From assembly GCA_026770705.1 (NCBI GenBank), contig JANJGN010000026.1, positions 29,264,001 through 29,328,000 of the forward strand: a DNA stretch of 64,000 nt. The letters run 5' to 3'. How positions within the stretch are numbered: the stretch's first letter is position 1; every line of letters starts with the position of its first letter. Shown here piece after piece: positions 1 through 64,000 of this stretch. This stretch comes from Isurus oxyrinchus (Eukaryota). A program made the position numbers and the translations under genes. The notes beneath the pieces are model-generated. The model was not told the DNA's origin. It did not search any database and saw only the letters and a program-made list of their open reading frames with translations.

Positions 1-309
1 AATAGCCAAATGAAAGTAAAAAATAAAGGCGAATATCTCCATTTGAGGATATTGGTTCCAAGTAATACCAATTATTCAGATTTCTACCTGCATCGTGGAT
101 CAAGTCGATAATCGATATCTCAATTTGCCCACGACTGGAAAAAGGCGGCTGCATCTAATATGTCTGTTCTTCAGCATGTAACAATCAGGCGGCTGACGTG
201 TTTCTCACAGACACGCCGGATATTCGAGTTGGTTTTCCTCTTGAAATGTCAAAAAGCCGTTGATGTCTTTTCACTCTAGCGGGGTTAGGGAGGTCGTGCC
301 CTTGTAATG

Positions 310-651
310 GGCTCAGAGAAACCATTTTATCCTCTGAAGCCCAGTTGTTAAAATCCTGGCCGCTCCGTGTGGTGGAAGTGACTATGGTGAGCAGTGCCTC
401 AGGTTGATTGACGTTTAAGGCACCCAGGGCTGCCAGGCAGCAAAATGGACATGAATGGACTTAAATACCCGAGATGAAAGAATGCAACCCATACGGTTGG
501 GGAACTTAATCCGGAGGAATGTAAAGTGTAAGAGATGTTCACAGGGTGAATTGATTTAACATTTCTTAACACAGTTTGTCTACTTTTGGGATTCATCAGC
601 CCAGCACAGACCGGACATGTGTGAGGAAATTACTTCATTAATAACACAGTG
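310..651 (+). pseudogene. Possible highly decayed antigen-receptor V relic
   Basis: Perfect heptamer CACAGTG at 645-651. Its spacer starts ATGGAAA like the RSS of the V at 3275. It is preceded by ISPAQ..YF-like codons, and a VVK-PGRSV FR1-like stretch lies ~290 nt upstream. No nonamer; many stops and frameshifts. Confidence 0.25.
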
Positions 652-1825
652 ATGGAAATTGACATCCTTCTACATCTCTCTAAGAATATTGCTAATCCCA
701 GGCTCAGGAAAGCATTTTCAGATTTACTTCAATAACCATAAACCTGATCACCACTGATCTGGAATTAAACTCTCCGGTGAATGCAGATAAGAGCATGGGA
801 ACAGGATATTCAATTAAACAAAATAGATGTTCATCAATTGCACAAAACCTCAACCAATTCCAATTTTTCAATTAAAGTGAGAAGCATATTTAATTCGAAA
901 CTGTAAACTTGAGGTATCGAGTTCATTGGTGCTTAAGCAATACTTGAAATTGGTCAATGATGAGTAGACGATAGAATATTAATAAGCATAAAACTGAAAG
1001 ATGATTTTTACAAATTAATTTTTCTAATATAAATGTCGGTTTCAATTGGTTGGTATAAAGGAAGCGATATTTTTGGAAAAAACGGTGTGCCAATACTGTC
1101 TCGGAAATCAATGAATTCTCATATGCTGCAGAATTATGGCACATACTGATTCTCATTACGATGAGCGTATTACATGCTTCAATTAGGTAACTATATACAC
1201 AGCATTCATCTTCATTTCATATATTGACATGTCCAAAACAAATATAATGAAGGAAGCGGATTGAAATCAACATGAAACGTTGCAGATTCGGGCTCCTAGT
1301 TCCGGTGACACATGCAGAGGGAATAGATTTTGTCATGATTCCCGCCTGTCACGTTAGCATTTCAAGTGTAACTGCTGTTATTTCAAACTTGCCTGTGAGC
1401 TGAGGAACGATTTTGCGCTACTATTAATGGAGGCTTTACATGGAGAACTTGTTGGAATGAGTTTTGAGACAAATTCGATTTTCTAAACCCCGCATTTTCA
1501 TGGAAAACCGAAAAGAGCGGCAGAGCGAACGGCCTATAGAGACAGACACCGAGACAGAGACAAAGAGACCGAGAGAGAGAGACACTGAGGACGCCAGCAA
1601 GTGAAGAGATCCTATCAGGCATTGTCATTCTCAACAGCTCTCATTGATTGGTGCGAAACTGTCATCACTTCTGACAGAGCAGCCAATCGTGTCCCTGAGG
1701 AAATCCCCTCAGTTTCTCAATGGATGATGCCGCTTTCGGTCCTGGGTTACACTTTAATATCCGACTAGACGGGTGAAAATATTTAGAATAATCTGTATTT
1801 TCTGTCGAACATTAAACCAGACGCT

Positions 1826-2284
1826 ATGAATTTCCCCGTGTTCCTTTCTGATGATACTGGCCTTACTGCCTGGTGAATTCATGTTTAAATAGTCAATGTG
1901 TTATCTAGGCGTTGTATTGAGTTTTGAACCATTCTGGATTTGTGTTGCAGCAACAATTAACGAGGGTCCAGTGTCCCAAGATCCGTCTGAATTAACGATT
2001 CGGGAAAGACAGAACATTATTCTCGACAACCTACGCGCTGCCCACACTCTGTTCCGGTATATTCAGTATTCCGGGAAAGTTCTGTGATATTTACGGAAGA
2101 TATAAGCCTTGGGGATTGAGGGGAGATCTCCAACTTACCAGACAAATTCTCTGCTGATTTGCACAATGGAAACAAACTGTTTCCTCCAAATATCGCAAAG
2201 GTGATTGTTGCCTGGAGCGCCGTGTCTTTCTGTGCTATGAAGCCCACATTGCTGCAGAGAGATAGCGGATCCCGGACAGAAACC
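1826..2284 (+). pseudogene. TCR alpha/delta-type V pseudogene (leader, intron, V exon, RSS)
   Basis: Leader 1826-1872 (MNFPVFL/LMILALLP, 47 nt = 1-nt frameshift) with GT donor; acceptor TTGCAG ends at 1950. V exon reads TINEGPVSQDPSELTIRERQNIIL...LFRYIQYSGK*...DKFSADLHNGNKLF...SAVSFCAMKP; first Cys lost, stops and frameshift. RSS CACATTG (2245-2251)-24 nt-ACAGAAACC (2276-2284). Confidence 0.85.
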
Positions 2285-2307
2285 CTCACTGACAGTTCCA
2301 TTAAGCT

Positions 2308-2324
2308 CCGACCAGAGGGCGCAC
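2308..2324 (+). promoter_or_regulatory. CTCF-binding motif just downstream of V RSS
   Basis: CCGACCAGAGGGCGCAC matches the CTCF core consensus; starts ~24 nt after the nonamer. Confidence 0.65.
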
Positions 2325-3242
2325 TCGGACGTATAACGAGAAACTATAATTCAATTTCCACAATGAGAATCTCAGGAACATTCCTGGAAGATCATAACAA
2401 AACACAACACTCAACAGGAAGAGGCCAAGAACACTTGCAGAATTATATTAGGTGGGTTCAACTCGCACTTATATTATAACCGACCCTCATAGGTTTATTT
2501 ACTTTAACTTGCATAATCATTTTACTGCAGTTTCACTGCCTGACTGTAATATTGAACAGCCCTTTCCCATTTCCCCTTTCAGTTTCCTGTAGCCTTTGGC
2601 CGCGGCCTATTCACAGGCTTTATTTGATCAGAGTGTGTTGCTGGGTCAGAGCGTGTTTATGTGCAATGAACAGATTTCACAAGATAGTGGCTGTGATCTT
2701 TAAAACAAACCCCAAGTACAAATTGAGCTTCAGAGTGTTTCCTTAATGCTGGAACCGTTTCTACCACCATTAACAATCCCGAGTTTGCTGGTGACAATGA
2801 ACAGGTCAGGGTTTTATTCCCATCACTCCCATCTCCAATAATGCTGCCATTCCCCTTTCAGGACACTTTGACTGTAGCCCAGCTCAGGGTGTTTCCATTC
2901 AATGTCAGACAGCTCGCCACAGACGGATCTCATAAAACCAGAGAGGCAGAAGGAAGTGAAGTGAGAACATCCTGAGATATGACAACAAATTATTGAGGGT
3001 GGGCATTAGAACAGGAGTCTTCAAATCTGATTCTGTGATGATCCTCCGAACGGATTGGATTCTGTAGCTTTTTACTCTCGGCCGCTGCTAAAAACAGTTG
3101 TTGATAGTCTGATCCGAGGTGAATGTGGTTTCCTTCCGGTTTGTGTTTGAGCGGCTGACAGAGCCGCTGAACATTGTGGCTGTATCTGCCGCCGATCCTA
3201 GGCAACCCGCAAGACAGGAGCTCCTATTCACAGTCCAAAGGC

Positions 3243-3742
3243 AGTTTTTGTACAGGGGTGACACTGTTTTCCATCATTGTGAGCCTCAGAGCGCAGTATT
3301 ACACGGCAGCGTCAGTCAGCTGCAGACGCGATATGCTCAAACTGGTGAATTTATTCGAGGTCTGGAGCTCTGCAGAGAAACGGCTTTTGGCAAAATCTGC
3401 TTTATCTTCATTATCGCCTTTCTATTTCCACAATATAAACTCAGGCTGTACATCTGGGTGTTTCTGGTGCCAGTATAAAGAGTAGTAGCTCATTGTAGTA
3501 TCATAGGTACAGCTTAAAGTTACCGCTTTTCCTTCTGTCTTAACATCTGAGGATAGCGGCTGAGTGACAGAATCTCCATGAATCACATCTGAAAAACATG
3601 TTCAAACAGAAACAATCAGGCCGAGGATTGTCTAAAATTGACGTTTTATCCATTTGTTTAAAATAGGAGGAAATATTAAATGTGGTCCACATCTACCTGT
3701 CAGAAATGATCCCCACACAACCCAGATTTTGAGTAGCCTCAT
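3243..3742 (-). pseudogene. TCR alpha/delta-type V pseudogene with intact leader and 23-RSS
   Basis: Leader 3742-3697 (MRLLKIWVVWGSFLT, 46 nt, GT donor). V exon 3588-3282: DVIHGDSVTQPLSSDVKTEGKAVTLSCTYDTTMSYYSLYWHQKHPDVQPEFILWK*...RFSAELQTSNKFTSLSISRLQLTDAAV*YCALR, two in-frame stops. RSS CACAATG-23-ACAAAAACT (3281-3243). TGACGTC CRE-like site near 3880. Confidence 0.93.
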
Positions 3743-4706
3743 TATCGCTGACCAGTCTGTAAAAAGGGAATTGGTTATTTGAAGACACCCGTTCTAAACC
3801 CCACCCTCAATAATCTGCTGTGGTGTCTCAGAATGTTCTCATCTCACTTCCGTGTGTCCCCAAAGGTGATGTGAGGACGTCAGCTGGTGAGTTGGCTTCC
3901 AATGAGTTGAAACATCCCTAGCTGGGTTACAGTAAGTGTTCTTATAGGTGAAATGGTTTCGCAGTTAGACACGTGGGACAGGAAACTGAAACTCTTGTTT
4001 ACTTGTTGTAACCGGAAACATGGGGTTGCCAATTGGGGTTGTTTATCCTAGCGTCAATTCTTCAGCTCATCTTCCTGTAGCTTTACCATCAGGGCACAGG
4101 TAACCGTGGCTCCAGTGAGATGTCCCTCCTCGACCAATGAAGTTGTGAACTAACAGTCACTCCGCATTTTTCCAGAGTGGTTTTTAGATCCGTCATAATA
4201 AAAGGATGATATCTGCTGTTACTGAGCACACAACTGAGTAAACACGTATAACAAACTCGTGCTGTAATTTAATCAGCTTTACCGGCACTGTCCTTTTCTG
4301 TGGTTTGCATTTAAATTTCTGTTTCAAGTTGTTCTGCTGAATTCTGAAATTCTTCGTATTGTGATGGTTAATCTAAATATCCATAATCTACAGGTTTAGA
4401 ATTTGCGATGGGAGACAATTTGGGGTGCGGCCCATCGGTGTTATTTTTTTAGCAATTTACCTCTCATTGGTTTAAAGTGGGCGGGAAGAGAGCGCGGAGA
4501 GCGGGTTCAAATTCTCCAGGGTGAGGTGTAGAGTGTGTTTTCGTTAACAAGAACTCAACACCAGCTGGACGGCTTTTACAACTTTCGCTAGGGTCAGGAA
4601 AAAGCAGTGCAGCAGAAAAAGAAATGAACCACAGACATTTTTAGTTTGCCTTGCGCTCCTTTAGCACTCATTTCCATCATCGGTGCAGTTAGAATTATTC
4701 TGATCT

Positions 4707-4722
4707 GTCGCCCTCTGGTGGC
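4707..4722 (-). promoter_or_regulatory. CTCF-binding motif
   Basis: Minus strand GCCACCAGAGGGCGAC, near-perfect CTCF core. Confidence 0.65.
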
Positions 4723-4894
4723 TATTCTGAGAAATGTTCAGGCGCCGTTGGTGAGGTTGCACGAGATTCTGTGTTTAAACAGCGACCTGATGCGACAGTT
4801 CATATTTGTAGGATGTTCAGTTTCAGCGGTCCTGAGTAAATATTCTGAACCGAAACAAAGGTTTTATATCATTCCACTAAAAGCTGTTGCAAGG

Positions 4895-5222
4895 AAGGGG
4901 AGGTGGTGGCATTGTGATATTGTCACCGGACTGGTAATCAAGAGACCCATGGCCGATGGTGGAATTTGAATTAAATAAAAATCTGGAATTAAAAGTCTGA
5001 TAATGATGATCATGAAACAATTTCCGATTGTCGTTAAAAAACACCCTTCTGGTTCATTAATGTCCTTCAGTGAAGGAAATCTGCCGCCCTTACCTGGTCG
5101 GCCAGACTTGTGACTCCAGACCCACAGCAATGTGGTTGATTCTGAACAAGTGCAGTTAGGGATTAGCGGTAAATACTGTCCCAGCCAGCGGCACCCACAC
5201 CCCATGAACGAATAAAAAAAGA
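4895..5222 (+). mobile_element. tRNA-derived SINE (elasmobranch family)
   Basis: tRNA-like head, conserved body (CTGGTTCATTAATGTCCTT...TGTGACTCCAGACCCACAGCAATGTGGTTG) and A-rich tail. The same family recurs at ~41540, ~57165, ~58230 and ~59025. Confidence 0.75.
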
Positions 5223-5458
5223 ATACGGGTAAAAAGTGAAGAAAGGCGATGAGGGGAAACAGGCAGGGAAAATATATAGAAAGACAGTTAAGGTTCCACA
5301 GATGCATTTTTTAAAATTATAAGTGCGAGTTGTTGATATAATTGTACAGTTGGGCCTCTCCTATACTTGTTGGGTGTTGTGTTTCACTGCAGTTTAAATA
5401 AACCACTTGTTAATCTCATGGCGGTGGTTAAATTATTGCCTCTGTTTCAGTCCTGCAG

Positions 5459-5476
5459 GACCGCCCTCTAGTGACC
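5459..5476 (-). promoter_or_regulatory. CTCF-binding motif just downstream of V RSS
   Basis: Minus strand GGTCACTAGAGGGCGGTC, ~21 nt beyond the nonamer of the V at 5498-5713; same relative position as the 2308 site. Confidence 0.6.
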
Positions 5477-5497
5477 CTAACTGAAACTCTGAGTATG

Positions 5498-5713
5498 GGT
5501 TTTTGCCCGGGATCCGCTGCATCTCTGCAGCATTGTGGATTCCATTGCATAGAAATACACGGCGGTGTTGGAGAACAGCGCTTTGATAATTGTTAACTCA
5601 GTAGTTTTTGTAGATTTAATAAACGTCGAAGAGAATCGCTCTATAAAGCCTGGGTCCTGCTTCGCAACCCCTCCAAAGAGATAAAACCTAAACCGTGGAG
5701 GCTGCCCGGGCTA
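5498..5713 (-). pseudogene. 5'-truncated TCR alpha/delta-type V pseudogene
   Basis: Reads PGQPPRFRFYLFGGVAKQDPGFIERFSSTFIKSTKTTELTIIKALFSNTAVYFYAME (second Cys to Tyr). RSS CACAATG-24-GCAAAAACC. The 5' half is replaced by an old LINE fragment. Confidence 0.85.
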
Positions 5714-5729
5714 CTAAATTAGTTCGCCA

Positions 5730-6160
5730 CAAAACCTGCTTGTGATAGTGATTTCCATATTCTACCCTCTCTCTGGGTAAATATGTTTCCCATTGAGTTC
5801 AATATTAGGTCTTTTTGTCTCTCATGATTAAATTCCACAGTTTAGAATTAAGCACAAGTGGAAACATCTCCATGTCTACCCTTTCAAACTCCATCATCAT
5901 TAAAATAACTCTGATTGGTTACCCATCTGTCTTCTCTTTCCTATAGTAAAGAAGACCAGGCTGCGCAGTGTTTTCTTTACCTCTCAAATCTGGCATCATC
6001 ATGGTAGTGCCTTGTTGCATTGTGTCTAAGCCTCTTTATATTCCTGCTGTAAGGAAGACACCAGGATTACTCACAACAGCTCAAGTGTTCTCTAACCAAG
6101 ATCTGCTGAATTTTTAACATGAACCCCGTTACTTTCAAATTAATTTCTCCAAAAATTAAA
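5730..6160 (-). mobile_element. Old CR1-like LINE 3' fragment
   Basis: Degenerate similarity to the CR1 RT C-terminal/3' sequences elsewhere in the window. Confidence 0.5.
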
Positions 6161-6654
6161 CCCATTTTAAAGTGTTTAACTTCTTACAGACAGTGAATGT
6201 CACTCAGTTCACAATAAGATCAAAACTCGCGTTGCTGTTGCTCTGGGAATTCAAGAAACTTTTTGGGTCTCAGAAATCTGCAAAATATTGAACAAAATAA
6301 AGCTTAGAACATTGGCTGAGGCTGGTCTAATGTCACTTCCTGCAGGACACGCGATAACAGGAGCTGCGATCGCTGGATCTGATTGACCTGATGCCATTTC
6401 CGTTACGACAAGTCTGTTTATTACAGAGAACTGAGACATTAACGCCGCATTCTGCTGACCACAGAGAAATGCGGGTAAGTATACACAACTTGATCTCTAA
6501 TTGACCTGAGAGATATTTTGAGCTTTAATGAACTGACATGAAGGTCTACTCAAAGAAAGAAATACAGGTGAAAATATAGATGGAGGTGTTCAGTTATTTC
6601 ACACATTATCACAAATTAGACTGAACTATTCGACTGGGTTGATGTCGGATTTCA

Positions 6655-7365
6655 CAAAATCACAGAATTACAGAGTGTAGAAGAGACTCTTCAGCCCATC
6701 GAGTCTGCACCAACACATGAGAAATACCTGAGCTACCTACCTAATCCCATTTACCAGCACTTGGCCCATAGCCTTGAATGTTATGCCAAGTACTCATCCA
6801 GGTACTCTTTGAAGGATGTGAGGCAACCTGTCTCCATCACCCTCCCAGGCAGTGCATTCCAGGCCGTCACCACCCTCTGGGTAAAAACGTTTTTCCTCAC
6901 ATTCCCCCTAAACGTCCTGCCCCTCACTTTCAACTTATGTCCCCTTGTGACTGACCCTTAAACTAAGGGGACCAGCTGCTCCCTATCCACCCTGTCCATA
7001 CCCCTCATAATCTTGTACACCTCGATCAGGTCGCCCCTCAGTCTTCTCTGCTCAAACAAAAACAACTCAAGTCTAACCAACCTCTCATCATGACTTAAAC
7101 GTTTCATTCCAAGCAAAATCCAGTTGAATCTCCTTTGCATCCCCTCCAGTGCAATCACATCCTTTCCCTAATGTGGCGACCAGAAATGCACACAGTACTC
7201 AAGCTGTGGCCTCACCAAGGTTCTATACAACTGCAACATGACCTCCTACTTTTGCAATCTATGCCTCGATTGATAAAGGCAAGTGTCCCATATGCCTTTT
7301 TCACCGCCCCACTAACATGCCCCTGTGCCTTCAGAGGTTTATGGACACACACGCCAAGGCCCCTT
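6655..7365 (-). mobile_element. CR1-clade LINE 3' fragment
   Basis: ORF remnants ALEGMQRRF...LSHDERL.RLELF..EQRRLRGDLIEVYKIMRGMDRVD, plus the typical 3' tail. Confidence 0.9.
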
Positions 7366-7986
7366 TGTAGTTTGAGATGTTAATTAGATAAACAGAAGGC
7401 TGAAGATAAAGAGTACATTTGCATTTGTTGATTAAACCATTCCAAAGAAGGGAGTAAAATCTTGCACCTAGCTAGTAGACAGCAAGCGATGCATATATTA
7501 CTAATAAAATTGGTGCTATGAAAGGGGTTTTATTGTTGTAACAGATGGAATTCAAAGACCTAGTGATGAAATGGGGGTTAGATTCTCAGGGAAGACTAAG
7601 CCAACAACGGTCTGCAAAGGAACCAAATTGCAAGAGACCTCACTTTCAATTCTTAAGGTTAAATGTTCTTTTCCTGGTATCTGTTTAAAGCCTATGGGTT
7701 ATTGTTGCCTTGGTAAAGATTTACCTGGGAGCGATTAAATTTGGGATTTGTTTAAATGTTATTGTGATAGGAACTTGCAGACATGTGTATGTGTTTAATT
7801 TCTTGTTAAATTACTAAGTGTTTAATCTAGTTTGCATAACAAAACCTCTTGAGGATTGTTGGTTTCATTACTGAATTCAGAGCTGCATCCCTAATACACC
7901 AATTGAAAATATAGGTCATGGCAGTTGTTCAAGCTTCTCTCTGGGATTTATACAACTCAGACTTTACCAACTGTTGTGTCTTAACA
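7366..7986. mobile_element. Possible solo LTR
   Basis: ~620-bp block bounded by TGT...ACA between a CR1 fragment and satellite relics; no TSD seen. Confidence 0.3.
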
Positions 7987-7989
7987 CGA

Positions 7990-8430
7990 GTGATATGTAA
8001 CGTTTGAGTCTGTCTCAGTTATTACTCTACTAGAATATATCTCTTTTCGTATTATATTACAGCCTGTCACATGCTGCACCACATCATTTCCCTGTTCGAT
8101 TGTACAAAGCCCTGTCTCTTTGTACATTCAACTGCACAATATCTCGTGAATTCTGGTAACAAGACCATGCCTGTATTAATATTATATCCTGTCTTTATCA
8201 TTGATATAGTAGATCATGTCTCTATTGATTGTGTACAATATTCTGCCTCCCTTTCAATTACGCTGGGCCATGTTCCATTATTACTGCACTCGATCATTTC
8301 TTTGGTTATATCACAATATGCATTGAGAGAGTTGTCGATACAGTCTCTGTATTATTCCACAAGGCCATTTTTAAGTTATTGTTACACCAGGCTTTTGACA
8401 CAGCCACAGTGAAGCAACGGTGATATAGTT
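7990..8430 (-). repeat. Degenerate outlier of the 54-bp minisatellite
   Basis: Recurrent TGTCTC/ATTACTGCACT-like words matching the reverse of the 29-39 kb array unit. Confidence 0.5.
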
Positions 8431-9425
8431 CTAAGTAAGAATCGTGTGTGGCTTGAAGGGGCAGTTGCAGGTGGTGGTCGCATGCATCTGCTGCCCTTGT
8501 CCTTCTGGGTGGTAAAAATCGTGGGTTTGGAAGGTGCTGTTGATGGAGCGTTGGTGAGTTTCTGCAGTGCTATAGATGGTATACACTGTTGCCATTGTGC
8601 ATTGGTGGTGAATATTTATTGTGGTGGATGGGGTGCATATCAAGCGGGCTGCTTTGTCCTGGATGATATCGAACTTATTGAGTGTTGGTGCAGCTGGACT
8701 CATCCAGGCAAGTGGAGAGTATTCCATCACACTTCTGACTTGTGCCCGCAGATGTTGAAAAGGCTTTAGGGAGTCATGAGGTGAGTTACTCTCCACAGGA
8801 TTCCTACCCTCTGATCTGCTTTTGTAGCCACAGATTCATATGGCTGGCCCAGTTCAGCTCCTGGTCAATGGTGACCCTCCAGGATGTTGACAGTGAGGAT
8901 TCAGTGATGGTGATGCAATTGAATGTCAAGGGAACATGGTTAGACTCCCTTTTGTTGTAGATGGTCATTGCCTGGCACTTGAGTGGCGCAAATGTTACTC
9001 GCCAGCTGCTGATCTAAACCTGAATATTATCCATGCCTTGTTGCATTTGGACATGGACTGCTTCAGTATCTGAAGAGTTCTGAATGGTGCTGAAAGTTGT
9101 GCAATCATTGGCAAACATCCCCACTTCTGTCCTTATGATTGAGGAACGATCATTGATGAAGCAACTGAAGATGGTTCAGCCTGGCCCCAAGACTGAGGTG
9201 AATGAGTTCGAAAAATGACAACCACCTTCCTTTCTGCTAGGTATGACTCCAATAAACGGAGAGTTTTTGCCATGATCCCTATTGACTTCAGTTTTGTTAG
9301 GGCTCCTTGATGCTACATGTGGTCAAATTCTGTCTTGATATCAAGGCCAATCACTCTCACCTTACCTCTGAAGTTCAGATCTTGTGCTCATATTTGAACC
9401 AAGGTTGTAATGAGGTCAGGCATTG
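8431..9425 (-). mobile_element. Non-LTR retrotransposon RT C-terminal fragment (family distinct from the CR1 copies)
   Basis: AQVRSVMEYSPLAWMS...DIIQDKAARLI motif. Probably related to the LINE-tail fragment at ~51745-51940. Confidence 0.75.
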
Positions 9426-10168
9426 AGGTCTATCATGATATGTCATGATGCACCCTGCCTCAGTTAATTCTGTAATCGATGTATCATTACGTCATGTGTC
9501 AGTGTCTCGAATGCTTCTTTCCTGAGCGCGTGTGAGCCCCTTTCTCACTGGGATCCGGGACTAAGGACTGACAGACACTGAGCTGATCCACCGAGGGAAT
9601 TCTCACCCACCTTCACAGGGATATCGCTCAGAACTTTTTGCCGTTCGATCACTTGCCTGGTTCTTTCTCATGAATTTATTTGTATTATTTTACTACCCTG
9701 TTTTTCCCCCTGTCGTCTGTCTGTTTTTTTCTCCACGAAATGCCACATTGTCAGTTTTCCTCTTGCTCGCATTCCCCGATCTCCCCCATTCACTTTATAA
9801 TCGGTGGATTGCCCAATAGTCGTGAGGCCTGGTCTGCAGGCTCTGTGAGCTGATGTCGGTTTGATGAAGGTTGAGTAACAGCTACTTCCTCCTTGGAGCT
9901 GATTTGAATATCGGTTCCTGATTTTAACCGAATAAGCAGTTAATTAGAAGGAGGGTTTAACCGGCTGATTGATGCTGTGATGATCTATCTGTCCTATTGG
10001 ATTCTGAAGTTTGTTTTCTCCTGGGAACATTGGGTGACAGTTTGATCCGAGGTGAATGTGGTTTCCTCTCTGTTTGTGTTTGAGCGGCTAAAAGCCACAT
10101 TGCGGCTTCCTCTGTCAAGGTTCTATACAAACCCCAACAGACTGGAGCTCTCGCCTACAGTTCAAGAC

Positions 10169-11019
10169 AATTTTTGCACAGGGGTGAGATTGATCTTCAT
10201 CACTGTGAGTTTGAGAGCGCAGTAATAGACGGCAGCGTCAGTCAGCTGCAGACTGAAGATGGTTAAACTGGTGAGAGTGTTGATGGTCTGGAGCTTTGCG
10301 GAGAAACGGATTCCAAAACCTTCTCCTTTCTGTCCCTGTGTATCCCAGGATCTTCTCAACTCAACAAACTGGGGCTCCTCTTCCGCTTGTTGCCGGTACC
10401 AGTGCAAAGTATAGTAGTTTTCTGCAGTGCTGTAGGTACAGTTTATAGTCACCCCTTCAGCTTCTGGCTTGTTGACTGAAGACTGGGGCTGAGTAACTGA
10501 ATCTCCATCACTTTGATCTGTAACATGTATTCAGGAGGAAGACAAAACCGAGAATTAAAAGGAGACAGTCAAACAATATTAACACTTTATGCGGGATTGG
10601 GGTGAAAGTACGTACTGGAGAAGGGGTTATGGGGGTCGGGGAATGCAAGTAGCGGGTTGGAAGTGATGGAGTGGGGGTGGTGCGGGGTGGTGGTGGGAAT
10701 ACAAGCCGCAAAATGCGGGCACGGCAAATGCGAGGTGGGAATTGGGTGCGTGGAATACGCTCTTAATCCAAGGCATTGAAGAATATGGCGTGGGGGGAAT
10801 AGAATGCGGTGTGTTGAGTAAAATCACAGCCCGTGGTGATAAGGAGGGAACGGCACAAAAGGAGGAGAAAAACATAACAAAGATAGAGAAAGAGAGAAGA
10901 GCGTGAAAAGATGCAAGTGATAAGATATGAACATTTTAGCTTGAACGCGACATGGCTGGACAATCATTCTTACCGACAGTAAGCGTGGCCAACAAAACCC
11001 AAGCACTCCATACCGGCAT
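10169..11019 (-). CDS. Apparently functional TCR alpha/delta V gene segment (leader + V exon + 23-RSS)
   Basis: Leader 11019-10974 (MPVWSAWVLLATLTV, 46 nt, GTAAG donor); acceptor TTACAG. V exon 10517-10208 is open: DQSDGDSVTQPQSSVNKPEAEGVTINCTYSTAENYYTLHWYRQQAEEEPQFVELRRSWDTQGQKGEGFGIRFSAKLQTINTLTSLTIFSLQLTDAAVYYCALK, with Cys23/Trp41/Cys104. RSS CACAGTG (10207-10201)-23-GCAAAAATT. TTGACGCAA CRE-like site ~117 nt upstream of the ATG. Confidence 0.93.
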
Positions 11020-11289
11020 GTCTGCTGCTGAACCCGAACCTGACTGTTCCTTTAAAGACACAAACGCTGAGTGGACATAAACTCACCAGTTGGTCCTTTG
11101 TCCTTTGTCACCTCCGCGTTTCGTTGCTCCTCCCATTGACGCAAAGTTTAATCTAATTGAGATGAGATTTAAATGAGGGTCAAAGATCAGATGAATATTG
11201 TTGACCCACAGCATAAAAAATTGTGTGCGGAGTTACTCACTCAGTGAGCGCAAGCAATGGTGTGAGGGAAAATGGAGTTTTTGTTTAGG

Positions 11290-11575
11290 ATTAGCAAGCA
11301 AGACATTTTTCATTTATACAGTGTTTTGCACGATCGCCGGACGTCTCAAAGCACTTTACCACCAATGAAGTGTAGAAACCGTTGCAATGCACAAAACGCG
11401 CCAATTAATTTGCTCTTAGCGAACTCGCACAAACAGGAATGTGATAATGACCAGGTCAACTGCTTTTTTTTTTTGCAATGTGAGTGAGGGATAAATATTG
11501 ATCAGAACACCAGGAGGAACTCCACAGCTTTTCGCATAAATATTGCCACCGTACAGGGTCTCGTTTTTCCGTTTC
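11290..11575 (-). mobile_element. Deu-domain-type SINE relic (AmnSINE/SacSINE-like)
   Basis: GACGTCTCAAAGCACTTTAC...GAAGTGTAG...CACAAACAG words; related to the + strand relic at ~39130-39395. Confidence 0.5.
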
Positions 11576-12974
11576 ATCTGAACATTTGAAGCTTGTTTAT
11601 GCCTGTCTCAATATTTGTAGGATTCAGCAAAGTAACACTCCTTTCAATGCAATGCAATGCTCCCTCGGCTCTGCAATGGAGTGTCAGTCGTTAATGTTGT
11701 GCTCAGGCTCTCACATTGATTTTTCTCTATTTTCATACCGGCTAAGACGGCTCATCGTTCCATTGTCATGTACGTTTGGGGTTTGCACTGAAGTACCTGA
11801 GGGGTGGGTTTACTTCGGTAGCGATTGTTTTTGAAACAATGAACGGTTTGTGGTTAAGCGGGAACAACTTCCAGAAGATATTTCCAAAAAGAGACCAGGA
11901 GAAATTTCCCCTTGTTTATCCCCAACTGAAGGTGAATCAAATCAGACCCTCCTCCGTCCTGCCGTCAGCCAGTTCGGTCAGTGAGAGTGAGTGAAATGAA
12001 CTGGAAATCTTCATGTACGTTTAAACCTATCCCTTGTCATTTGGAAATATCACCGTCATGTGACTGTGTTTGTAATTTCCCAGCCGAGGTTGCGAGCTCC
12101 TTCTCAAATATCTGACTGAAACTAACAGGAAACTCCATTTCGCTTTGCTGAAATTAATCACATGGGGAGTGAAATGGTCGTTAATGACACAAGATTCAAG
12201 TTCCAACCCTGGCTCCATTACTGTCCACCTCATTCCGGACATCAATACTGATTTCCAAACGTTAGCTTTACACTGTTTTCATCAAGCTTATTTGCTTGAT
12301 GATTTTCATCGTCTGCAAATAATTCATAAGCTTGGCAGGGGGAAATTATGATGATGAACAGCAGAAAAAGGAAGGGCTGCTACTTTGCTGAATCCCAGGT
12401 AAAATGACACAGACACAGGTTTCAAAAGTTTAATCCATTTACTGATTTAGGATGGTCAACATGCCCCGACGGAACAGCAAGAAAAATCTAACCACGGCGC
12501 GCTCTGGCGGATATCACGAGAACATTAGCACTGTTCGGGGACTGGCCGAAAATTGACAGTAAATTATGTCTAGGGGCAGTTTCTAGCGGCAGTTTATCTG
12601 GAGATAAATTGTGATGATGCTGTGGCTGATTGTAATAAAACGTACAAAGATAAAAACAGTTGACTCACTGTTTCCGCTCTCAGATTTGACCTTTACAGAT
12701 CTGCACATTTAACAGCTCATAACGCGTTTTCACAACAAATGTCTCGGTTCCTTTCAGTGCACGTGGAATTAGATGCATGACATTTATTGCACAGATTATT
12801 GCAGATAATCAGTATGGTTATTCATCCAGACAGTCAATAGTCAAAGGTCAAGAGATTATTTCCCCTGTGACTCCCGCAATTTGGTAACCCTGGTAGAAAG
12901 TGATCTGCCTAGTCATGGGGAAAAAGCACTGAGGATCAGACAGAGTGCCGTCCATCTGTCTGTCAGTAAGCAGC

Positions 12975-13548
12975 TTCATAGAGTCATAGTCATATAGGTC
13001 TACAGCACAGAAAAAGGCCATTCGGCCTATCGAGCCTGCGCCAGTCAAACAAGTATCTAACTATTCTAATCCTATTTTCCAGCACTAGGCCCATGGCTTT
13101 GTATGCCATGGCATCGCAAATGCACATCCAAACATTTCTTAAATGTTATGAGGGTATCTGCGTCTACCACACTTTCAGGCAGTGAGTTCCAGATTCCCAC
13201 CACCCTCCAGCTGAAACAACTCTTCTTCACATCTCCGCTAAACCTCCTGCCCCTTACCTTAAATTTATGCCCCTTGGTTATTGATCCCTCCACTAAGGGG
13301 AAAAGTTCCTTCCTGTCTACCCTATCTATTGCTCTCATAAATTTATACACCTCAATCGTGTCCCCCCCTCAATCTCCTATGCTCCAGGGAAAATAACCTC
13401 GGTCTATCCAATCTCTCCTCATAGCTGAAACACTCCAGCCTAGGCAACATCCTGGTAAATCTCCTCTGCACTCTGTCTAGTGCAATCACATCCTCCCTAT
13501 AATGCAAGTTCCAGAACTGCACACAATACTCGAGCTGTGGCCTCCATA
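12975..13548 (-). mobile_element. CR1-clade LINE 3' fragment
   Basis: RPQLEYCVQFW...YEERLDR...YKFMRAIDRVD...VVGIWNSLP remnants and 3' tail. Confidence 0.9.
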
Positions 13549-14934
13549 CCTGTAAAGCGGGCTGCCACTCATCAAGCTGCATATGTGTATTTTATTGTTT
13601 TTACTAGAGTATACGAATGTGTATAATCAACAGAAAAAAGGCGAATCTGCAAGTGTTGCTTTTCAGGTTTAACATAATGGTAGAACACTCATTTCTGATC
13701 TGAAGGTGGCGAATCTGACTATCATTTCTAAACTCTCTCCTTTGCTGAGAAGCTTATCCACGGTTTGCATTAGGCAGTTCATGCCAATATTTTTCCATGT
13801 CAAATCACGTGCTCCAGGTTAAGCCAATCGAAACTATTTGCTAAAAGGAAATGGGTAGATTTGGCCCTGGGAGATAATCCCAGCCTGTTGGGATAAGAGG
13901 AAGTGGATGTTAATTGATTCTGCAGGTCTCGGTGATGCGACATCATTGACTGTCCTCATTAATTGTCCTCGGATGGCGACTCCAATCTCAGAGAATTTTC
14001 ATAATTTTAATAAAGATAATGGTCTAGAAGGAAGGAGAAAGGATGGAATGATGAGTGTGGGATATGACAAACGTGTTGCATTGGCTCAGGAAGTTTCCTC
14101 CATTCTTGGATGTGGGTGTCACCGGCAAGGCCGACTTAAATTTTCCGTTTTGTTTCGATTAGTTTCATTTCCTTTTCCTGAATCGCCCTTATTCCCTTTT
14201 CTTTGCTTTTGGAACCCTGCTATTCAGGATCCTGCCATTCACGCATCCTGCAGACACATTTTTTGTTTCTTTCCATGCCCTGTTACCACTTGTTTGTTTC
14301 TGAACGATGAACAATTTCCTCATTTAACCTCTTTAATTCTGGCTCTTTAACAATTGACAAATAGGCCAGAAAGTTGTCAGTTGTAGCAGGGGAAACAGAG
14401 ATGGAAAATAAATATAAGGAAAAATGAAGGAAATGCTCAGTAGGTCGGCAAGAGTCTGGAAAGAACAGAAATATAATTAATGTTCTGGGGCAGTGACCTT
14501 CCATCAGAACTAGGTAAAGTGAGAAACGTAATCGCTTTAAGTGAAAAAATAGGATGGGAGAAGAGCAAAAGGGAAGAGCTGTGATGGGGTGCATGAAGAA
14601 GAGGTTAAAGGGGGACATTCCATCCATATTGCAGTAGTGCTTGACTCTGTTTTAAGGCATTAGATAAAACATTTGCTTTTATATCAACAGGAGCTGACAC
14701 ACATCATCATTATATCAGACACAACCTCGATTCGGGTGCACTAGATACTGATTGTGTCATCATCAAACTGCATCCAGTGATATCTTCATTAATGCACTGC
14801 AGACTGTCTCTGTTAAAGTTGCATCAAAGATCGTATTTGTTACACTCAAAGTAAACCATGGCCTTGCTCTTTTTATTGTGTCTGTGTCAACTCTTATTGT
14901 ATTAGACACTGTTTCTGTAATAGTTGAATCTATT

Positions 14935-15005
14935 AACTATCTGTCTATATATCTATCTATCTAATTACTATCTATCCATCTATCTATCTATATCTATCTT
15001 TCTAT
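14935..15005 (+). repeat. (TATC)n microsatellite
   Basis: Imperfect TATC tandem run, preceded by degenerate 54-bp satellite units (~14700-14935). Confidence 0.85.
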
Positions 15006-15068
15006 ATTGTAAGTTATTTATCTGTTGTTCGTTCTCTTTCAATGATAACCAGGAAATAATTTCTGTAG

Positions 15069-15402
15069 GAGTTAGTTCGGGAGATTCAGTCAGGCAATGG
15101 CCAACAGAAGCCCGATGACGGGAAGGGTTCTCCTTGAGTATAAATTGTATCTTTTCAACTCCCAATGTGAAGTTTTTCGCGCACTTTTATCGTGAGAACC
15201 AGAACACGGCTCCCTCTGTCGTAATTCAGGCACATTCCTATGAAAAGAAAAACTTTAACTGTCGCTTTTCGGTCATTCTGGAAACATCGAAGAATATTAC
15301 CACTTTCAACTTGGCAGGGCTGCAGCTCGCGGACAGCGCCGTTTTATACTGCATGGTGAGGCTCATAGTGAGACAGGCCTCGGGGCAGCTTGTACCGTTA
15401 CT
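15069..15402 (+). pseudogene. TCR alpha/delta-type V pseudogene
   Basis: Acceptor CTGTAG ends at 15068. Exon reads GVSSGDSVRQWPTEAR*REGFSLSINCIFSTPNVKFFAHFYRENQNTAPSVVIQAHSYEKKNFNCRFSVILETSKNITTFNLAGLQLADSAVLYCMVR; one stop and Trp41 to Phe. RSS CATAGTG (15364-15370)-23-ACCGTTACT (degenerate). Confidence 0.88.
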
Positions 15403-15443
15403 GTGTTTTGCGAAATCAGTGAAAATAAGATGCATTAAACCCA

Positions 15444-15458
15444 GCCACCAGATGGCGC
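15444..15458 (+). promoter_or_regulatory. CTCF-binding motif downstream of V RSS
   Basis: GCCACCAGATGGCGC, near-perfect core, ~42 nt after the nonamer. Confidence 0.7.
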
Positions 15459-15664
15459 GTCAGGCCCTGGATTCCTACAGCCTGTCACATTGCAAGAAGC
15501 AATGCTGACAGATTCTTTCCTCATTGTACCACAGGAGAAATTGTGTTTGATCTCATAGTTATGCTCATTAATGTGACGTTTCCTTAGAAAGTCAATACTG
15601 AGAAGCTTAGCTCAGTATTCAGCAATAGTTCGGCTCCAGTACATTGGGATTGATTGCCCATTTG

Positions 15665-17180
15665 TTCCAAAAACCAAAAATTCTGGAAAATATCAGCAGG
15701 TCTGGCAGCGAATGTGGAGAGAGGAACAGATTTAAAGTTTCGAGTCTCCGTATGACTCTTCCTCAGCGTTGAAGAGAGGTAGAAATATGATGGGTTTTAT
15801 GCTGTTTAAAAGGAGGGCGGTGTGGAGCAGATGGAGCGCATTGAAGGTCAAGGATAATTTGCTGATCAGGAGAGATTAATGTCAAAGATGCCATGGAACA
15901 CAAGACAGAGGCAGTAGTAATGATAGAATTAAAGGCGAAAGCAAGTGTTAAAAGCGCGATAAATGCCAACGATGTCTGAAAGCAGGATAGCAGAAGGTGT
16001 TAATACCAGAACAAGGATCAGCGCTTACTGAAAGCAAAACATGAAAACAAGAATCAGACTGGCAGTTGGGGGTTGGGGTAGAAGCTGGGAACTTTAAAAA
16101 AATCAAAATGGAGGAGGGGGTCCATGGTCTGAAGTTGTTGAACTCAATGTTACGCCCAGAAGACTGTAAAATGTCGAAGAAGGTGTGAAGCAGCTTCAAG
16201 AGGATTTGTACAGAGTTAGGGAGTGGGTAAGAACAAGGCAGATTGAATATAACGTGGAAAATGTGAGATTATACACTTTGGTAGGAGGAACATGCATGCG
16301 GAATATTTCTTAAATCGTAAGAGATTAAAAAGTGTAGATATGCAAAGGTTGTCCTCGTCAGTAAGTCACTGAATGCTAACATGCTGGTACAGCAGGCAAT
16401 GAGGAAGGCTAATGGAATGTTGGCCTTCATCACAAGAGGGCTTGAGTTCAGGAGCAGTGAAGTCTTGCTTCAACTGTATCGAACCTTGGTTAGACCACGC
16501 CTAGAACGCTATGTGCAGTTTTCGACCCCTTACCTCAGAAAGGATATTATTGTCATAGACGGAGTGCAACAAATACTCACCAGACTTGCTCTGGGGATGG
16601 CGGGACTGCCTTTTGAAGAGAGATTGGAGAAATCGGGCTTGCATTCGCTAGAATTTCAAAAAACGAGAGGTGAACTCATTGAAACCTACAAAATATTTAA
16701 ACAGATAGACTTGGTAGATGCAAGTAAGATGTTTCCCCTGGTTGGAGAGTCTAGACACAGGGGACACAATTTCAAAATAATGAAGAAGCCACTTAGGATC
16801 GAGATGAGGAGAAATTTCTTTACTCAGAGGGTTGTGAATCTTTGGAATTCTCTACCATGTAGGGCTGTGGAAGCTCAGTCATTGAGTATGTTTGAAGTAG
16901 AGATTGACAGATTTCTAAATGCCAATGACGTAAAGGGATATGGGGATAGTGTGTGAATAGGGCATTGACGTGGGTGGTCAGTCATTATCATACTGAATAG
17001 CGGAGCAGCCTTGATGGGCTGAATGAACTACTCCTGTTCCTATGTTCCTAATCGGAAGATAAGGTGCTGCTCGTTCATTTTGTGTTGGGCTTCACTGGAA
17101 CATTTAAACAGGCCAAGGACAGAAATGTGAGCATGAAGGCAAGATGGTGAACTGAAATGGCGAACGACAGGAAGGTAGAG
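15665..17180 (-). mobile_element. Penelope-like 3' fragment interrupted by a CR1 insertion
   Basis: 15665-16185 and 17050-17180 match the 3' end of the Penelope element at 26267-28736 (NIEFNNFR; TTGGGCTTCACTGGAACA). Confidence 0.8.
16186..17050 (+). mobile_element. CR1-clade LINE 3' fragment nested in a Penelope relic
   Basis: 191-aa ORF KANGMLAFITRGLEFRS...LYRTLVRPRLE...RRNFFTQRVVNLWNSLP, plus 3' tail. Confidence 0.92.
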
Positions 17181-17299
17181 GAAAGTAGAGGAGACCTCAT
17201 TTATTCTGCTCCCCACTTACAGATTCAGCCCCGTGTTTGAACCGATTTCCACTCTGATAGTATCGGTAACTATAGAATGTTACAACAATCCTCTAATTC

Positions 17300-18085
17300 C
17301 TGTCATATGTCTTTTTGTCTCAGGTTTGAAGTGATATGTATTGACTCCCCTCTTAGCCAAGAACTATTTACTTCTGCCTTAAGAATATTCAATGACCCGG
17401 CCTCCACCGCAGTCTGGTCCACAGAGTTCCACATACTCACGAACCTCTGAGAGAGAGAAAGAAAAGCCTCATCTTTATCTTAATGGTAGACCCCTTATTT
17501 TTAAACTGTGCCCTGGTTCTGCTCTCTTCCACAAGGGGACTCATCCTTTCAGCATCCACCCTGTCAAGTTCGCTCAGGATCTCATATGTTCCAATAGGAT
17601 CACCTCTCGTTTTTCTGTACTCCAATGGATACAGGCCCAACCTGACCAACGTTTGCTCAAAAGGTAACCTCTCATGCCAGGAATCAGGAGATGAACATTC
17701 TCTGAATTATTCCAATGAAATTGTGTCCTTTCACAAATAAGGGGACCAAATCTGCACACAGGAGTCTAGATCTGGCCTGATGAACGGCCTGTACCACTGT
17801 TTCAAAAGATCCCTACTTATATATTCCATTCCACTTGCAATAAACGACAATGTTTCCTTTGGCTCCTTAATCATTTGTTGTGCCTGTATACTAACTATTT
17901 TTTGTGATCCACGATCCAAAACACCCAGATCCCTCTCTACCTCGCAGTTGATCAATCTCCCTTGGTTTAGACAAATGCTGCTTTTCTATTTTTTTCTGCC
18001 AAAGTGGACTTGTTCACATTTTCCCACATTATGCTCCATCTCCTATTGTTTCCCACTCATTTAACCTATCTGTATCCCTTTGCAG
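17300..18085 (-). mobile_element. CR1-clade LINE fragment
   Basis: ERDLGVL...CVQIWSPYL...RLGLYPLE...DRVDAERM remnants. Confidence 0.85.
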
Positions 18086-18314
18086 ACCCCTGACGCTGCG
18101 AGGTCTGGAGAGTTTCCCGCTATGTGGAGTGTATTATTGGAGTGTTGATGTCGGGTGCCATTTACGACGTCTTCACGCTGGTTTCTGGTAATACCGCAGG
18201 CGGGCGTGTTAAGGCACAGCGCAGTTGTTCAAACCATAGAGGGAAACTTGAGACAACTGCCACACCTTTTTTTTTTCAATTTGTACGTTTTGAGATATGG
18301 GCTTAGTCTTCAGT

Positions 18315-19063
18315 AGTAATAAGACCACCGAGCCTCAGAGGTTTTTTACCAAAATATATTAAACGTTTATAAATAGAAGAAATGATTTTAAATACATCCA
18401 TAGATCTACAAATTACTATTATGATAACTTCTAAGTGCCTAATTAATCTAACTCCCAGTTACACTTTCGTTAAGGCAGTAGGAAGACACATAGATTTTAA
18501 AAGACCCAGTCAAAGGAACACCATACCCTGAACAATCCATTTCAAAGTGAGTTTCCTTAACTTCCGTTCTTTGTGGACAGCAGCTTGAGGCATAGATGCT
18601 TAAGGCTTTTCACACTTGTTAGATATTAAAATGCCTGCCTTTGCACACAGCCTTCTCTCCTTTATACATGTTTTCCCCACTGACTACAAGTTACCATTGT
18701 TCCACTATATCCTTGGACTTCACCTCCTTGATCATAAAAAGAAACCATAGTACCAATTTTACTTGAAATCTTTGGGAAAGATAAACAAAGCTTCACCTGC
18801 CTAGGTTTAATATTTCACTCCCTCTTTTTAAAACAAGCTGGCCTAGCTTATTTAAAAATGCAAATGTCCTTTTACACCTTACATTCTAAATGTCCCCGAT
18901 GTTTACCTACTTAACATTTCAAACCTAGCTCATTTTCGAATACATCAAAGCCTTCAGACCAGCTGCCTTTAATCCATTTAATTCTCTCACATACACAGGC
19001 AGGCCACACATATTTTACACTATTTTACAATAAATTCCAATAGCATTATTTATTTTCCTGACA
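18315..19063. mobile_element. Possible LTR-type repeat
   Basis: ~750-bp AT-rich block ending in CCTGACA, of LTR-like size; weak evidence only. Confidence 0.25.
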
Positions 19064-19249
19064 GGCAGTTCAAAAAATCCGGAAACTGCCTGCATTATTT
19101 AAGTGGCAATTTGAAAGGTAATTCAACTAATTAGCTACACATCTCACTGCAATGATATAGTCAGAAGGCTTCAGGGCATGATTTAAGACAGGAGGGGAAC
19201 CCTTTTTTTAAGTCAAAGCATGTTTGAGCAGATTTTAAAACTGCAATGG

Positions 19250-19870
19250 AGACCAGATAGTGTGGAATTTCGAAACGACATAGACAAGTTGGTGGAATGG
19301 GCGGATAATTGGCCGATGAAATTTAATGCAGAGAAGCGTGAAGTGATTCATTTTGCTAGGAAGAATGAGGACAGGCAATATTAAATAAATAGCACGATTT
19401 TAAAGCTGGTGTAGGAGTTGAGGGACACGGATAATATGCGCATGAATCATTGAAGGTGGCATGACAGGTGGAGAGAGCAGTTAATAGAGCAGTTAATAAA
19501 GGGCTTTATCAATAGGGGTATAAATTGCAGAAGCAGGGAAGTTATATTAAATCCGTCTAAAACACTGGGTCGGCCTCAGTTGGAGAGTTGCGTCCATTTC
19601 TGGGCACCACACCTAAGGATTGATGTGATGTCATTAGGGTGGATGCAGGAAAGATTCAGGAGAATTGTACCATGAGCAAATTCAGTTGCAATGTTGGCTT
19701 GGAGGAGATGAGGCTGTTTTCATTAGAGAAGAGAAGGTATGGAAGGCATGGTTGATCGAGGTATTTACAATCATGAAGGGCCTGAGCAGACTAGGTGGGG
19801 AGAAACTGTTCCCATTGGTAGAAGGATCAGGAACCAGAAGACGCAGGTTGAAGGCAATTGGAAAAAGAAG
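19250..19870 (+). mobile_element. CR1-clade LINE fragment
   Basis: Degenerate RT C-terminal coding (MKFNAEK.EVIHF, LIEVFTIMKGL...EKLFPLVEGS). Confidence 0.85.
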
Positions 19871-22800
19871 CATGAACATTCCTTATGTAATATAATCAGA
19901 GATATGGCCCATGCAGTCATAACAGAGACAATACCTGGCCTAATATAAACAGAGATATGTGCTATTGCATTGATAAGACAAACTGGCTCTGGGAATAATA
20001 TGAACAGAGATATATACTAGTTCAGTGACAGCACAAACTGGCCCTGGAGGTAACATAAACAGAGATATGGGCTAGCTCAGGAGTAGCAGTCAGGACCTGA
20101 AATAACTAATAGAATGAACAGGTCTTTGTGAAATCATAATAGCAAAATTGCATTGTAAAGTAAGAACTGAAATAGGTAATAGTGGAACAATAACAGAAAT
20201 AGGGTCAACTTTGTCAATAAAAGAAACATGTTTTTATTCAAAACTAACAGGAAAAAGGTTTACGGGAATAAATATAAAGGTCTTCAAGAGGATTTGAATG
20301 ACAGATAGGCTCTGAATTCAACCAGGAATGGAGTTAGTGCAATGACACTGACACGGCTTAGTGTAATGGCACATAAAAATAGAAAATGCCTGTGATGTTC
20401 TGCAGGTCAGGCAGAATCTAAGGTGAGAAACAGAGTTAACGTTTCACGTTAATGAAAACATATCAGAACCGGGAATCATCAACTTGAAACTAACTCTGTT
20501 TCTCTATTAGGATGTTAAAATCCCGAGCGGCACATTTGGTGCTGCTCTTGCTGCCTGAGCTGTAAGACCTGGGTTCACATTGCACTCCAGGGTTTATTGA
20601 TAATAGAGTGTTCGTGCAACTCAAAGCAGGTTACTAATTAGCCCGCAAAATCCATCCGCCTTTCCACACCTTCCTCCAAGAGTGAAGACATGAAAAATAA
20701 ACAGAAACTTTGTCCACATGTTGAGTCTTTACAGCATCTTCCGTGTGTACTTTAGATTTACAGCATCCTCAGTACGTTACCTTTGTGCTAGTGTAATGGG
20801 ATCTCGGGATCGATCATATCAGCATTAATTGGTGGCACCCCTGAATTAAAAGGAGGTGGGTTCAACACCCAGTTCAGAGACTTGACCACATAACGTGATC
20901 TAATATTCATGAAGATAGTTTATATGTTCTTTCTGTTTTTCATCCGTTATTTCCTTAGATTCGGAAAGAGTGAGGGGAATTAAAGACAGAGCAACTCTGG
21001 GCAGTTTCTCCATCCAGCGAAGGACGGGTTCCTGGGACATTGTTGCTCCTTTGACCTTCGCGGTCACTCCAAAAAAACAAGCAACTTCTCTCTCCTTGGA
21101 TTTGCGAAGAGAGTTCTAACTGCCAGGCCGGACCAGACTGGGCCCTGTCCTCATGATAATCACAGAGTCCGGCTCCAGTGTATCAATAACAGAGGCTGCT
21201 GGTAATCTTACATAAAGGGAGGCAGGAGGCCGAATAAACTTCTGATTGTTATAAGAAGTGAAAGTGTAAGGAAGCAATGATGTTTAGAGCTTTAGCGCAG
21301 GCTTCTCTTTCATGGTGAGGGACACAAGGATTTATGTGGAAAAAGCGGATTGAAAACATCATGACAGAGGCCCGTGTGACTGCCTCCACCTGACTAAGAG
21401 CTTTTATACCCAAGGGGAGGAAATCGTGGCGGATTCCAGAGATTTCTGATAACTGAGGGGTCAATGGTGCATCTGTCAGAGGAACAGAAAATAATCTGCT
21501 CCTTCCCATTCTTACCGACAGTTCTCCACTTACACAGACACACCAGGGCCGGATCCGGCAGCTTGTAGAAACCAATGTTTAAATCTTCAGCATAATGCAC
21601 ATGATGACTGAAAAGATTAAACAACAAAACCACACCAGAGGAAAACTCAGAGCCACAAATGTTAAGGATAATCGTGCATTTTCTAAAGAAGTTCTATCTA
21701 GTGATATTTTGTCCAAAGGAGTGGTTCGTAAATAGTAGTGAACTCCTGAAGGATTCCTGGCAATTATCGCACACACACACTCAAGTGCTGTCAAAAGACA
21801 GGATTAGCAGAAGACGAAATCTGTATAATTATTGCATTTTATTCGGGCTCAATGAAGGACAGAGGAGAGACAGAAAAGGTACTGGGACAATCATATAGGT
21901 GAGCCATTCAATGGGTCCCATTCCCTATAATCGTTCAAATGTTACCCCCTTCAAGTATTTATCTGATTCATTTTACAAAGTTACTATTAGTCTCATTCCA
22001 TCACCCATTTGAAGCTGTGCATTCCAGTTCAGAAGAACTCGCCGTGTAAAAAAAATAAACAATTATCCTCCTGTCTTCTTCTTCAATAAAGTAAATCTGT
22101 GTCCTCTGGTTACGGACCCTCCAGTTAGTTGAAATAGTCTTTCCTTATTCACACTAGCAAAACTTTCATTTTGAACACATGTTTAATAGACACACAGAGA
22201 GATGGAGAGAGATAAAACTGAGCGAAGGAGAGTAAAAATGAAATAGGGAGGCGGAGAAAAACAGAGGAAACAAGTGCCAAGAGTGAGAGACAGTGCGTTC
22301 AGGGACAGTGTGTGTTGGAGGTGGGGGTGGTGTTGGGGGGAGGGGTGGTGGAGAATGACAACGGAAAATGAAAGATAGCAAGATCCCACTTCCCCGCTTC
22401 AGGGACCCAGTGGAGTTCAGTGACTGATCCACTGACCACCCAATTACTCCTGCAATGGAAACTCTAAACAGATCACAACAGGCTCATTTGTAAACGTCAC
22501 CACAATGTGGTCTGTGTGACTCTGTCCTGACTCTGTGGCCAGATATAAGCCGCCGTGACAGATGTTCTCACCAGATTGTGGCCCCTGGATTTATTTTCTG
22601 CTCAGAAGTGAGATGTGCGGTTTGGAACCGGCAGCAGAGAAAAAGGAAGTTGTGTTACCTGAGAATGAAACAGCAGGAGTCAGTTTCATGTTATCACCGT
22701 GAACAGTCTTCCTGCCTGTGAGGGTGAACTCATTCTGACAGCATCAAGAACAACCACACAGATTGCTGTTGGTTTTAGCATTGTATTCACCTCCATTCCA

Positions 22801-23433
22801 AATTTAAATAATTAAATGCATGGGATTGCTTTGGTTATAACTGAAGGGGAGGTGGATTGAAGGTTATCATTGGGAGAAAAGAGGGGAAATTAAAACATTA
22901 ATTTCACTCACAGGGGATTATTCTAAAATAGAAAATTTTAAGTGAGGTCGTTGTTGTCTGAGAGAAAGAGAGAAGAGAGGATAATTGACTGAGCTGGTGT
23001 CTTTCTGACACTGAATTTTCCTCTGATGAGGTTTTCGTGCTTAATCTTTTCAGTGATAATGTGCCTTAAGCAAAAGATTTAAACATTTGCGCCTCATAGC
23101 TGCCAGAGGTGCCCTTGTGAGTCCGTGTAAGTGAGTGAGGTGAAGTACGAGAGAGAAGAGAAGTTAACTGATTTAGGTGTAGTCTGAGACAGAGAAAGAG
23201 AGGGAAGAAGTTCAGTGAGTCATTTGAAAGATGTATTTACCTTGGTAACGGAATGGCCAGCTTGACATTACTTTCCAGAGCACGCAAAACAATGCATTTC
23301 CGATAAACATTAACGGCCACATAGGAACTGCAAGTCTATTCTCAATAAACTATCATAACGTGCTGAAAAATAATTGTAATGTCTTTTGCAAGCAGGCTAA
23401 CCCGCCTCCACAACCACACATACAGCTGCACAC

Positions 23434-23571
23434 NNNNNNNNNNNNNNNNNNNNNNNNNNNNNNNNNNNNNNNNNNNNNNNNNNNNNNNNNNNNNNNNNNN
23501 NNNNNNNNNNNNNNNNNNNNNNNNNNNNNNNNNNNNNNNNNNNNNNNNNNNNNNNNNNNNNNNNNNNNNNN
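23434..23571. other. Assembly gap (138 N)
   Basis: Run of N. Contiguity and orientation across it are not guaranteed. Confidence 1.
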
Positions 23572-24179
23572 AGGAGTATTGACCATTAGGTCCCTATGGC
23601 CGCCCTTTCGCCTGAAGAAGCTGTTTCAGACTCTGTCTCTCACAATCAGTGGCCATGCCAAAAGCAAAAATAATTCCTATTGGAAAAGTGAAAAAAAATC
23701 TGAAAATTTAAGAAAAATGTGAGCAATTGCCACAGATCAACTCAAGTATAAATTAGTCATCCCGAACACAATGCAGTTTGTGACTAAGTTGTGCAGTGTG
23801 GTTCACCTCTATTTCTGTTCCTCAGTCTCACTGATCAAGAGAATGTTACAAGATTCATCCCAACCTTTCAGCACAAACATTACACACATTACACTGGAGC
23901 AATTAGAAATTTCACACAACACCTAATAGCTATAAACAAAACTAAACATATTCTTCCAACTCATTTCGCCTACAGGAATATATTTTTAAAATAATTAATA
24001 CCCACCTATCCTCCTGGCTGTCTCCCTATCTCGAACTAGTTAGCACAGACCTTTTATAGTGCAGTAATAACTGAGACCCGGTCTAGCATATTAATAAATG
24101 GGATAGGACCTTTTTAACATAAGGTGAGGCATAGAAGAGTGCAGTAATGAATGGAGCAGTCTAATACAGTAATGTCACA

Positions 24180-25295
24180 GAATCTTAACGGCCCATCGTG
24201 TCTGCAGCGAATCTCCAAATGAACATTCTGACCGACTGCCATTGACCTGGCTTTTCCCCGTACCCTTGCAATTTGTTTCTATTCAAATAATCATCTAATG
24301 CCCTCCTGAATGCCAGAATTGAACCTACCTCCACCACACTTGCAAGCAGTGCATTCCAGACCCGAACGACTCATTGTGTGAAAAAGATTATTTCTCATGT
24401 TACATTTGTTTCTTTTGCAAATCACTTTAAATTTGTGCCCTTTCGTTCTTAATCCTTTTACAAGTGGGATCAGCTTCTTAATATTTACTCTGTCCAGCCC
24501 CCTCATGATTTGGAAAACTTCTATCAAGTTTCCTAGCAGCCTTCTCCTCTCCATGGAAAACAATCCCAACGTCTCCAATCTACCCTCAAACGCTGAAGTC
24601 CCTCACCCCTGGAACATTCTTGTAAACCTCTTCTGCACTCTCTCCAATGTGTTCACATCCTTTCTATAATATGGTGCCCAGAACTGTACACAATATTCCA
24701 GCTGAGGTCTAATGAGGGTCTTAAATGAATTCAGTTTAACCTCCCTGCTCTTGTACTTTAAGTCCCTTTTAAAAGGGCCCAGATAGTATTTGTTTTATTA
24801 ACTGCTCTCTCCACCTGTCCTGCCACCTTCAATGATCTATGCACATATACACCCAAGTCTTTCTGTTGCTGCAACCCCTTCAAAATTCCGCCCCTTATTT
24901 TATATTGTCTGTCCACGTTCCTCCTACCAAACTGCATCACCTCACACTTCTCCACATTGAACTTCATCTGTCATCTATCTGCCCACTCCACCAACTTGTC
25001 TGTGTCCTCTTGAAATCCCACATTGTCCTCCTCGCAGTTCACAACATTCCCAAGCTTCGTATCATCCACAAACGTTGAAATGGCCCTCTGTACACCAAGA
25101 TCGAGATCCTTAATATATATCAGGAAAAGCAAGTGTCCCAATGCCGACCCCTGGGGAACTCCACGACAAACCTTCATCCAGCCCGAGAAACATCCAATGA
25201 CCAATACCCTCCACTTCCTATTTTTCAGCCAATTTTGTATCCATGTTGCTACTGCCCCTTTTATCCCATGAGCAATAATTTTTCTCACAAGTCGG
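24180..25295 (-). mobile_element. CR1-clade LINE fragment (RT domain)
   Basis: GVPQGSALG.LLFLIYI.DLD...FVDDTKLG, MKFNVEKCEVM and LIEVFQIMRGLDRV remnants; flanked by satellite relics. Confidence 0.92.
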
Positions 25296-25569
25296 TTGTG
25301 AGATGAATCCTAATATAATACAAACAGAGACTTTGTGCTATGCAACAGCAGCTCAGAAATTGTCACTTGCCGCATATATAGAGGCACAGCTATGTGCATT
25401 AATAAACGAAGCAGAATATAATGTAATATAAACAGAACATAGTCTAGTGCAGTAATAACTGAGAAAGGGTCAGCTGTAATGTATATAGAGGCATGGCCCA
25501 GTGCATTAATAAGTTCAACTTCAGATAGTGTTACATACACAGATACAGTGAGAGGAGAAAGATCAAAGG

Positions 25570-25995
25570 AAAAATGTTAAGTAATAGGAAAAGCTAATAG
25601 AATGTTATCATTTATTGTGAGGGGAATTGAATACAAAAGTAGGGATGTTATGCTTCAGTTATACAGGGCACTAATTGAGATCACGTTTTGAGTACTGTGC
25701 ACAGTAGTGGTCACCTTATTTAAGGAAAGATGTAAATGTGTTGTAAGCAGTTCAGAGAAGGTTTATTAGACAATGGGTTGGACAGGCTCGGCTTTTATCT
25801 TCTGGGGTTTAGAAGAGTAAGAGGCAACTTGACTGAAACATATAAGATCCTGAGTGGTCTTGACAGGGTGGATGTGGAGAGGATGTTTCCTCTTGTGGGA
25901 AAATCTGGAACTAGGGGTCACTGCTTAAAAATAAGGGGTTGCCCATGTAAAACGGAGAAGTGGCGCATTTCTTTCACTCTCAGGGTCATGAGCCT
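25570..25995 (+). mobile_element. CR1-clade LINE fragment
   Basis: LDRLGFYLLGFRRVRGNLTETYKILSGLDRVDVERMFPLVG. Confidence 0.88.
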
Positions 25996-26266
25996 TTTTA
26001 TTCCTTTTTATAACTTTTTTCCCAAATCCCTACCACACCCACAAAAGGGCCATCTGTTACTTGTTCCATGTTGTTCTTTCACATTGTGCTGATTCTGGTT
26101 CTGCTATTAACACATTCTGCTTTCTTACCTTTATGCCACTATCAGCACCTTCTTTAACCTTACCACTACCATTAACACTCCCTTTGTCTTCTTGCCCATG
26201 ATACATTTCTCAGTCCCACCTTACTCCCACCTATTTCTTGCCTTCTACCTAACCTCATCTGCTCCA

Positions 26267-28736
26267 AAACAAAAACAGAATTACCTGGAAAAACTCAGCA
26301 GGTCTGGCAGCATCGGCGGAGAAGAAAAGAGTTGACGTTTCGAGTCCTCATGACCCTTCGACAGAACTTGATTTCGAGTCCAAGAAAGAGTTGAAATATA
26401 AGCTGGTTTAAGGTGTGTGTGTGTGGGGGGTGGAGAGATAGAGAGAGAGAGAGGTGGTTGTGTAGACAAACAAGCAGTGATAGAAGCAGATCATCAAAAG
26501 ATGTCAGTGACAATGGTACAATAGAACACATAGGTGTTAAAGTTAAAGTTGGTGATATTATCTAAACGAATGTGCTAATTAAGAATGGATGGTAGGGCAT
26601 TCAAGGTACAGCTCTAGTGGGGGTGGGGGGAGCATAAAAGATTTTAAAATATTTAAAAATAATGGTAATAGGTGGGAAAAGAAAAATCTATATAATTTAT
26701 AGGAAAAAAAAGGGGGAAACAGAAAGGGGGTGGGGATGGGGGAGGGAGCTCACGACCTAAAGTTGTTGAATTCAGTATTCAGACTGGAAGGCTGTAAGGT
26801 GCCTAGTCGGAAGATGAGGTGTTGTTCCTCCAGTTTGCGTTGGGCTTCACTGGAACAATGCAGCAAGCCAAGGACAGACATGTGGGCAAGAGAGCAGGGT
26901 GGAGTGTTAAAATGGCAAGCGACAGGGAGGTTTGGGTCATTCTTGCGGACAGACCACAGGTGTTCTGCAAAGCGGTCGCCCAGTTTACGTTTGGTCTCTC
27001 CAATGTAGAGGAGACCACATTGGGAGCAACGAATGCAGTAGACTAAGTTGGGGGAAATGCAAGTGAAATGCTGCTTCACTTGAAAGGAGTGTTTGGGCCC
27101 TTGGACGGTGAGGAGAGAGGAAGTGAAGGGGCAGGTGTTACATCTTTTGCGTGGGCATGGGGTGGTGCCATAGGAGGGGGTTGAGGAGTAGGGGGTGATG
27201 GAGGAGTGGACCAGGGTGTCCCGGAGGGAGCGATCCCTACGGAATGCCGATAAGGGGGGTGAAGGGAAGATGTGTTTGGTGGTGGCATCATGCTGGAGTT
27301 GGCGGAAATGGTGGCGGATGATCCTTTGAATGCGGAGGCTGGTGGGGTGATAAGTGAGGACAAGGGGGACCCTATCATGTTTCTGGGAGGGAGGAGAAGG
27401 CGTGAGGGCGGATGCACGGGAAATGGGCCGGACACGGTTGAGGGCCCTGTCAACGACCGTGGGTGGAAAACCTCGGTTAAGGAAGAAGGAGGACATGTCA
27501 GAGGAACCATTTTTGAAGGTAGCATCATCGGAACAGATGCGACGAAGGTGAAGGAACTGGGAGAATGGGATGGAGTCCTTACAGGAAGCGGGGTGTGAGG
27601 AGCTGTAGTCGAGGTAGCTGTGGGAGTCGGTGGGTTTGTAATGGATATTGGTGGACAGTCTATCACCAGAGATTGAGACAGAGAGGTCAAGGAAGGGAAG
27701 GGAAGCGTCAGAGATGGCCCACGTGAAAATGATGGAGGGGTGGAGATTGGAAGCAAAATTAATAAATTTTTCCAAGTCCCGACGAGAGCATGAAGCGGCA
27801 CCGAAGTAATCATCGATGTACCGGAGAAAAAGTTGTGGAAGGGGGCCGGAGTAGGACTGCAACAAGGAATGTTCCACATACCCCATAAAGAGACAGGCAT
27901 AGCTGGGGCCCATGCGGGTACCCATAGCCACACCTTTTATTTGGAGAAAGTGAGAGGAGTTGAAGGAGAAATTGTTCAATGTGAGAACAAGTTCAGCCAG
28001 ACGGAGGAGAGTAGTGGTGGATGGGGATTGTTCGGGCCTCTGTTCGAGGAAGAAGCTAAGGGCCCTCAGACCATCCTGGTGGGGGATGGAGGTGTAGAGA
28101 GATTGGACGTCCATGGTGAAGAGGAAGCAGTTGGGGCCAGGGAACTGGAAATTGTTGATGTGACATAAGGTGTCAGAGGAATCACGGATGTAGGTGGGAA
28201 GGGACTGGACAAGGGGAGAGAGAAGGGAGTCAAGATAACGAGAAATGAGTTCTGTGGGGCAGGAGCAAGCTGAGACGATTGGTCTACCAGGGCAGTTCTG
28301 TTTGTGGATTTTGGGTAGGAGATAGAAGCGGGCCGTCCGAGGTTGGGCGACTATCAGGTTGGAAGCTGTGGGAGGGAGATCCCCAGAGGAGATGAGGTCA
28401 GTGACAGTCCTAGAAACAATGGCTTGATGTTCAGTGGTGGGGTCATGGTCCAGGGAGAGGTAGGAGGAAGTGTCTGCGAGTTGACGCTCAGCCTCCGCGA
28501 GGTAGAGGTCAGTGCGCCAGACAACAACAGCACCACCCTTGTCAGCTGGTTTGATGACAATGTCAGGGTTGGACCTGAGAGAATGGAGTGCAGTAAGTTC
28601 AGAGAGAGACAGGTTAGAATGGGTGAGAGGAGCAGAGAAATTGAGACGACTAATGTCGCGCCGACAGTTCTCAATGAAAAGATCAAGAGAAGGTAAGAAT
28701 CCAGAGGGAGGGGTCCAGGTGGAGGGAGAATATTGG
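26267..28736 (-). mobile_element. Young 5'-truncated Penelope-like retroelement (RT + GIY-YIG endonuclease) with 10-bp TSD
   Basis: Uninterrupted ~660-codon ORF with KPADKGG, GVAMG, RYIDD (RT) and NLVYCIRC..C...YIGET (GIY-YIG). ATCTGCTCCA is duplicated at 26257-26266 and 28737-28746. Host is an older opposite-strand Penelope 3' end (~26000-26266 + 28747-28930). Confidence 0.95.
26331..26364 (-). ncRNA. Minimal hammerhead-ribozyme-like motif of Penelope 3' end
   Basis: CTGTCGA-AGGGTC-ATGAG-GACTC-GAAAC-GTCAAC: CUGANGA-like core (A6 variant), stem II and GAAA. Confidence 0.5.
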
Positions 28737-28795
28737 ATCTGCTCCACCCCGCTTAAACAGTATAAATGTCATCACATTTTGACTTCTCCTTAGCT

Positions 28796-28829
28796 CTGAA
28801 GAAGAGTCGTATGGTCTTGAAACGTTAAC
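28796..28829 (+). ncRNA. Minimal hammerhead-ribozyme-like motif in older Penelope relic
   Basis: CTGAAGA-AGAGTC-GTATG-GTCTT-GAAAC-GTTAAC with palindromic AACGTT. Confidence 0.55.
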
Positions 28830-28934
28830 TCTGCTTCACTCTCCACAGGCGCTGTCAGACCTGCTGAGGTTTTCCAGAATTTTATGCTTTTCTTTTGGAT
28901 TTCCAGCATCTGCAGTATTTTATTTTAATCTCAG

Positions 28935-31340
28935 TTGATATAAGCTGAGACAATGCCTAATGCAGTGATTACTGATGGTGGGTTCAGATTATCATAAACT
29001 GAGACAGGGTCTGGTGCAATGATTACTCATACAGGGTAATATGTTATTTTAATATAATGTAATTAATATAAACTAAGACAGGCTCTAGTGCAGTCATTAC
29101 TGGTACAGGGCCTAGATAAACATAAAATGAGACAGGGTCTCATGCAGTGATTACTGCCTCAGGGTCTAGATTAATCTAAATTGAGGCAGAGCCTCGTGCA
29201 GTGATTACTGATACAGGGTCTATATTAATCTAAACTGAGAACGAGCCTAGTGCAGTGATTAGTGATGTAGTGTCCAGATTGATATCAACTGAGACAGGAT
29301 CTAGTGCAATGGGTATAATATAGGGTTCAGATTTATCTAACCTGAGAGAGGGTCCCGTGCAGTGATTATTGATATGTGGTTTAGATTAATATAGAATGAG
29401 AAAGGGTCTCATGCAGCAATTAGAGACACAGGGTCTAGATCAGTATAAACCAAGACAAAGTCTAGTGCAGTGATTACAGATACAGGGCCTAGATTGATAT
29501 AAACTGATACAGGACATAGTGCAGTGATTACTGATACAGGCTCTAGGTTAATATGAACTGAGAAAGGGTCTAGTGAAGTTATTGCAGAATCAGGGTGTAG
29601 ATTAATATAATGAAAACAGGGCCGAGTACAGCGATTATGATGAAGGGTCTTGATTAATATAAACTGAGGCAGGTCCTTGTGCAGCAATTACTGATGCAGG
29701 GCCTGAACTAATATAAACTGAGGTAGGGCCTGGTGCAATGTTCACTGATGCAGGACCTAGATAAATAAAACCTGGGATAGAGGCTCGTGCAGTGATTACT
29801 GACACAGGGGCACGATTGATATGTGCAGAGATACGGTCTAGTACAGTAATTACTGACACAGAGACAAGGTTAATATAAATTGAGACCTGGTCTCAATACA
29901 GGGTCTAGACTAATACAAAATGGCACAAGGTCTAGTGCAGAGATTACTGACACAGGCTCAAGATCAAAATAAACTGAGACAGGGTCAAGTGCTGTGATTA
30001 CTGATACAGGCTCTAGATTAATACAAACTGAGACAGCATCTAGTGCACTTAATACTGGTACAGGGTCTAAATTAATATGCAATGAGACCCGGCATTGTGC
30101 ACTGATTACTGATGTAGGCTCTATATTAAGACCGTGTCTAGTGTAGTGATTAATGATACAGGGTTTAGATCAATATAAACTGAGACAGGGCCTAGTGCCA
30201 TGATTACTGATACAGGGCCTAGATCAATATAAACTGAGACAAGGTCAAGTGCAGTGATTACTGATATAGGGTACAGATAGATATAAACTGAGGCAGGGCA
30301 CATTGCAGTGACTACTGATACAGGGTCTAGATTAATAGAAACTGAGACAGGAACCTAATGCAGAGGTTACTAATACGGGGTTTAGATCAATATAAACTGA
30401 GACAGGGTCTAGTGCAGAGATTGCTGACAATTGGTCTAGATCCAATTAAACTGAGACAGGGTCTAGGGCAAATATTACTGATACAGGGTCTTGATCAATA
30501 TATACCAAGACAGTGTCCAGTGCAGTGATTACTGATACAGGGACTAGATTAATTTAAACTGAGACAGGGTCTAGTGCAAATATTATTGATGCATGGTATG
30601 GATTACTATAAGCTGAGACAGGGTCTAGTGTAGAGATAACGGATAGGGTCTAGTGCACTTATTACTGATACAGGGCCTTAATTAATACAAACTGAGACAG
30701 GTTCTAGACCAGAGATTATTGATACATGGCCTAGATCAATATTAACTGATACAGGGTCTAGTGCAATGATTGCTAATACAGGGAGAAGATAAATTTAAAA
30801 TCAGACAGGGTCTAGTGTAGTGATTACTGATACAGGTGTCAGCAAACAGAAATTGGAACAGGGCCTAGGGCAGTGATTACAGATACAGGGTTTAGGTTAA
30901 TATAAACTGAGAGAGGGTCTAGGGCACTGATTATTGATGCAAGGTCTAGACAAACATAAACTGAGACAGTGTCCAGAGCAATGTTTACCGAAAGTGTCTT
31001 GATTAATATATCTTGAGATAGGCTTTTGTGCAGTAATTACTGATACAGGGTCTGAACTAATAAAAGCTGAGACAGGGCCTAGTGCAGTAATTACCGATAC
31101 AGGGACTAGGCTCATGTAAATTGAGACAGGGTCTAGTGCAGTGATTACTGATACAGGGTATATTTTAATATTAACTGAGACAGGGTCTAGTGCGGTGATT
31201 ACTGATGCAGGGTCTATTTGAATATTAACTGAGACAGGGTATAGTGCAGAGATTACTGATACATGGTACGGACTACTATAAGCTGAGATGGGGTCTATTG
31301 CAGATATAACTGATCCAGGGCCGAGATCAATATTAAGTGC
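28935..31340 (+). repeat. 54-bp minisatellite array (left part)
   Basis: Unit ACTGAGACAGGGTCTAGTGCAGTGATT+ACTGATACAGGGTCTAGATTAATATAA (two related 27-mers), divergent copies. Confidence 0.95.
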
Positions 31341-31344
31341 CACA

Positions 31345-32690
31345 GGAAAAAGGCAAAATATCATGTATGCTGGAAACCTGAAACAAAAACAAAAAGCACT
31401 GGAAAACTTCAGCAGGTCTGACAGAATCTGTGGAGAGAAAGACAGAGTTAACGTTTCGAGTCTGTGTGACTCTTCTTCCGAACTGAAGAGAAGTAAAAAT
31501 ATGATGAAATGTATACTGTTTAAGGAGGTGGGACAGGTGAAGCTGGATAGAAGGCCAGTTATAGGTGGAGGCAAAAGGGAGCTTGCAGAAGATGTCAGAA
31601 ACAGAAGGTCAAAGAGGTGTTGATGGCATTGATGGTGGTGACACTGGCTAAAGGATGTACTAACTGTGACATTAAGAGTAGAAAGTAGGATGAACAAGCG
31701 ACAGATGGCCCTGGTGGGGGTGGGGTGGGGGAGGGGACAGTGTAGGAAAAAAGATCGAATTAGGCTAAAAGGTGCAGATGAAACAATTAGTAAAAATGGA
31801 ACTAAATTTTTAAAATAATAATCATAAAAATAGGTGGGAAAAGTATGTATATAAAGATTAAAAAATAAAGATTTGAGAAAAGGAGATCAAAAAGAGGTGA
31901 AGATGGGGGAGGGAGTTCATGATCTGAAGTTGTTGAGCTCAATTTTAAGCCAGAAGGCTATAAAGTGCCTAATCAGAAGATGAGGTGCTGTTCCTCCAGT
32001 TTGCGTTGAGCTTCACTGGAACTTTGCAGCAGGCCAAGGACAGATATGAGAGCAGGGTGGTGTGTTAAAATGGCAAGCGACAGTATGAGCCATGCTTGTG
32101 GACAGATCAAAGGTGTTCCGCAAAGTGCCACCGAGCCTGCACTTGGTCTCTCCAACGCACTAGGAGCAACGAATGCAGCAGACTAAATGGAAGGAAGTGC
32201 AAGTGAAGCATTAGTATCAATGAGTTGTTGGAGTTTGCATTCCTTTGTGCTTGCAAAGAAGAGAAAAAGTTCCTTGTTAAGGTGTCGGATGAGACTAAGA
32301 ATAAAATGAAATGGGGAAGGACAGCTTTGAGGCAGGGTAAGCCAATAGTGCTGGAGGGAGAGGTCGAGTGTGTTCATATGGCGGTGCATGGCACTGAATG
32401 TGGATCTCAGTATGCGGTGAGAACAGCAGTTTGAGGAATGTTGTATGTCCCAGAGAAGCCTGTAATCCTGGGTGGATTTGAAACATGAGGGATGGAACTT
32501 CAGTTGGAATCCACATGGGGTAAGTCAGAGATGGAGACAGTCACTGAGGAAGCAAATACGGCTGTGAAAGTGAGTTTTAGTAAATACCTTGTCAAGCGCC
32601 AGGAGGGAAATGGAATGAATGAAGGTGAACAGGGCAAAAGAGACAAGCGGAAATCCTATCAGAGAGGAGAGCAGCACTTCCTCAATTGAG
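31345..32690 (-). mobile_element. Internally deleted Penelope-like copy (putative ORF N-terminal region fused to GIY-YIG/3' end)
   Basis: 32690-32205 encodes sequence absent from the young copy (KTHFHSRICFLSDCL, HMNTLDLSLQH, KECKLQQL). It joins directly to the GIY-YIG C-terminus (SEAQRKLEEQHLIF) and 3' tail with a hammerhead-like motif at 31447-31481. Confidence 0.75.
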
Positions 32691-34468
32691 GCTGAACTTG
32701 TTCTCTCACTGAACAATTTTTCCTTAAACTCATCTCAGTTCCTCTGAATAAAAGGTGTGGCTATGGGTACCTGCATGGGCCCCAGTTATGCTTGTCTCTT
32801 TAGGGGATATGTGGGACTTTCCTTGTTTCAGTCCACCTCAGGCCCCCTCCCACAACTCTTTCTCCAGGACATCGATAACTGTTTCAGTGCTGCTTCATGA
32901 CCTTGTCTGGACCTGGAAACATTTATTAACTTTTCTTCCAATTTCCACCCCTCAATCACTTTCACATGGTCCATCACTGAGACTTTCATTCTCTTCCTTG
33001 ACCTCTCTGTCTCAATTCCTGGTGATAGACTGCCCACCAATATTCACAACAAGCCTACCGACTCCCACAGTTACCTCGGCTACAGCTCCTCACATCCCGC
33101 TTCCTGTACGGACTCCATCCCATTTTCTCAGTTCCTTCACCTCTGTCGCATTTGTTCTGATGATGCCACTTTCCAACTGTGCTCCTGATATGTCTTCCTT
33201 CTTCCTTAACAGAGGTTTCTCACCCAAAGTAGTTGACAGAGACCTCAACTGTGTCCGGCCCATCCCCTGTGCCTCTGCTCTCACACCTTCCTCTCCCTCA
33301 CAGAACCATGATATGGTCCCCCTTGTCCTCACTTTTCACCCCAACAGTCGCAGCAATCAAAGGATCATCCTCTGCCATTTCTGCCAAGTCCAGCATGATT
33401 CCACCACCAAGCACATTTAACATTCAGCACGCACCCCACCCCCCCACCCCCCCCGCCGCCCTTAACATTCTGTAGCGACTATTCCCTCCAGGACACCCTG
33501 GTCCACTCCTCCATCACCCCCAACACCTCAACCCCTCCTGCTGCACCTTCCCATGCAATCGCAGAAGATGCAAAAACTGCCCATTTACTCCCCCCTCCAG
33601 ATTGTCCAAGGGCCCATACACTCCTTTCGAGTGCAGCTTCACTTGCACTTCCCTCAATTTATTCTACTGTATTCGATGCTCCCAATGCCATCTCCACTAC
33701 ATTGGACAGACCAAACACAGACTGGGTGATCACTTTGGGAACACCTTCGGTCTATCCGCAAACAGGATTCAGACCTTCCTGTTGCTTGCCATTTCAACAC
33801 ACCACTTTTCTCTCATGACCACATGTCCGACTTTGGCCTACTGCAATGTTCCAGTAAAGCCCCACGCAAACTGGAGGAAGAGCACTTCATCTTCTAATTA
33901 GGGACTTTACAGCCTTCTGGACTTAACATTGAGTTCAACAACTTCAGACCATGAACTCTCTCTTCCATCCTCACACATTTTTGATCCCCTTTTTTCAAAT
34001 ATTTATTTTTTAATTTTTATATATATATATATATTCCCACCTATTTGTATTATTTTTAAAAATGTATTCCCATTTTTATTCATTGTTTTATACCCACCTT
34101 TTAGCCAATTTTGATCTTTTTCCCCACACCATCCCCTCCCCCCACTAGGGCCATCTGTTACTCACTCATTCTGCTTTCCACTCTTAATGTCACTATTAGC
34201 ACCTCCTTTAGCCAGTAACACCACCATCAACAACACTTCGACCTTTTGTCTATGACATCTTTTGCAATCCCTCCTTTGCCTCCACCTGCCGCTGGCCTTC
34301 TATCCAGCTTCACCTGTCCCACCCCACTTAAACAGTATATATTTGACCATATTTTTACTGATATTTAGTTCTGAAGAAGTGTCATAGGGACTCAAAATGT
34401 TAACTTTATCTTTCTTGCCACAGATGCTGTCAGAGCTGCTGGGTTTTTCTAGCATTTTTTGTTTTTGT
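32690..34468 (+). mobile_element. Decayed 5'-truncated Penelope-like copy
   Basis: Colinear with the young element from AELVL.LNNFS/KGVAMG through the GIY-YIG to the 3' tail; multiple frameshifts. Confidence 0.9.
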
Positions 34469-34469
34469 T

Positions 34470-37400
34470 AACTGACAAAGGGTCCAGTACGCTCATTACT
34501 GATACAGGGACAAGCTATAACCTGAGGCAGGGTCTAGTGCAGCGATTACTGATACACAGTCAAGATCAACATAAACTGAGACAGTATCCAGTGCAGTGAT
34601 TACTGATATAGGGTCTTGGTTAATACAAACTAGACAAGGTACAGTACAGTGATTACTGATACAGGGTCTTGATTAATATTAACTGAGACAGGCTCTTTTG
34701 CAGTAATTTCTGACACAGGGTCTGGAAGAATATAAACTAAGACAGGATATAGTATAAAGGTCACTAATACATGGTATAGACTGCTATAAACTTAGACAGG
34801 GTCTAGTGCAGATAGAGCTGATGCAGGGCAGATGTCAATATTAACTGAGACAAGGTCTAGCTAAATATAAACTGAGTCAGAGTCTAGTGGAGTGTTTACT
34901 GATACAGGGCCTAGTGCAATGATTAATGATACAGGGTCTAGATTAATATAAACTGAGGTAGGGCATAGTGTAAAGATTACAGATACAGGGTCTAGATTAA
35001 TAGAAATTGAGACAGAGTCTAGTCCAGTGAATACTGATACAGGAATTTGATTAATATAAACTCAGACAGGTTATAGGCCAAAGATTATTGATAGAGGGTC
35101 TAGATTAATATAAGTTGAGACAGGGTCTGGTGCAGTGATTACTGATACAGGAAGTAGATTAACTTAAAATGAAACGGGGCCTAGTACACTGTTTACTGAT
35201 ACAAGGACTAGGTTAATATAAACTGAGACATGGTCTAGTGTAGTGATTACTGATACAGGGTCTAGCTTAATATAAAGTGAAAGAGGGTTTAGTGCAGAGA
35301 TTAATAATGCATGGTCTAGATCAATATAAACTGTGACAGCATCTAGAGCACTACCAAGTCTATTTTAATATAAATTGAGACAGGGTATTTTGCAGAGATT
35401 ACTGATATATGGCATGGACTAATATAAACTGAGACAGGGCCTAGTGCAGATAGAGCTGATGCAGGGCAGAGATCAATATTAACTGAAACAAGGTCTAGTG
35501 TGCTGATTACTGATACAGAGACTAGATTAATTTAAACTGGGACATGGTCTGGTGCAGAGATTACTGACACAGGGTCTAGGCTAACACAAACTGAGACAGG
35601 TCTAGTGCAGTGATTACTGGTGCCGGGTCTATTTTAATGTAAGCTGAGACAGGGTATATTGCAGAGATTACTGATATATGGCATGGACCACTATAAACTG
35701 AGACAGGGCCTAGTGCAGATATAATTGATGCAGGGCCAAGATCAACGTTAACTGACACAAGGTCTAGTGCACTGATCACTGATACAGGGTCAAGTTTAAT
35801 ATGACCTATGACATGGTCTAGTGCAGGGATTACTGATACAGGCCCTGGATTAACATAAACTGAAACAGGGCCTAGTGTCAAGAATACTGATATTGGGTCT
35901 GTATTGAAATTAACTGAGTGCAGAGGTTAATGATACAGGGTCTAAAATAATATAAAATGAGAATGGTCTTAGTGCGGTGACTACTGATACAGGGTGTAGA
36001 TTAATTTATAATCAGACAGGGCCTATTGCTGTGATTACTCATACAACGTCTAGACGAATATAAACTGAGAAGGTTATTGTGTACTGATTACTGATACAGG
36101 GTCTAGCTTAATATAAACTGAGACAGGGATTAGTGCAAAGATTACAGATACAGGATCTTGATTAACACAAGCTGAAGCAGGCTCTTGTGCAGTAATTATT
36201 GTCTCAGTGTCTAAACTAATATAAACTGAGTCAGCGCCTAGTGAATTGTTTATTGATAAAGGGTCTAGATTAGTATAAACCGTGAAAGTGTCTAGTGCAG
36301 TGATTACTGATACAGGGCCCAAATGAAAATAAACTGGGACAAGGGCTAGTGCAGTGATTACTGATACAGGGACGCGGTCAATATGAACTGAGACAGGGCC
36401 TAGTTTGGACATTACTGATAGAGGGACTGGACTAATACAAACTGAGGCAGAGTCTAGTGCAGTGATTTTTGAAACAGGGACTAGATCAATATAAACTGAG
36501 ACAGTGCCAACTGCAGTGATTACTGATACAGAGTCTAGATTGATAAAAACTGAGGCAGGGCATAATGCAGTGATTACTGATACAGGCTCTAAATTAATCT
36601 AAACTGAGACAGGGTGTAGCGGAGTGATTACTGAAACAAGGTCTAGATTAATATAAACTGAGACATGGCCTCATGCAGTGTTAACTGGTACAGGGTCCAG
36701 ATCAATATAAACTGAGGCAGTATCCAGTGCAGTGATTACTGATACAGGGCCTATTTTATTAGAAACTGAGACATTGTAAACTGCAGTGATTACTGATACA
36801 GAGTCTAGATTGGCATAAACTGAGGATTGTGCAATGATTACTGATACAAACTCTTAGTTAACATAAACTGAGAGAGGCTGCAGTGCAGTGATTACTAATG
36901 CAGGGCCTAGATTAATATAAATTGAGACAGGCACTTGTACAGTCATCACTGATTCAGGGTCTAATCTAATATAAACTGGGACAGGGTATAGTGCAGTAAT
37001 TACTGATGCAGGGACTAGATTAATACAAATTGAGACAGGGCCTAGTATGCTGATTACCTATACAGGTTCTAGCTTAATATAAACTGAGATAGGGTTTAGT
37101 ATAGTGATTGACAATACAGGGTCTAGATTAATATAAACTGAGACAGGATATAGTGCAGAGGTTACTGATTAATGGTATAGACTCCTATAAACTGAGGTAG
37201 GGTCGAGTGCAGATATAACTGATGCAGGGCGGAGAACAATATTAACTGAGACAGAGTCTAGTGCGCTGATTATGGATACAGGATCTGGCTTAATGTAAAC
37301 AGACAGGAGCAAGTGCAGTGATTACTGATACAGGGTCTGGATTTATAGAAGCTGAGACAGCACCGACTGCAGTGATTACCCTACAGAGTCTAGATTCATA

Positions 37401-38962
37401 TAAACTGAGGCAGGGCATACTGAGGTGATTACTGCTATGGGGCCTAAATTAATCTAAACTGAAACAGGGTCTAGTGCAATGATTACTGAGGTTGATATAA
37501 ACTGAGGCAGAGTATAGTGCAGTGATTGCTGATACAAACTGTTAATTAGTATAAACCGAAAAGGGGCTGGTGCAGTGAGTACTGATACAGCAACTAGATT
37601 AATATAAACTGAGGCATGGTGGTTGCAAAGATTACTGATACAGGGCCTGGAATAATATAAGCTGAGACAGATTCTACCGCAGTGATTACTGATGCAGGGT
37701 CTAGATTAATAAAAATTGATACTGGGTCTAGTGCAGTAATTATTGATTCAGGATCTAACTAATATAAACTGAGTCAGGGCCTAGTGGAGTGTTTACTGAT
37801 ACAGGGCCTAGATGAATATAAACTGGGACAGGGGCTAGTGGAGTGATTACTTATAGAGGGACTAGATTAATATAAACTGAGGCAGGGCCAAGTGCAGTGA
37901 TTACTGATACAGGTCTTGATTAATATAATCTGAGGCAGGGCACAGTGCAGTGATTACTGATACAGGGTCTAGATTAATATAAACTGAGACATCGCCTTGT
38001 GCCATGATTACTGTTACAGGATCCAGCTTAATATAAACTGAGACAGGATCTAGTGCAGCGAGTACTGACACAGGGTCCAGGTCAATATAAACAAATACAG
38101 TGTCCATTGCAGTGAATACTGGTACAGGGTCTAGATGAATATAAATTGAGGCAGGGTCCCGTGTAATGATTACTGATGCAGGGTGTAGACTAATATAACT
38201 TGAGTCAGGCTCTAGTGCAGTGATTACAGATACAGGGACTAGGTTAATATAAACTGAGACATGGTCGAGTGCACAGATAACTCACAAAAGTTTTAAATCA
38301 ATATAAACTGCGAAAGTGTCTAGTGCAGTGATTACTGATACAAGGACTAGGTCAATAGAAACTGAGACAGGGTCTGGTGCAGTGATTACTGATTTGGGGT
38401 CTGAACTAATAGAAACTGAGAAAGTGTCCAGTGCAATGATTACTGATACAGCATCTGGATTAATATCAACTGAAACACGGTCTCGTACAGTAATTACTGA
38501 TACAGGCTAATACAAACTGATACAGTGTCTAATGTAGTGATTGCCGAAACAAGGTATCAATTAATATAAATTGAGACAGGGCCTAGTGCAGTGAGTACTG
38601 ATACAGCCTCTAGGTTAATATGAACCGAGACAGGGCCTAGTGCAGTGATTACTAATAAATGGTCTGGGCTAATATAAATTGAGACGTATAGTGCAATGAT
38701 TACTGATACAGGGTCTAGACTAATATAAACTGAGACAGAGTCTAGTGCAGTGATTACTGATACAGGTTCTAGACCAATATAAACTGAGACAGTGTCTAGT
38801 GCAGTGATTACATGTATAGTGTATGGATTAATATAAATTGAAGCAGGGTCTTGTGCAGAGAGTACAGGTACAGGGCATAGATTAATATAAATTGAGACAG
38901 GATCTAATTCTGTCATTTCCGATACAGGGTCTAGATTAATGTAAACTGAGACAGGGTCAAGT
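34470..38962 (+). repeat. 54-bp minisatellite array (right part)
   Basis: Same 2x27-bp unit repeated over ~4.5 kb. Confidence 0.95.
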
Positions 38963-39129
38963 GGAAGAATTACTTCATCAGTGATGCCCATATCCCAAGG
39001 ACGAGTTAAAACACTGCATAACACTGTGGATTCTGGAAATCTAAAGCAAAACAAAAAAATACCAGTCAGCAGGTCAGTAGGCATCAGTAGAGAGAGAAAC
39101 AAGTCAAACTTTCAGGTCGATGACAGGTG

Positions 39130-39395
39130 CAAAATCTCCCTTGGTACCATTCTATAGAGCAGGACTGCTATCCCCACTATCCTGGACCAACATTGATTCT
39201 TCAGCTAAAATCACATATTATCTGGTCATTTTTCACTGCTCTCTTCATGGGATCTTGCTGTGCACAAATCACCGGATGGATTTCCAACATTACAGCAGTG
39301 ACTAAACTTCACGAAATGTACTTCAACGAGTTTTAAGGGCTATATGACGTCCTGGGGTCGTGAGCAGCGTTCTATAAATGTAAATTCTTTCTAAA
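39130..39395 (+). mobile_element. Deu-domain-type SINE relic
   Basis: GGGATCTTGCTGTGCACAAAT...ACATTACAGCAGTGACT...CTATAAATGTAAATTCTTT. Confidence 0.55.
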
Positions 39396-40049
39396 TGTTA
39401 GCAATTTAAAATGCTAGTTGTGATATGTTGAAAACTCTGAGATTAATATGATTGGAGGTCGCTCCTCTGGCTGCTGTTTTAAATTGTCCAGTTTAAATGG
39501 GTTAAATCTTCAATCAAATTAACAGTCAGTTAATCCCAGTCTGTTCAAACATTTTCCATTGATTGCGATAGTCGAACTTTTGGAACTGAATTCTTAACTT
39601 AAATGTATTTTTTTGTTTGAAATAAATAACTTGTATTCTGATGGATGTTGAAGAAGTTTCTATTCATTTTGTACCAACTGTCAATATTCTTAAAATTTAC
39701 CCTCGTTTTGAATTGAAACCAATCAGTAAGTGTCTGTGTTTATCAGGTTTTGCTGCCATGAACACTTCATTGAAACCAATGAGGCGTTTATGTAAATAAA
39801 CACAGAAATAGAAGTCCCAGATTAGATTCTGGAGAGACAAAAACACAGCAAATATTTCCCCTCTAACACAGCACAGAAATAGAGTCAAACATCCAAATAT
39901 ATCAACCGATTTCAGTAGCAATTGTTTTTTGGGCTATTTTTTAAATCAGTTACATGAGAATCATGTCACGATGATACCTATGTCCAGAAATAAGAAAGAT
40001 TCCCACTTATCATTAAATATAAGAAGATGCCAAACACGGTTGGGCTAGG

Positions 40050-40420
40050 ACACAGGCCTGTTTCACTCATTTCTTCACTCCGAATCTGTCGGCAGTGGAA
40101 TCATCAATCTGTTCCGTGCGGTGCATGCTGTCACGGAAGGAGTGAATGAGACTGAGGAGCTTTGGTGAACAGCCAATTTTCCCCAAAATCTTGTAGAGTC
40201 CTGTTCTGCTGACGGTGTCAAGCACATTGAGCGGATCATGCCTTGTGTATACCTTCCGACACAATACCACACTGTGCTTCGGCCTGCAAGTAGACGAAGT
40301 TTTTAAAGTATGACCCGAGCAAAGGCCTTCCCCGTGACTTCATGAGTGAGATACGCCTGTCGTGTTGCAGTCTCATCTGTCGGATTTGTTTTCAGATAGT
40401 GTGATGATTTTTGCATTATT
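40050..40420 (-). mobile_element. RTE-clade LINE RT fragment
   Basis: DTVSRTGLYKILGKIGCSPKLLSLIHSF.D.M motif, typical of RTE reverse transcriptases. Confidence 0.7.
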
Positions 40421-40478
40421 CATCCCCTGTAGAAGGGGCTCTTATCCTTCAGCAGAGAAGAAGGTAGTAAAGGTTGAG

Positions 40479-40650
40479 AAAGATAAATAATTATATACAC
40501 CAATTATTATCAATTCGCGAATGTAAATAATTATATTCACGAATTATCATCAATTCACAAAGATAAATAATTATATTCACCAATTGGCATCAATTCACAA
40601 GATAAATAATTATAATCACCAATTATCATCCATTCACAAAGATAAAGAAT
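40479..40650 (+). repeat. ~40-bp tandem repeat, ~4 copies
   Basis: Unit AAGATAAATAATTATATTCACCAATTATCATCAATTCACA. Confidence 0.85.
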
Positions 40651-41537
40651 TACGTTAACCAATTATTTTTAGCATTTTAATTAACATAAATTGCAACTGC
40701 GGTTCATTTAACCTCATTAACATTGATTGAGATCGCATTGACCATTCTGTCAGCAAGGAGTCACATCTGTCCCAGAATTCAGTGGGAAATGGAATTAAAT
40801 CAGACCGAGGATAATGAGCAGCTACCCAGCAGCCTCTGCGCTTTATTGACAAGTAATCATCTCATCATCGCACGGGAACTCCTGATATGTAACTGGAGTG
40901 TGTGAGGGTTTGTAAAGTGATGGTATAAATAAATCTACCTGGACAGAACGTTAAGTTAATAAATATTGAAATACAGATTTGTTATTTCCGTCGTTTGGAA
41001 GGTAATGAAACAATTGCGGCTCTCCGGTGAGTTTCACACTACTTCTGTTTTCATAGTAATAATGTTTACTCTGTTACCTTCACTAATTTTGCTGAGGTTA
41101 TGTTGAATGTTTTGTTGGACATGAAAGGACCACATGTACCAAGTATTACAATCCTCCGCCCTAAACAGAATTATGTACCCGCTTTCTGTCTGAAAGATGA
41201 AGATTCCCAATCAGCAGGGAAGAATCATCAGTACCACAGGGACATCTCCAGCCTCCTCTTTGTGACGTTCAGCTCGTTAGTTACCAATAGCCTGGGGATG
41301 GAATTCATCCAGAAAATCTGGAAGGCTTGAAGGTATTAGACTGACACAAATGAAATACAGGACCTGCTTCAAGGTATGAAGTAGTCAAGCATAAAGATGA
41401 GAATGGAGAACAACATCTTTCAGGCGCACCTATCAACACATCGATCAATTCATTCACTGATTCTTCAATCAAAACATTCAAGCATCCAACTATCATTCAT
41501 TCCTGCATCACTGCAGTCATCCCTTAATTCTTTGGCA

Positions 41538-41927
41538 GACGGTGGTGTTGTATCAATGCTACTAGACTAGTAATCCAGATACCTAAGTTTTCTTCTGGGG
41601 ACATGAATTCATATCCCGCCATGGCAGCTAGTGGAATTTAAATTCAATAATAAACCTGGGATTGAAAGCTGGTCTCAATGAAGAGAACTGTGAAACTATC
41701 ATCGATTGTGGAAAAAAATAATCATCTGGTTCACTCATGTCCTTTAGGAAACCAAATCTGCCACCATACCTGGTCTGACCTACACTTGACTCCAGGTCCA
41801 CAGCAATATGGTGGACTCTAACTGCCCTCTGAAATGGCCGAGCAAGACATTCGTTTCAAGGGCAATTAGGGACAAGCAACAAATGCTGGCCTTGCCATTG
41901 ACTCCCACATCCCGTGAAAGAGTAAAG
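41538..41927 (+). mobile_element. tRNA-derived SINE, near full length
   Basis: Same head, body and tail as 4895-5222. Confidence 0.8.
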
Positions 41928-43679
41928 GAGCAAAACAATCACACAGATATAGATGTGTGACTGTCACAAAATGTATCCTGTCTGAGTCCTTTCTGATAGT
42001 CTGTCCGTAATTCTTTCCATCCATCCATTCATGACAATATTATGATGTGTTGGAGAGATCTTCCAATGAGGTACTGATGCTGACAGGGTGTGAGAGAAGC
42101 TGGATAACTTTTCTTTCCCGAGAGAGTGGAACAGTTCACATTGGTTTACAACTTAAAAAAATAAAACTGACTCCAGTGTTGTTGCTGGGCAGATTTGTTT
42201 ATAAATAGGCCTTGTTGACAATGTTAAGGGTTTGAAGTTGGCTTGCAGCCAAGCGGTCAGCACTGAGGAAACAGATCTTTGATAAACTGCACGAAGCCCC
42301 AGATGCTTCCTGTAAATAACATTGGACATTCGAGCATCCCTGACTGCAGCCGGCTGGCTTGCTGCCAAATACTGTGTGGGGCAGATTAACCTAGATAGGA
42401 ATGAGCAAAATAGGATTTAACCATTCAAACAATAAATGTTTCAGTCGCACACGAAAGGCACATTATAAATGGCATTTCATCCAAGGAAATATTTTAATGA
42501 ATGCCGTGTTCACTGAGATTAAACGCGATCAGAAGATATTAAACTGACCATATGCTATTTAATTTATATTATTTCTAAGTAAAGGGCATTCCAGTTATTA
42601 AAGCCGGTTTATTAAGAGCTTCATGAAGTGCGAGAGAGCGATGTTGATGGTCCCAATCTCCCAGTCTAAAGAGATGAATAGAATGGCAAAAAATTAAGAA
42701 AGAAATTAAATTAAAAGAAAATTGTTTAAGTGCCTTGAACCCGCAGGAATTCCTTGAATACTCTCCGAGTTGTGCACCTCATTTAACCTGAGGGATCTCT
42801 TATACCTGATTAGCACCGTGTACTCTACAGTTTAATTTGTGCTGATTTCAATTATTTAACAGTCTCTCTCATAGCTGCCAATGAGTGGAGAAATGACCAG
42901 TTCATGACCCGCTTCAGTGGAAGATAAAACATTTATTTTTGTGATATTGTGTAATATGCCGCAAAGTCCTGATATCCTGTGTTCCCAATACCAGTGAATG
43001 GTAGACAACCGGTGGCCAATCAAATTAGCTGCAATGATTTGGATGCTGAAGGATAACTTTGCTAATTTCCGTGTCCGTTCTGATCCATTAACTTCTCTGT
43101 GAAAAGTTGATGTAATTTTTACGTTTCTCTGTAAACTTACTGTTTAATTATCAGGCAGGCGGGCTTCTTTAGCCGATAATTTTCACAGGGCTGTCTTAGG
43201 GTGAGGGGAAGTTACAGAAATGCAAAGAGATACATTGTGTAATGTGAGGAGATTCTTCTTATCTCCGGACCCAGATTGTACAGCGATAGCCACCCACAAT
43301 GTAAATAGAATCACTTTGTTCATCCCTGCATTTAGTTACATAAATCAATAATAATTCCTATGACTGAGGACATTTTATTGCTATATTGAGATAGAGACCC
43401 GGAGTTGCTGTAAAAGAGGCTGAAGTCCCTTTATTCCCTGATAATGTAATTTAATCTTCTTCGGTTCAACCCCTTGTGAGGTAGTGTAGAAATAAATTGA
43501 CTTAATTTACAATGGAATTAGTTTTTTTTATTAACTGATCCTCAACTGCAATTTCACCTTTGGAACAACTGGAGACATTACTATGAATTCATTCAGCCAA
43601 ATATCCCGATACAGATCAAATGCCCACTTTTAACAATAACCTGTTGTAAATATCTGAGTCCATTCTGTTGGGGATATGG

Positions 43680-43790
43680 AAGGTGGGGCGTGGATCCAGT
43701 TGCCGCCTCCACCAGAGAAGCAACAGGCGGCGCCTGGAAACCCGCCCCCTTCTGCCGGGAATTTAAATGCTGCTCACTGGGACCGGAATC
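43680..43790 (+). promoter_or_regulatory. IgH V promoter region
   Basis: GC boxes (GGGGCGTGG, CCCGCCCC) and ATTTAAAT TATA-like element ~85 nt before the leader; no ATGCAAAT octamer. Confidence 0.5.
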
Positions 43791-43846
43791 CAGCAATCCG
43801 GGAGCTGGTTTGTTCACTGAGTTCTGGACAGAACAGTTTCCCCCAA

Positions 43847-44377
43847 ATGGCCAGAAGGAAGAGGTCGGCGATTTTTCTCAGTTTGTTGCTGACTTTTCTT
43901 ATCCCGTGAGTAGTTTTTATTGCCCAAGTCTCTCACTGTTACTGTCTCAGTGCTAATCTTTCTCTCTGGAATTTTACAGAATCAGGAATCATTTCATCAG
44001 GATTAACCTGCGGGTTTTTGATATATTTTTACAGGTGTCCAGTCGGATGTTGTGTTCAGTCAGCCAGAGGCACAGACCGGGCGTTCCGGAGGCTCCCTGA
44101 GACTGACCTCTAAATCCAGCGGCTTCGATCTTGGCAGCTACTGGATGTTCTGGATCCGACAGGTTCCCGGACAGGGGCTGGAGTGGCTCCTTGATTACAA
44201 AACTTCATCCAGCAGCACTACGCCCCAGGAATTAAGAATTGATTTACTGCGTCCAAAGACACTTCAAGAAACATCTTCTCCTTGGACGTGACGAACCTGA
44301 AGACTGAAGACACCGCCATCTATTACTGTGCAAGATAAAACAGCGAGAGGAATCAGGGCTGGACTCGAACAAGAACA
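43847..44377 (+). pseudogene. IGHV: IgM VH pseudogene with leader and damaged 23-RSS
   Basis: Leader RSAIFLSLLLTFL (out of phase by 1 nt, donor at 43906). Exon from 44035: [51 protein letters not shown]...(frameshift)[38 protein letters not shown]; Cys23 to Ser. RSS AACAGCG (44339-44345)-23-ACAAGAACA. Confidence 0.95.
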
Positions 44378-44747
44378 GATCGGGAGGGACTCAACAACTT
44401 CCATCGTAACCTGACAGTCAGTACTTGTTTTAAATGTAATATTAACTTTAATGATCAGAACCAGAAAACAAGCCGCTTCTGACAAAAGTAAAACAGTAAA
44501 TTTAATAGTAAAACCTAACAAACCAACCGATATAATGGGCTGAGTTTTGGGCTGTGTTTATATTTAATGTAAATAGTTTCCTCAGTTACAGACCTGGATA
44601 TAATGTTAATTTTAATATGCCTAACACTTGGAGGGGATCTCTGTTCATTGAGTTTTGTAAGTTGTTTTTTCAATACTAAACTGCATCAGAAATAAACGTC
44701 TATTTGAAGTGAATATTGAGAGGCAGCACTGAACAGAGAGTGGGTGT

Positions 44748-44823
44748 AGTTTTTGTGCGGGTGTATTTCATTGTGCTCAGTGGGTGGCTGGATGTCACAG
44801 CTGTTACTGTCAATACAAAAACC
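44748..44823 (+). other. Single DH segment flanked by 12/12 RSS (probable joined D1-D2)
   Basis: AGTTTTTGT-12-CATTGTG | CTCAGTGGGTGGCTGGATGT (44776-44795) | CACAGCT-12-ACAAAAACC. Confidence 0.9.
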
Positions 44824-45153
44824 TCTCAGCATTAAATGAGTCTGCCTGGGTCAGTGCTGGCTTTTACAATCATGCTATATTTACAGTGAAGTATTTTTTT
44901 AATGTCCAGCACTGCCCACAAAACATGGTTTAAGATGAAAAAGCCGTGAAAAGTATTCATTCATCAGTTGGTGATTTCAGTAACATGTTCTTGTATTACT
45001 CTGTGAAATGTAAAACATGAGGGTCATTGATGAATAGCTAAAAATATCTACAACGCAATTATAATTTCGTGAAGATTCAGCGTGACTTTACTTTGCCTCT
45101 GACTTATGAATATTTAAAATAATGGTGGATCTCTGTCTTTTTCGTGCAGGGAC

Positions 45154-45240
45154 AGTTATTGTATGGCACAGCCCAGGGACTGTAACACTGTGACGCAAAG
45201 GACTACTGGGGACAAGGGACGGTGGTGACGGTGACTGCAG
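45154..45240 (+). CDS. IGHJ: JH segment with intact 23-RSS
   Basis: AGTTATTGT-23-CACTGTG (45186-45192); coding 45193-45240 AKDYWGQGTVVTVTA; GTAAG donor at 45241. Confidence 0.95.
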
Positions 45241-46419
45241 GTAAGAACCATGCACTTGTTTGGTAATTGTTTTAGTTGAGTCTTTGTTTTATATTTTTAT
45301 CTATTTTTATAAGTCATTCGTTCACTGAAATGTGGATTTGGTGGATTCTGTATTGAAATTTTTAAATAATGTTTCAAATGATTCTGCTGAAAAAGGTTTT
45401 TATAATTTGGCTGTTTCTCGACAAAAAAGTGCTGCTGAGGGATTCAGTCCCTGGTTGTTGTGATTTGGTGTTTATCTGCTGAAGATACTGTGCAGCAGGG
45501 CTACCTGAAATACCCAACGTTTGTTAAAACAGTTTGACGTTTCTGCGATGTTTAATCTCGGTGATATCTAATGGCTGTGGGTTTTACCGTCTACTGAACA
45601 ACGGTTTAAATATGTTTGAAATCAAACCCAATGTTAACAAAATATGCTTAAATTCCAATGTTAATTTAATGAACATGCTCCTCCTCACAATGTTGGTGCC
45701 ATTATTCCATATGTCTGTTTGGTTTAATTATTCATTCATTTGGTGACGAGCGAGTTGTCTGGATTCGATGTTGAGATTCTCTTGCAATGTTCCATTGGAT
45801 TCTGTTTCTGTTGGAAGTGCTTGTTCAATTGAGCTGCTTCTCCATAAAACGGGGTTCAGCCCCTCAGTGATATGATTTGGTGTTTTTCTGCTGAGGAGAT
45901 TGTGTGTCTGGGTGACTTTGAACAAGTAGAATTTATGAAACGGTTTGGCTGTTCTGCAGTGTTTCTGCTTTGTTTAACCTCGGTGACATTGAGCGGTTAC
46001 ACGTTTTGTGATTGAATGAAACAGCCTTCGCGTTTGTATCTGCTTGAAGTGCCATTGTCGGCAGAAAACAGAGGCTTCAGAAAAGGGGAAAAAACGTTTA
46101 AAGATGTGTTAGAACATCTTGTTTTTATTTTAAGTGATAATTGCAGATTAATCTAAACCATGGATCATTCAGAACATCATTCGTTACTGCAATCAGAAAC
46201 TACATAATTTACAAGTTTTCAAATTGTAGAGTAAAATTAATATAATTCCAGCAATTATAATGTGGTAAAATTTCTCCATATTGACGGAACAGCTTTTGTA
46301 TTAACATAATTGATCATCAATCTTTTTTTCTCAATTCTGCTGTGCACTGCGCACAATTAACATGATCGGAAAAGTTTTTAGGCTGGAAACAGTCACTCAC
46401 CATCAATTACTCGCTCAAA

Positions 46420-46910
46420 TTCACTCACTCACCCTCACTCACCCTTAGCCATCCAGCCTCATACTCACTCACTCACCCACCCTGACTCACTCACCCCTAC
46501 TCACTCACCCTCATTCACTCACTATAAATTACTCACTCACCCTCACTCACCCACCCTCATTCACCTAGCCTCATTCACACTCATCCACCCACCTATCCTC
46601 ACTCACCTACCTTCACTCACATTCAATAACTCATCCACCCACCCTCACACACCCACTCACCCTCACTCACATACCCACTCTCACATACCAACCAACCCTC
46701 ACTCACCCACTCATCTACCCTCATTCAATCACCACCCTCACTCACTCATCCATCCTCACTCACCCACATTCAGACACCCACCCACGCTCACTCACCACCC
46801 ACCCTCACTCACTCCTTTACTCAACCACGCACCCTCACTCACTCAGCCACCCACCCTCACTCTGTCACTCAGCCATCCTCACTTTGTCAATCATGCACAC
46901 GCTCACTCGA
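46420..46910 (+). repeat. (CACT/CACC)n low-complexity tract
   Basis: Imperfect ACTCACTCACCC repeats. Confidence 0.85.
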
Positions 46911-47034
46911 TCACGTTTCCTAAATCAGTGTGTGGGAGGGCGGGAACTGTGGGGAAGAGAGACCTGGAAGTGAGGCCTGAGGCCTGGCAGTGCCGGAAAG
47001 TGGAGCATGGCTGAAGGGAGCTCGAGCGTCGGTG

Positions 47035-47275
47035 GGAAGGGCAGAGAGGAGGGGGGAAAGTGTAAAGAGCCTGTGGGAAAGGACAGAGAGGCGGGGGGAA
47101 AGGGCAGAGGGGCGGGGGGAAAGGGCAGCTGGGGATAAAGGGCAGGAAAACAGGGGAAAGGGCAGATAGCTGGGGGGAAAGGGGAGAGTGACGGGGGGGG
47201 GGAAGGGGAGAGAGGCGGGCGGGGGAAAGTACAGGGAGGTGGGGGGAAAGGGCAAAGAGGTGGGGGGAAAGGCAC
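47035..47275 (+). repeat. G-rich ~20-bp tandem repeat (GGGGGGAAAGGGCAGAG-like)
   Basis: About 11 imperfect units with G runs on the sense strand. Confidence 0.8.
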
Positions 47276-47559
47276 TAACTGCCTGGGATAGAAGGGAGAC
47301 AATGTCTCCATGCGCTTCCCCCCGGCTCCCTGCGCCTTTCTCCAGTGGGTGTTCGCTGTTCCTCCAATCACAACCTGTTTTTCTCCTTGTTTACTGTTGA
47401 TAAGCTGACTAGTGGGGGTATCAGCCGCTAACGGGGTAGAAGACCCGCCTGTGATTGGAGAAGCAGCTTCCTACAGAAATCTTCAACTTCACTTACCTGC
47501 CTTACCAGCATTTTGAACAACGGCTCCGGGGGCCATATAGAGGGGCTTCGGGGGCCACG

Positions 47560-49150
47560 ATCCAGCCACGAGACACGGATTGGACAAGGCTGTAAGAAAG
47601 GAAAATAAGGACATGGACAGACAAGTTGGACAAATATTACTAAATAGCAAAGGCATTGGTTTCAATTCTCCAAACTTCCCTAGATTCTGGAAAGGTCTCA
47701 TCAGATTGAGAATGAGGATTTTATATTAAATAAAGGAGGGAAAGGGAAAGCAAGAAACTACAGGCCAATTAGCTTAACATCTGTTGGAGCGAAAATGCTG
47801 GAATCTATTATTATGGAATCCATCACGGGTCACTTAGAAAATCCAAATGCAATTATGTAGATCCATCATGGTTTTGTGAAAGGGAAATCATCTTTGGCTG
47901 ATTTATTTGAGGCCTTTCAAGGAAGTAACAAGGAACATGAATGAAGGAGAACCTGTGCATGTGCTGTCCTTGGGCTTCCAGAAGGCATTTGACAAAGTGG
48001 CACATCAAAGGTTACTGCACAAAATAGTGGTGTCAGCAGTAACATTTCAGCATGGGTAGAAGTTTGGTTAGCTATCAGGAAACAGAGAATATGGATGATA
48101 ACTTGGTTATTTTATGTTGGCAAGATGTGACAAGTGGAGTGCCACAGGGATCAGTGCTGCAGCATCAACTATTTACAATTTATATCAATGACTTGAATGA
48201 AAGGACTGAATGAATTTGCTAAATTTACTAACAACACAAAGATAGATAGGTAAGTAAGTGGTGAAGAGAGGATAAAGGTCAGCAAAGGGATATCGATAGG
48301 TTAAGTGAGTGGGCAAAAAAATGACAGATGGAGTATAATGTGGGAAAATATAAAATTGTCCACTTTGGCAGGAAGAATACAAAAGCAGCGTATTATTGAA
48401 AGGGAGAGACATTGCAGAACCCTGAGCTACAGAGGGACCTGGATCCCTTGGTGCATGAATCACAAAAAGTTACAACACAGGAACAGCAAGTGATGAGGAA
48501 GGCAAATGGAGTGTTGGCATTTATTACGAGGGGCATAGAATATAAATGGAAGGATATTTTGCTGCAGTATAACACGGTGTCGATGAGAACTCGTTTGAAT
48601 TATTGCATACAGATTTGGTCTCCTTTAAAAAAGGATTTAAAAGCATTAGAAACTGTTCAGAGAATTTTCATTCAAATGATACTGGGAGATGTCGTCGGTT
48701 ATCTTATGAGGAAAGTATGGATAGGCTGGGCCTGTATTCATTGGAGTTTAGAAGAATGAGAGATGATTTTATTGAAACGTATAGGATCCTGAGGGAAATT
48801 GACAGGGTGGATGCTGAAAGGATGTTTCCCCTTATGAAAGAGACTAACGATAGGGAACACAGTTTAAAAATAAGAGGTCTCCCATTTCAGACGGAAATGA
48901 AGGGATCTAATTTTTCTCTCAAAGGATCGTGCAACTTTGGAACTATCTTCCCCAGAGAGCGATGGAGGAGGAGTCATTAATATTTCAAGGCAGAGGTAGA
49001 GATTCTTCATTGACAAGGGAGTCAAAAGTTAGCGGAGATTAGGCGGGAACGTGGAGTTAACGCCACAATCAGATCAGCTATGATCGGAGTGAATGGTGGA
49101 GGAGGCTCGAGAGGCCGAATGGCCTACTCCTGCTACTGATCCGCATGTTC
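47560..49150 (+). mobile_element. CR1-clade LINE fragment in J-C intron
   Basis: Decayed RT (NYRPISLTS, FQKAFDKV, GVPQGSVL) to the C-terminus and 3' tail. Confidence 0.9.
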
Positions 49151-49643
49151 ACATGTACATACAATTGGAAAATGTCGTACTTACTGTAACTGGTATTCAA
49201 TTTAGGATTCTATGGTCATTATATAGGTACCATTACAAAGGTACTTTCGAAGGGTGATTGCTGTTCTTTGTTTTGGGGAGACGTGGAGAGGGGAGGGGGC
49301 ATCCGTCAATTTGAACAGAGCCAATTTCCAATCTGCAATGATATAAATGACGAGACAATTTCCCTCCCACCAAGTGCTGTTGTTTGAGAAATAAATGGTG
49401 GCGAAATAATAGGGAAAATCCCCTGCTCTTCTACTTTAATCCAATGAAAGGTTTGTCATTCAGATGACGTCAAAATGTTCTCTTTTAGTAATGGGATAGA
49501 GGCGGAAAACGAGGTGTGGGCTTCTAAAGAGGGAACCGACAGGTGAGGATCACCAAATGATGGAAATAATAAATGATCAAATGTAGATGTGGGTTTTAGT
49601 TGGAATATATTTGGATATGTTTATAGTTATAGTCTAATTTCGC

Positions 49644-49762
49644 TGACTGGGTTTGTAACCCCAAGATCAAGAGTTCAAATCTCACAATGGCAAACTATGA
49701 AACAATGTAACTTCATCTGAATAGGAAGAGATGGAAACGTGTTTGTACTCGAAAGAGTTACT
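49644..49762 (+). mobile_element. Short tRNA-derived SINE (copy of the 63294-63415 element)
   Basis: ACTGGGTTTGTAACCCCAAGATCAAGAGTTCAAATCTCACAATGGCAAACTATGAAACAATG is shared with the minus-strand copy. Confidence 0.75.
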
Positions 49763-49814
49763 TAATGATCACAAATCACAGAGTCTAACTTGTTCAATCG
49801 GCCATTCTTTCCAG

Positions 49815-50114
49815 CGACACCGTCTTCGCCCAGTCTCTGCAGCCTGGTCTCCTCCTGTCAGCAACACAACACCGACGGCTCCGTCACCTACGGCTGTTTA
49901 GTGATGGACTACGCCCCAGAAATCACCAGCCTGACCTGGAAGAAAGATGGGCAGCCGATCACCACTGGATTTAAGACTTACCCGTCAGTGAGAAACCAAA
50001 AGGGAACCTACAGCCTGAGCAGCCAGTTCACCTTCCCCGAGTCAGAGGGAGAATGCAGCAAAATCAAGTGTGAGGTTCGACACAGCGGCTCAGACAAGAG
50101 CGTTGAAATGCAAT
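49815..50114 (+). CDS. IGHM: IgM CH1 exon (open frame)
   Basis: [59 protein letters not shown]...[18 protein letters not shown]; AG/GT intact. Confidence 0.93.
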
Positions 50115-50327
50115 GTAAGTGTTGGGGAACCTGTGAGAAACAGAAAGGTTGTGATTAACCTGTATAGGGCCTTGGTTATAACGCATTAATAGTGCTCTGC
50201 ATAGTTCTGATCCCTGGAAATTCCAGGTTAGTGTCTATTAACGGAAAAAGCCTGTTAAAATATACGAACCCATTGTATCTGTTATAAATTTCTTCTGCAA
50301 GAAATGTTTAACCTGTGTTTTTTGAAG

Positions 50328-50638
50328 ATCCTGAAACCTTCCCTCCAACTGTTCTCCTCACCATGAGTTCCCGGGAAGAAATCACAACCAACAAATTTGC
50401 AACCGCCGTCAGTTCAATCATCGATTTCCGTCCGAAGTCAATCACCGTAAAGTGGCTGAAGAATGGACAACCCATGGATTCAGGAATTGTCACCTCTCCC
50501 GCCTTTGAAGTGAACGGGAACTTCTCGGCGACCAGTCGCTGAAAGTCTCCGCTGCGTATTGGTTCACCGACTCGGTCTCTACCTGTCAGGTCACTCACCA
50601 AGGGGTCACCCAAAGTCGAAACGCCACCAAGTGTGGGG
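50328..50638 (+). pseudogene. IGHM: IgM CH2 exon (disabled)
   Basis: [11 protein letters not shown]...[23 protein letters not shown]...FSATSR, then a 1-nt frameshift near 50538; first Cys to Ser. Confidence 0.92.
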
Positions 50639-51046
50639 GTAAGAAATAAAAACGGAGGAAGCAATAGAGCATTCTGCTCTCCGATGTTAATCAAATCAGG
50701 AATTTATTAAAGATGGTAACAGCTTCGGGACAGAGTGTTTGAAAGTGTATCCACCCTATTATAAAACAGCTTTCAGTACTGCATTCCAGGGCCCAGGAAT
50801 GATACATTTGTATAGGGACTGGGGCAACGCAGATTCATCAGAATGTTACCGGGGCTGAAGGACTCAAATTATGAGAATAATTTACCCAGACCAAGCTGGT
50901 TTTGCATTGTGTAAAGAAGATTAAAGACGATAGTTACAGGTTAATGTGTCGAAGGTGATATATTCTCCTTTAGAGAGTGAAGACTGAATACTGCTGTCCT
51001 AATTCTGAATGTGAAACTTTGGTTGATTTTCATTTCTGTTTCACAG

Positions 51047-51354
51047 AACATTCCCAGTGCAGCGATCCCACAATTACTCTACTGTCACCGTTAATAGAAC
51101 AGGTCTTACTGTAGGCGACGGTGACATTAACCTGCATCGTTTCTAATGCCCTTATGGAGTCCTTGTGTTCTGGACCCAAGAAAAGAAGCCTTTGAAATCA
51201 GAGGTTGCTGTCCAACCGAGAGAGGATCACAACAGCGTGGTCAGCAACGTAAACATCTCGACACAAGCCTGGCTGAGTGGGGCTGAGTTCTACTGCGTGG
51301 TGAACCATCAGGATCTGCCGACTCCTTTAAGAAGTTCCTTCCACAAGGAACGAG
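51047..51354 (+). pseudogene. IGHM: IgM CH3 exon (disabled)
   Basis: TAG at 51112-51114 and a 1-nt deletion near 51150; remainder reads WTQEKKPL...[20 protein letters not shown]. Confidence 0.92.
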
Positions 51355-52062
51355 GTGAGCGGTGAGATTGAAGCAATAAGTGAGTCATTGTGTCTATTTC
51401 CAGTGTAAGGGTCAATATTTAATATTGAGTGCATTAAGGTCCACTCCGATTGGTATTTCCAAAACCTAAACCCTCTGGGCCTGTAGACTTCAGGGGGAAA
51501 TTGATAAGTAGATGAATGAACAATGAATTGAAAGCTGTGCTACTGGGTTTAGATGAAGCAAGGTGGGAGGAGCCTGGTGTGGAGCTTAAACACCAACACA
51601 GACCAGTTGGGCCGAATGGCCTGTTTCTGTGCTGTAAACTTTGAAAAACTTTCTCGTCCAACCCCATAGGTTCTTAATGAAAATGATTGTGTCCATCTCT
51701 GCTCCGATGTGGAAAACTGGACAGATCCCAAAGTGCTTTATTAATTAATTCATGGGATGTGGGCGTCACTGGCTCAGCCAGCGTTTATGGCCCATCCCTA
51801 ATATCCATTGAGAAGGGGGTGATGAGCTGCCTTCTTGAACCGCTACAGTCTATCTGGTGTGGGCACACCGACAGTGCTGTTAGGGAGGGAGTTCCAGGGT
51901 TTTGGCTCAGCAATAGTGAAGGAACGGTGCTATATTTCCGAGAAGTAGATAATGTAAACCTTTTATATTCATCACAAAACACATTTCTCTCACATTCAAC
52001 CAGCCGTTTCATTATCTCCGAAATTCTCCAGTTTATTGACATTTATTGTACATTTTCTGCAG

Positions 52063-52454
52063 TTAAAAATCCACGGGAACCGTCCGTGTCTGTCCTCCTG
52101 CCCTCGGCAGAAGATGTCTCCACTCAGAGGTTCGTCTCCCTCAACTGCTTAGTGAGAGGTTTCTCCCCGCGAGAGATCTTCGTCAAGTGGACTGTCAATG
52201 ACAGGCCGGTGAATCCCGGGAACTACAAGAACACTGAGGTGTTGGCGGAGAACGGCAATAGCTCCTTCTTCATGTACAGCCTGTTATCCATTGCAGCGGA
52301 GGAGTGGGCCAGCGGCGCTTCTTACTCCTGTGTGGTGGGACATGAAGCGATCCCCTTGAAGATCATCAATAGAACTGTTGATAAATCCAGCGGTGAACCG
52401 AATTTTGTGAACATTTCCCTTGCACTGATGGACACCGTTAATTTATGTCAATAA
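52063..52454 (+). CDS. IGHM: IgM CH4 exon plus secretory tail (open frame)
   Basis: [14 protein letters not shown]...[18 protein letters not shown]...[43 protein letters not shown]; AATAAA at 52482-52487. Confidence 0.95.
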
Positions 52455-52914
52455 GAATCTCTCGGTTACATTTCAAACTTCAATAAACAAATCATAAAGT
52501 CCATTTCTCCAATCATTATTTAAATTCACAATTGCTTAGTTAATGTTGTTTTCCAATTTTGCTAATGCTAGACCTGTTCAGTTAAAATCAGATATTTACA
52601 CGACTCACACCCAAGTGTTGTACACCCAGTGCTCGCAGCTCAGATACACCCTGGGATAGAGAGAGAGTAAAGCTCATTCATTACAGGATTCTGCAAAATA
52701 ACTTCACCAGCTCTCCTCCCGCTGAGGAGAAATCTGACAATTTCTGTTTCCGACAAACAAACACAGCGCATTTAGATCTCAGTGTTCCTGCTTCTCTTGT
52801 CGTCCATCCCTTTAAAATGGATGTCAGCTTTATGCTGCTGCATCACACCCACTGGGAACCGAAGTGAGGGTCACACACAAACATGTCCCAACAACTCCCC
52901 AGGAGAGAGAGTGG

Positions 52915-53410
52915 AAAGGGAAATTGTTAGCCCACTGTACCCCCACTTCCCCAACAGGGAGAGGGAAAGGGAAATTGTTAACCCACTGTACCCCCACTTC
53001 CCCAACAGGGAGAGGGAAAGGGAAATTGTTAACCCACTGTACCCCCATTTCCCCAACAGAGAGAGGGAAAGGGAAATTGTTAACCCACTGTACCCCCATT
53101 TCCCCAACAGAGAGAGGGGAAGGGAAATTGTTAGCCCACTGTACCCCCACTTCCCCAACAGGGAGAGGGGAAAGGGAAATTGTTAACTCACTGTACCCCA
53201 CTTTACCAACAAAGGGTGGGGGGAATTTTCAGCCACTGTACGCCCACTTCCCCAACAGAGAAAACTGAAAGGAAAATTGTTGTCCAATTTTACCTCCACT
53301 TGCTTAACAAAAAGACGAGGAAGGTCATTCGTTATCCCACTGTGTCTCCACCTTCTCAGCAGACAAAACCGAAAGGGAAATTGCTTAGCCGACCACAGGG
53401 AGGGAAGCTA
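52915..53410 (+). repeat. 51-bp minisatellite
   Basis: Unit GGGAAATTGTTAACCCACTGTACCCCCACTTCCCCAACAGGGAGAGGGAAA; ~5 near-identical copies, then degenerate ones. Confidence 0.92.
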
Positions 53411-53859
53411 TTAACTCACTGGACTCTCAGTCCCTGAGCAGAGAATCTGGAAGGGAACAGGCCTCCACTGTAAGGACCCAGTTGCCAATAGCACACGTCA
53501 GCTTCCAGCTTACTGGCCACAGGCCTTATCTTCCAACATGCTGAAAATGTAAAATATATATTTATGCAGCGTTTTAAAAAAAGTTTTAACACTCTTGTTC
53601 CTATTGACCTGATGCTAACATTGGTTTCTTATAATCCGAATCGAAACTGGTGACTGAATCCTCCCTGCGTTTTTCATGGTTCTTCTCTGAATTTGAGAGG
53701 CGTGCCGTTGAATTTTTGCATTCATTCACCTGATATCACCTTGCATCACACAGAAAACACGCTTATATACAGAACATTGAAAATATTCACTAAAAGTTTC
53801 ACCGTCAGGGTCAGACTCGATCATTGCTACCTGATGAAACTTGGAAAAATAATAATAAT

Positions 53860-54960
53860 ACACAAATGACACAAATGGATACACACACATACCTTGGCAC
53901 AGCCACTCACTCACAGATACCTAGGCACAGACATGCACACACACAGGCACAGGTACACACACAGGCACGCACCCACACACTCACATGCACCCATACACAC
54001 AAACACACACACACAAACACGCACAGGCACACTCACATACACACACAATCACACACACACACACACACACAAATATATGGGCACAGACGCACAAACACAC
54101 AGGCACACATACATGCACACAATCACACACGCCCACACATACACAATCACAGACATGCAAATACACACGCAGACACATCCACACATAAACACAATTACAC
54201 ACACAAATGCACACACACACAAACTCACACACAAATACACAATCACACACACAGATAAAACCAGACAAGCCGACTCATACAAGGTCATAAAGCACAAATG
54301 TAATTATTAGCACATACATTATCACACGTTCATAATGACAGAAATACAGACATAAAGACACACACTGTCAACCACATTAAAACAAATGCATGGGCACACC
54401 TTAGCACATGCACACACATGAGCAGACGAGACCCAGACACACAAACACAGAAGAACAAAATATCACATTAACAGACACACATGTCGATACAAACATACTC
54501 ATACACACGAGAACACAAAAAGCACATGTTAGTACATATGAAAACATAAACACACATTGATACATTGTTCTTAATATCCATCAAGACACAAATGCACACA
54601 TTAAACTCTCTCTCTCACACATACACACACACACGCCGTGACACAGACATTAATATACTGACAAACACGTAGAACACAAAAAGAAACATTAACGCTCATA
54701 TTAGCAGAGAATGACGCATAAACACACAGTCACACAGATAGCTATAAATGAATATAGACATCAACACATAAGCACATACAGTAACACACTTAAAATACAC
54801 ATTAGCAGAAAAACAAAATATACATACAGACCCAGACACTCAGATACACAAATCAGCACACATTGGCATATAAACACACACATTAACACTCATACACACG
54901 TATGGACACACAAACAGAGAGTAATGCAAAACACAAGATACTCTGCACACATACATAACA
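53860..54960 (+). repeat. (CA)n-rich low-complexity tract
   Basis: Long imperfect CA/ACAC run; source of the His/Thr-rich and Cys/Val-rich ORFs. Confidence 0.9.
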
Positions 54961-55037
54961 ACTAAAGAACAACACAGACGCCATGGAATTGAAGAAATTA
55001 TAATTCAAATGTACTTTTTTAACGGGCATATTCTCCA

Positions 55038-55470
55038 GCAAAAACAAAAAATGCTGGAAAAACTCAGCAGGTCTGATAGCATCTGTGGAGAGGAAGACAA
55101 TTAACGTTTTGAGTCCGAATGACTCTTCTTCAGAACTATAGAGAAGTAAAAATGTGGTGACATATAAACTGTTTAAGTGGGGTGGGACCGGTGAAGCTGG
55201 ATAGAAGGCCAGTGATAGGCGGAGGCAAAGGAGAGATTGCGAAAGATGTCATAAACAAAAGGTCGAAGGGGTGTTGATGGTGGTGTTACTGGTTAAAGGA
55301 GGTGCTAATGGTGACATTAAGAGTAGAAAGCAGGATGAGCAAGTGACAGGTGGCCCTAATGGGGTGTGGGAGTAAAGATCAAAATAGGCTAAAGTGTGGA
55401 GATAAAACAATGAATGGAAATATCTTTTTAAAATAATAATAATCTAAATGGGTGGGAAAAATATATAAAA
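55038..55470 (-). mobile_element. Penelope-like 3' end fragment
   Basis: Matches the 3' tail of the 26267-28736 element; hammerhead-like motif at 55101-55133. Confidence 0.8.
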
Positions 55471-55959
55471 AAATATTCTCCGGCAATTGCCTCGATTACA
55501 TAATGACCAGATAAACACACTGAAACAATATTCTTACTGAGAAACTGATTTAAGTTAATGACGCACCAAACATTCCCATCACAAATAGACAAGCAAGATG
55601 GGAAATCACATCCGAGCTTTTAAAAAGCAACGTTAACTATTTCCAAATAAGTAGCTCAGTGAATCTCTCTCAATATCCATCATAATAATCTCCAATAATA
55701 GATCATACGAAATTGTTCGAAAACAAACTGATGCTGAAGAAAAGTTGCCACATTTTCCGACTTGGGCTGTACGAGGAATGGAAAGGAGAGATAGTCACAG
55801 AGATAGGTTACTGAGATTCACGAACTTAACAGTACATATACATTGAACATTAAATTAGAGAATACATTAATAATTTAGGAAAGAGTAAAGAGAATATTGA
55901 AAAAGATATCCAAGATTGATAAACAATCTAATTGTATTTTCTCGGCTATATCCTCGTAG

Positions 55960-56233
55960 ATACCAATGGTGGCATCTGGATTGAAGACTCTGAGGATGAT
56001 AACGGCAACATCTGGACAACCGCTTCCACTTTCATCATCCTGTTCTTCCTGAGCATTTTCTACAGCGCTGCCGTCACTCTGGTGAAGGTGAGAAGATTCA
56101 ATCCATTCACACTTCAAACTGACGAAGCAGTTTGAAAAATCTCTCAATGTTTCATTGATTAAAACTCTAACATAAATGTCCCAGATCATAAACATCTGCT
56201 TCATTATTTTATCCTTTTTTTCAGATCAAGTGA
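55960..56233 (+). CDS. IGHM: IgM transmembrane exons TM1 (55960-56087) and TM2 (56225-56233)
   Basis: DTNGGIWIEDSEDDNGNIWTTASTFIILFFLSIFYSAAVTLVK + IK*; canonical splice sites; AATAAA at 56657 and 56693. Confidence 0.93.
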
Positions 56234-57159
56234 TCGGTTGCATTTTGGACACTGTAGATTTTCCTCAGCTGTTTACTGATATTTCTGTATTACGAATTTA
56301 AAACATGCTCTTTTGGTGCCTCTAAAATGAAATACATTCAGTTTATGTTTCCGAATCTGTAACTGAGACAAATCATGGACGGTATTTCAATTTTCCTGTT
56401 TGAAATGCGCGAGTTAATTATGACTGTATTGAAATTATGGCTTATAATTTCCCTTTAATTTGAATTTCCTGTGTAAATGAGTAACTTCCCCCATTCCTCA
56501 TTCCTCATTCACATGTATTACGATCTCACTATGTTGAGCTCCTATTTCCTCTTCCTGGTGTCTGTTACTGTTGTACATATAGTTGGCAGCTCAGGGCTAA
56601 TGTGCTCTGTTCTCAATGTGACTTTCAGTCGTTATATTCATTTCAGTTCACTTTAAAATAAACTTTCCTATCAAATGTTCTCTGAAAATTTTAATAAATC
56701 GGAAATGTGAAACGAACGGGCTTTTTCAGAACTCCTTCCTCCAAGGCCCATCAACACTGCTCCATTTTCCTCTTTACACGGTTTTCCCATCTTTCCCAGA
56801 CAGGTATTTTTTACCAGCCCTGTCAGGGATGTGTTTGAACCCAAGGCCCTTCAGTGAAAGAGTCACTGCGCCACCCAGCGACCCATCGGTGTTAATACAT
56901 CTTTCCCTTAGCCTTTTTATGGCAAACCCCAGAGGCAGAATGATTGCAGAGCGAGGGGAACCTCGGTGATTTCACTCCAACTCAGGTCTGTCACAGTCAC
57001 ATGTCAGGTAATTGTAAACAGCAGTGATCTGCTTCATCAGAGGCCCATACAGGACAACATATGGAGGACTGAAGTTTCCTTTACACTGTCCCATCAAACA
57101 CTCCCAGGGTCGGTGCAGCAGGTGTTAGATAGGGGGCAAAAGTTTTTTCTCTCTTTATC

Positions 57160-57600
57160 CTTTAATGAGATGTGGTGTCGCTGGCAAAACCGCCCAGAAC
57201 AGCCCGGCTTCCGAGGCAGTTTCAGAGGGCAGTTAACTTCAGTCACATTGCTGTGGACCTGGAATCACATGTCGGCCAGGCCGGGTAAGGATGGCAGATT
57301 CCCTTCACTAAAGGACATTAGTGCAGCAGGTAGGTTTTTACGACGATCAGTGATAGTTGTCATGGTCACCATTCCTGAGGCTAGTTTTCAATTCCAGATT
57401 TTATTAATTGAATTCACATCCCAGCAGCTGCCATGTTGGGATTTGAACCCATGCGCCCAGAGCATTCGCCTGAACTCTCTGTACCTTGTCCAATTAAACA
57501 CTCTCAAGGCAGAGACATCACAGTCCATCTTCTCAAGGCAATTAGGGATGGGTAATAAATGCTGACCCAGGCAGCCACGCCCACATCGCATAAATGAATA
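57160..57600 (-). mobile_element. tRNA-derived SINE plus adjacent LINE/SINE tail fragment
   Basis: Reverse complement of the 4895/41538 SINE body; a + strand tail piece lies at ~57520-57600. Confidence 0.7.
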
Positions 57601-57798
57601 ACAAAAATACATATATAAGGCTGACAGGACAGTTGACACAAACCGTGGGATAATTCCTAGAATCTAGGGCCGATCTGACAAAGACACATTATCGAGCAGT
57701 AATCCTGCAAATTATTACCACAGTTTGGGGTTTGTCAGGAATACCAGACGACACAAATCGTGGAAACTCTGCTGCTTCCCTGACACAACAAACAACTA

Positions 57799-58054
57799 AA
57801 CTCACTGAACATCACCCCAGGGATTCTCTCTCCCTGCTCTATTCCCTCTGATACTATCTCTCTGAACTCACTGAATATCAACCCAGGGACACTCTATCCC
57901 TGCTCCATTCCCTCTGATACCATTCGCCTGAACTCACTGAACATCACTCCAGGGATCCTCTCTCCCTGCTCCATTCCCTCTGATACCACCTCTCTGATCT
58001 CACCGAACATCACCCCAGGGATCCTCTCTCCCTGCTCCATTCCCTCCGATACCA
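57799..58054 (+). repeat. 66-bp tandem repeat, 4 copies
   Basis: Units start at 57799, 57865, 57931 and 57997 (AACTCACTGAACATCACCCCAGGGAT...). Confidence 0.9.
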
Positions 58055-58227
58055 GTTCTGATGCGAAGCTTTAACTCTTACTCCATTGATTCTGGCAGAG
58101 GCTGTTATGCCTTTTCAGTTTTTAATCAATAATAAAATAACTGTTTAAGCAGCGTGGACATGCACAAAGAACGCTCATTCCCCCACTTCAAATCCAACCC
58201 AGGCCGCGGCTGTAAAAGTTTTTTATT

Positions 58228-58512
58228 TTAAATTTATTCATGGGATGTGGACGTCGATGATTGGGCCAGCATTTATTGCCCATCTCTATTTCAGAGTGCA
58301 ATTAAAAGTCAACCACATTGCTCTGGGTTTGGAGTCACATGTAGGCTAGATCAGGTAAGGATCACAGGTTTCCTTCCCTAAAGGACATCAGTGAACCAGA
58401 TGGGTTTTTACCAGCAATGGCCCCTCGTCGTCATTAGACTTTGAATTCCAGATTTTTATTGCATTCAAATTCCACCATCTGCCATGGTAGGAATCAAACC
58501 CGAGTCCCCAGA
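58228..58512 (-). mobile_element. tRNA-derived SINE
   Basis: Same family as 4895-5222, reverse strand. Confidence 0.75.
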
Positions 58513-58704
58513 ACAATATCATGGAAAGTAATTGACTGACATCAAGTTCCTCCACTTTCATGTCACTTCTTTTAACTCCTAATCTCCATTGCAGATATTT
58601 CCAGTTCTATTTAATACCCACTTAGAAATTTAACTCTGTTTCTCATTCCACTGATTGTGACGACTTGCCCTGTGTTTTATGTCCTGATAAAGCCAGGAAT
58701 TCGT

Positions 58705-59900
58705 GCTATAATAAAAACAGGAGGCGCAGAAGTTCACAACAGGCCTGGCAGCATCTGTGGTGACAGAAACAGAGTTAACGTTCCCAGTCCATTTGACTCT
58801 TCTTCAGAACTGAAGAGAGGTAGAAATGTGCTGGGTTTTCTGCTGCTGACGAGCTTGGGTGGAGCAGCTGGAGCAAAATAGAAGGTCAGAGATTAGGTTG
58901 GAAGTCAGGAGAGAATAAATGACAAAAATGTCATGGAACACAAGTCAAAGGGAATGGTAATGATAGTATTAAAGACGAAAGCATGTGTTAATATTTTTTT
59001 TAAAAAATGTCAGCACTGACTGGAGGGAAGGCGGTGGTATTGTCACTGGACTGAGACCCCATTCCAGGGACCACAGGTAATGCTCTGAAGATCTGCGTTC
59101 GAATCTCGCCTTGGCAGATGGTGAAATTTGAATTCAATAAAAATATGGAAAGCAACCATTGTCAATTGTTGTAAAAACCCATCTGGTTCATTAATGCCCT
59201 TTAGAGAATCAAATCTGCCGATATGTGACTCCAGGCCCATTGCAATGTGACTGACTCTTGCAGATGCCCTCTGAACAAAGGCAATTAGGGACGGGCAATA
59301 AGTGCTGGCCAAGCCAGGCCACATCCCATGAACAAATAAAAAGAAAGGAAGCAAAATGGTAGAATGTGTTAATAGCAGAAAAAGGGTCAGCGCTGTCTGA
59401 AAGCAAAACATGAGAACAAGATGCAGACCGGCACGTGGGGAGTAGGGGCTGCAGGGAAACGAAAATGGAGGAATAGTTCATTGTCTGAAGTTGTTGAACT
59501 CAATGTTGAGTCCAAAAAGCTGGCGAGTGCTTAATGAGAAGATGAGGTGCTGTTCCTTCAGTTTGCGCTGGGCTTCACTGGAACATTGTAGAAGGCCCAG
59601 GACAGAAATGTGAGCATGAGAGCGAGATGGTGAATTGAAATGGCAAGTGACAGGCAGATCTGGGTCATGCTTGCGGACTGTGCGAAGTGGGCAGTCAGTC
59701 TGTGTTTATTCTCCCCAACGTAGAGGAGACCACATTGGGAGCAGTGAAATACAATAGCCTGAATTGTAAGAAGTGCAAATAAATCTCTGCTTCACCTGGA
59801 AGGAGTGGTTGGGGCCTTGGACGGTGAGGACGGAGGAGGTAAAGGGGCAGGTGTTACACGTCCTGCGATTGCAAGCAAGGTGCCGTGGGAAGGGGATGAG
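58705..59900 (-). mobile_element. Decayed Penelope-like 3' fragment with a nested + strand SINE (59025-59342)
   Basis: CNTCPFTSSVLTVQGPNHSFQVKQ remnant, NIEFNNF-type end and tail with hammerhead-like relic at ~58774-58808. Confidence 0.85.
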
Positions 59901-59952
59901 TAGACTTTTTCGAATCAGAAATTTGTTTCTGGTTGTGATATTTTGCACAACA

Positions 59953-60016
59953 GCGAGACCAGGAATCAATCCTGGGCGATGAGAATATCGAATCCTAACC
60001 ATTAGGACACCAGGGC
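59953..60016 (-). pseudogene. tRNA-Glu(CTC) pseudogene
   Basis: CCCTGGTGTCCTAATGGTTAGGATTCGATATTCTCATCGCCCAGGATTGATTCCTGGTC aligns to vertebrate tRNA-Glu-CTC; stems broken. Confidence 0.7.
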
Positions 60017-60464
60017 GTTTGTGAAACATCTTGTTTAGCGAATTCAGCTGTCAACCCAAATATTGGTGGTTTGACACCATCTAGGGCCAGTAGATTCTCT
60101 CTATTGCTGCTTCTACTTATATTACCGACACAGTTCTGCTTTGTGTCCTTTGGCCACAAGGAAATGTTGTCCAATCTTTGCAAGTCCTGCAGTTATCCAG
60201 TAAGTTCCCAGGCAAATAGTTTTGTGAATATTTATTTTGAAGAAAATTAGATCAATTAGATTAAACATGTGCATAGCATCCAAGCTGTTGGAAAGTAACA
60301 AATAGAAATTGATTCTGTGATTGCACATATTGAACTGGAACACACCATCGCACCGAATGAATCCACTGTCAGTTTACATGTTGCTCTGTGAAAATTTCAA
60401 TCATCCTTGACTTTGTGGCATTCGGGTACAGAGCTGGTAAGCAATCTGGACTCAAAGAACATGC

Positions 60465-61445
60465 TAACATATGAACTCAGAGCAGAAATAGGTCACTCGG
60501 CCCTTCAAGCCTGCTCCGCCATTCAATAAGATCATGGCTGATCTGATTGTAACCTGCTGCTGACCCCGATAACCTTTCAGTCCCTTGTTGATCAACAATC
60601 AGTCTAGCTCTGCCTTTAAAAGATTCAAAGGCTCAGCTTCCACCACGTTTCGTAGAAGAGTTCCAATGACTTACGACCATCTGGGAGAAAAAAAAATTCT
60701 CCTCATCTCTGTCTTAAGTGAGCGACACTTTATTGTTGAACAGTGGCCCCTAGTTCTAGCTTCTCCCACAAGTTTTGAAAGTGTGGTATGAAATTCGCTG
60801 CATAAATACATTTTTTGGTTCAAAAACTGTATTAGAAAGTCAATTCCAACTCTTCATGTCATTGGATCAGGGCAAGTCCCACAAAAGGAAACATTCTCTC
60901 CAAATCCACCCTGTCAAGGCCTCTCAGGACCTGAAAGATTTTGATCAAGTCGCTTCTTAGTCTTCTAAACTCCAGAAGATAGCAGCCTAGCCTACCCAGC
61001 CTTTCTTCATAAGACAAGGACAATTAAGGATGGGCAATAAATGCTGGCCTAGGCAGCGATCCCCTCATCCCATGAAGAATATAAAAACAAAAGTCTAGCC
61101 ATTCTTGGCATTAGTCCAGTAAACCTTCTTTGAACTCGTTCTAATGCATTTACATCTTTCGTTAAATAAGGAAGCCAATACTCTACACAATACTCCAGAC
61201 ATAGCCTCACCAGTGTCCTGCACAATTGAAGCATAACTTTCTTACTTCAATCCCCCTCACAGTAATGATAACGTTCTATTAACTTTCCTAATTACTTGTT
61301 GTGCCTAAATAGTTCAAATTTTTAAAATTCCTTTATGTCCTTCTGAATATCTTCGCACATCCTGAAACTCCACTCCATGTTCCTTTTTTGTTACCCTGAC
61401 CTGTCTAAATCTCTTTGCAACCTATCTGTGTCCCTCCAACAGTTT
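60465..61445 (-). mobile_element. CR1-clade LINE 3' fragment with small internal insertions
   Basis: LCRTLVRLCLEYCVEYW.PYL.KDVNALERVQRRFT remnant and 3' tail. Confidence 0.85.
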
Positions 61446-61482
61446 ACATTTCCACTACTTTTATCAGATAAACTTTAATGGC

Positions 61483-61555
61483 AGGCACTAGCAAGGATGG
61501 AACTCACAACACCTGGTTTACAATATCAATTTTTTAACCACTGAGCTATGCTAAC
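61483..61555 (-). pseudogene. tRNA-Thr(TGT) pseudogene
   Basis: CATAGCTCAGTGGTTA...TTGTAAACCAGG...GAGTTCCATCCTTGCTAGTGCCT aligns to tRNA-Thr-TGT; mismatched stems. Confidence 0.7.
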
Positions 61556-61946
61556 GGCTCCAGTGGGTAGAGAAAGGCCAATCTCCTTTTGCAACTTTTA
61601 AACCAACTGTTATTCTCTGTACCATTTACCATGAAGGTACATGATGAAAGTGAATAAAGTTTGCGATGGCATAAATGGGTTTACCCCCTCAGGGAACTGA
61701 ATCACATTGACACACGGCGAGGAACACACACAGACACAGCAACCGATAGTGACAGAGGCGTAAGGAGAGGCAAACATCCAGAAAGAATGGATATCACCAA
61801 ATTGTCTCTGCTTTTGTTACACTTCCGGCTGCAAATTTGGTGAATGCTTGCGGTTGAATGGAAATTAAAAAGACAGAGAAACCCTTGAAGGATTTTGAGT
61901 CAATGTAATTGATAATTAGTTCTGAAAATCAAGAGCAGTGAGAAAT

Positions 61947-62027
61947 TCAGTCTGGTAGGATTTAAACTTGTATCAGGAAACTCCAGAAGATTTCAAGCCA
62001 ATACCTTAACCACTCAGCCCTGTACAC
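61947..62027 (-). pseudogene. tRNA-Ser(TGA) pseudogene
   Basis: GGCTGAGTGGTTAAGG...CTTGAAATC..TGGAGTTTCC...AAGTTTAAATCCTACC aligns to class II tRNA-Ser-TGA; degenerate B box. Confidence 0.65.
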
Positions 62028-62219
62028 AAGGACCAGGCTCATGGTCTGTACGTGAAATCATACAATGGTTCAACAGAGAATGAAGGCAGACAAGTCGACC
62101 TATTCCTGCCTGCCCTGTGTCTCCTCGATCTTTCCGTCAGAATAGAGCACTGCACACGTCCTGAGTGCACACTGAAGGATTTGGCTAAATTGACTGAAAA
62201 GGTGAATCTTCTAAAAACT

Positions 62220-62301
62220 TGGCAGTGGTGGGATTCGAACCCACGCCTCCATAGAGACTGGAGCCTAAATCCAGCGCCTTAGACCGCTCGGCCACACTAC
62301 C
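62220..62301 (-). tRNA. tRNA-Leu(TAG), intact
   Basis: GGTAGTGTGGCCGAGCGGTCTAAGGCGCTGGATTTAGGCTCCAGTCTCTATGGAGGCGTGGGTTCGAATCCCACCACTGCCA: 82 nt, full cloverleaf with variable arm, A/B boxes, and a T5 Pol III terminator right after. Confidence 0.97.
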
Positions 62302-63293
62302 ACAACAAAATACAAAAATGCCATTGCCTTGACTGAAATGAAAAAAAAATACAGACAGAATCAATTTCCTCTTTCCAACCTACTTTTTCTTTCTGAAACT
62401 TTTTAATATGAAGGTGCACAACTAAGGCGAATAAAGTTTTGGTTGGTAAAAATATGTCCATCCCCTCGCGGAACTGAACCACATTGATATATTCCAGATC
62501 CGAACCACTCACTTTGCAAAACAGAAGCCCCTTTAAAATTATAACCATTATTTTGTTTCCTCTCCTCTCCGAACAAAATGAACCACTTCACAAGTCCTTA
62601 CATTAAATTTCAGCTGCCACTTGTCCGTCCAAATGGATTTGTTGAAGAGCCCGAAAGGAGAACCGACTCAACCTGCGAATGAATGAGTGAGAATGAAGGA
62701 AGAGAAGTGACGGGTTTTGTAGATCCCGGGAGAAAGAGATTCCAGGATCAGTTCATTGTGACAGTTCACACAGCAACAAGGAAACAACATTCCCTGATGA
62801 GGGCCAAAGCTGGGCGGCAGGAATGGGAGCGCCGCATAACAGCGTGTTTAGTTAAAACACGGAAGACTTGTTCACCTAATAACTGCATCGAGTGTGTTCG
62901 ACATGAACATGAAGTGAACACTGAGGGGAAATTGTGCCACAAGCTGCGGATGTACAACTTTCAATTTCCAAAACCAACCAACAGAATCAATGCGTCTCCC
63001 CTGAAACTTCCAAGGCAAATATTGATGCTTTATAAGGTGCCGTCCCCAGAACTATCCACAGTCCTTCAGATGTGATCTAACCAGGGCTTTGCAACAAACC
63101 TTTCCCTCTTTTCTATAACAGCCTGTGTCACAGGGTGCAGAGCAAGGGGAATTAGATTGTATAGATCGACTGAGAAAACTGAGGACATGCTTGATCTCAA
63201 TAAACTTACTTTGAAAGTTTGGTATGAAATCAGCTCCATAAATGCAATTTTTGTTTCAAAAACTATATGAGAATCTCGAGTCCAACTCTTGAT

Positions 63294-63415
63294 ACTCTTT
63301 TGAGCACAAACCCGTTTCCATCTGTTTCAGATGAAGTTGCATTGTTTCATAGTTTGCCATTGTGAGATTTGAACTCTCAATCTTGGGGTTACAAACCCAG
63401 TACCATAACCACTTG
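63294..63415 (-). mobile_element. Short tRNA-derived SINE with 14-bp TSD
   Basis: GTCCAACTCTTGAT at 63280-63293 and 63416-63429; tRNA-like head with TTGTAA loop; second copy at 49644. Confidence 0.85.
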
Positions 63416-63781
63416 GTCCAACTCTTGATGTTATTGACTCAGGGAAACTTTGTTAATGATCACACAGTGCGCATGGGCACTGCAGAAACTCCTGCACCTC
63501 TTTCAATATTGTTTCTCTTCAATCAGAGTTTTCAAAAGCGAATTTGATTATGACTTGAGAGGGGGAAAATCAAAGTTATGGAAAGATATCATAGACACGA
63601 TGGGCCGAATTGTCTCCTAAAACACTCTGTCATTTTATTATGACATTGTTGGATCGTGTCTCCAGCATTCCTATTTTTAGCAGCTGAATTTCATTTCTTC
63701 AAATCAAAGATCCGAAGTGCCGCTGCATGACTGCACAGGCTAACATTGTGGGCAGGTCCATTAAAAGTTTAACTGCGCATT

Positions 63782-63854
63782 GTTTCTGCAGTGTAGTGGT
63801 TATTACATTTGTCTAACACTCCCCAGGTTCCTGGTTCGAAACTCGGCAAAAATA
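63782..63854 (+). pseudogene. tRNA-Val(AAC) pseudogene
   Basis: GTTTCTGCAGTGTAGTGGTTATTACATTTGTCTAACAC...GGTTCGAAACTC aligns to tRNA-Val-AAC; acceptor and anticodon stems mismatched. Confidence 0.75.
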
Positions 63855-64000
63855 AAGACATTGTCAACCATATTTTTGCTTTGTTACGTGTGAAGGGAAG
63901 TCCACTAATTCACTTGTTTTATGAAAGACAGCAACATACAGCCACGTGACTCCTCTTGTCCAGGAGAAGAGCATCCAACAAAATAAAAACAGCCGCCATT

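Follow-up and report, generated by a model that had tools for sequence, protein, structure and literature searches.

How does a mixture of about 17 Mb, in which TCR V segments of both orientations are interspersed with IgH miniclusters, reach a single D/J centre? The question is raised by the IgH/TCRα-δ complex of Isurus oxyrinchus, part of which makes up the window (the whole stretch of 64,000 nucleotides analysed here), and by the CTCF motifs that a first-pass annotation had noticed behind three of the V segments in it. All three motifs are present and co-oriented with their V (Table 1). The elasmobranch antigen receptor complex described in PMC12227049 is alike, with TCRα/δ-type V exons interposed among IgH miniclusters and linkage to TCRαδ; CTCF and cohesin occur nowhere in the main text of that paper.

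Table 1. V segments, RSSs and CTCF motifs of the window. Bit scores are from a 19-bp working CTCF matrix rather than a database one; mismatches are counted against the published CTCF consensus CCASYAGRKGGCRS.
Feature	Position	Strand	Description
V1	1941..2244	+	Broken TCRα/δ-type V exon, lineage A, family f0
V1 RSS	2245..2284	+	CACATTG, 24-bp spacer, ACAGAAACC
CTCF upstream (ZF9-11) motif resemblance	2290..2299	+	7/10, 6 bp ahead of V1 core; motif text from literature
V1 CTCF motif	2306..2324	+	21 bp past nonamer, 9.9 bits, 1 mismatch, weakened
V2	3243..3598	-	Broken TCR V, family f1, 23-RSS; no RSS-adjacent CTCF motif by the same scoring
Strongest CTCF motif of the window	4706..4724	-	22.6 bits, in the intergenic stretch from V3 to V2, not adjacent to an RSS
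V3 CTCF motif	5459..5477	-	20 bp past nonamer, 17.9 bits, 1 mismatch
V3 RSS	5498..5537	-	CACAATG, 24-bp spacer, GCAAAAACC
V3	5538..5788	-	Broken TCRα/δ-type V exon, lineage A, family f9
V4	10169..10530	-	Sole open TCR V exon in window, 23-RSS; no RSS-adjacent CTCF motif by the same scoring
V5	15056..15363	+	Broken TCR V exon, lineage B, family f6 (0/15 members intact)
V5 RSS	15364..15402	+	Decayed: CATAGTG, 23-bp spacer, ACCGTTACT
V5 CTCF motif	15442..15460	+	39 bp past nonamer, 19.5 bits, 0 mismatches
IgH V-D-J minicluster (context)	44022..45241	+	Broken; no CTCF motif behind V RSS by the same scoring

The V segments bearing a site are TCRα/δ V segments: their V domain is nearest to TCRα V, their RSSs belong to the 23 class and relatives lie on the contig carrying Dδ-Jδ-Cδ and Jα. 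The best PDB matches of an intact f0 relative are TCRα V chains, and a relative in Scyliorhinus torazame is annotated as TCR alpha chain-like. Contigs of an organism designated B (4 runs) span the V1-V3 stretch at ~96% identity, and among the differences listed the motif is changed only at the low-information position 2 of the V3 site, an observation of little weight. No RNA data set was listed for the window stretch, which is uninformative on expression.

The arrangement extends across the sampled locus. In a sample of 257 V segments whose RSS could be recognised, a co-oriented CTCF motif lies no more than 150 bp behind the RSS in 57 cases and an anti-oriented one in 5, confirming the enrichment in position and orientation anticipated by the first-pass annotation. 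Dinucleotide shuffles gave a mean of 3.2 (maximum 9) and column-permuted matrices a mean of 2.4 (maximum 24), and the published consensus with at most one mismatch recovered 38 co-oriented versus 0 anti-oriented motifs behind the same Vs. The spacing is fixed, with 51 of the 57 co-oriented motifs starting 20-22 bp behind the nonamer and those of lineage B at 39 bp. A combined nonamer and core pattern matched 51 times in the whole genome, versus once for the reversed control, and 47 of these matches fall on the contig of the locus or on companions of that contig. The four off-locus matches were rejected as copies of one unrelated interspersed repeat, since their nonamer has no adjoining heptamer and none gave a V match that convinces. 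The contigs of IgL, TCRβ/γ and IgW/IgNAR gave no match to this exact pattern, beyond whose reach degenerate sites lie. In metagenome contigs the heptamer-nonamer-core pattern hit 27 loci, none with a V exon upstream, and 23 of them are one bacterial-looking, terminator-like hairpin.

Presence of the site tracks V lineage: a quickly built tree with 124 rows needs 11 changes, versus 26.9 after shuffling. It is found in 61/85 lineage A and 15/15 lineage B segments and absent from the sampled Vs of f1 (0/40), f3 (0/26) and f5 (0/20), from NAR-TCR V (0/15) and from IgH V (0/13, all of one IgH V family). The sites of lineages A and B are dissimilar in sequence, each fitting CTCF, and the two lineages stand apart in the V tree. 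In families f5 and f16, co-oriented CTCF sites precede the V exon by ~350-440 bp (in some cases ~700 bp). The three motifs of the window amount to two independent cases rather than three, because V1 and V3 have the same 3' cassette by inheritance; the V1 site is moreover weak, a G replacing a near-invariant C. The cassette (last 40 nt of the exon, RSS, gap, motif and 40 bp) is common to distant V families, between which it is 0.70-0.88 identical versus 0.48-0.55 for the exon and a baseline of 0.50, and part of its conservation may therefore be gene conversion. With only two independent origins, flanks that are homologous too and some copies decayed, that of V1 included, the motifs might be neutral passengers, in which case two matches arisen by chance would have been copied along as V 3' ends underwent segmental duplication and gene conversion.

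The pattern of substitutions argues against such neutrality. The 8 high-information columns require 4.26 parsimony changes in lineage A, compared with 8.95-10.0 in flank columns matched for base and CpG (0 of 20,000 draws), and 0.12 compared with 1.15-1.44 in lineage B (p<=0.00075), corresponding to 2-fold (A) to 10-fold (B) fewer changes than in the matched flanks. In lineage A conservation follows CTCF information content (Spearman 0.69, p=0.001); for lineage B, with n=8, the correlation was not significant (p=0.11). The first-pass annotation saw the motifs as better preserved than the dead exons; behind dead exons too they are better kept than their flanks, even in the all-pseudogene family f6 of lineage B, where 15/15 members retain the site. 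Lineage A retains it alike on broken (45/63) and intact (16/22) Vs, and only 16 of the 92 site-bearing Vs on contig C26 are intact.

Other species add to this picture. Read-through gene models of Heterodontus (horn shark) and Callorhinchus (chimaera) have peptide tails that imply a +21 site, and peptide tails of teleost TCR Vs imply co-oriented sites at 15-47 bp, both read from peptides only. In three lineage-A-type tails (P0001, P0020, P0045) the motif was not found, and a tail from a lizard (P0028, 8.4 bits) was left out of account as its motif-like peptide enters the next V leader and its offset was not preset. A CTCF orientation code is reported in skate. Holocephalans split from sharks ~400 My ago, and the +21 site implied in one of them, like the constrained columns, speaks against neutral passengers, a reading that we consider very improbable and already disfavoured.

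Lineage A is distinguished by two further features. A 24-bp spacer occurs in 35/48 of its good RSSs compared with 0/129 other RSSs; an RSS with this unusual spacer may be weak, and in mouse RSS-adjacent CTCF sites rescue weak RSSs. In addition, a 10-mer resembling the CTCF upstream (ZF9-11) motif CTGCAGTTCC stands at a gap of 5-6 bp, with at least 7/10 matches in 31/77 lineage A sites, a single origin and 0/15 in lineage B. The resemblance falls at the expected 6-bp gap, none of 265 other offsets reaching that count, and a peak at this gap is also seen across 58 strong CTCF sites unrelated to these.

The upstream motif is a feature tied to enhancer blocking, and together with the equal retention behind broken and intact Vs and in the all-pseudogene family the resemblance to it could indicate that the sites serve the interspersed IgH miniclusters as boundaries or insulators, acting independently of the V and placed at the RSS by historical accident. 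In line with this, of the 41 sites that precede an IgH V by no more than 80 kb, 30 are directed away from it, and 8/15 lineage B Vs lie 40-49 kb upstream of an IgH V, again pointing away. However, this IgH-adjacent pattern is largely co-duplication of one block, so that counts by IgH clusters are not independent. The fixed RSS spacing is moreover retained in the chimaera- and horn-shark-derived tails, and similar sites are implied behind the TCR Vs of teleosts, whose IgH is a translocon and not made of miniclusters. We regard a boundary role of this kind as unlikely.

In the papers cited here, RSS-associated CTCF sites are described only for mammalian IgH, with prevalence also given for chimpanzee and rabbit; in mouse and human they belong to VH clans 2/3 (PMC6746451, PMC4914699, PMC6439775, PMC11153149). 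Like the mouse and human VH sites, those of the shark lie downstream of the nonamer at a fixed distance, are co-oriented with V transcription and restricted to V lineages, have a motif more conserved than its flanks and fall into two distance classes (20-22 and 39 bp versus 17-19 bp in mouse and 19 or 48 bp in human, with reference points differing by 1-2 bp). In contrast, they stand behind TCRα/δ Vs instead of IgH Vs, point to no single centre, are not D-proximal and are kept on pseudogenes. Unlike in these accounts of VH, the gap between RSS and motif is itself conserved and contains the upstream-motif resemblance.

The analogy to mouse Igh drawn by the first-pass annotation, in which the sites would be true counterparts of the proximal VH CBEs and impede linear RAG scanning from the D/J centre, draws on the shared side, V-relative orientation, distance and clan-like restriction, and could accommodate the finding that inversion of the VH81X site lowers usage only modestly. 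It fits the layout of the locus poorly. Site-bearing Vs on C26 are distributed over both strands (47+/45-), and on the D-J-C contig C242, which is separate from and unjoined to C26 in this assembly, 74/124 Vs overall and 30/42 of the intact ones are inverted and could not be joined by linear scanning. The D-proximal 216 kb of C242 contain no V-RSS CTCF site, and its 7 site-bearing Vs are all broken, with 6/7 sites pointing away from D/J. None of its 42 intact Vs has an RSS-adjacent site, one motif of 11.9 bits at offset 0 not being counted, as was the case for an f4 match overlapping its RSS. Finally, non-functional shark Vs keep the site, whereas non-functional mouse Vs typically have none. 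A role in linear scanning thus appears distinctly unlikely.

Other loci offer further parallels. The 42-kb gap between Cδ and Jα on C242 contains five CTCF motifs of at least 14 bits, all reverse-oriented and facing the Vs; the J cluster was located by its RSS pattern, and a Pfam DUF1968 search did not detect TCR Cα. Mouse Tcra/Tcrd likewise has sites of either orientation in its V region and one, TEA, that faces the Vs from ahead of Jα, but in the account of PMC5859386 its sites are upstream of promoters or intergenic and not behind RSSs as in the shark; the same source places two CTCF sites of mouse Tcrb near an RSS. Igκ with Cer/Sis and Tcrb, which use diffusion-based capture, share with the shark locus a mixed V orientation, a CBE platform before J and V-side CBEs as dynamic impediments (PMC11153149, PMC10772921). 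As reported there, Igκ differs in that 0/103 Vκ have an RSS-proximal CBE and RSSs are strong, whereas shark lineage A combines the site with a 24-bp spacer.

Taken together, we favour, at a probability of roughly 55%, the reading that the three motifs of the window are copies of two lineage-inherited CTCF motifs, each kept by purifying selection at its set distance downstream of the RSS in one of two TCRα/δ V lineages, and that these likely bind CTCF and would act as pauses or anchors of cohesin loop extrusion in the multi-megabase IgH/TCR complex. In thymocytes, CTCF would occupy the lineage A and B sites. Extrusion with its anchor at the reverse sites ahead of Jα would pause at the V-side sites, and the pause would keep the neighbouring RSS in contact with the recombination centre for longer. 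Since inverted Vs predominate near D/J, the V would be captured by short-range diffusion, as in Igκ and Tcrb, and not by linear RAG scanning. The window copies, standing behind dead Vs, would now serve only as architecture.

The proposal of the first-pass annotation that the RSS-adjacent CTCF layout predates the split of bony and cartilaginous fish is plausible from the peptide-level signs in chimaera and teleosts; continuity with the mammalian sites through VH itself does not hold, since the shark IgH Vs sampled lack them. More tentatively, and at clearly less than even odds, the site might be ancestral to the jawed-vertebrate TCRα/δ locus: it would have been kept at +21 from chimaeras to sharks in one V lineage, with variable spacing in teleost TCR Vs, lost from mammalian TCRα and reused or inherited by VH clans 2/3, while in sharks the RSS-CTCF cassette would spread between V families as a swappable module propping up non-canonical 24-bp RSSs.

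In the open literature, as covered by titles and the start of abstracts, we found no description of shark or fish RSS-adjacent CTCF sites behind TCR Vs. The predicted sites likely help to fold a very large shark immune locus, and the question of how its Vs reach one D/J centre becomes testable, as sites, predicted partners and the V lineages to be counted in repertoires are now specified. Selection on the RSS-adjacent sites of shark TCRα/δ Vs, together with the V-facing sites before Jα and the promoter-side sites, suggests that folding of antigen receptor loci by CTCF and cohesin is old; if the ancestral reading is true, V choice would have been under the control of loop extrusion for as long as V(D)J recombination has existed.

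Three of the five TCR-type V exons in the window, V1, V3 and V5, carry a CTCF motif shortly behind the RSS and on the strand of the V (table), as the first-pass annotation had claimed. Bit scores refer to a CTCF weight matrix. A near-invariant C is gone from the V1 site. Scanning the window with this matrix, we found no such site behind V2, V4 or the IgH V. The three cases are, however, not independent, as V1 and V3 (lineage A) share one cassette and V5 belongs to lineage B, so that the sites trace to two origins. Intergenic motifs co-oriented with V2 and V4 lie upstream of these exons, the former being the top-scoring motif of the window.

Coordinates and CTCF motifs of the features (motif starts are relative to the nonamer end; mismatches are to the consensus printed in PMC6746451)
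Feature	Location	Strand	Type	CTCF motif or remark
V1 exon, TCR-type	window	+	lineage A	start 21 bp, 9.9 bits, 1 mismatch
V2 exon, TCR-type	window	-		no site
V3 exon, TCR-type	window	-	lineage A	start 20 bp, 17.9 bits, 1 mismatch
V4 exon, TCR-type	window	-		only open exon; no site
V5 exon, TCR-type	window	+	lineage B	start 39 bp, 19.5 bits, 0 mismatches
Example RSSs	window 2245-2284, 5498-5537		lineage A	
Intergenic motif	window 4706-4724	-		22.6 bits, 1.1 kb upstream of V2
Intergenic motif	window 12495-12513	-		10.4 bits, 2 kb upstream of V4
GC-rich motif	window 43740-43758		upstream of IgH V	
Broken IgH V-D-J minicluster	window 44-45 kb			no site behind its V
Callorhinchus milii tail			lineage-A type	+21, 12.3 bits
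Heterodontus francisci tail			lineage-A type	+21, 10.1 bits, 24-bp spacer
Further record's tail			lineage-A type	+21, 13.7 bits
NAR-TCR V and supporting-V cassettes, tandem	C242:370,000-550,000		nearly all inverted vs Dδ-Jδ-Cδ	
IgH-like V segments	C242:582,535-585,000		immediately upstream of Dδ	
D	C242 590 kb	+		
Jδ	C242 595-608 kb	+		
C exon (TCRδ)	C242 617 kb	+		
Five pre-Jα motifs	C242:637,008-659,305 (L131-L133)	-	V-facing	each ≥14 bits; best 24.3 bits at 656,332
Jα-like segments	C242 665-710 kb	+		

The window corresponds to C26:29,264,001-29,328,000. Relatives of the window Vs spread over 23-40.3 Mb of this contig, interspersed with at least 33 located IgH clusters. Elasmobranch TCR-type Vs between IgH miniclusters have already been described in PMC12227049, whose main text does not mention CTCF. 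To sample this ~17-Mb region we took 120 segments, each of 10 kb and placed around a search match, together with the window (1.264 Mb, 415 V-like exons), and tested the 257 Vs whose RSS could be recognised and whose flank extended for 150 bp. In this sample, which is skewed to the window's own V families and for which one search query included the motif, a co-oriented motif of at least 10 bits lay within 150 bp of 57 Vs and an anti-oriented one of 5, dinucleotide shuffles giving 3.2 (maximum 9) and column-permuted matrices 2.4 (maximum 24). Start positions of 20-22 bp account for 51 of the 57, and the printed consensus with at most one mismatch yields 38 co-oriented and 0 anti-oriented hits. 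Lineage-A Vs missed by the motif-containing query nonetheless carry the site in 43 of 63 cases. Genome-wide, the exact pattern of nonamer, 18-46 bp and core has 51 matches versus 1 with the reversed control, 47 of them on C26 and companion contigs. The remaining four (L200-L203; contigs C3, C4 and C30) were rejected as an unrelated interspersed repeat lacking heptamer and V exon, in which a CTCF-like core follows a perfect RSS nonamer after 19 bp; we treat this combination as coincidence.

The 3' cassette of lineage A includes CACACTG, mostly a 24-bp spacer, and the site at +20-22, which is retained in 61 of 85 members. The 24-bp spacer occurs in 35 of 48 good lineage-A RSSs versus none of 129 RSSs of other Vs; intact lineage-A Vs have it too, as does a gene model of horn shark. 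The spacer of NAR-TCR V RSSs measures 22 bp. The lineage-B site differs in sequence and is located at +39. Among sampled Vs the site is absent from families f1 (0/40), f3 (0/26) and f5 (0/20), NAR-TCR V (0/15) and IgH V (0/13). In a quick protein tree built from 124 rows and 100 columns, in which many forks stay open, the two lineages occupy separate regions. Exon identity between the two main A families (0.48-0.55) equals the alignment baseline (0.50), whereas likeness is 0.70-0.88 for the final 40 nt of the exon, the RSS, the gap, the motif and the 40 bp beyond it. In one f0 subfamily the same exon is followed by another RSS, and the site is absent. These observations suggest that the cassette was swapped between V families or else is under strong joint constraint. 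In families f6/f21 on C26 (e.g. L003, L011, L021, L026) there is usually a lineage-A V ~1.2 kb behind a lineage-B V, resulting in two tandem co-oriented motifs, often 40-49 kb upstream of an IgH V and head to head with it.

The motifs had also been proposed to be better preserved than the dead exons, and they are indeed better kept than their flanks, also where the exon is broken. The lineage-B site is present in 15 of 15 members, none intact and most with a decayed RSS. Using trees from exon-end and flank alignments, we counted changes in the eight high-information motif columns and in base- and CpG-matched flank columns, obtaining 4.26 versus 8.95-10.0 per column for lineage A and 0.12 versus 1.15-1.44 for lineage B (both p≤0.00075). 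Conservation tracks information content in lineage A (rho 0.69, p=0.001) and not significantly in lineage B (p=0.11, n=8). The RSS-adjacent feature is real and selected. The nonamer-core gap of lineage A resembles, 6 bp before the core, the ZF9-11 upstream motif of CTCF (PMC12885311), with at least 7/10 in 31 of 77 and none of 265 other offsets as good; among 58 strong sites unrelated to these, the 6-bp gap is likewise the peak (7 versus 0 at a control gap). The resemblance has a single origin and is suggestive only.

Evidence from other species comes from peptides only. A gene model reading through the RSS retains the downstream DNA as peptide, which we scored by summing over synonymous codons. 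From 152 proteins we obtained 60 tails with RSS, 50 of them non-redundant. A co-oriented motif of at least 10 bits is implied in 9 of the 50 and an anti-oriented one in 1, permuted matrices giving 0.57 (maximum 3). Three are lineage-A-type tails, all with the motif at exactly +21; in three further ones it was not found, through splicing or loss. The lineage-A site is likely (roughly 0.75) at least as old as the chimaera-shark split. The other six are teleost tails with motifs at +15 to +47 (Danionella, Xiphophorus, Platichthys (two), Alosa and Scortum, the strand in the last being ambiguous). Common ancestry of teleost and shark sites is conceivable, if somewhat doubtful, and on the evidence at hand the shark sites are unlikely to be directly homologous to those of mammalian VH.

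The D-J-C segments lie on another contig, C242, unjoined to C26 in this assembly, where we located the J cluster by a 12-RSS pattern (760 of 814 kb read); our δ/α labels follow order and RSS type. All five motifs in the 42-kb gap ahead of Jα face the Vs, like the mouse TEA site (PMC5859386), and this cluster resembles what a TEA/INT or Cer platform would be in sharks. Only seven Vs on C242, all broken, have an RSS-adjacent site, six directed away from D/J, and none was found in the D/J-proximal 216 kb. C26 holds 92 sites (47 +, 45 -), 16 of them behind an intact V. Because its cassettes are nearly all inverted, the NAR-TCR V array would join D/J by inversion if the assembly is right. The IgH-like Vs before Dδ are consistent with the Ig-like Vs reported for shark TCRδ loci.

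Other motifs lie upstream of V exons. On C26, strong co-oriented motifs at 350-440 bp, some at ~700 bp, characterise two families (e.g. L030, L013), f5 with 21 rows among those listed and f16 with 5/5 members; they resemble promoter-side sites of mouse Tcra. The anti-oriented GC-rich motif ~280 bp upstream of 11 of 13 IgH Vs (12.6-14.7 bits) may be a CTCF site or a promoter GC box.

In layout the shark site is like the mammalian RSS-associated CBE, but it lacks three of the traits that define the latter, namely attachment to VH, orientation towards the centre, and a place at proximal and functional Vs, and it is therefore a variant rather than a member. Non-functional mouse Vs typically lack the site (PMC6746451), whereas dead shark Vs keep it, so that the sites might also serve as boundaries around IgH miniclusters. 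In skate, TAD borders follow the CTCF orientation code (PMC10115646). CTCF would presumably bind the shark sites, which may pause loop extrusion and so affect V usage. The analogy to RAG scanning in mouse Igh drawn in the first-pass annotation fits poorly, as most Vs on C242 are inverted relative to D/J (74/124; 30/42 intact) and linear scanning cannot produce inversional joins (PMC10772921). The shark locus is therefore better matched by a mode like that of Igκ and Tcrb, where extrusion is slowed at CBEs and short-range diffusion brings RSSs together (PMC11153149). That paper also reports that in mouse an adjacent CTCF site rescues weak RSSs, and the shark site could likewise support the 24-bp-spacer RSS beside it.

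What the first reader, a model, noticed from the sequence alone, without database searches (positions are those of the whole stretch)
10169..56233. A whole IgM cluster lies within ~30 kb of TCR alpha/delta-type V genes
Seen: TCR-type V segments (to 15.4 kb) and a complete IgH cluster (from 43.8 kb) in one window, separated only by repeats and one 138-N gap. Known: sharks make IgHV-TCR delta chimeric rearrangements, and IgH-derived segments are reported at their TCR alpha/delta locus. Inference: this is a snapshot of how IgH clusters land beside, and are cannibalised by, the TCR locus.
Basis: partly seen in the sequence, partly recalled or inferred. Interest (0 to 1): 0.7.

Follow-up and report, generated by a model that had tools for sequence, protein, structure and literature searches.

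The report
Dead shark IgM among TCR segments
This is a broken shark antibody (IgM) gene about 29 kb from T-cell-receptor V segments, one of some 36 such neighbours in a 17-Mb array that likely grew by copying both together; the arrangement is already published for other sharks and rays.

Summary
Five TCR alpha/delta-type V segments (one intact) lie 28.5 kb or more upstream of an IgM minicluster. The join across the N run is real: both flanks are adjacent in 38 of 39 paralogous copies. The cluster has every part but is a pseudogene, with frameshifts in leader, VH, CH2 and CH3, a dead VH heptamer and D1-D2 fused. It is not a lone arrival. Scaffold C26 holds 38 Cmu4 exons interleaved with 107 or more TCR-type V hits over 23-40 Mb, and the nearest V is upstream in 31 of 36 clusters (median 47 kb). 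This points to co-amplification in place. Flajnik et al. 2025 (PMC12227049, table S1) list the same alternation in great white shark and stingray. A side finding is more interesting: 575 kb away on the same gap-free stretch is a second TCR-delta unit (TAILV-D-9J-Cdelta, about 90% identical to the canonical locus, no Jalpha/Calpha), seen also in a related species' contigs.

The parts
1890..2290 (+). TCR alpha/delta-type V pseudogene with RSS (heptamer at 2245, 24-bp spacer)
   Evidence: broken frames; block 1635-3938 is collinear (70-78%) with the unit at C26:29.67 Mb
3243..3592 (-). TCR alpha/delta-type V pseudogene, 2 in-frame stops, intact 23-RSS
   Evidence: 49% to the 10-kb V; 1 TAG, 1 TAA
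5497..5850 (-). TCR-type V pseudogene, broken frame, RSS with 24-bp spacer
   Evidence: homologous to an intact V at C26:29,258,671
10169..11019 (-). Intact TCR alpha/delta-type V gene: leader from 11019, V exon 10208 to about 10517, 23-RSS from 10207
   Evidence: Pfam V-set E 6.6e-15; 66% to the V of P0001; best TCR hit in the PDB is a human Vdelta1 chain
15041..15360 (+). TCR-type V pseudogene, 1 stop, no RSS found
   Evidence: Pfam V-set weak (E 1.6e-4, under cut-off); family members lie 13-15 kb upstream of the conserved block in 3 of 4 other clusters compared, in opposite orientation
20325..26264 (+). Non-coding block that belongs to the amplified IgM unit; spans the 138-N run
26263..28768 (-). 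Reverse-transcriptase retroelement (672-aa ORF; Penelope-like by recalled motif), inserted in this copy only
   Evidence: Pfam RVT_1; flanks contiguous in 3 of 4 paralogs compared; 96% copies nearby
29062..38963 (.). 54-bp satellite arrays (29062-31333, 34516-38963), also present in paralogous units
43847..44380 (+). IgM leader (1-bp insertion near 43893) and VH (1-bp deletion near 44216); RSS heptamer AACAGCG, predicted dead
44748..44823 (+). Single 20-bp D between two 12-RSS: D1-D2 fused, about 380 bp with both inner RSS missing (likely germline RAG join)
45154..45241 (+). 23-RSS and JH (WGQG motif, splice donor intact)
49816..52454 (+). Cmu1 (open), Cmu2 (frameshift near 50537), Cmu3 (frameshift near 51149), Cmu4 plus secretory tailpiece (open)
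55960..56233 (+). IgM transmembrane exons (TM1 open)

Best explanation
The window is one repeat of the elasmobranch antigen-receptor complex: a pseudogenised IgM minicluster lies beside TCR alpha/delta-type V segments, likely because IgM clusters and their V-bearing upstream flanks were duplicated together many times along this chromosome arm. SHOWN: the parts, the lesions, the physical join, about 36-38 sister clusters interleaved with TCR-type V segments over 17 Mb, and a TCR-delta D-J-C unit 575 kb away. INFERRED: repeated segmental duplication with local inversions built the array (shared upstream blocks at 75-86% identity; several clusters 98-99.96% identical); D1-D2 were joined by RAG in the germ line; the copy then decayed by birth-and-death. 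This copy's VH is predicted unable to recombine, so it feeds neither IgM nor TCR-delta. The intact TCR V lies 3' of, and in the same orientation as, the nearby Cdelta, so by the 12/23 rule a join to that D would end on an excised circle; its usable partner, if any, would be the canonical TRA/TRD on unplaced scaffold C242.
For:: 38 Cmu4 exons on C26 at 24.0-40.0 Mb; all 150 scored TCR-V hits lie on C26 (23.1-40.3 Mb) or 8 small scaffolds, 6 of which also carry Cmu4; one of these (C242) holds the canonical TRD/TRA; nearest V hit upstream in 31 of 36 clusters, median 47 kb, 26 of 36 within 60 kb against 12.5 at random; the block across the N run is contiguous in 38 of 39 copies; collinear upstream block in 4 of 4 clusters compared; 36 of 38 other C26 VH exons are open while this one is broken; at least 10 sister loci show D or J fusions; the same alternation published in other elasmobranchs.
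Against: The V-bearing part (1-20 kb) is not collinear as one block with any of the 4 paralogs compared. The 15-kb V is inverted relative to its relatives, and the closest relatives of the intact V are only 73-75% identical in DNA. So co-duplication is old or reshuffled, and a single fixed 'V+IgM' unit is not shown. The V list is a lower bound from top-scored hits and copies are not independent, so the P values are descriptive only. Some near-identical clusters may be uncollapsed haplotypes, which would inflate the count.
Confidence: 0.82

Rival explanations
1. One reading: an IgH cluster moved in beside the TCR locus and is being stripped to supply an IgH-type V for TCR-delta.
For: Constant exons are broken; a TCR-delta D-J-C with TAILV segments is 575-620 kb away with no further gap; three other array loci keep VH and RSS but have lost Cmu1-4.
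Against: This VH is frameshifted with a dead heptamer; it nests among the array VH and far from TAILV; its flanks match dozens of local copies, so there is no sign of arrival from elsewhere. IgM clusters on C38 carry a different VH family (66% identity to one fetched copy).
Confidence: 0.06
2. IgM clusters and TCR V segments are old neighbours in one complex, and each expanded separately. The adjacency reflects ancestral linkage and spacing constraints, not co-duplication.
For: No long collinear block joins V to IgM in the 4 paralogs compared; V orientation differs. Ancestral linkage is argued in PMC12227049.
Against: The same V family sits at the same 13-15 kb offset from the IgM upstream block in 3 of 4 paralogs and at many more by coordinates; 31 of 36 nearest V hits are on the upstream side.
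Confidence: 0.1
3. Scaffolding misjoin at the N run, or the V segments are orphons unrelated to TRA/TRD.
For: The array is highly repetitive, and parts of the complex (C242 with TRA/TRD, C88 with PSMB5) are unplaced.
Against: Flanks adjacent in 38 of 39 paralogs; the V family also lies upstream of the canonical TRD/TRA on C242; 23-RSS present.
Confidence: 0.02

Closest known systems
Elasmobranch antigen receptor complex, AgRC (Flajnik et al. 2025, PMC12227049)
   Same: IgM miniclusters, many marked 'pseudo?', alternate with TCRa/d V and NAR-TCR V over megabases. Great white chr27 has a TCRaV ending at 9,094,955 and IgM starting at 9,135,551, about 40 kb apart. The text states that TCR alpha/delta-type V exons lie between IgH clusters.
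   Different: The paper used gene models (11 IgM rows in great white) and does not quantify the V-IgM spacing or propose co-duplication in the parts read. Its table lists no second delta-only D-J-C unit. Here the array holds 36-38 clusters on C26.
Shark IgM minicluster VH-D1-D2-JH-Cmu (nurse shark; PMC2435157, passages read)
   Same: Segment order, about 400-bp spacing, RSS types, four C exons, tailpiece and TM exons; pseudogene clusters and germline-joined genes are reported.
   Different: This copy has D1-D2 fused and four frameshifts.
[quoted passage not shown] 2019; paper not held, known here through PMC12227049 and recall)
   Same: An IgH-type V close to TCR segments.
   Different: The window's VH keeps its own D, J and C and is dead. 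TAILV-like segments exist elsewhere (C26:29.934-29.936 Mb; C242:582-585 kb) and form their own clade.
Second TCR-delta loci of birds and amphibians (duck 'TCRdelta2' seen in a search abstract, PMC5278385; otherwise recalled)
   Same: Applies to the side finding: an extra delta D-J-C unit with an IgH-like V and no alpha segments.
   Different: The shark copy is a 62-kb, about 90%-identical duplicate of the canonical TRD core that sits inside the IgM/TCR-V array.

Membership tests
Elasmobranch IgM minicluster | Leader-VH-D-(D)-JH within 2 kb, with 23/12 RSS | tested here: met
   one fused D instead of two
Elasmobranch IgM minicluster | Four C1-set exons, secretory tailpiece, TM exons | tested here: met
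   collinear with an open-VH paralog at C26:31.217 Mb
Functional IgM gene | Open frames and a CAC heptamer at VH | tested here: not met
   indels in leader, VH, Cmu2, Cmu3; no VH RSS passes
TRA/TRD V segment (10-kb V) | V-set exon with split leader and 23-RSS | tested here: met
TRA/TRD V segment (10-kb V) | Closest relatives are alpha/delta V and lie with TRA/TRD | tested here: met
   P0001 is an automatic gene model, not a sequenced transcript; no tree against beta, gamma or light-chain V was built
TRA/TRD V segment (10-kb V) | Found rearranged to Dd or Ja in transcripts | tested here: inconclusive
   no RNA holder listed
AgRC | IgM clusters linked to TCR-delta D-J-C | tested here: met
   same scaffold, 575 kb, no further N run
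AgRC | Linkage to TCR Calpha, IgW and PSMB5 | tested here: inconclusive
   Calpha is on unplaced C242; PSMB5 is on unplaced C88 among divergent IgH C exons; scaffold ends show no overlap
AgRC | UrIg2 and IgNAR in the linkage group | not tested
   not searched
TAILV | IgH-like V without its own C, next to delta D, usable RSS | tested here: not met
   (feature list partly recalled)
Germline-joined Ig gene | Inner RSS pair and intervening DNA gone, coding ends fused, outer RSS kept | tested here: met
   inheritance not checked in a second individual, so a somatic origin in the sequenced tissue is not formally excluded

The most novel reading that the evidence does not exclude
The IgM/TCR-V array around this window is served by its own second, delta-only TCR locus (C26:29.875-29.937 Mb: TAILV, D, 9 J, open Cdelta, no Jalpha or Calpha), apart from the canonical TRD/TRA. 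Intact IgM VH genes and NAR-TCR cassettes on its 3' side (for example VH at 29.721 Mb, 207 kb from D, opposite strand, 23-RSS) would reach it by ordinary inversional recombination in cis. That would explain how IgHV-TCRdelta chimeras form often while TCR-alpha stays free of them, and the IgM+V repeat would be the unit by which this locus gains V segments.
Probability: 0.25. Interest if true: 0.65.

Novelty: new member of a known kind. Interest (0 to 1): 0.3.

Why it matters
As posed it matters little: it is another instance of a published arrangement, and this IgM copy is dead. The numbers add modest detail (TCR V segments travel on the upstream side of IgM clusters). The nearby delta-only TCR unit matters more. 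[quoted passage not shown]

Tried and rejected
Misjoin: rejected. C26 and C242 Cdelta as two alleles: rejected, 84-93% DNA identity over 62 kb. Calpha on C26: none among 48 candidates scored, and no J array in the 160 kb 3' of Cdelta. Placing C242 or C88 by end overlap: no informative overlap. Expression of the intact V: no RNA holder listed; says nothing either way. A J-to-TM spliced transcript from the C-less IgM loci: no such joint in 4 runs of contigs from a related species; contigs do not show absence. Protein search for named relatives of the intact V at its own length gave 1 hit among 3 candidates. Deiss 2019, Ott 2021 and Criscitiello 2010 are not held in the library, so whether they mention a second Cdelta is unchecked. 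Searches that showed no listing for a second shark TRD: (titles and abstract openings only). The supplementary PDF of PMC12227049 was not read. Look-ups of earlier scan notes near the window and by words were empty.

Full report
1. Setting. The window is G000:C26:29,264,001-29,328,000 in a 5.0-Gb genome. Its Ig and TCR genes match those of sharks and rays.

2. TCR V segments. RSS and frame scans give five TCR-type V segments between 1.9 and 15.4 kb, in mixed orientation. Four are broken. One, 11019-10208 on the minus strand, has a leader, splice sites, an open V exon (Pfam V-set) and a 23-bp RSS. It is 66% identical to the V of P0001. The C region of P0001 is shared with NAR-TCR-type gene models P0004-P0007, so I read it as Cdelta (inference). 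The best TCR hit in the PDB is a human Vdelta1 chain. All 150 scored genomic relatives (of 1328 candidates) lie on C26 at 23.1-40.3 Mb or on eight small scaffolds, among them C242, which carries Cdelta, a long J array and Calpha.

3. IgM cluster. Leader 43847, VH 44036-44336, one D at about 44776-44795, JH to 45241, Cmu1-4 at 49816-52454, TM to about 56233. Against a paralog with an open VH (C26:31.217 Mb) it has single-base indels in leader, VH, Cmu2 and Cmu3, and the VH heptamer reads AACAGCG. About 380 bp from D1 to D2, with both inner RSS, is missing and the D ends are fused, the pattern expected of a germline RAG join. Of 38 other C26 VH regions fetched, 36 have an open V exon, and at least 10 show D-D, D-J or full VDDJ fusions. 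Germline-joined and pseudogene clusters are known in sharks (PMC2435157, passages; PMC2193156, search listing).

4. The join. Both flanks of the 138-N run are adjacent and co-oriented in 38 of 39 non-self copies listed (40 of 582 candidates scored). By coordinates these copies lie upstream of an IgM VH in the same orientation (18-34 kb in the six cases worked out). The run is the only one in 696 kb. The misjoin test fails to refute the linkage.

5. The array. One search lists 38 Cmu4 exons on C26 at 24.0-40.0 Mb; 36 have a VH partner. Against 107 TCR-type V positions pooled (a lower bound), the nearest V is upstream of VH in 31 of 36 clusters, median 47 kb; 26 of 36 are within 60 kb against 12.5 at random. 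The window's 29 kb is the second shortest. In 4 of 4 other units compared, window 20.3-26 kb is collinear; in 3 of 4 a relative of the 15-kb V lies 13-15 kb upstream, inverted; in the fourth, window 1.6-3.9 kb is collinear. Against this reading: no single long V-to-IgM block is shared, and 12 pairs of clusters are 98-99.96% identical, so some copies may be assembly duplicates.

6. Mechanism. Shown: anatomy, lesions, linkage, array. Inferred: co-duplication with inversions, germline D-D joining, later decay. The window's VH nests among the array VH (83-91%) and away from TAILV (66-71%; bootstrap not fully settled). With a dead heptamer it should not serve TCR-delta. The intact TCR V is 3' of and co-oriented with the nearby Cdelta, so a 12/23 join there would yield an excised circle (established rule; inference).

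7. Prior knowledge. [quoted passage not shown] PMC5931798 (passages) added nothing on locus layout. The finding is therefore a new member of a known kind.

8. Side finding. C26:29,874,636-29,936,615 is collinear with C242:582,226-644,579 at 84-93% identity. It holds two TAILV-like segments (one open), a D with 12/23 RSS, 9 J, and open Cdelta and TM exons, and it stops short of the Jalpha array that starts near C242:660 kb. In contigs of a related species, one run guessed to be RNA, with loose ends at the exon borders, holds two Cdelta versions. At five diagnostic sites one keeps the C26 letters and the other the C242 letters; at four further sites both have the C242 letters. Two DNA-sized runs showed only one version where covered. 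Mustelus asterias gene models also show two Cdelta types (not followed up). Six literature searches showed no listing for a second shark TRD, but three key papers were not held.

9. Verdict. Observation real with corrections, interpretation partly supported, interest 0.3. The delta-only unit deserves its own follow-up.

Noticed in passing
G000:C26:29,874,636-29,936,615 (L020-L026): Second TCR-delta unit (TAILV, D, 9 J, open Cdelta and TM), about 90% identical to the canonical one on C242, with no Jalpha or Calpha after it; both versions appear in a related species' contigs.
   Followed up: partly
L073, L074, L075 (C26:34.57, 37.55, 32.31 Mb), first 2.3 kb: Three IgM loci with VH and 23-RSS, a fused D-J behind a 12-RSS, and Cmu1-4 deleted so that J lies about 700 bp before the TM exon; two have an open V. 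J donor and TM acceptor look intact and in frame, so a V-only membrane chain or a C-less VH donor for TCR-delta is possible. No J-TM joint seen.
   Followed up: partly
L107, L111 (C26:24.43 and 27.18 Mb): Two fully germline-joined VDDJ IgM genes with an open V and the same junction.
   Followed up: no
C26:29,721,336 (L086, L149): IgM VH with open frame and 23-RSS, 207 kb from the delta D on the opposite strand: a candidate donor for inversional VH-Ddelta joining.
   Followed up: no
C26:29,842,360-29,850,963 (L017-L018): NAR-TCR V plus supporting Vdelta on the plus strand, 3' of the second Cdelta.
   Followed up: partly
window 26263-28768: Recent reverse-transcriptase retroelement with a 672-aa open frame, inserted only in this copy of the unit.
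   Followed up: partly
window 29062-38963: 54-bp satellite that sits between the conserved block and VH here and in paralogous units.
   Followed up: no
G000 C38, C42, C49, C100 and others: A second large set of IgM clusters with a different VH family (44-55% amino-acid identity to the window VH) and no TCR-V hits among those listed.
   Followed up: no
P0004-P0008: Mustelus asterias gene models on five contigs carry two distinct Cdelta sequences, a hint of several delta C genes in another shark.
   Followed up: no
G000:C88:776,169-776,922 (L153): PSMB5 among divergent IgH C exons on an unplaced scaffold, probably the far end of the complex.
   Followed up: partly

What the first reader, a model, noticed from the sequence alone, without database searches (positions are those of the whole stretch)
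44339..45192. Germline-joined D1-D2 with V and J still unrearranged (V-DD-J): fossil of RAG activity in the germ line
Seen: only one D between VH and JH, 20 nt long, with 12-RSS on both sides. V-D and D-J distances are ~440 and ~400 nt, and I find no second D or internal 22/23-RSS. Known: shark IgM clusters are normally V-23/12-D1-22or23/12-D2-12/23-J, and germline-joined VDD-J and VDDJ clusters exist. A D1-D2 coding joint would leave exactly a 12/12 element. The core reads CAGTGGGT + G + GCTGGATG, matching my recollection of shark D1 (..CAGTGGGT) and D2 (..CTGGAT..) cores (to be verified). Inference: germ-cell RAG fused the Ds, converting a two-D cluster into a tetrapod-like single 12/12 D cluster.
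Basis: partly seen in the sequence, partly recalled or inferred. Interest (0 to 1): 0.82.

Follow-up and report, generated by a model that had tools for sequence, protein, structure and literature searches.

The report
Pre-fused D segment, dead shark IgM cluster
This is a broken shark IgM antibody gene cluster whose two diversity (D) pieces were joined into one in the inherited genome, most likely by the RAG recombinase. It is one more layout of the "germline-joined" shark antibody genes known since the 1980s, so it is a modest finding.

Summary
Between the VH (coding end 44338) and the JH (coding start 45193) there is one 20-nt D (44776-44795). It has a 12-spacer RSS on each side, lies 437 nt from V and 397 nt from J, and no second D or 22/23-spacer RSS is present.

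Contigs of related IgM clusters from four public runs (two coded organisms) lose homology to the window inside the D:
- One set matches the 5' flank up to the heptamer and continues as an unjoined D1 (ATACTACAGCAGTGGGT, then CAC).
- The other set carries a D2 (heptamer CACTGTG, then ATATA) and matches the window from CTGGATGT through the 3' RSS into the D-J interval.

The window's D therefore reads CT + CAGTGGGT (untrimmed D1 3' end) + GG + CTGGATGT (D2 minus 5 nt). That is the signature of a RAG coding joint.

Caveats:
- The cluster is dead, with lesions in V, its RSS heptamer, Cmu2 and Cmu3.
- No independent read was shown to span the joint.
- The comparison contigs are short pieces from relatives.

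Earlier notes of this scan report the same V-DD-J layout at two other places in this genome. D1-D2 germline fusion is already known for nurse-shark IgNAR type III. Interest is low to moderate.

The parts
43847..43907 (+). Leader exon of the VH (ATG at 43847), followed by the leader intron
   Evidence: Sequence read. Exon 2 begins at about 44034 after the acceptor ...tttttacag.
44034..44338 (+). VH exon 2, IgM-type, pseudogene. Cys23 codon is TCT instead of TGT (44110), there is a 1-nt deletion near 44216, and an in-frame TGA replaces the Arg of the ..GRFT.. motif.
   Evidence: Three-frame translation. tblastn with P0018 splits the V into two frames with a stop. Related contigs read G at 44110 and carry one extra base at 44216/44217 (tables 3 and 4).
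44339..44377 (+). VH 23-spacer RSS with a damaged heptamer (AACAGCG; first C lost) and nonamer ACAAGAACA
   Evidence: Related contigs read C at 44339, giving CACAG.. (table 3).
44748..44775 (+). 5' 12-spacer RSS of the D: AGTTTTTGT, 12 nt, CATTGTG
   Evidence: heptamer 6/7, nonamer 8/9.
44776..44795 (+). Fused D (DD), 20 nt: CT, then CAGTGGGT (44778-44785, D1 3' end), GG (44786-44787, untemplated or variant) and CTGGATGT (44788-44795, D2 3' part). Open in all three forward frames.
   Evidence: table 7: loose end behind 44775 reads ATACTACAGCAGTGGGTCAC; loose end before 44788 reads ..CACTGTGATATA. Reading frames.
44796..44823 (+). 3' 12-spacer RSS of the D: CACAGCT, 12 nt, ACAAAAACC. Among the differences shown, related D2 contigs read the same here.
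   Evidence: Contigs aligned from 44788 onward show no listed difference before 44824 among the rows shown; 347 more rows were hidden (tables 3 and 8).
45154..45192 (+). JH 23-spacer RSS: AGTTATTGT, 23 nt, CACTGTG
45193..45240 (+). JH coding segment (..DYWGQGTVVTVTA), with splice donor GT at 45241
49835..50122 (+). Cmu1 exon (approximate limits), open
   Evidence: ORF; tblastn.
50324..50630 (+). Cmu2 exon, broken: the domain cysteine is replaced (AVSSIIDF) and there is a frameshift/stop near 50539
   Evidence: tblastn.
51055..51356 (+). Cmu3 exon, broken: stop in EQVLL*ATVTLTC and a frameshift at 51150
   Evidence: tblastn.
52068..52454 (+). Cmu4 exon with secretory tail, open. It is 89-91% identical to unnamed shark IgM fragments, 73% to Chiloscyllium punctatum and about 60% to Callorhinchus.
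55950..56110 (+). TM1 exon (..NIWTTASTFIILFFLSIFYSAAVTLVKV), approximate limits
   Evidence: Motif search.

Best explanation
An ordinary shark IgM mini-locus, V(23)-(12)D1(22/23)-(12)D2(12)-(23)J-Cmu, underwent one V(D)J-type recombination in the germ line. RAG cut at the 3' RSS of D1 and the 5' RSS of D2. The roughly 400-nt interval with both signals was lost, and the two coding ends were joined with minor processing: D1 end untrimmed, 2 extra nt, D2 trimmed by 5 nt. The result is V(23)-(12)DD(12)-(23)J.

What is shown:
- the layout;
- the absence of the two consumed RSSs;
- the D1/D2 composite make-up of the D;
- the break of homology inside the D.

What is inferred:
- that RAG made the join;
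- that it happened in germ cells;
- the order of the join relative to the decay of the cluster.

The cluster is now a pseudogene: V has three lesions and a damaged heptamer, and Cmu2 and Cmu3 are broken. The fused D therefore has no present function in this copy.
For: - One 20-nt D with 12-RSSs on both sides, and no other RSS between V and J.
- Related contigs in four runs of two coded organisms give an unjoined D1 (ATACTACAGCAGTGGGT + CAC) after the 5' flank, and an unjoined D2 (CACTGTG + ATATACTGGATGT + CACAGCT...) before the 3' flank. The homology breaks fall at 44775/44776 and 44788 (tables 7 and 8).
- The 8-nt D1 tail and the 8-nt D2 tail both sit in the window's D. The chance of an exact 8-mer at a fixed place is 1.5e-5.
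- The V-D gap of 437 nt and the D-J gap of 397 nt match one interval each, with about one interval missing.
- V-DD-J is a real product of shark RAG: it is a somatic intermediate at nurse-shark IgM loci (PMC2435157).
- The criteria used for germ-cell RAG joins are met: RSSs fully excised, small deletions, little N addition (PMC2193156).
- Other germline-joined forms of the same gene family (VDJ, and DJ or DDJ) occur with identical junctions in both organisms (tables 5 and 5c). Germline joining is therefore common in this lineage.
Against: - No contig shown spans the joint, and the runs hold under 0.2 of the stretch's words. They are probably relatives or paralogues, so the joint rests on the assembly alone.
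- The D1 part of the window (CT + CAGTGGGT) is 7 nt shorter at its 5' side than the D1 seen in relatives. This is unexplained; it could be a different D1 subtype or a later deletion.
- The D1 loose end was listed for one run only (X5, 2 contigs).
- Contigs of DJ-joined relatives also align to the window's 5' flank (44685-44776). D1 and D2 5' flanks may therefore resemble each other, and the assignment of the 5' flank to V-D1 is not proven along its whole length.
- The GG at the joint is not a P addition and would need TdT or a variant D.
Confidence: 0.78

Rival explanations
1. A deletion not made by RAG (replication slippage, end-joining after a random break, or unequal crossing-over between D1 and D2 regions) removed the D1-D2 interval.
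For: The cluster is a decaying pseudogene that has collected other small indels. The D1 part is also shortened at its 5' side. The 5' RSSs of D1 and D2 look alike (14 of 21 positions, my comparison of the loose end), which could favour unequal exchange.
Against: Both breakpoints fall within 0-5 nt of the heptamer borders, and both RSSs are removed cleanly. Two random breakpoints in about 400 nt would do this at roughly 2e-4 (my estimate). Unequal exchange between the two 5' RSSs would leave a pure D2, yet the D1 tail CAGTGGGT is present.
Confidence: 0.08
2. The join is not germline. It is an assembly collapse, or a somatic V-DD-J rearrangement from lymphocytes in the sequenced tissue.
For: No independent read across the joint was shown. 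V-DD-J intermediates are frequent in shark thymocytes (PMC2435157). IgM clusters are multi-copy, with many related contigs per position.
Against: A somatic product of one locus would be a small minority of molecules and would not form the consensus. The V RSS heptamer is damaged and the cluster is dead, so it is a poor RAG target today. D1 and D2 share no repeat long enough to cause a collapse at this joint. Earlier scan notes, not checked here, report the same layout at two other loci of the same assembly.
Confidence: 0.06
3. An original single-D cluster: the 12/12 D is ancestral in this cluster lineage and was never two segments.
For: The layout equals the tetrapod and bony-fish V(23)-(12)D(12)-(23)J arrangement. 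Two other single-D IgM clusters are noted in this genome.
Against: The D is a composite of the D1 tail and the D2 tail found as separate segments in related clusters, whose flanks are homologous to the window's flanks. At 20 nt it is longer than either D1 (17 nt) or D2 (13 nt) alone.
Confidence: 0.03

Closest known systems
Germline-joined IgH clusters of cartilaginous fishes (VD-J, VD-DJ, VDJ; horned shark, skates, nurse-shark IgM1gj)
   Same: Same isotype, and the same cluster organisation. The inferred mechanism is also the same: RAG acting in germ cells on an open cluster, with the RSSs excised and small processing at the joint (PMC5192425; PMC2193156).
   Different: Here only D1-D2 is joined, while V and J keep their RSSs. 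The open-access texts I searched list VD-J, VD-DJ and VDJ for IgM, but not V-DD-J as a germline form. Many subscription papers were not searchable.
Nurse-shark IgNAR type III cluster (germline D1-D2 fusion)
   Same: A D-D germline fusion with V and J still unjoined, which removes one rearrangement step and restricts CDR3 diversity (PMC4622739).
   Different: It is a different isotype (IgNAR, three Ds, so V-D1D2-D3-J). It is expressed and functional in neonates, whereas the window's cluster is IgM by its Cmu exons and is dead.
Somatic V-DD-J intermediates at nurse-shark IgM loci
   Same: The same product of D1-to-D2 joining as a first, order-free step of rearrangement (PMC2435157).
   Different: Those arise in individual lymphocytes or thymocytes. 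Here the joint is in the assembled genome, inside a cluster that has since accumulated inactivating mutations.
Tetrapod and bony-fish IgH D segments (12-RSS on both sides)
   Same: The same signal layout, V(23)-(12)D(12)-(23)J (legend quoted from PMC2435157).
   Different: This is a resemblance of layout only. It was reached secondarily by fusion within a mini-cluster, and there is no translocon array of Ds.

Membership tests
Germline-joined cartilaginous-fish Ig cluster (RAG product in the germ line) | Lies in an Ig mini-cluster (leader-V, D, J, C exons in one orientation) | tested here: met
   V 43847-44338, D 44776-44795, J 45193-45240, Cmu1-4 49.8-52.5 kb, TM1 at about 56.0 kb.
Germline-joined cartilaginous-fish Ig cluster (RAG product in the germ line) | The two RSSs that the join would consume, and the DNA between them, are completely absent | tested here: met
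   An RSS scan of both strands finds no 22/23-RSS and no extra 12-RSS between V and J.
Germline-joined cartilaginous-fish Ig cluster (RAG product in the germ line) | The junction lies at the coding ends of the split segments, with only small trimming or addition | tested here: met
   The D1 tail CAGTGGGT is untrimmed, followed by GG, then D2 lacking its first 5 nt. Split D1 and D2 were read from related contigs (table 7).
Germline-joined cartilaginous-fish Ig cluster (RAG product in the germ line) | Flanks are homologous to the V-D1 and D2-J intervals of split clusters | tested here: inconclusive
   3' flank: contigs carrying a split D2 align 44788-44978 and further pieces reach J (table 8). 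5' flank: contigs align all along 44340-44775 and some run on into D1. They are short unitigs, however, and DJ-joined relatives also align to 44685-44776.
Germline-joined cartilaginous-fish Ig cluster (RAG product in the germ line) | Present in non-lymphoid or germ-cell DNA and in several individuals | tested here: inconclusive
   The runs hold under 0.2 of the words. No listed contig spans the joint. A 98%-identical copy of the pseudo-V, with the same Cys loss and frameshift, exists in organism B (record 15), which suggests the dead cluster is inherited. The D itself was not seen.
Canonical shark IgM cluster V-D1-D2-J | Two D segments, D1 with 12/22-23 RSSs and D2 with 12/12 RSSs | tested here: not met
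   Only one D is present, with 12/12 RSSs.
IgNAR type III (D1-D2 fused) | IgNAR V and C exons, with a third D | tested here: not met
   The C exons are Cmu-type with an IgM secretory tail. There is a single D.

The most novel reading that the evidence does not exclude
The V-DD-J clusters of this genome (this one, plus two noted 1.1 and 1.9 Mb upstream, one of them intact) may descend from one joined ancestor that then duplicated. That would make them a stable single-D IgM lineage in a shark, a living example of how a 12/12 single-D heavy-chain layout can arise from the two-D cluster. Alternatively, the still RSS-competent DD and J next to TCR-type V segments might take part in Ig/TCR trans-rearrangement.
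Probability: 0.1. Interest if true: 0.55.

Novelty: new variant of a known kind. Interest (0 to 1): 0.3.

Why it matters
It adds one layout (V-DD-J at an IgM locus) to the catalogue of germline-joined shark antibody genes. It also gives a cleanly readable junction, with D1 tail, 2 nt and D2 tail, which supports RAG activity in germ cells, an idea already accepted since 2000.

Because this copy is a pseudogene, it has no bearing on the animal's repertoire. Its value is as a dated fossil for reconstructing how often, and in what order, germline joins happened in the catshark IgM family.

Tried and rejected
- **Self-comparison of the window** for a second IgM cluster to align against: none found.
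- **Word search with the open part of the V exon:** no candidates.
- **Exact-pattern scans** for a split D2 and for the conserved VH 3' end in metagenome contigs and in genome contigs: blank, as expected for collections without shark DNA.
- **Look-up of earlier findings by sequence:** blank, which per the operators means nothing.
- **Full-text search for the D1/D2 cores as strings:** only unrelated hits.
- **Hinds-Frey 1993** (horned-shark D sequences): only the abstract and references are held.
- **Spliced model:** Exons were searched one by one by reference, and the joined step was left out.

Readings considered and rejected:
- D2 alone with D1 deleted. The D1 tail is present.
- An ancestral single D. 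The D has a composite make-up.

Full report
**What is there**

The stretch lies in a single Ig heavy-chain mini-cluster on the + strand. Its parts are:
- a leader exon (ATG at 43847);
- VH exon 2 (44034-44338);
- one D (44776-44795);
- a JH (45193-45240);
- Cmu1 to Cmu4 (about 49.8-52.5 kb);
- a TM exon near 56.0 kb.

The window holds no second cluster.

| Element | Signal |
|---|---|
| V RSS | AACAGCG, 23 nt, ACAAGAACA |
| D 5' RSS | AGTTTTTGT, 12 nt, CATTGTG |
| D 3' RSS | CACAGCT, 12 nt, ACAAAAACC |
| J RSS | AGTTATTGT, 23 nt, CACTGTG |

The D coding sequence is CTCAGTGGGTGGCTGGATGT. The V-D gap is 437 nt and the D-J gap 397 nt.

A scan for heptamer/nonamer pairs with 11-13 or 21-24 nt spacers on both strands of 43800-45400 found only the D and J signals between V and J. 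Shuffled sequence gave a mean of 0.49 hits.

**State of the cluster**

- **V exon:** TCT stands in place of the Cys23 codon, there is a 1-nt deletion near 44216, and an in-frame TGA falls in the ..GRFT.. motif.
- **V RSS heptamer:** it has lost its first C. Related contigs read C there, read G at 44110, and carry the missing base (tables 3 and 4).
- **Cmu2:** the domain cysteine is lost and there is a frameshift.
- **Cmu3:** it carries a stop and a frameshift.
- **Open exons:** Cmu1, Cmu4 with the secretory tail, and TM1.

Cmu4 is 89-91% identical to unnamed shark IgM fragments, 73% to Chiloscyllium punctatum and about 60% to Callorhinchus. Earlier notes of this scan call the genome a catshark. 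I could not verify the species.

**Test of the D1-D2 reading**

The proper test is alignment with unjoined clusters. Scans of metagenome and prokaryote-genome contigs were blank.

I therefore laid Logan contigs of four public runs on 43800-45400 at 80% likeness. Three runs were of coded organism A and one of organism B. Many short contigs of related IgM clusters align along both intervals. Homology to the window ends at two places inside the D:
- Contigs that match up to 44775, the last base of the 5' heptamer, go on with ATACTACAGCAGTGGGTCAC. That is a separate D1 of 17 nt followed by the start of a heptamer.
- Contigs that begin with ..GACATGGTGTCTCT CACTGTG ATATA match the window from 44788 (CTGGATGT) through the 3' heptamer, spacer and nonamer to about 44978. 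That is a separate D2, ATATACTGGATGT, with its own 5' 12-RSS heptamer. This form was seen in all four runs.

The window's D is thus CT + CAGTGGGT (the last 8 nt of D1, untrimmed) + GG + CTGGATGT (D2 without its first 5 nt).

Two features are exactly what Lee et al. used to infer RAG-mediated joining in shark germ cells (PMC2193156). Both consumed RSSs and the interval between them are gone, and both breakpoints lie within 0-5 nt of the heptamer borders. D1-to-D2 joining as a first step is a documented activity of shark RAG: V-DD-J is a common somatic intermediate at nurse-shark IgM loci (PMC2435157).

**Limits of the evidence**
- The runs hold less than 0.2 of the stretch's sampled words. They are probably relatives or paralogues rather than the window's own sample.
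- None of the pieces listed spans the joint, so the join itself rests on the assembly.
- The D1 loose end was listed for one run only (X5).
- The window's D1 part is 7 nt shorter at its 5' side than that D1. This is unexplained.
- Contigs of DJ-joined (or DDJ-joined) relatives also align to 44685-44776. The assignment of the whole 5' flank to a V-D1 interval is therefore likely (it is contiguous with the V and of normal length) but not proven.
- One contig of organism B is 98% identical to the pseudo-V (X20 record 15, 44066-44268) and shares its Cys loss and frameshift. This suggests the dead cluster is inherited and older than one individual. It does not show the D.

**Rivals**
- **Deletion not made by RAG:** it would have to hit both RSS borders by chance. 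Unequal exchange between the two 5' RSSs would leave a pure D2, which is not what is seen.
- **Somatic product or assembly collapse:** unlikely for a consensus assembly of a locus with a damaged V heptamer. It was not excluded by reads.
- **Ancestral single D:** contradicted by the composite make-up of the D.

**Comparison with what is known**

Germline-joined IgH clusters (VD-J, VD-DJ, VDJ) have been known in cartilaginous fishes since the 1980s (PMC5192425; PMC2193156). A germline D1-D2 fusion with V and J unjoined is known for nurse-shark IgNAR type III (PMC4622739).

In the open texts I could search, V-DD-J at an IgM locus appears only as a somatic intermediate. The germline IgM form may therefore be an undescribed layout. 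It needs no new mechanism.

Earlier notes of this scan report the same layout at two other places of this genome: s1-871175, an intact cluster with a 25-nt DD, and s1-868742. They also report DJ-joined clusters. independently shows VDJ-joined and DJ- or DDJ-joined relatives whose junctions are identical in organisms A and B. Germline joining is evidently common in this lineage, and this instance is one more, in a pseudogene.

**Verdict**

Novelty is minor (a new variant of a known kind) and interest is about 0.3.

Noticed in passing
window 2245 (+), 3275 (-), 5531 (-), 10201 (-): V-segment ends of TCR type (..YFCAM.., ..YYCAL..) with 23/24-spacer RSSs lie 34-42 kb upstream of the IgM pseudo-cluster. 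An Ig cluster thus sits next to TCR V segments, as in the linked Ig/TCR-alpha-delta region described in PMC12227049.
   Followed up: partly
joint 44329 to 45204 on window coordinates (contigs of runs X1 and X20): A related, fully VDJ-joined gene has the same 33-nt junction (TCATGGCAGCCTAATGCATACTGGGGTGGCGAA) in coded organisms A and B. This is a germline-joined IgM gene shared by two organisms (tables 5 and 5c).
   Followed up: no
joints 44770/44776/44778 to 45200/45201 (contigs of X1, X2, X5, X20): Related clusters have a 12-RSS followed directly by an 18-23-nt D-like stretch fused to J (DJ- or DDJ-joined). Their junctions are shared between runs and between organisms (table 5c).
   Followed up: no
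window 50324-50630 and 51055-51356: Cmu2 (cysteine loss, frameshift) and Cmu3 (stop, frameshift) are broken, while Cmu1, Cmu4 with the secretory tail and TM1 remain open.
   Followed up: partly
window 48412-48980 (+): ORFs in the J-Cmu1 intron look like the C-terminal part of a retrotransposon reverse transcriptase (..LEFRRMRDDFIETYRIL..). This is probably a LINE fragment.
   Followed up: no
window 52780-53440 and 53820-54970: Downstream of Cmu4 there is a tandem repeat with a period of roughly 69-72 nt (repeated peptide ..PLYPHFPNREREREIVN..), followed by a long CA-rich simple repeat.
   Followed up: no
window 43934-43952: RSS-like heptamer/nonamer pairs occur inside the leader intron of the V, in both orientations. 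Their scores are near chance level.
   Followed up: no
window 23434-23571: A run of 138 N (assembly gap or masked stretch). It was left untouched.
   Followed up: no
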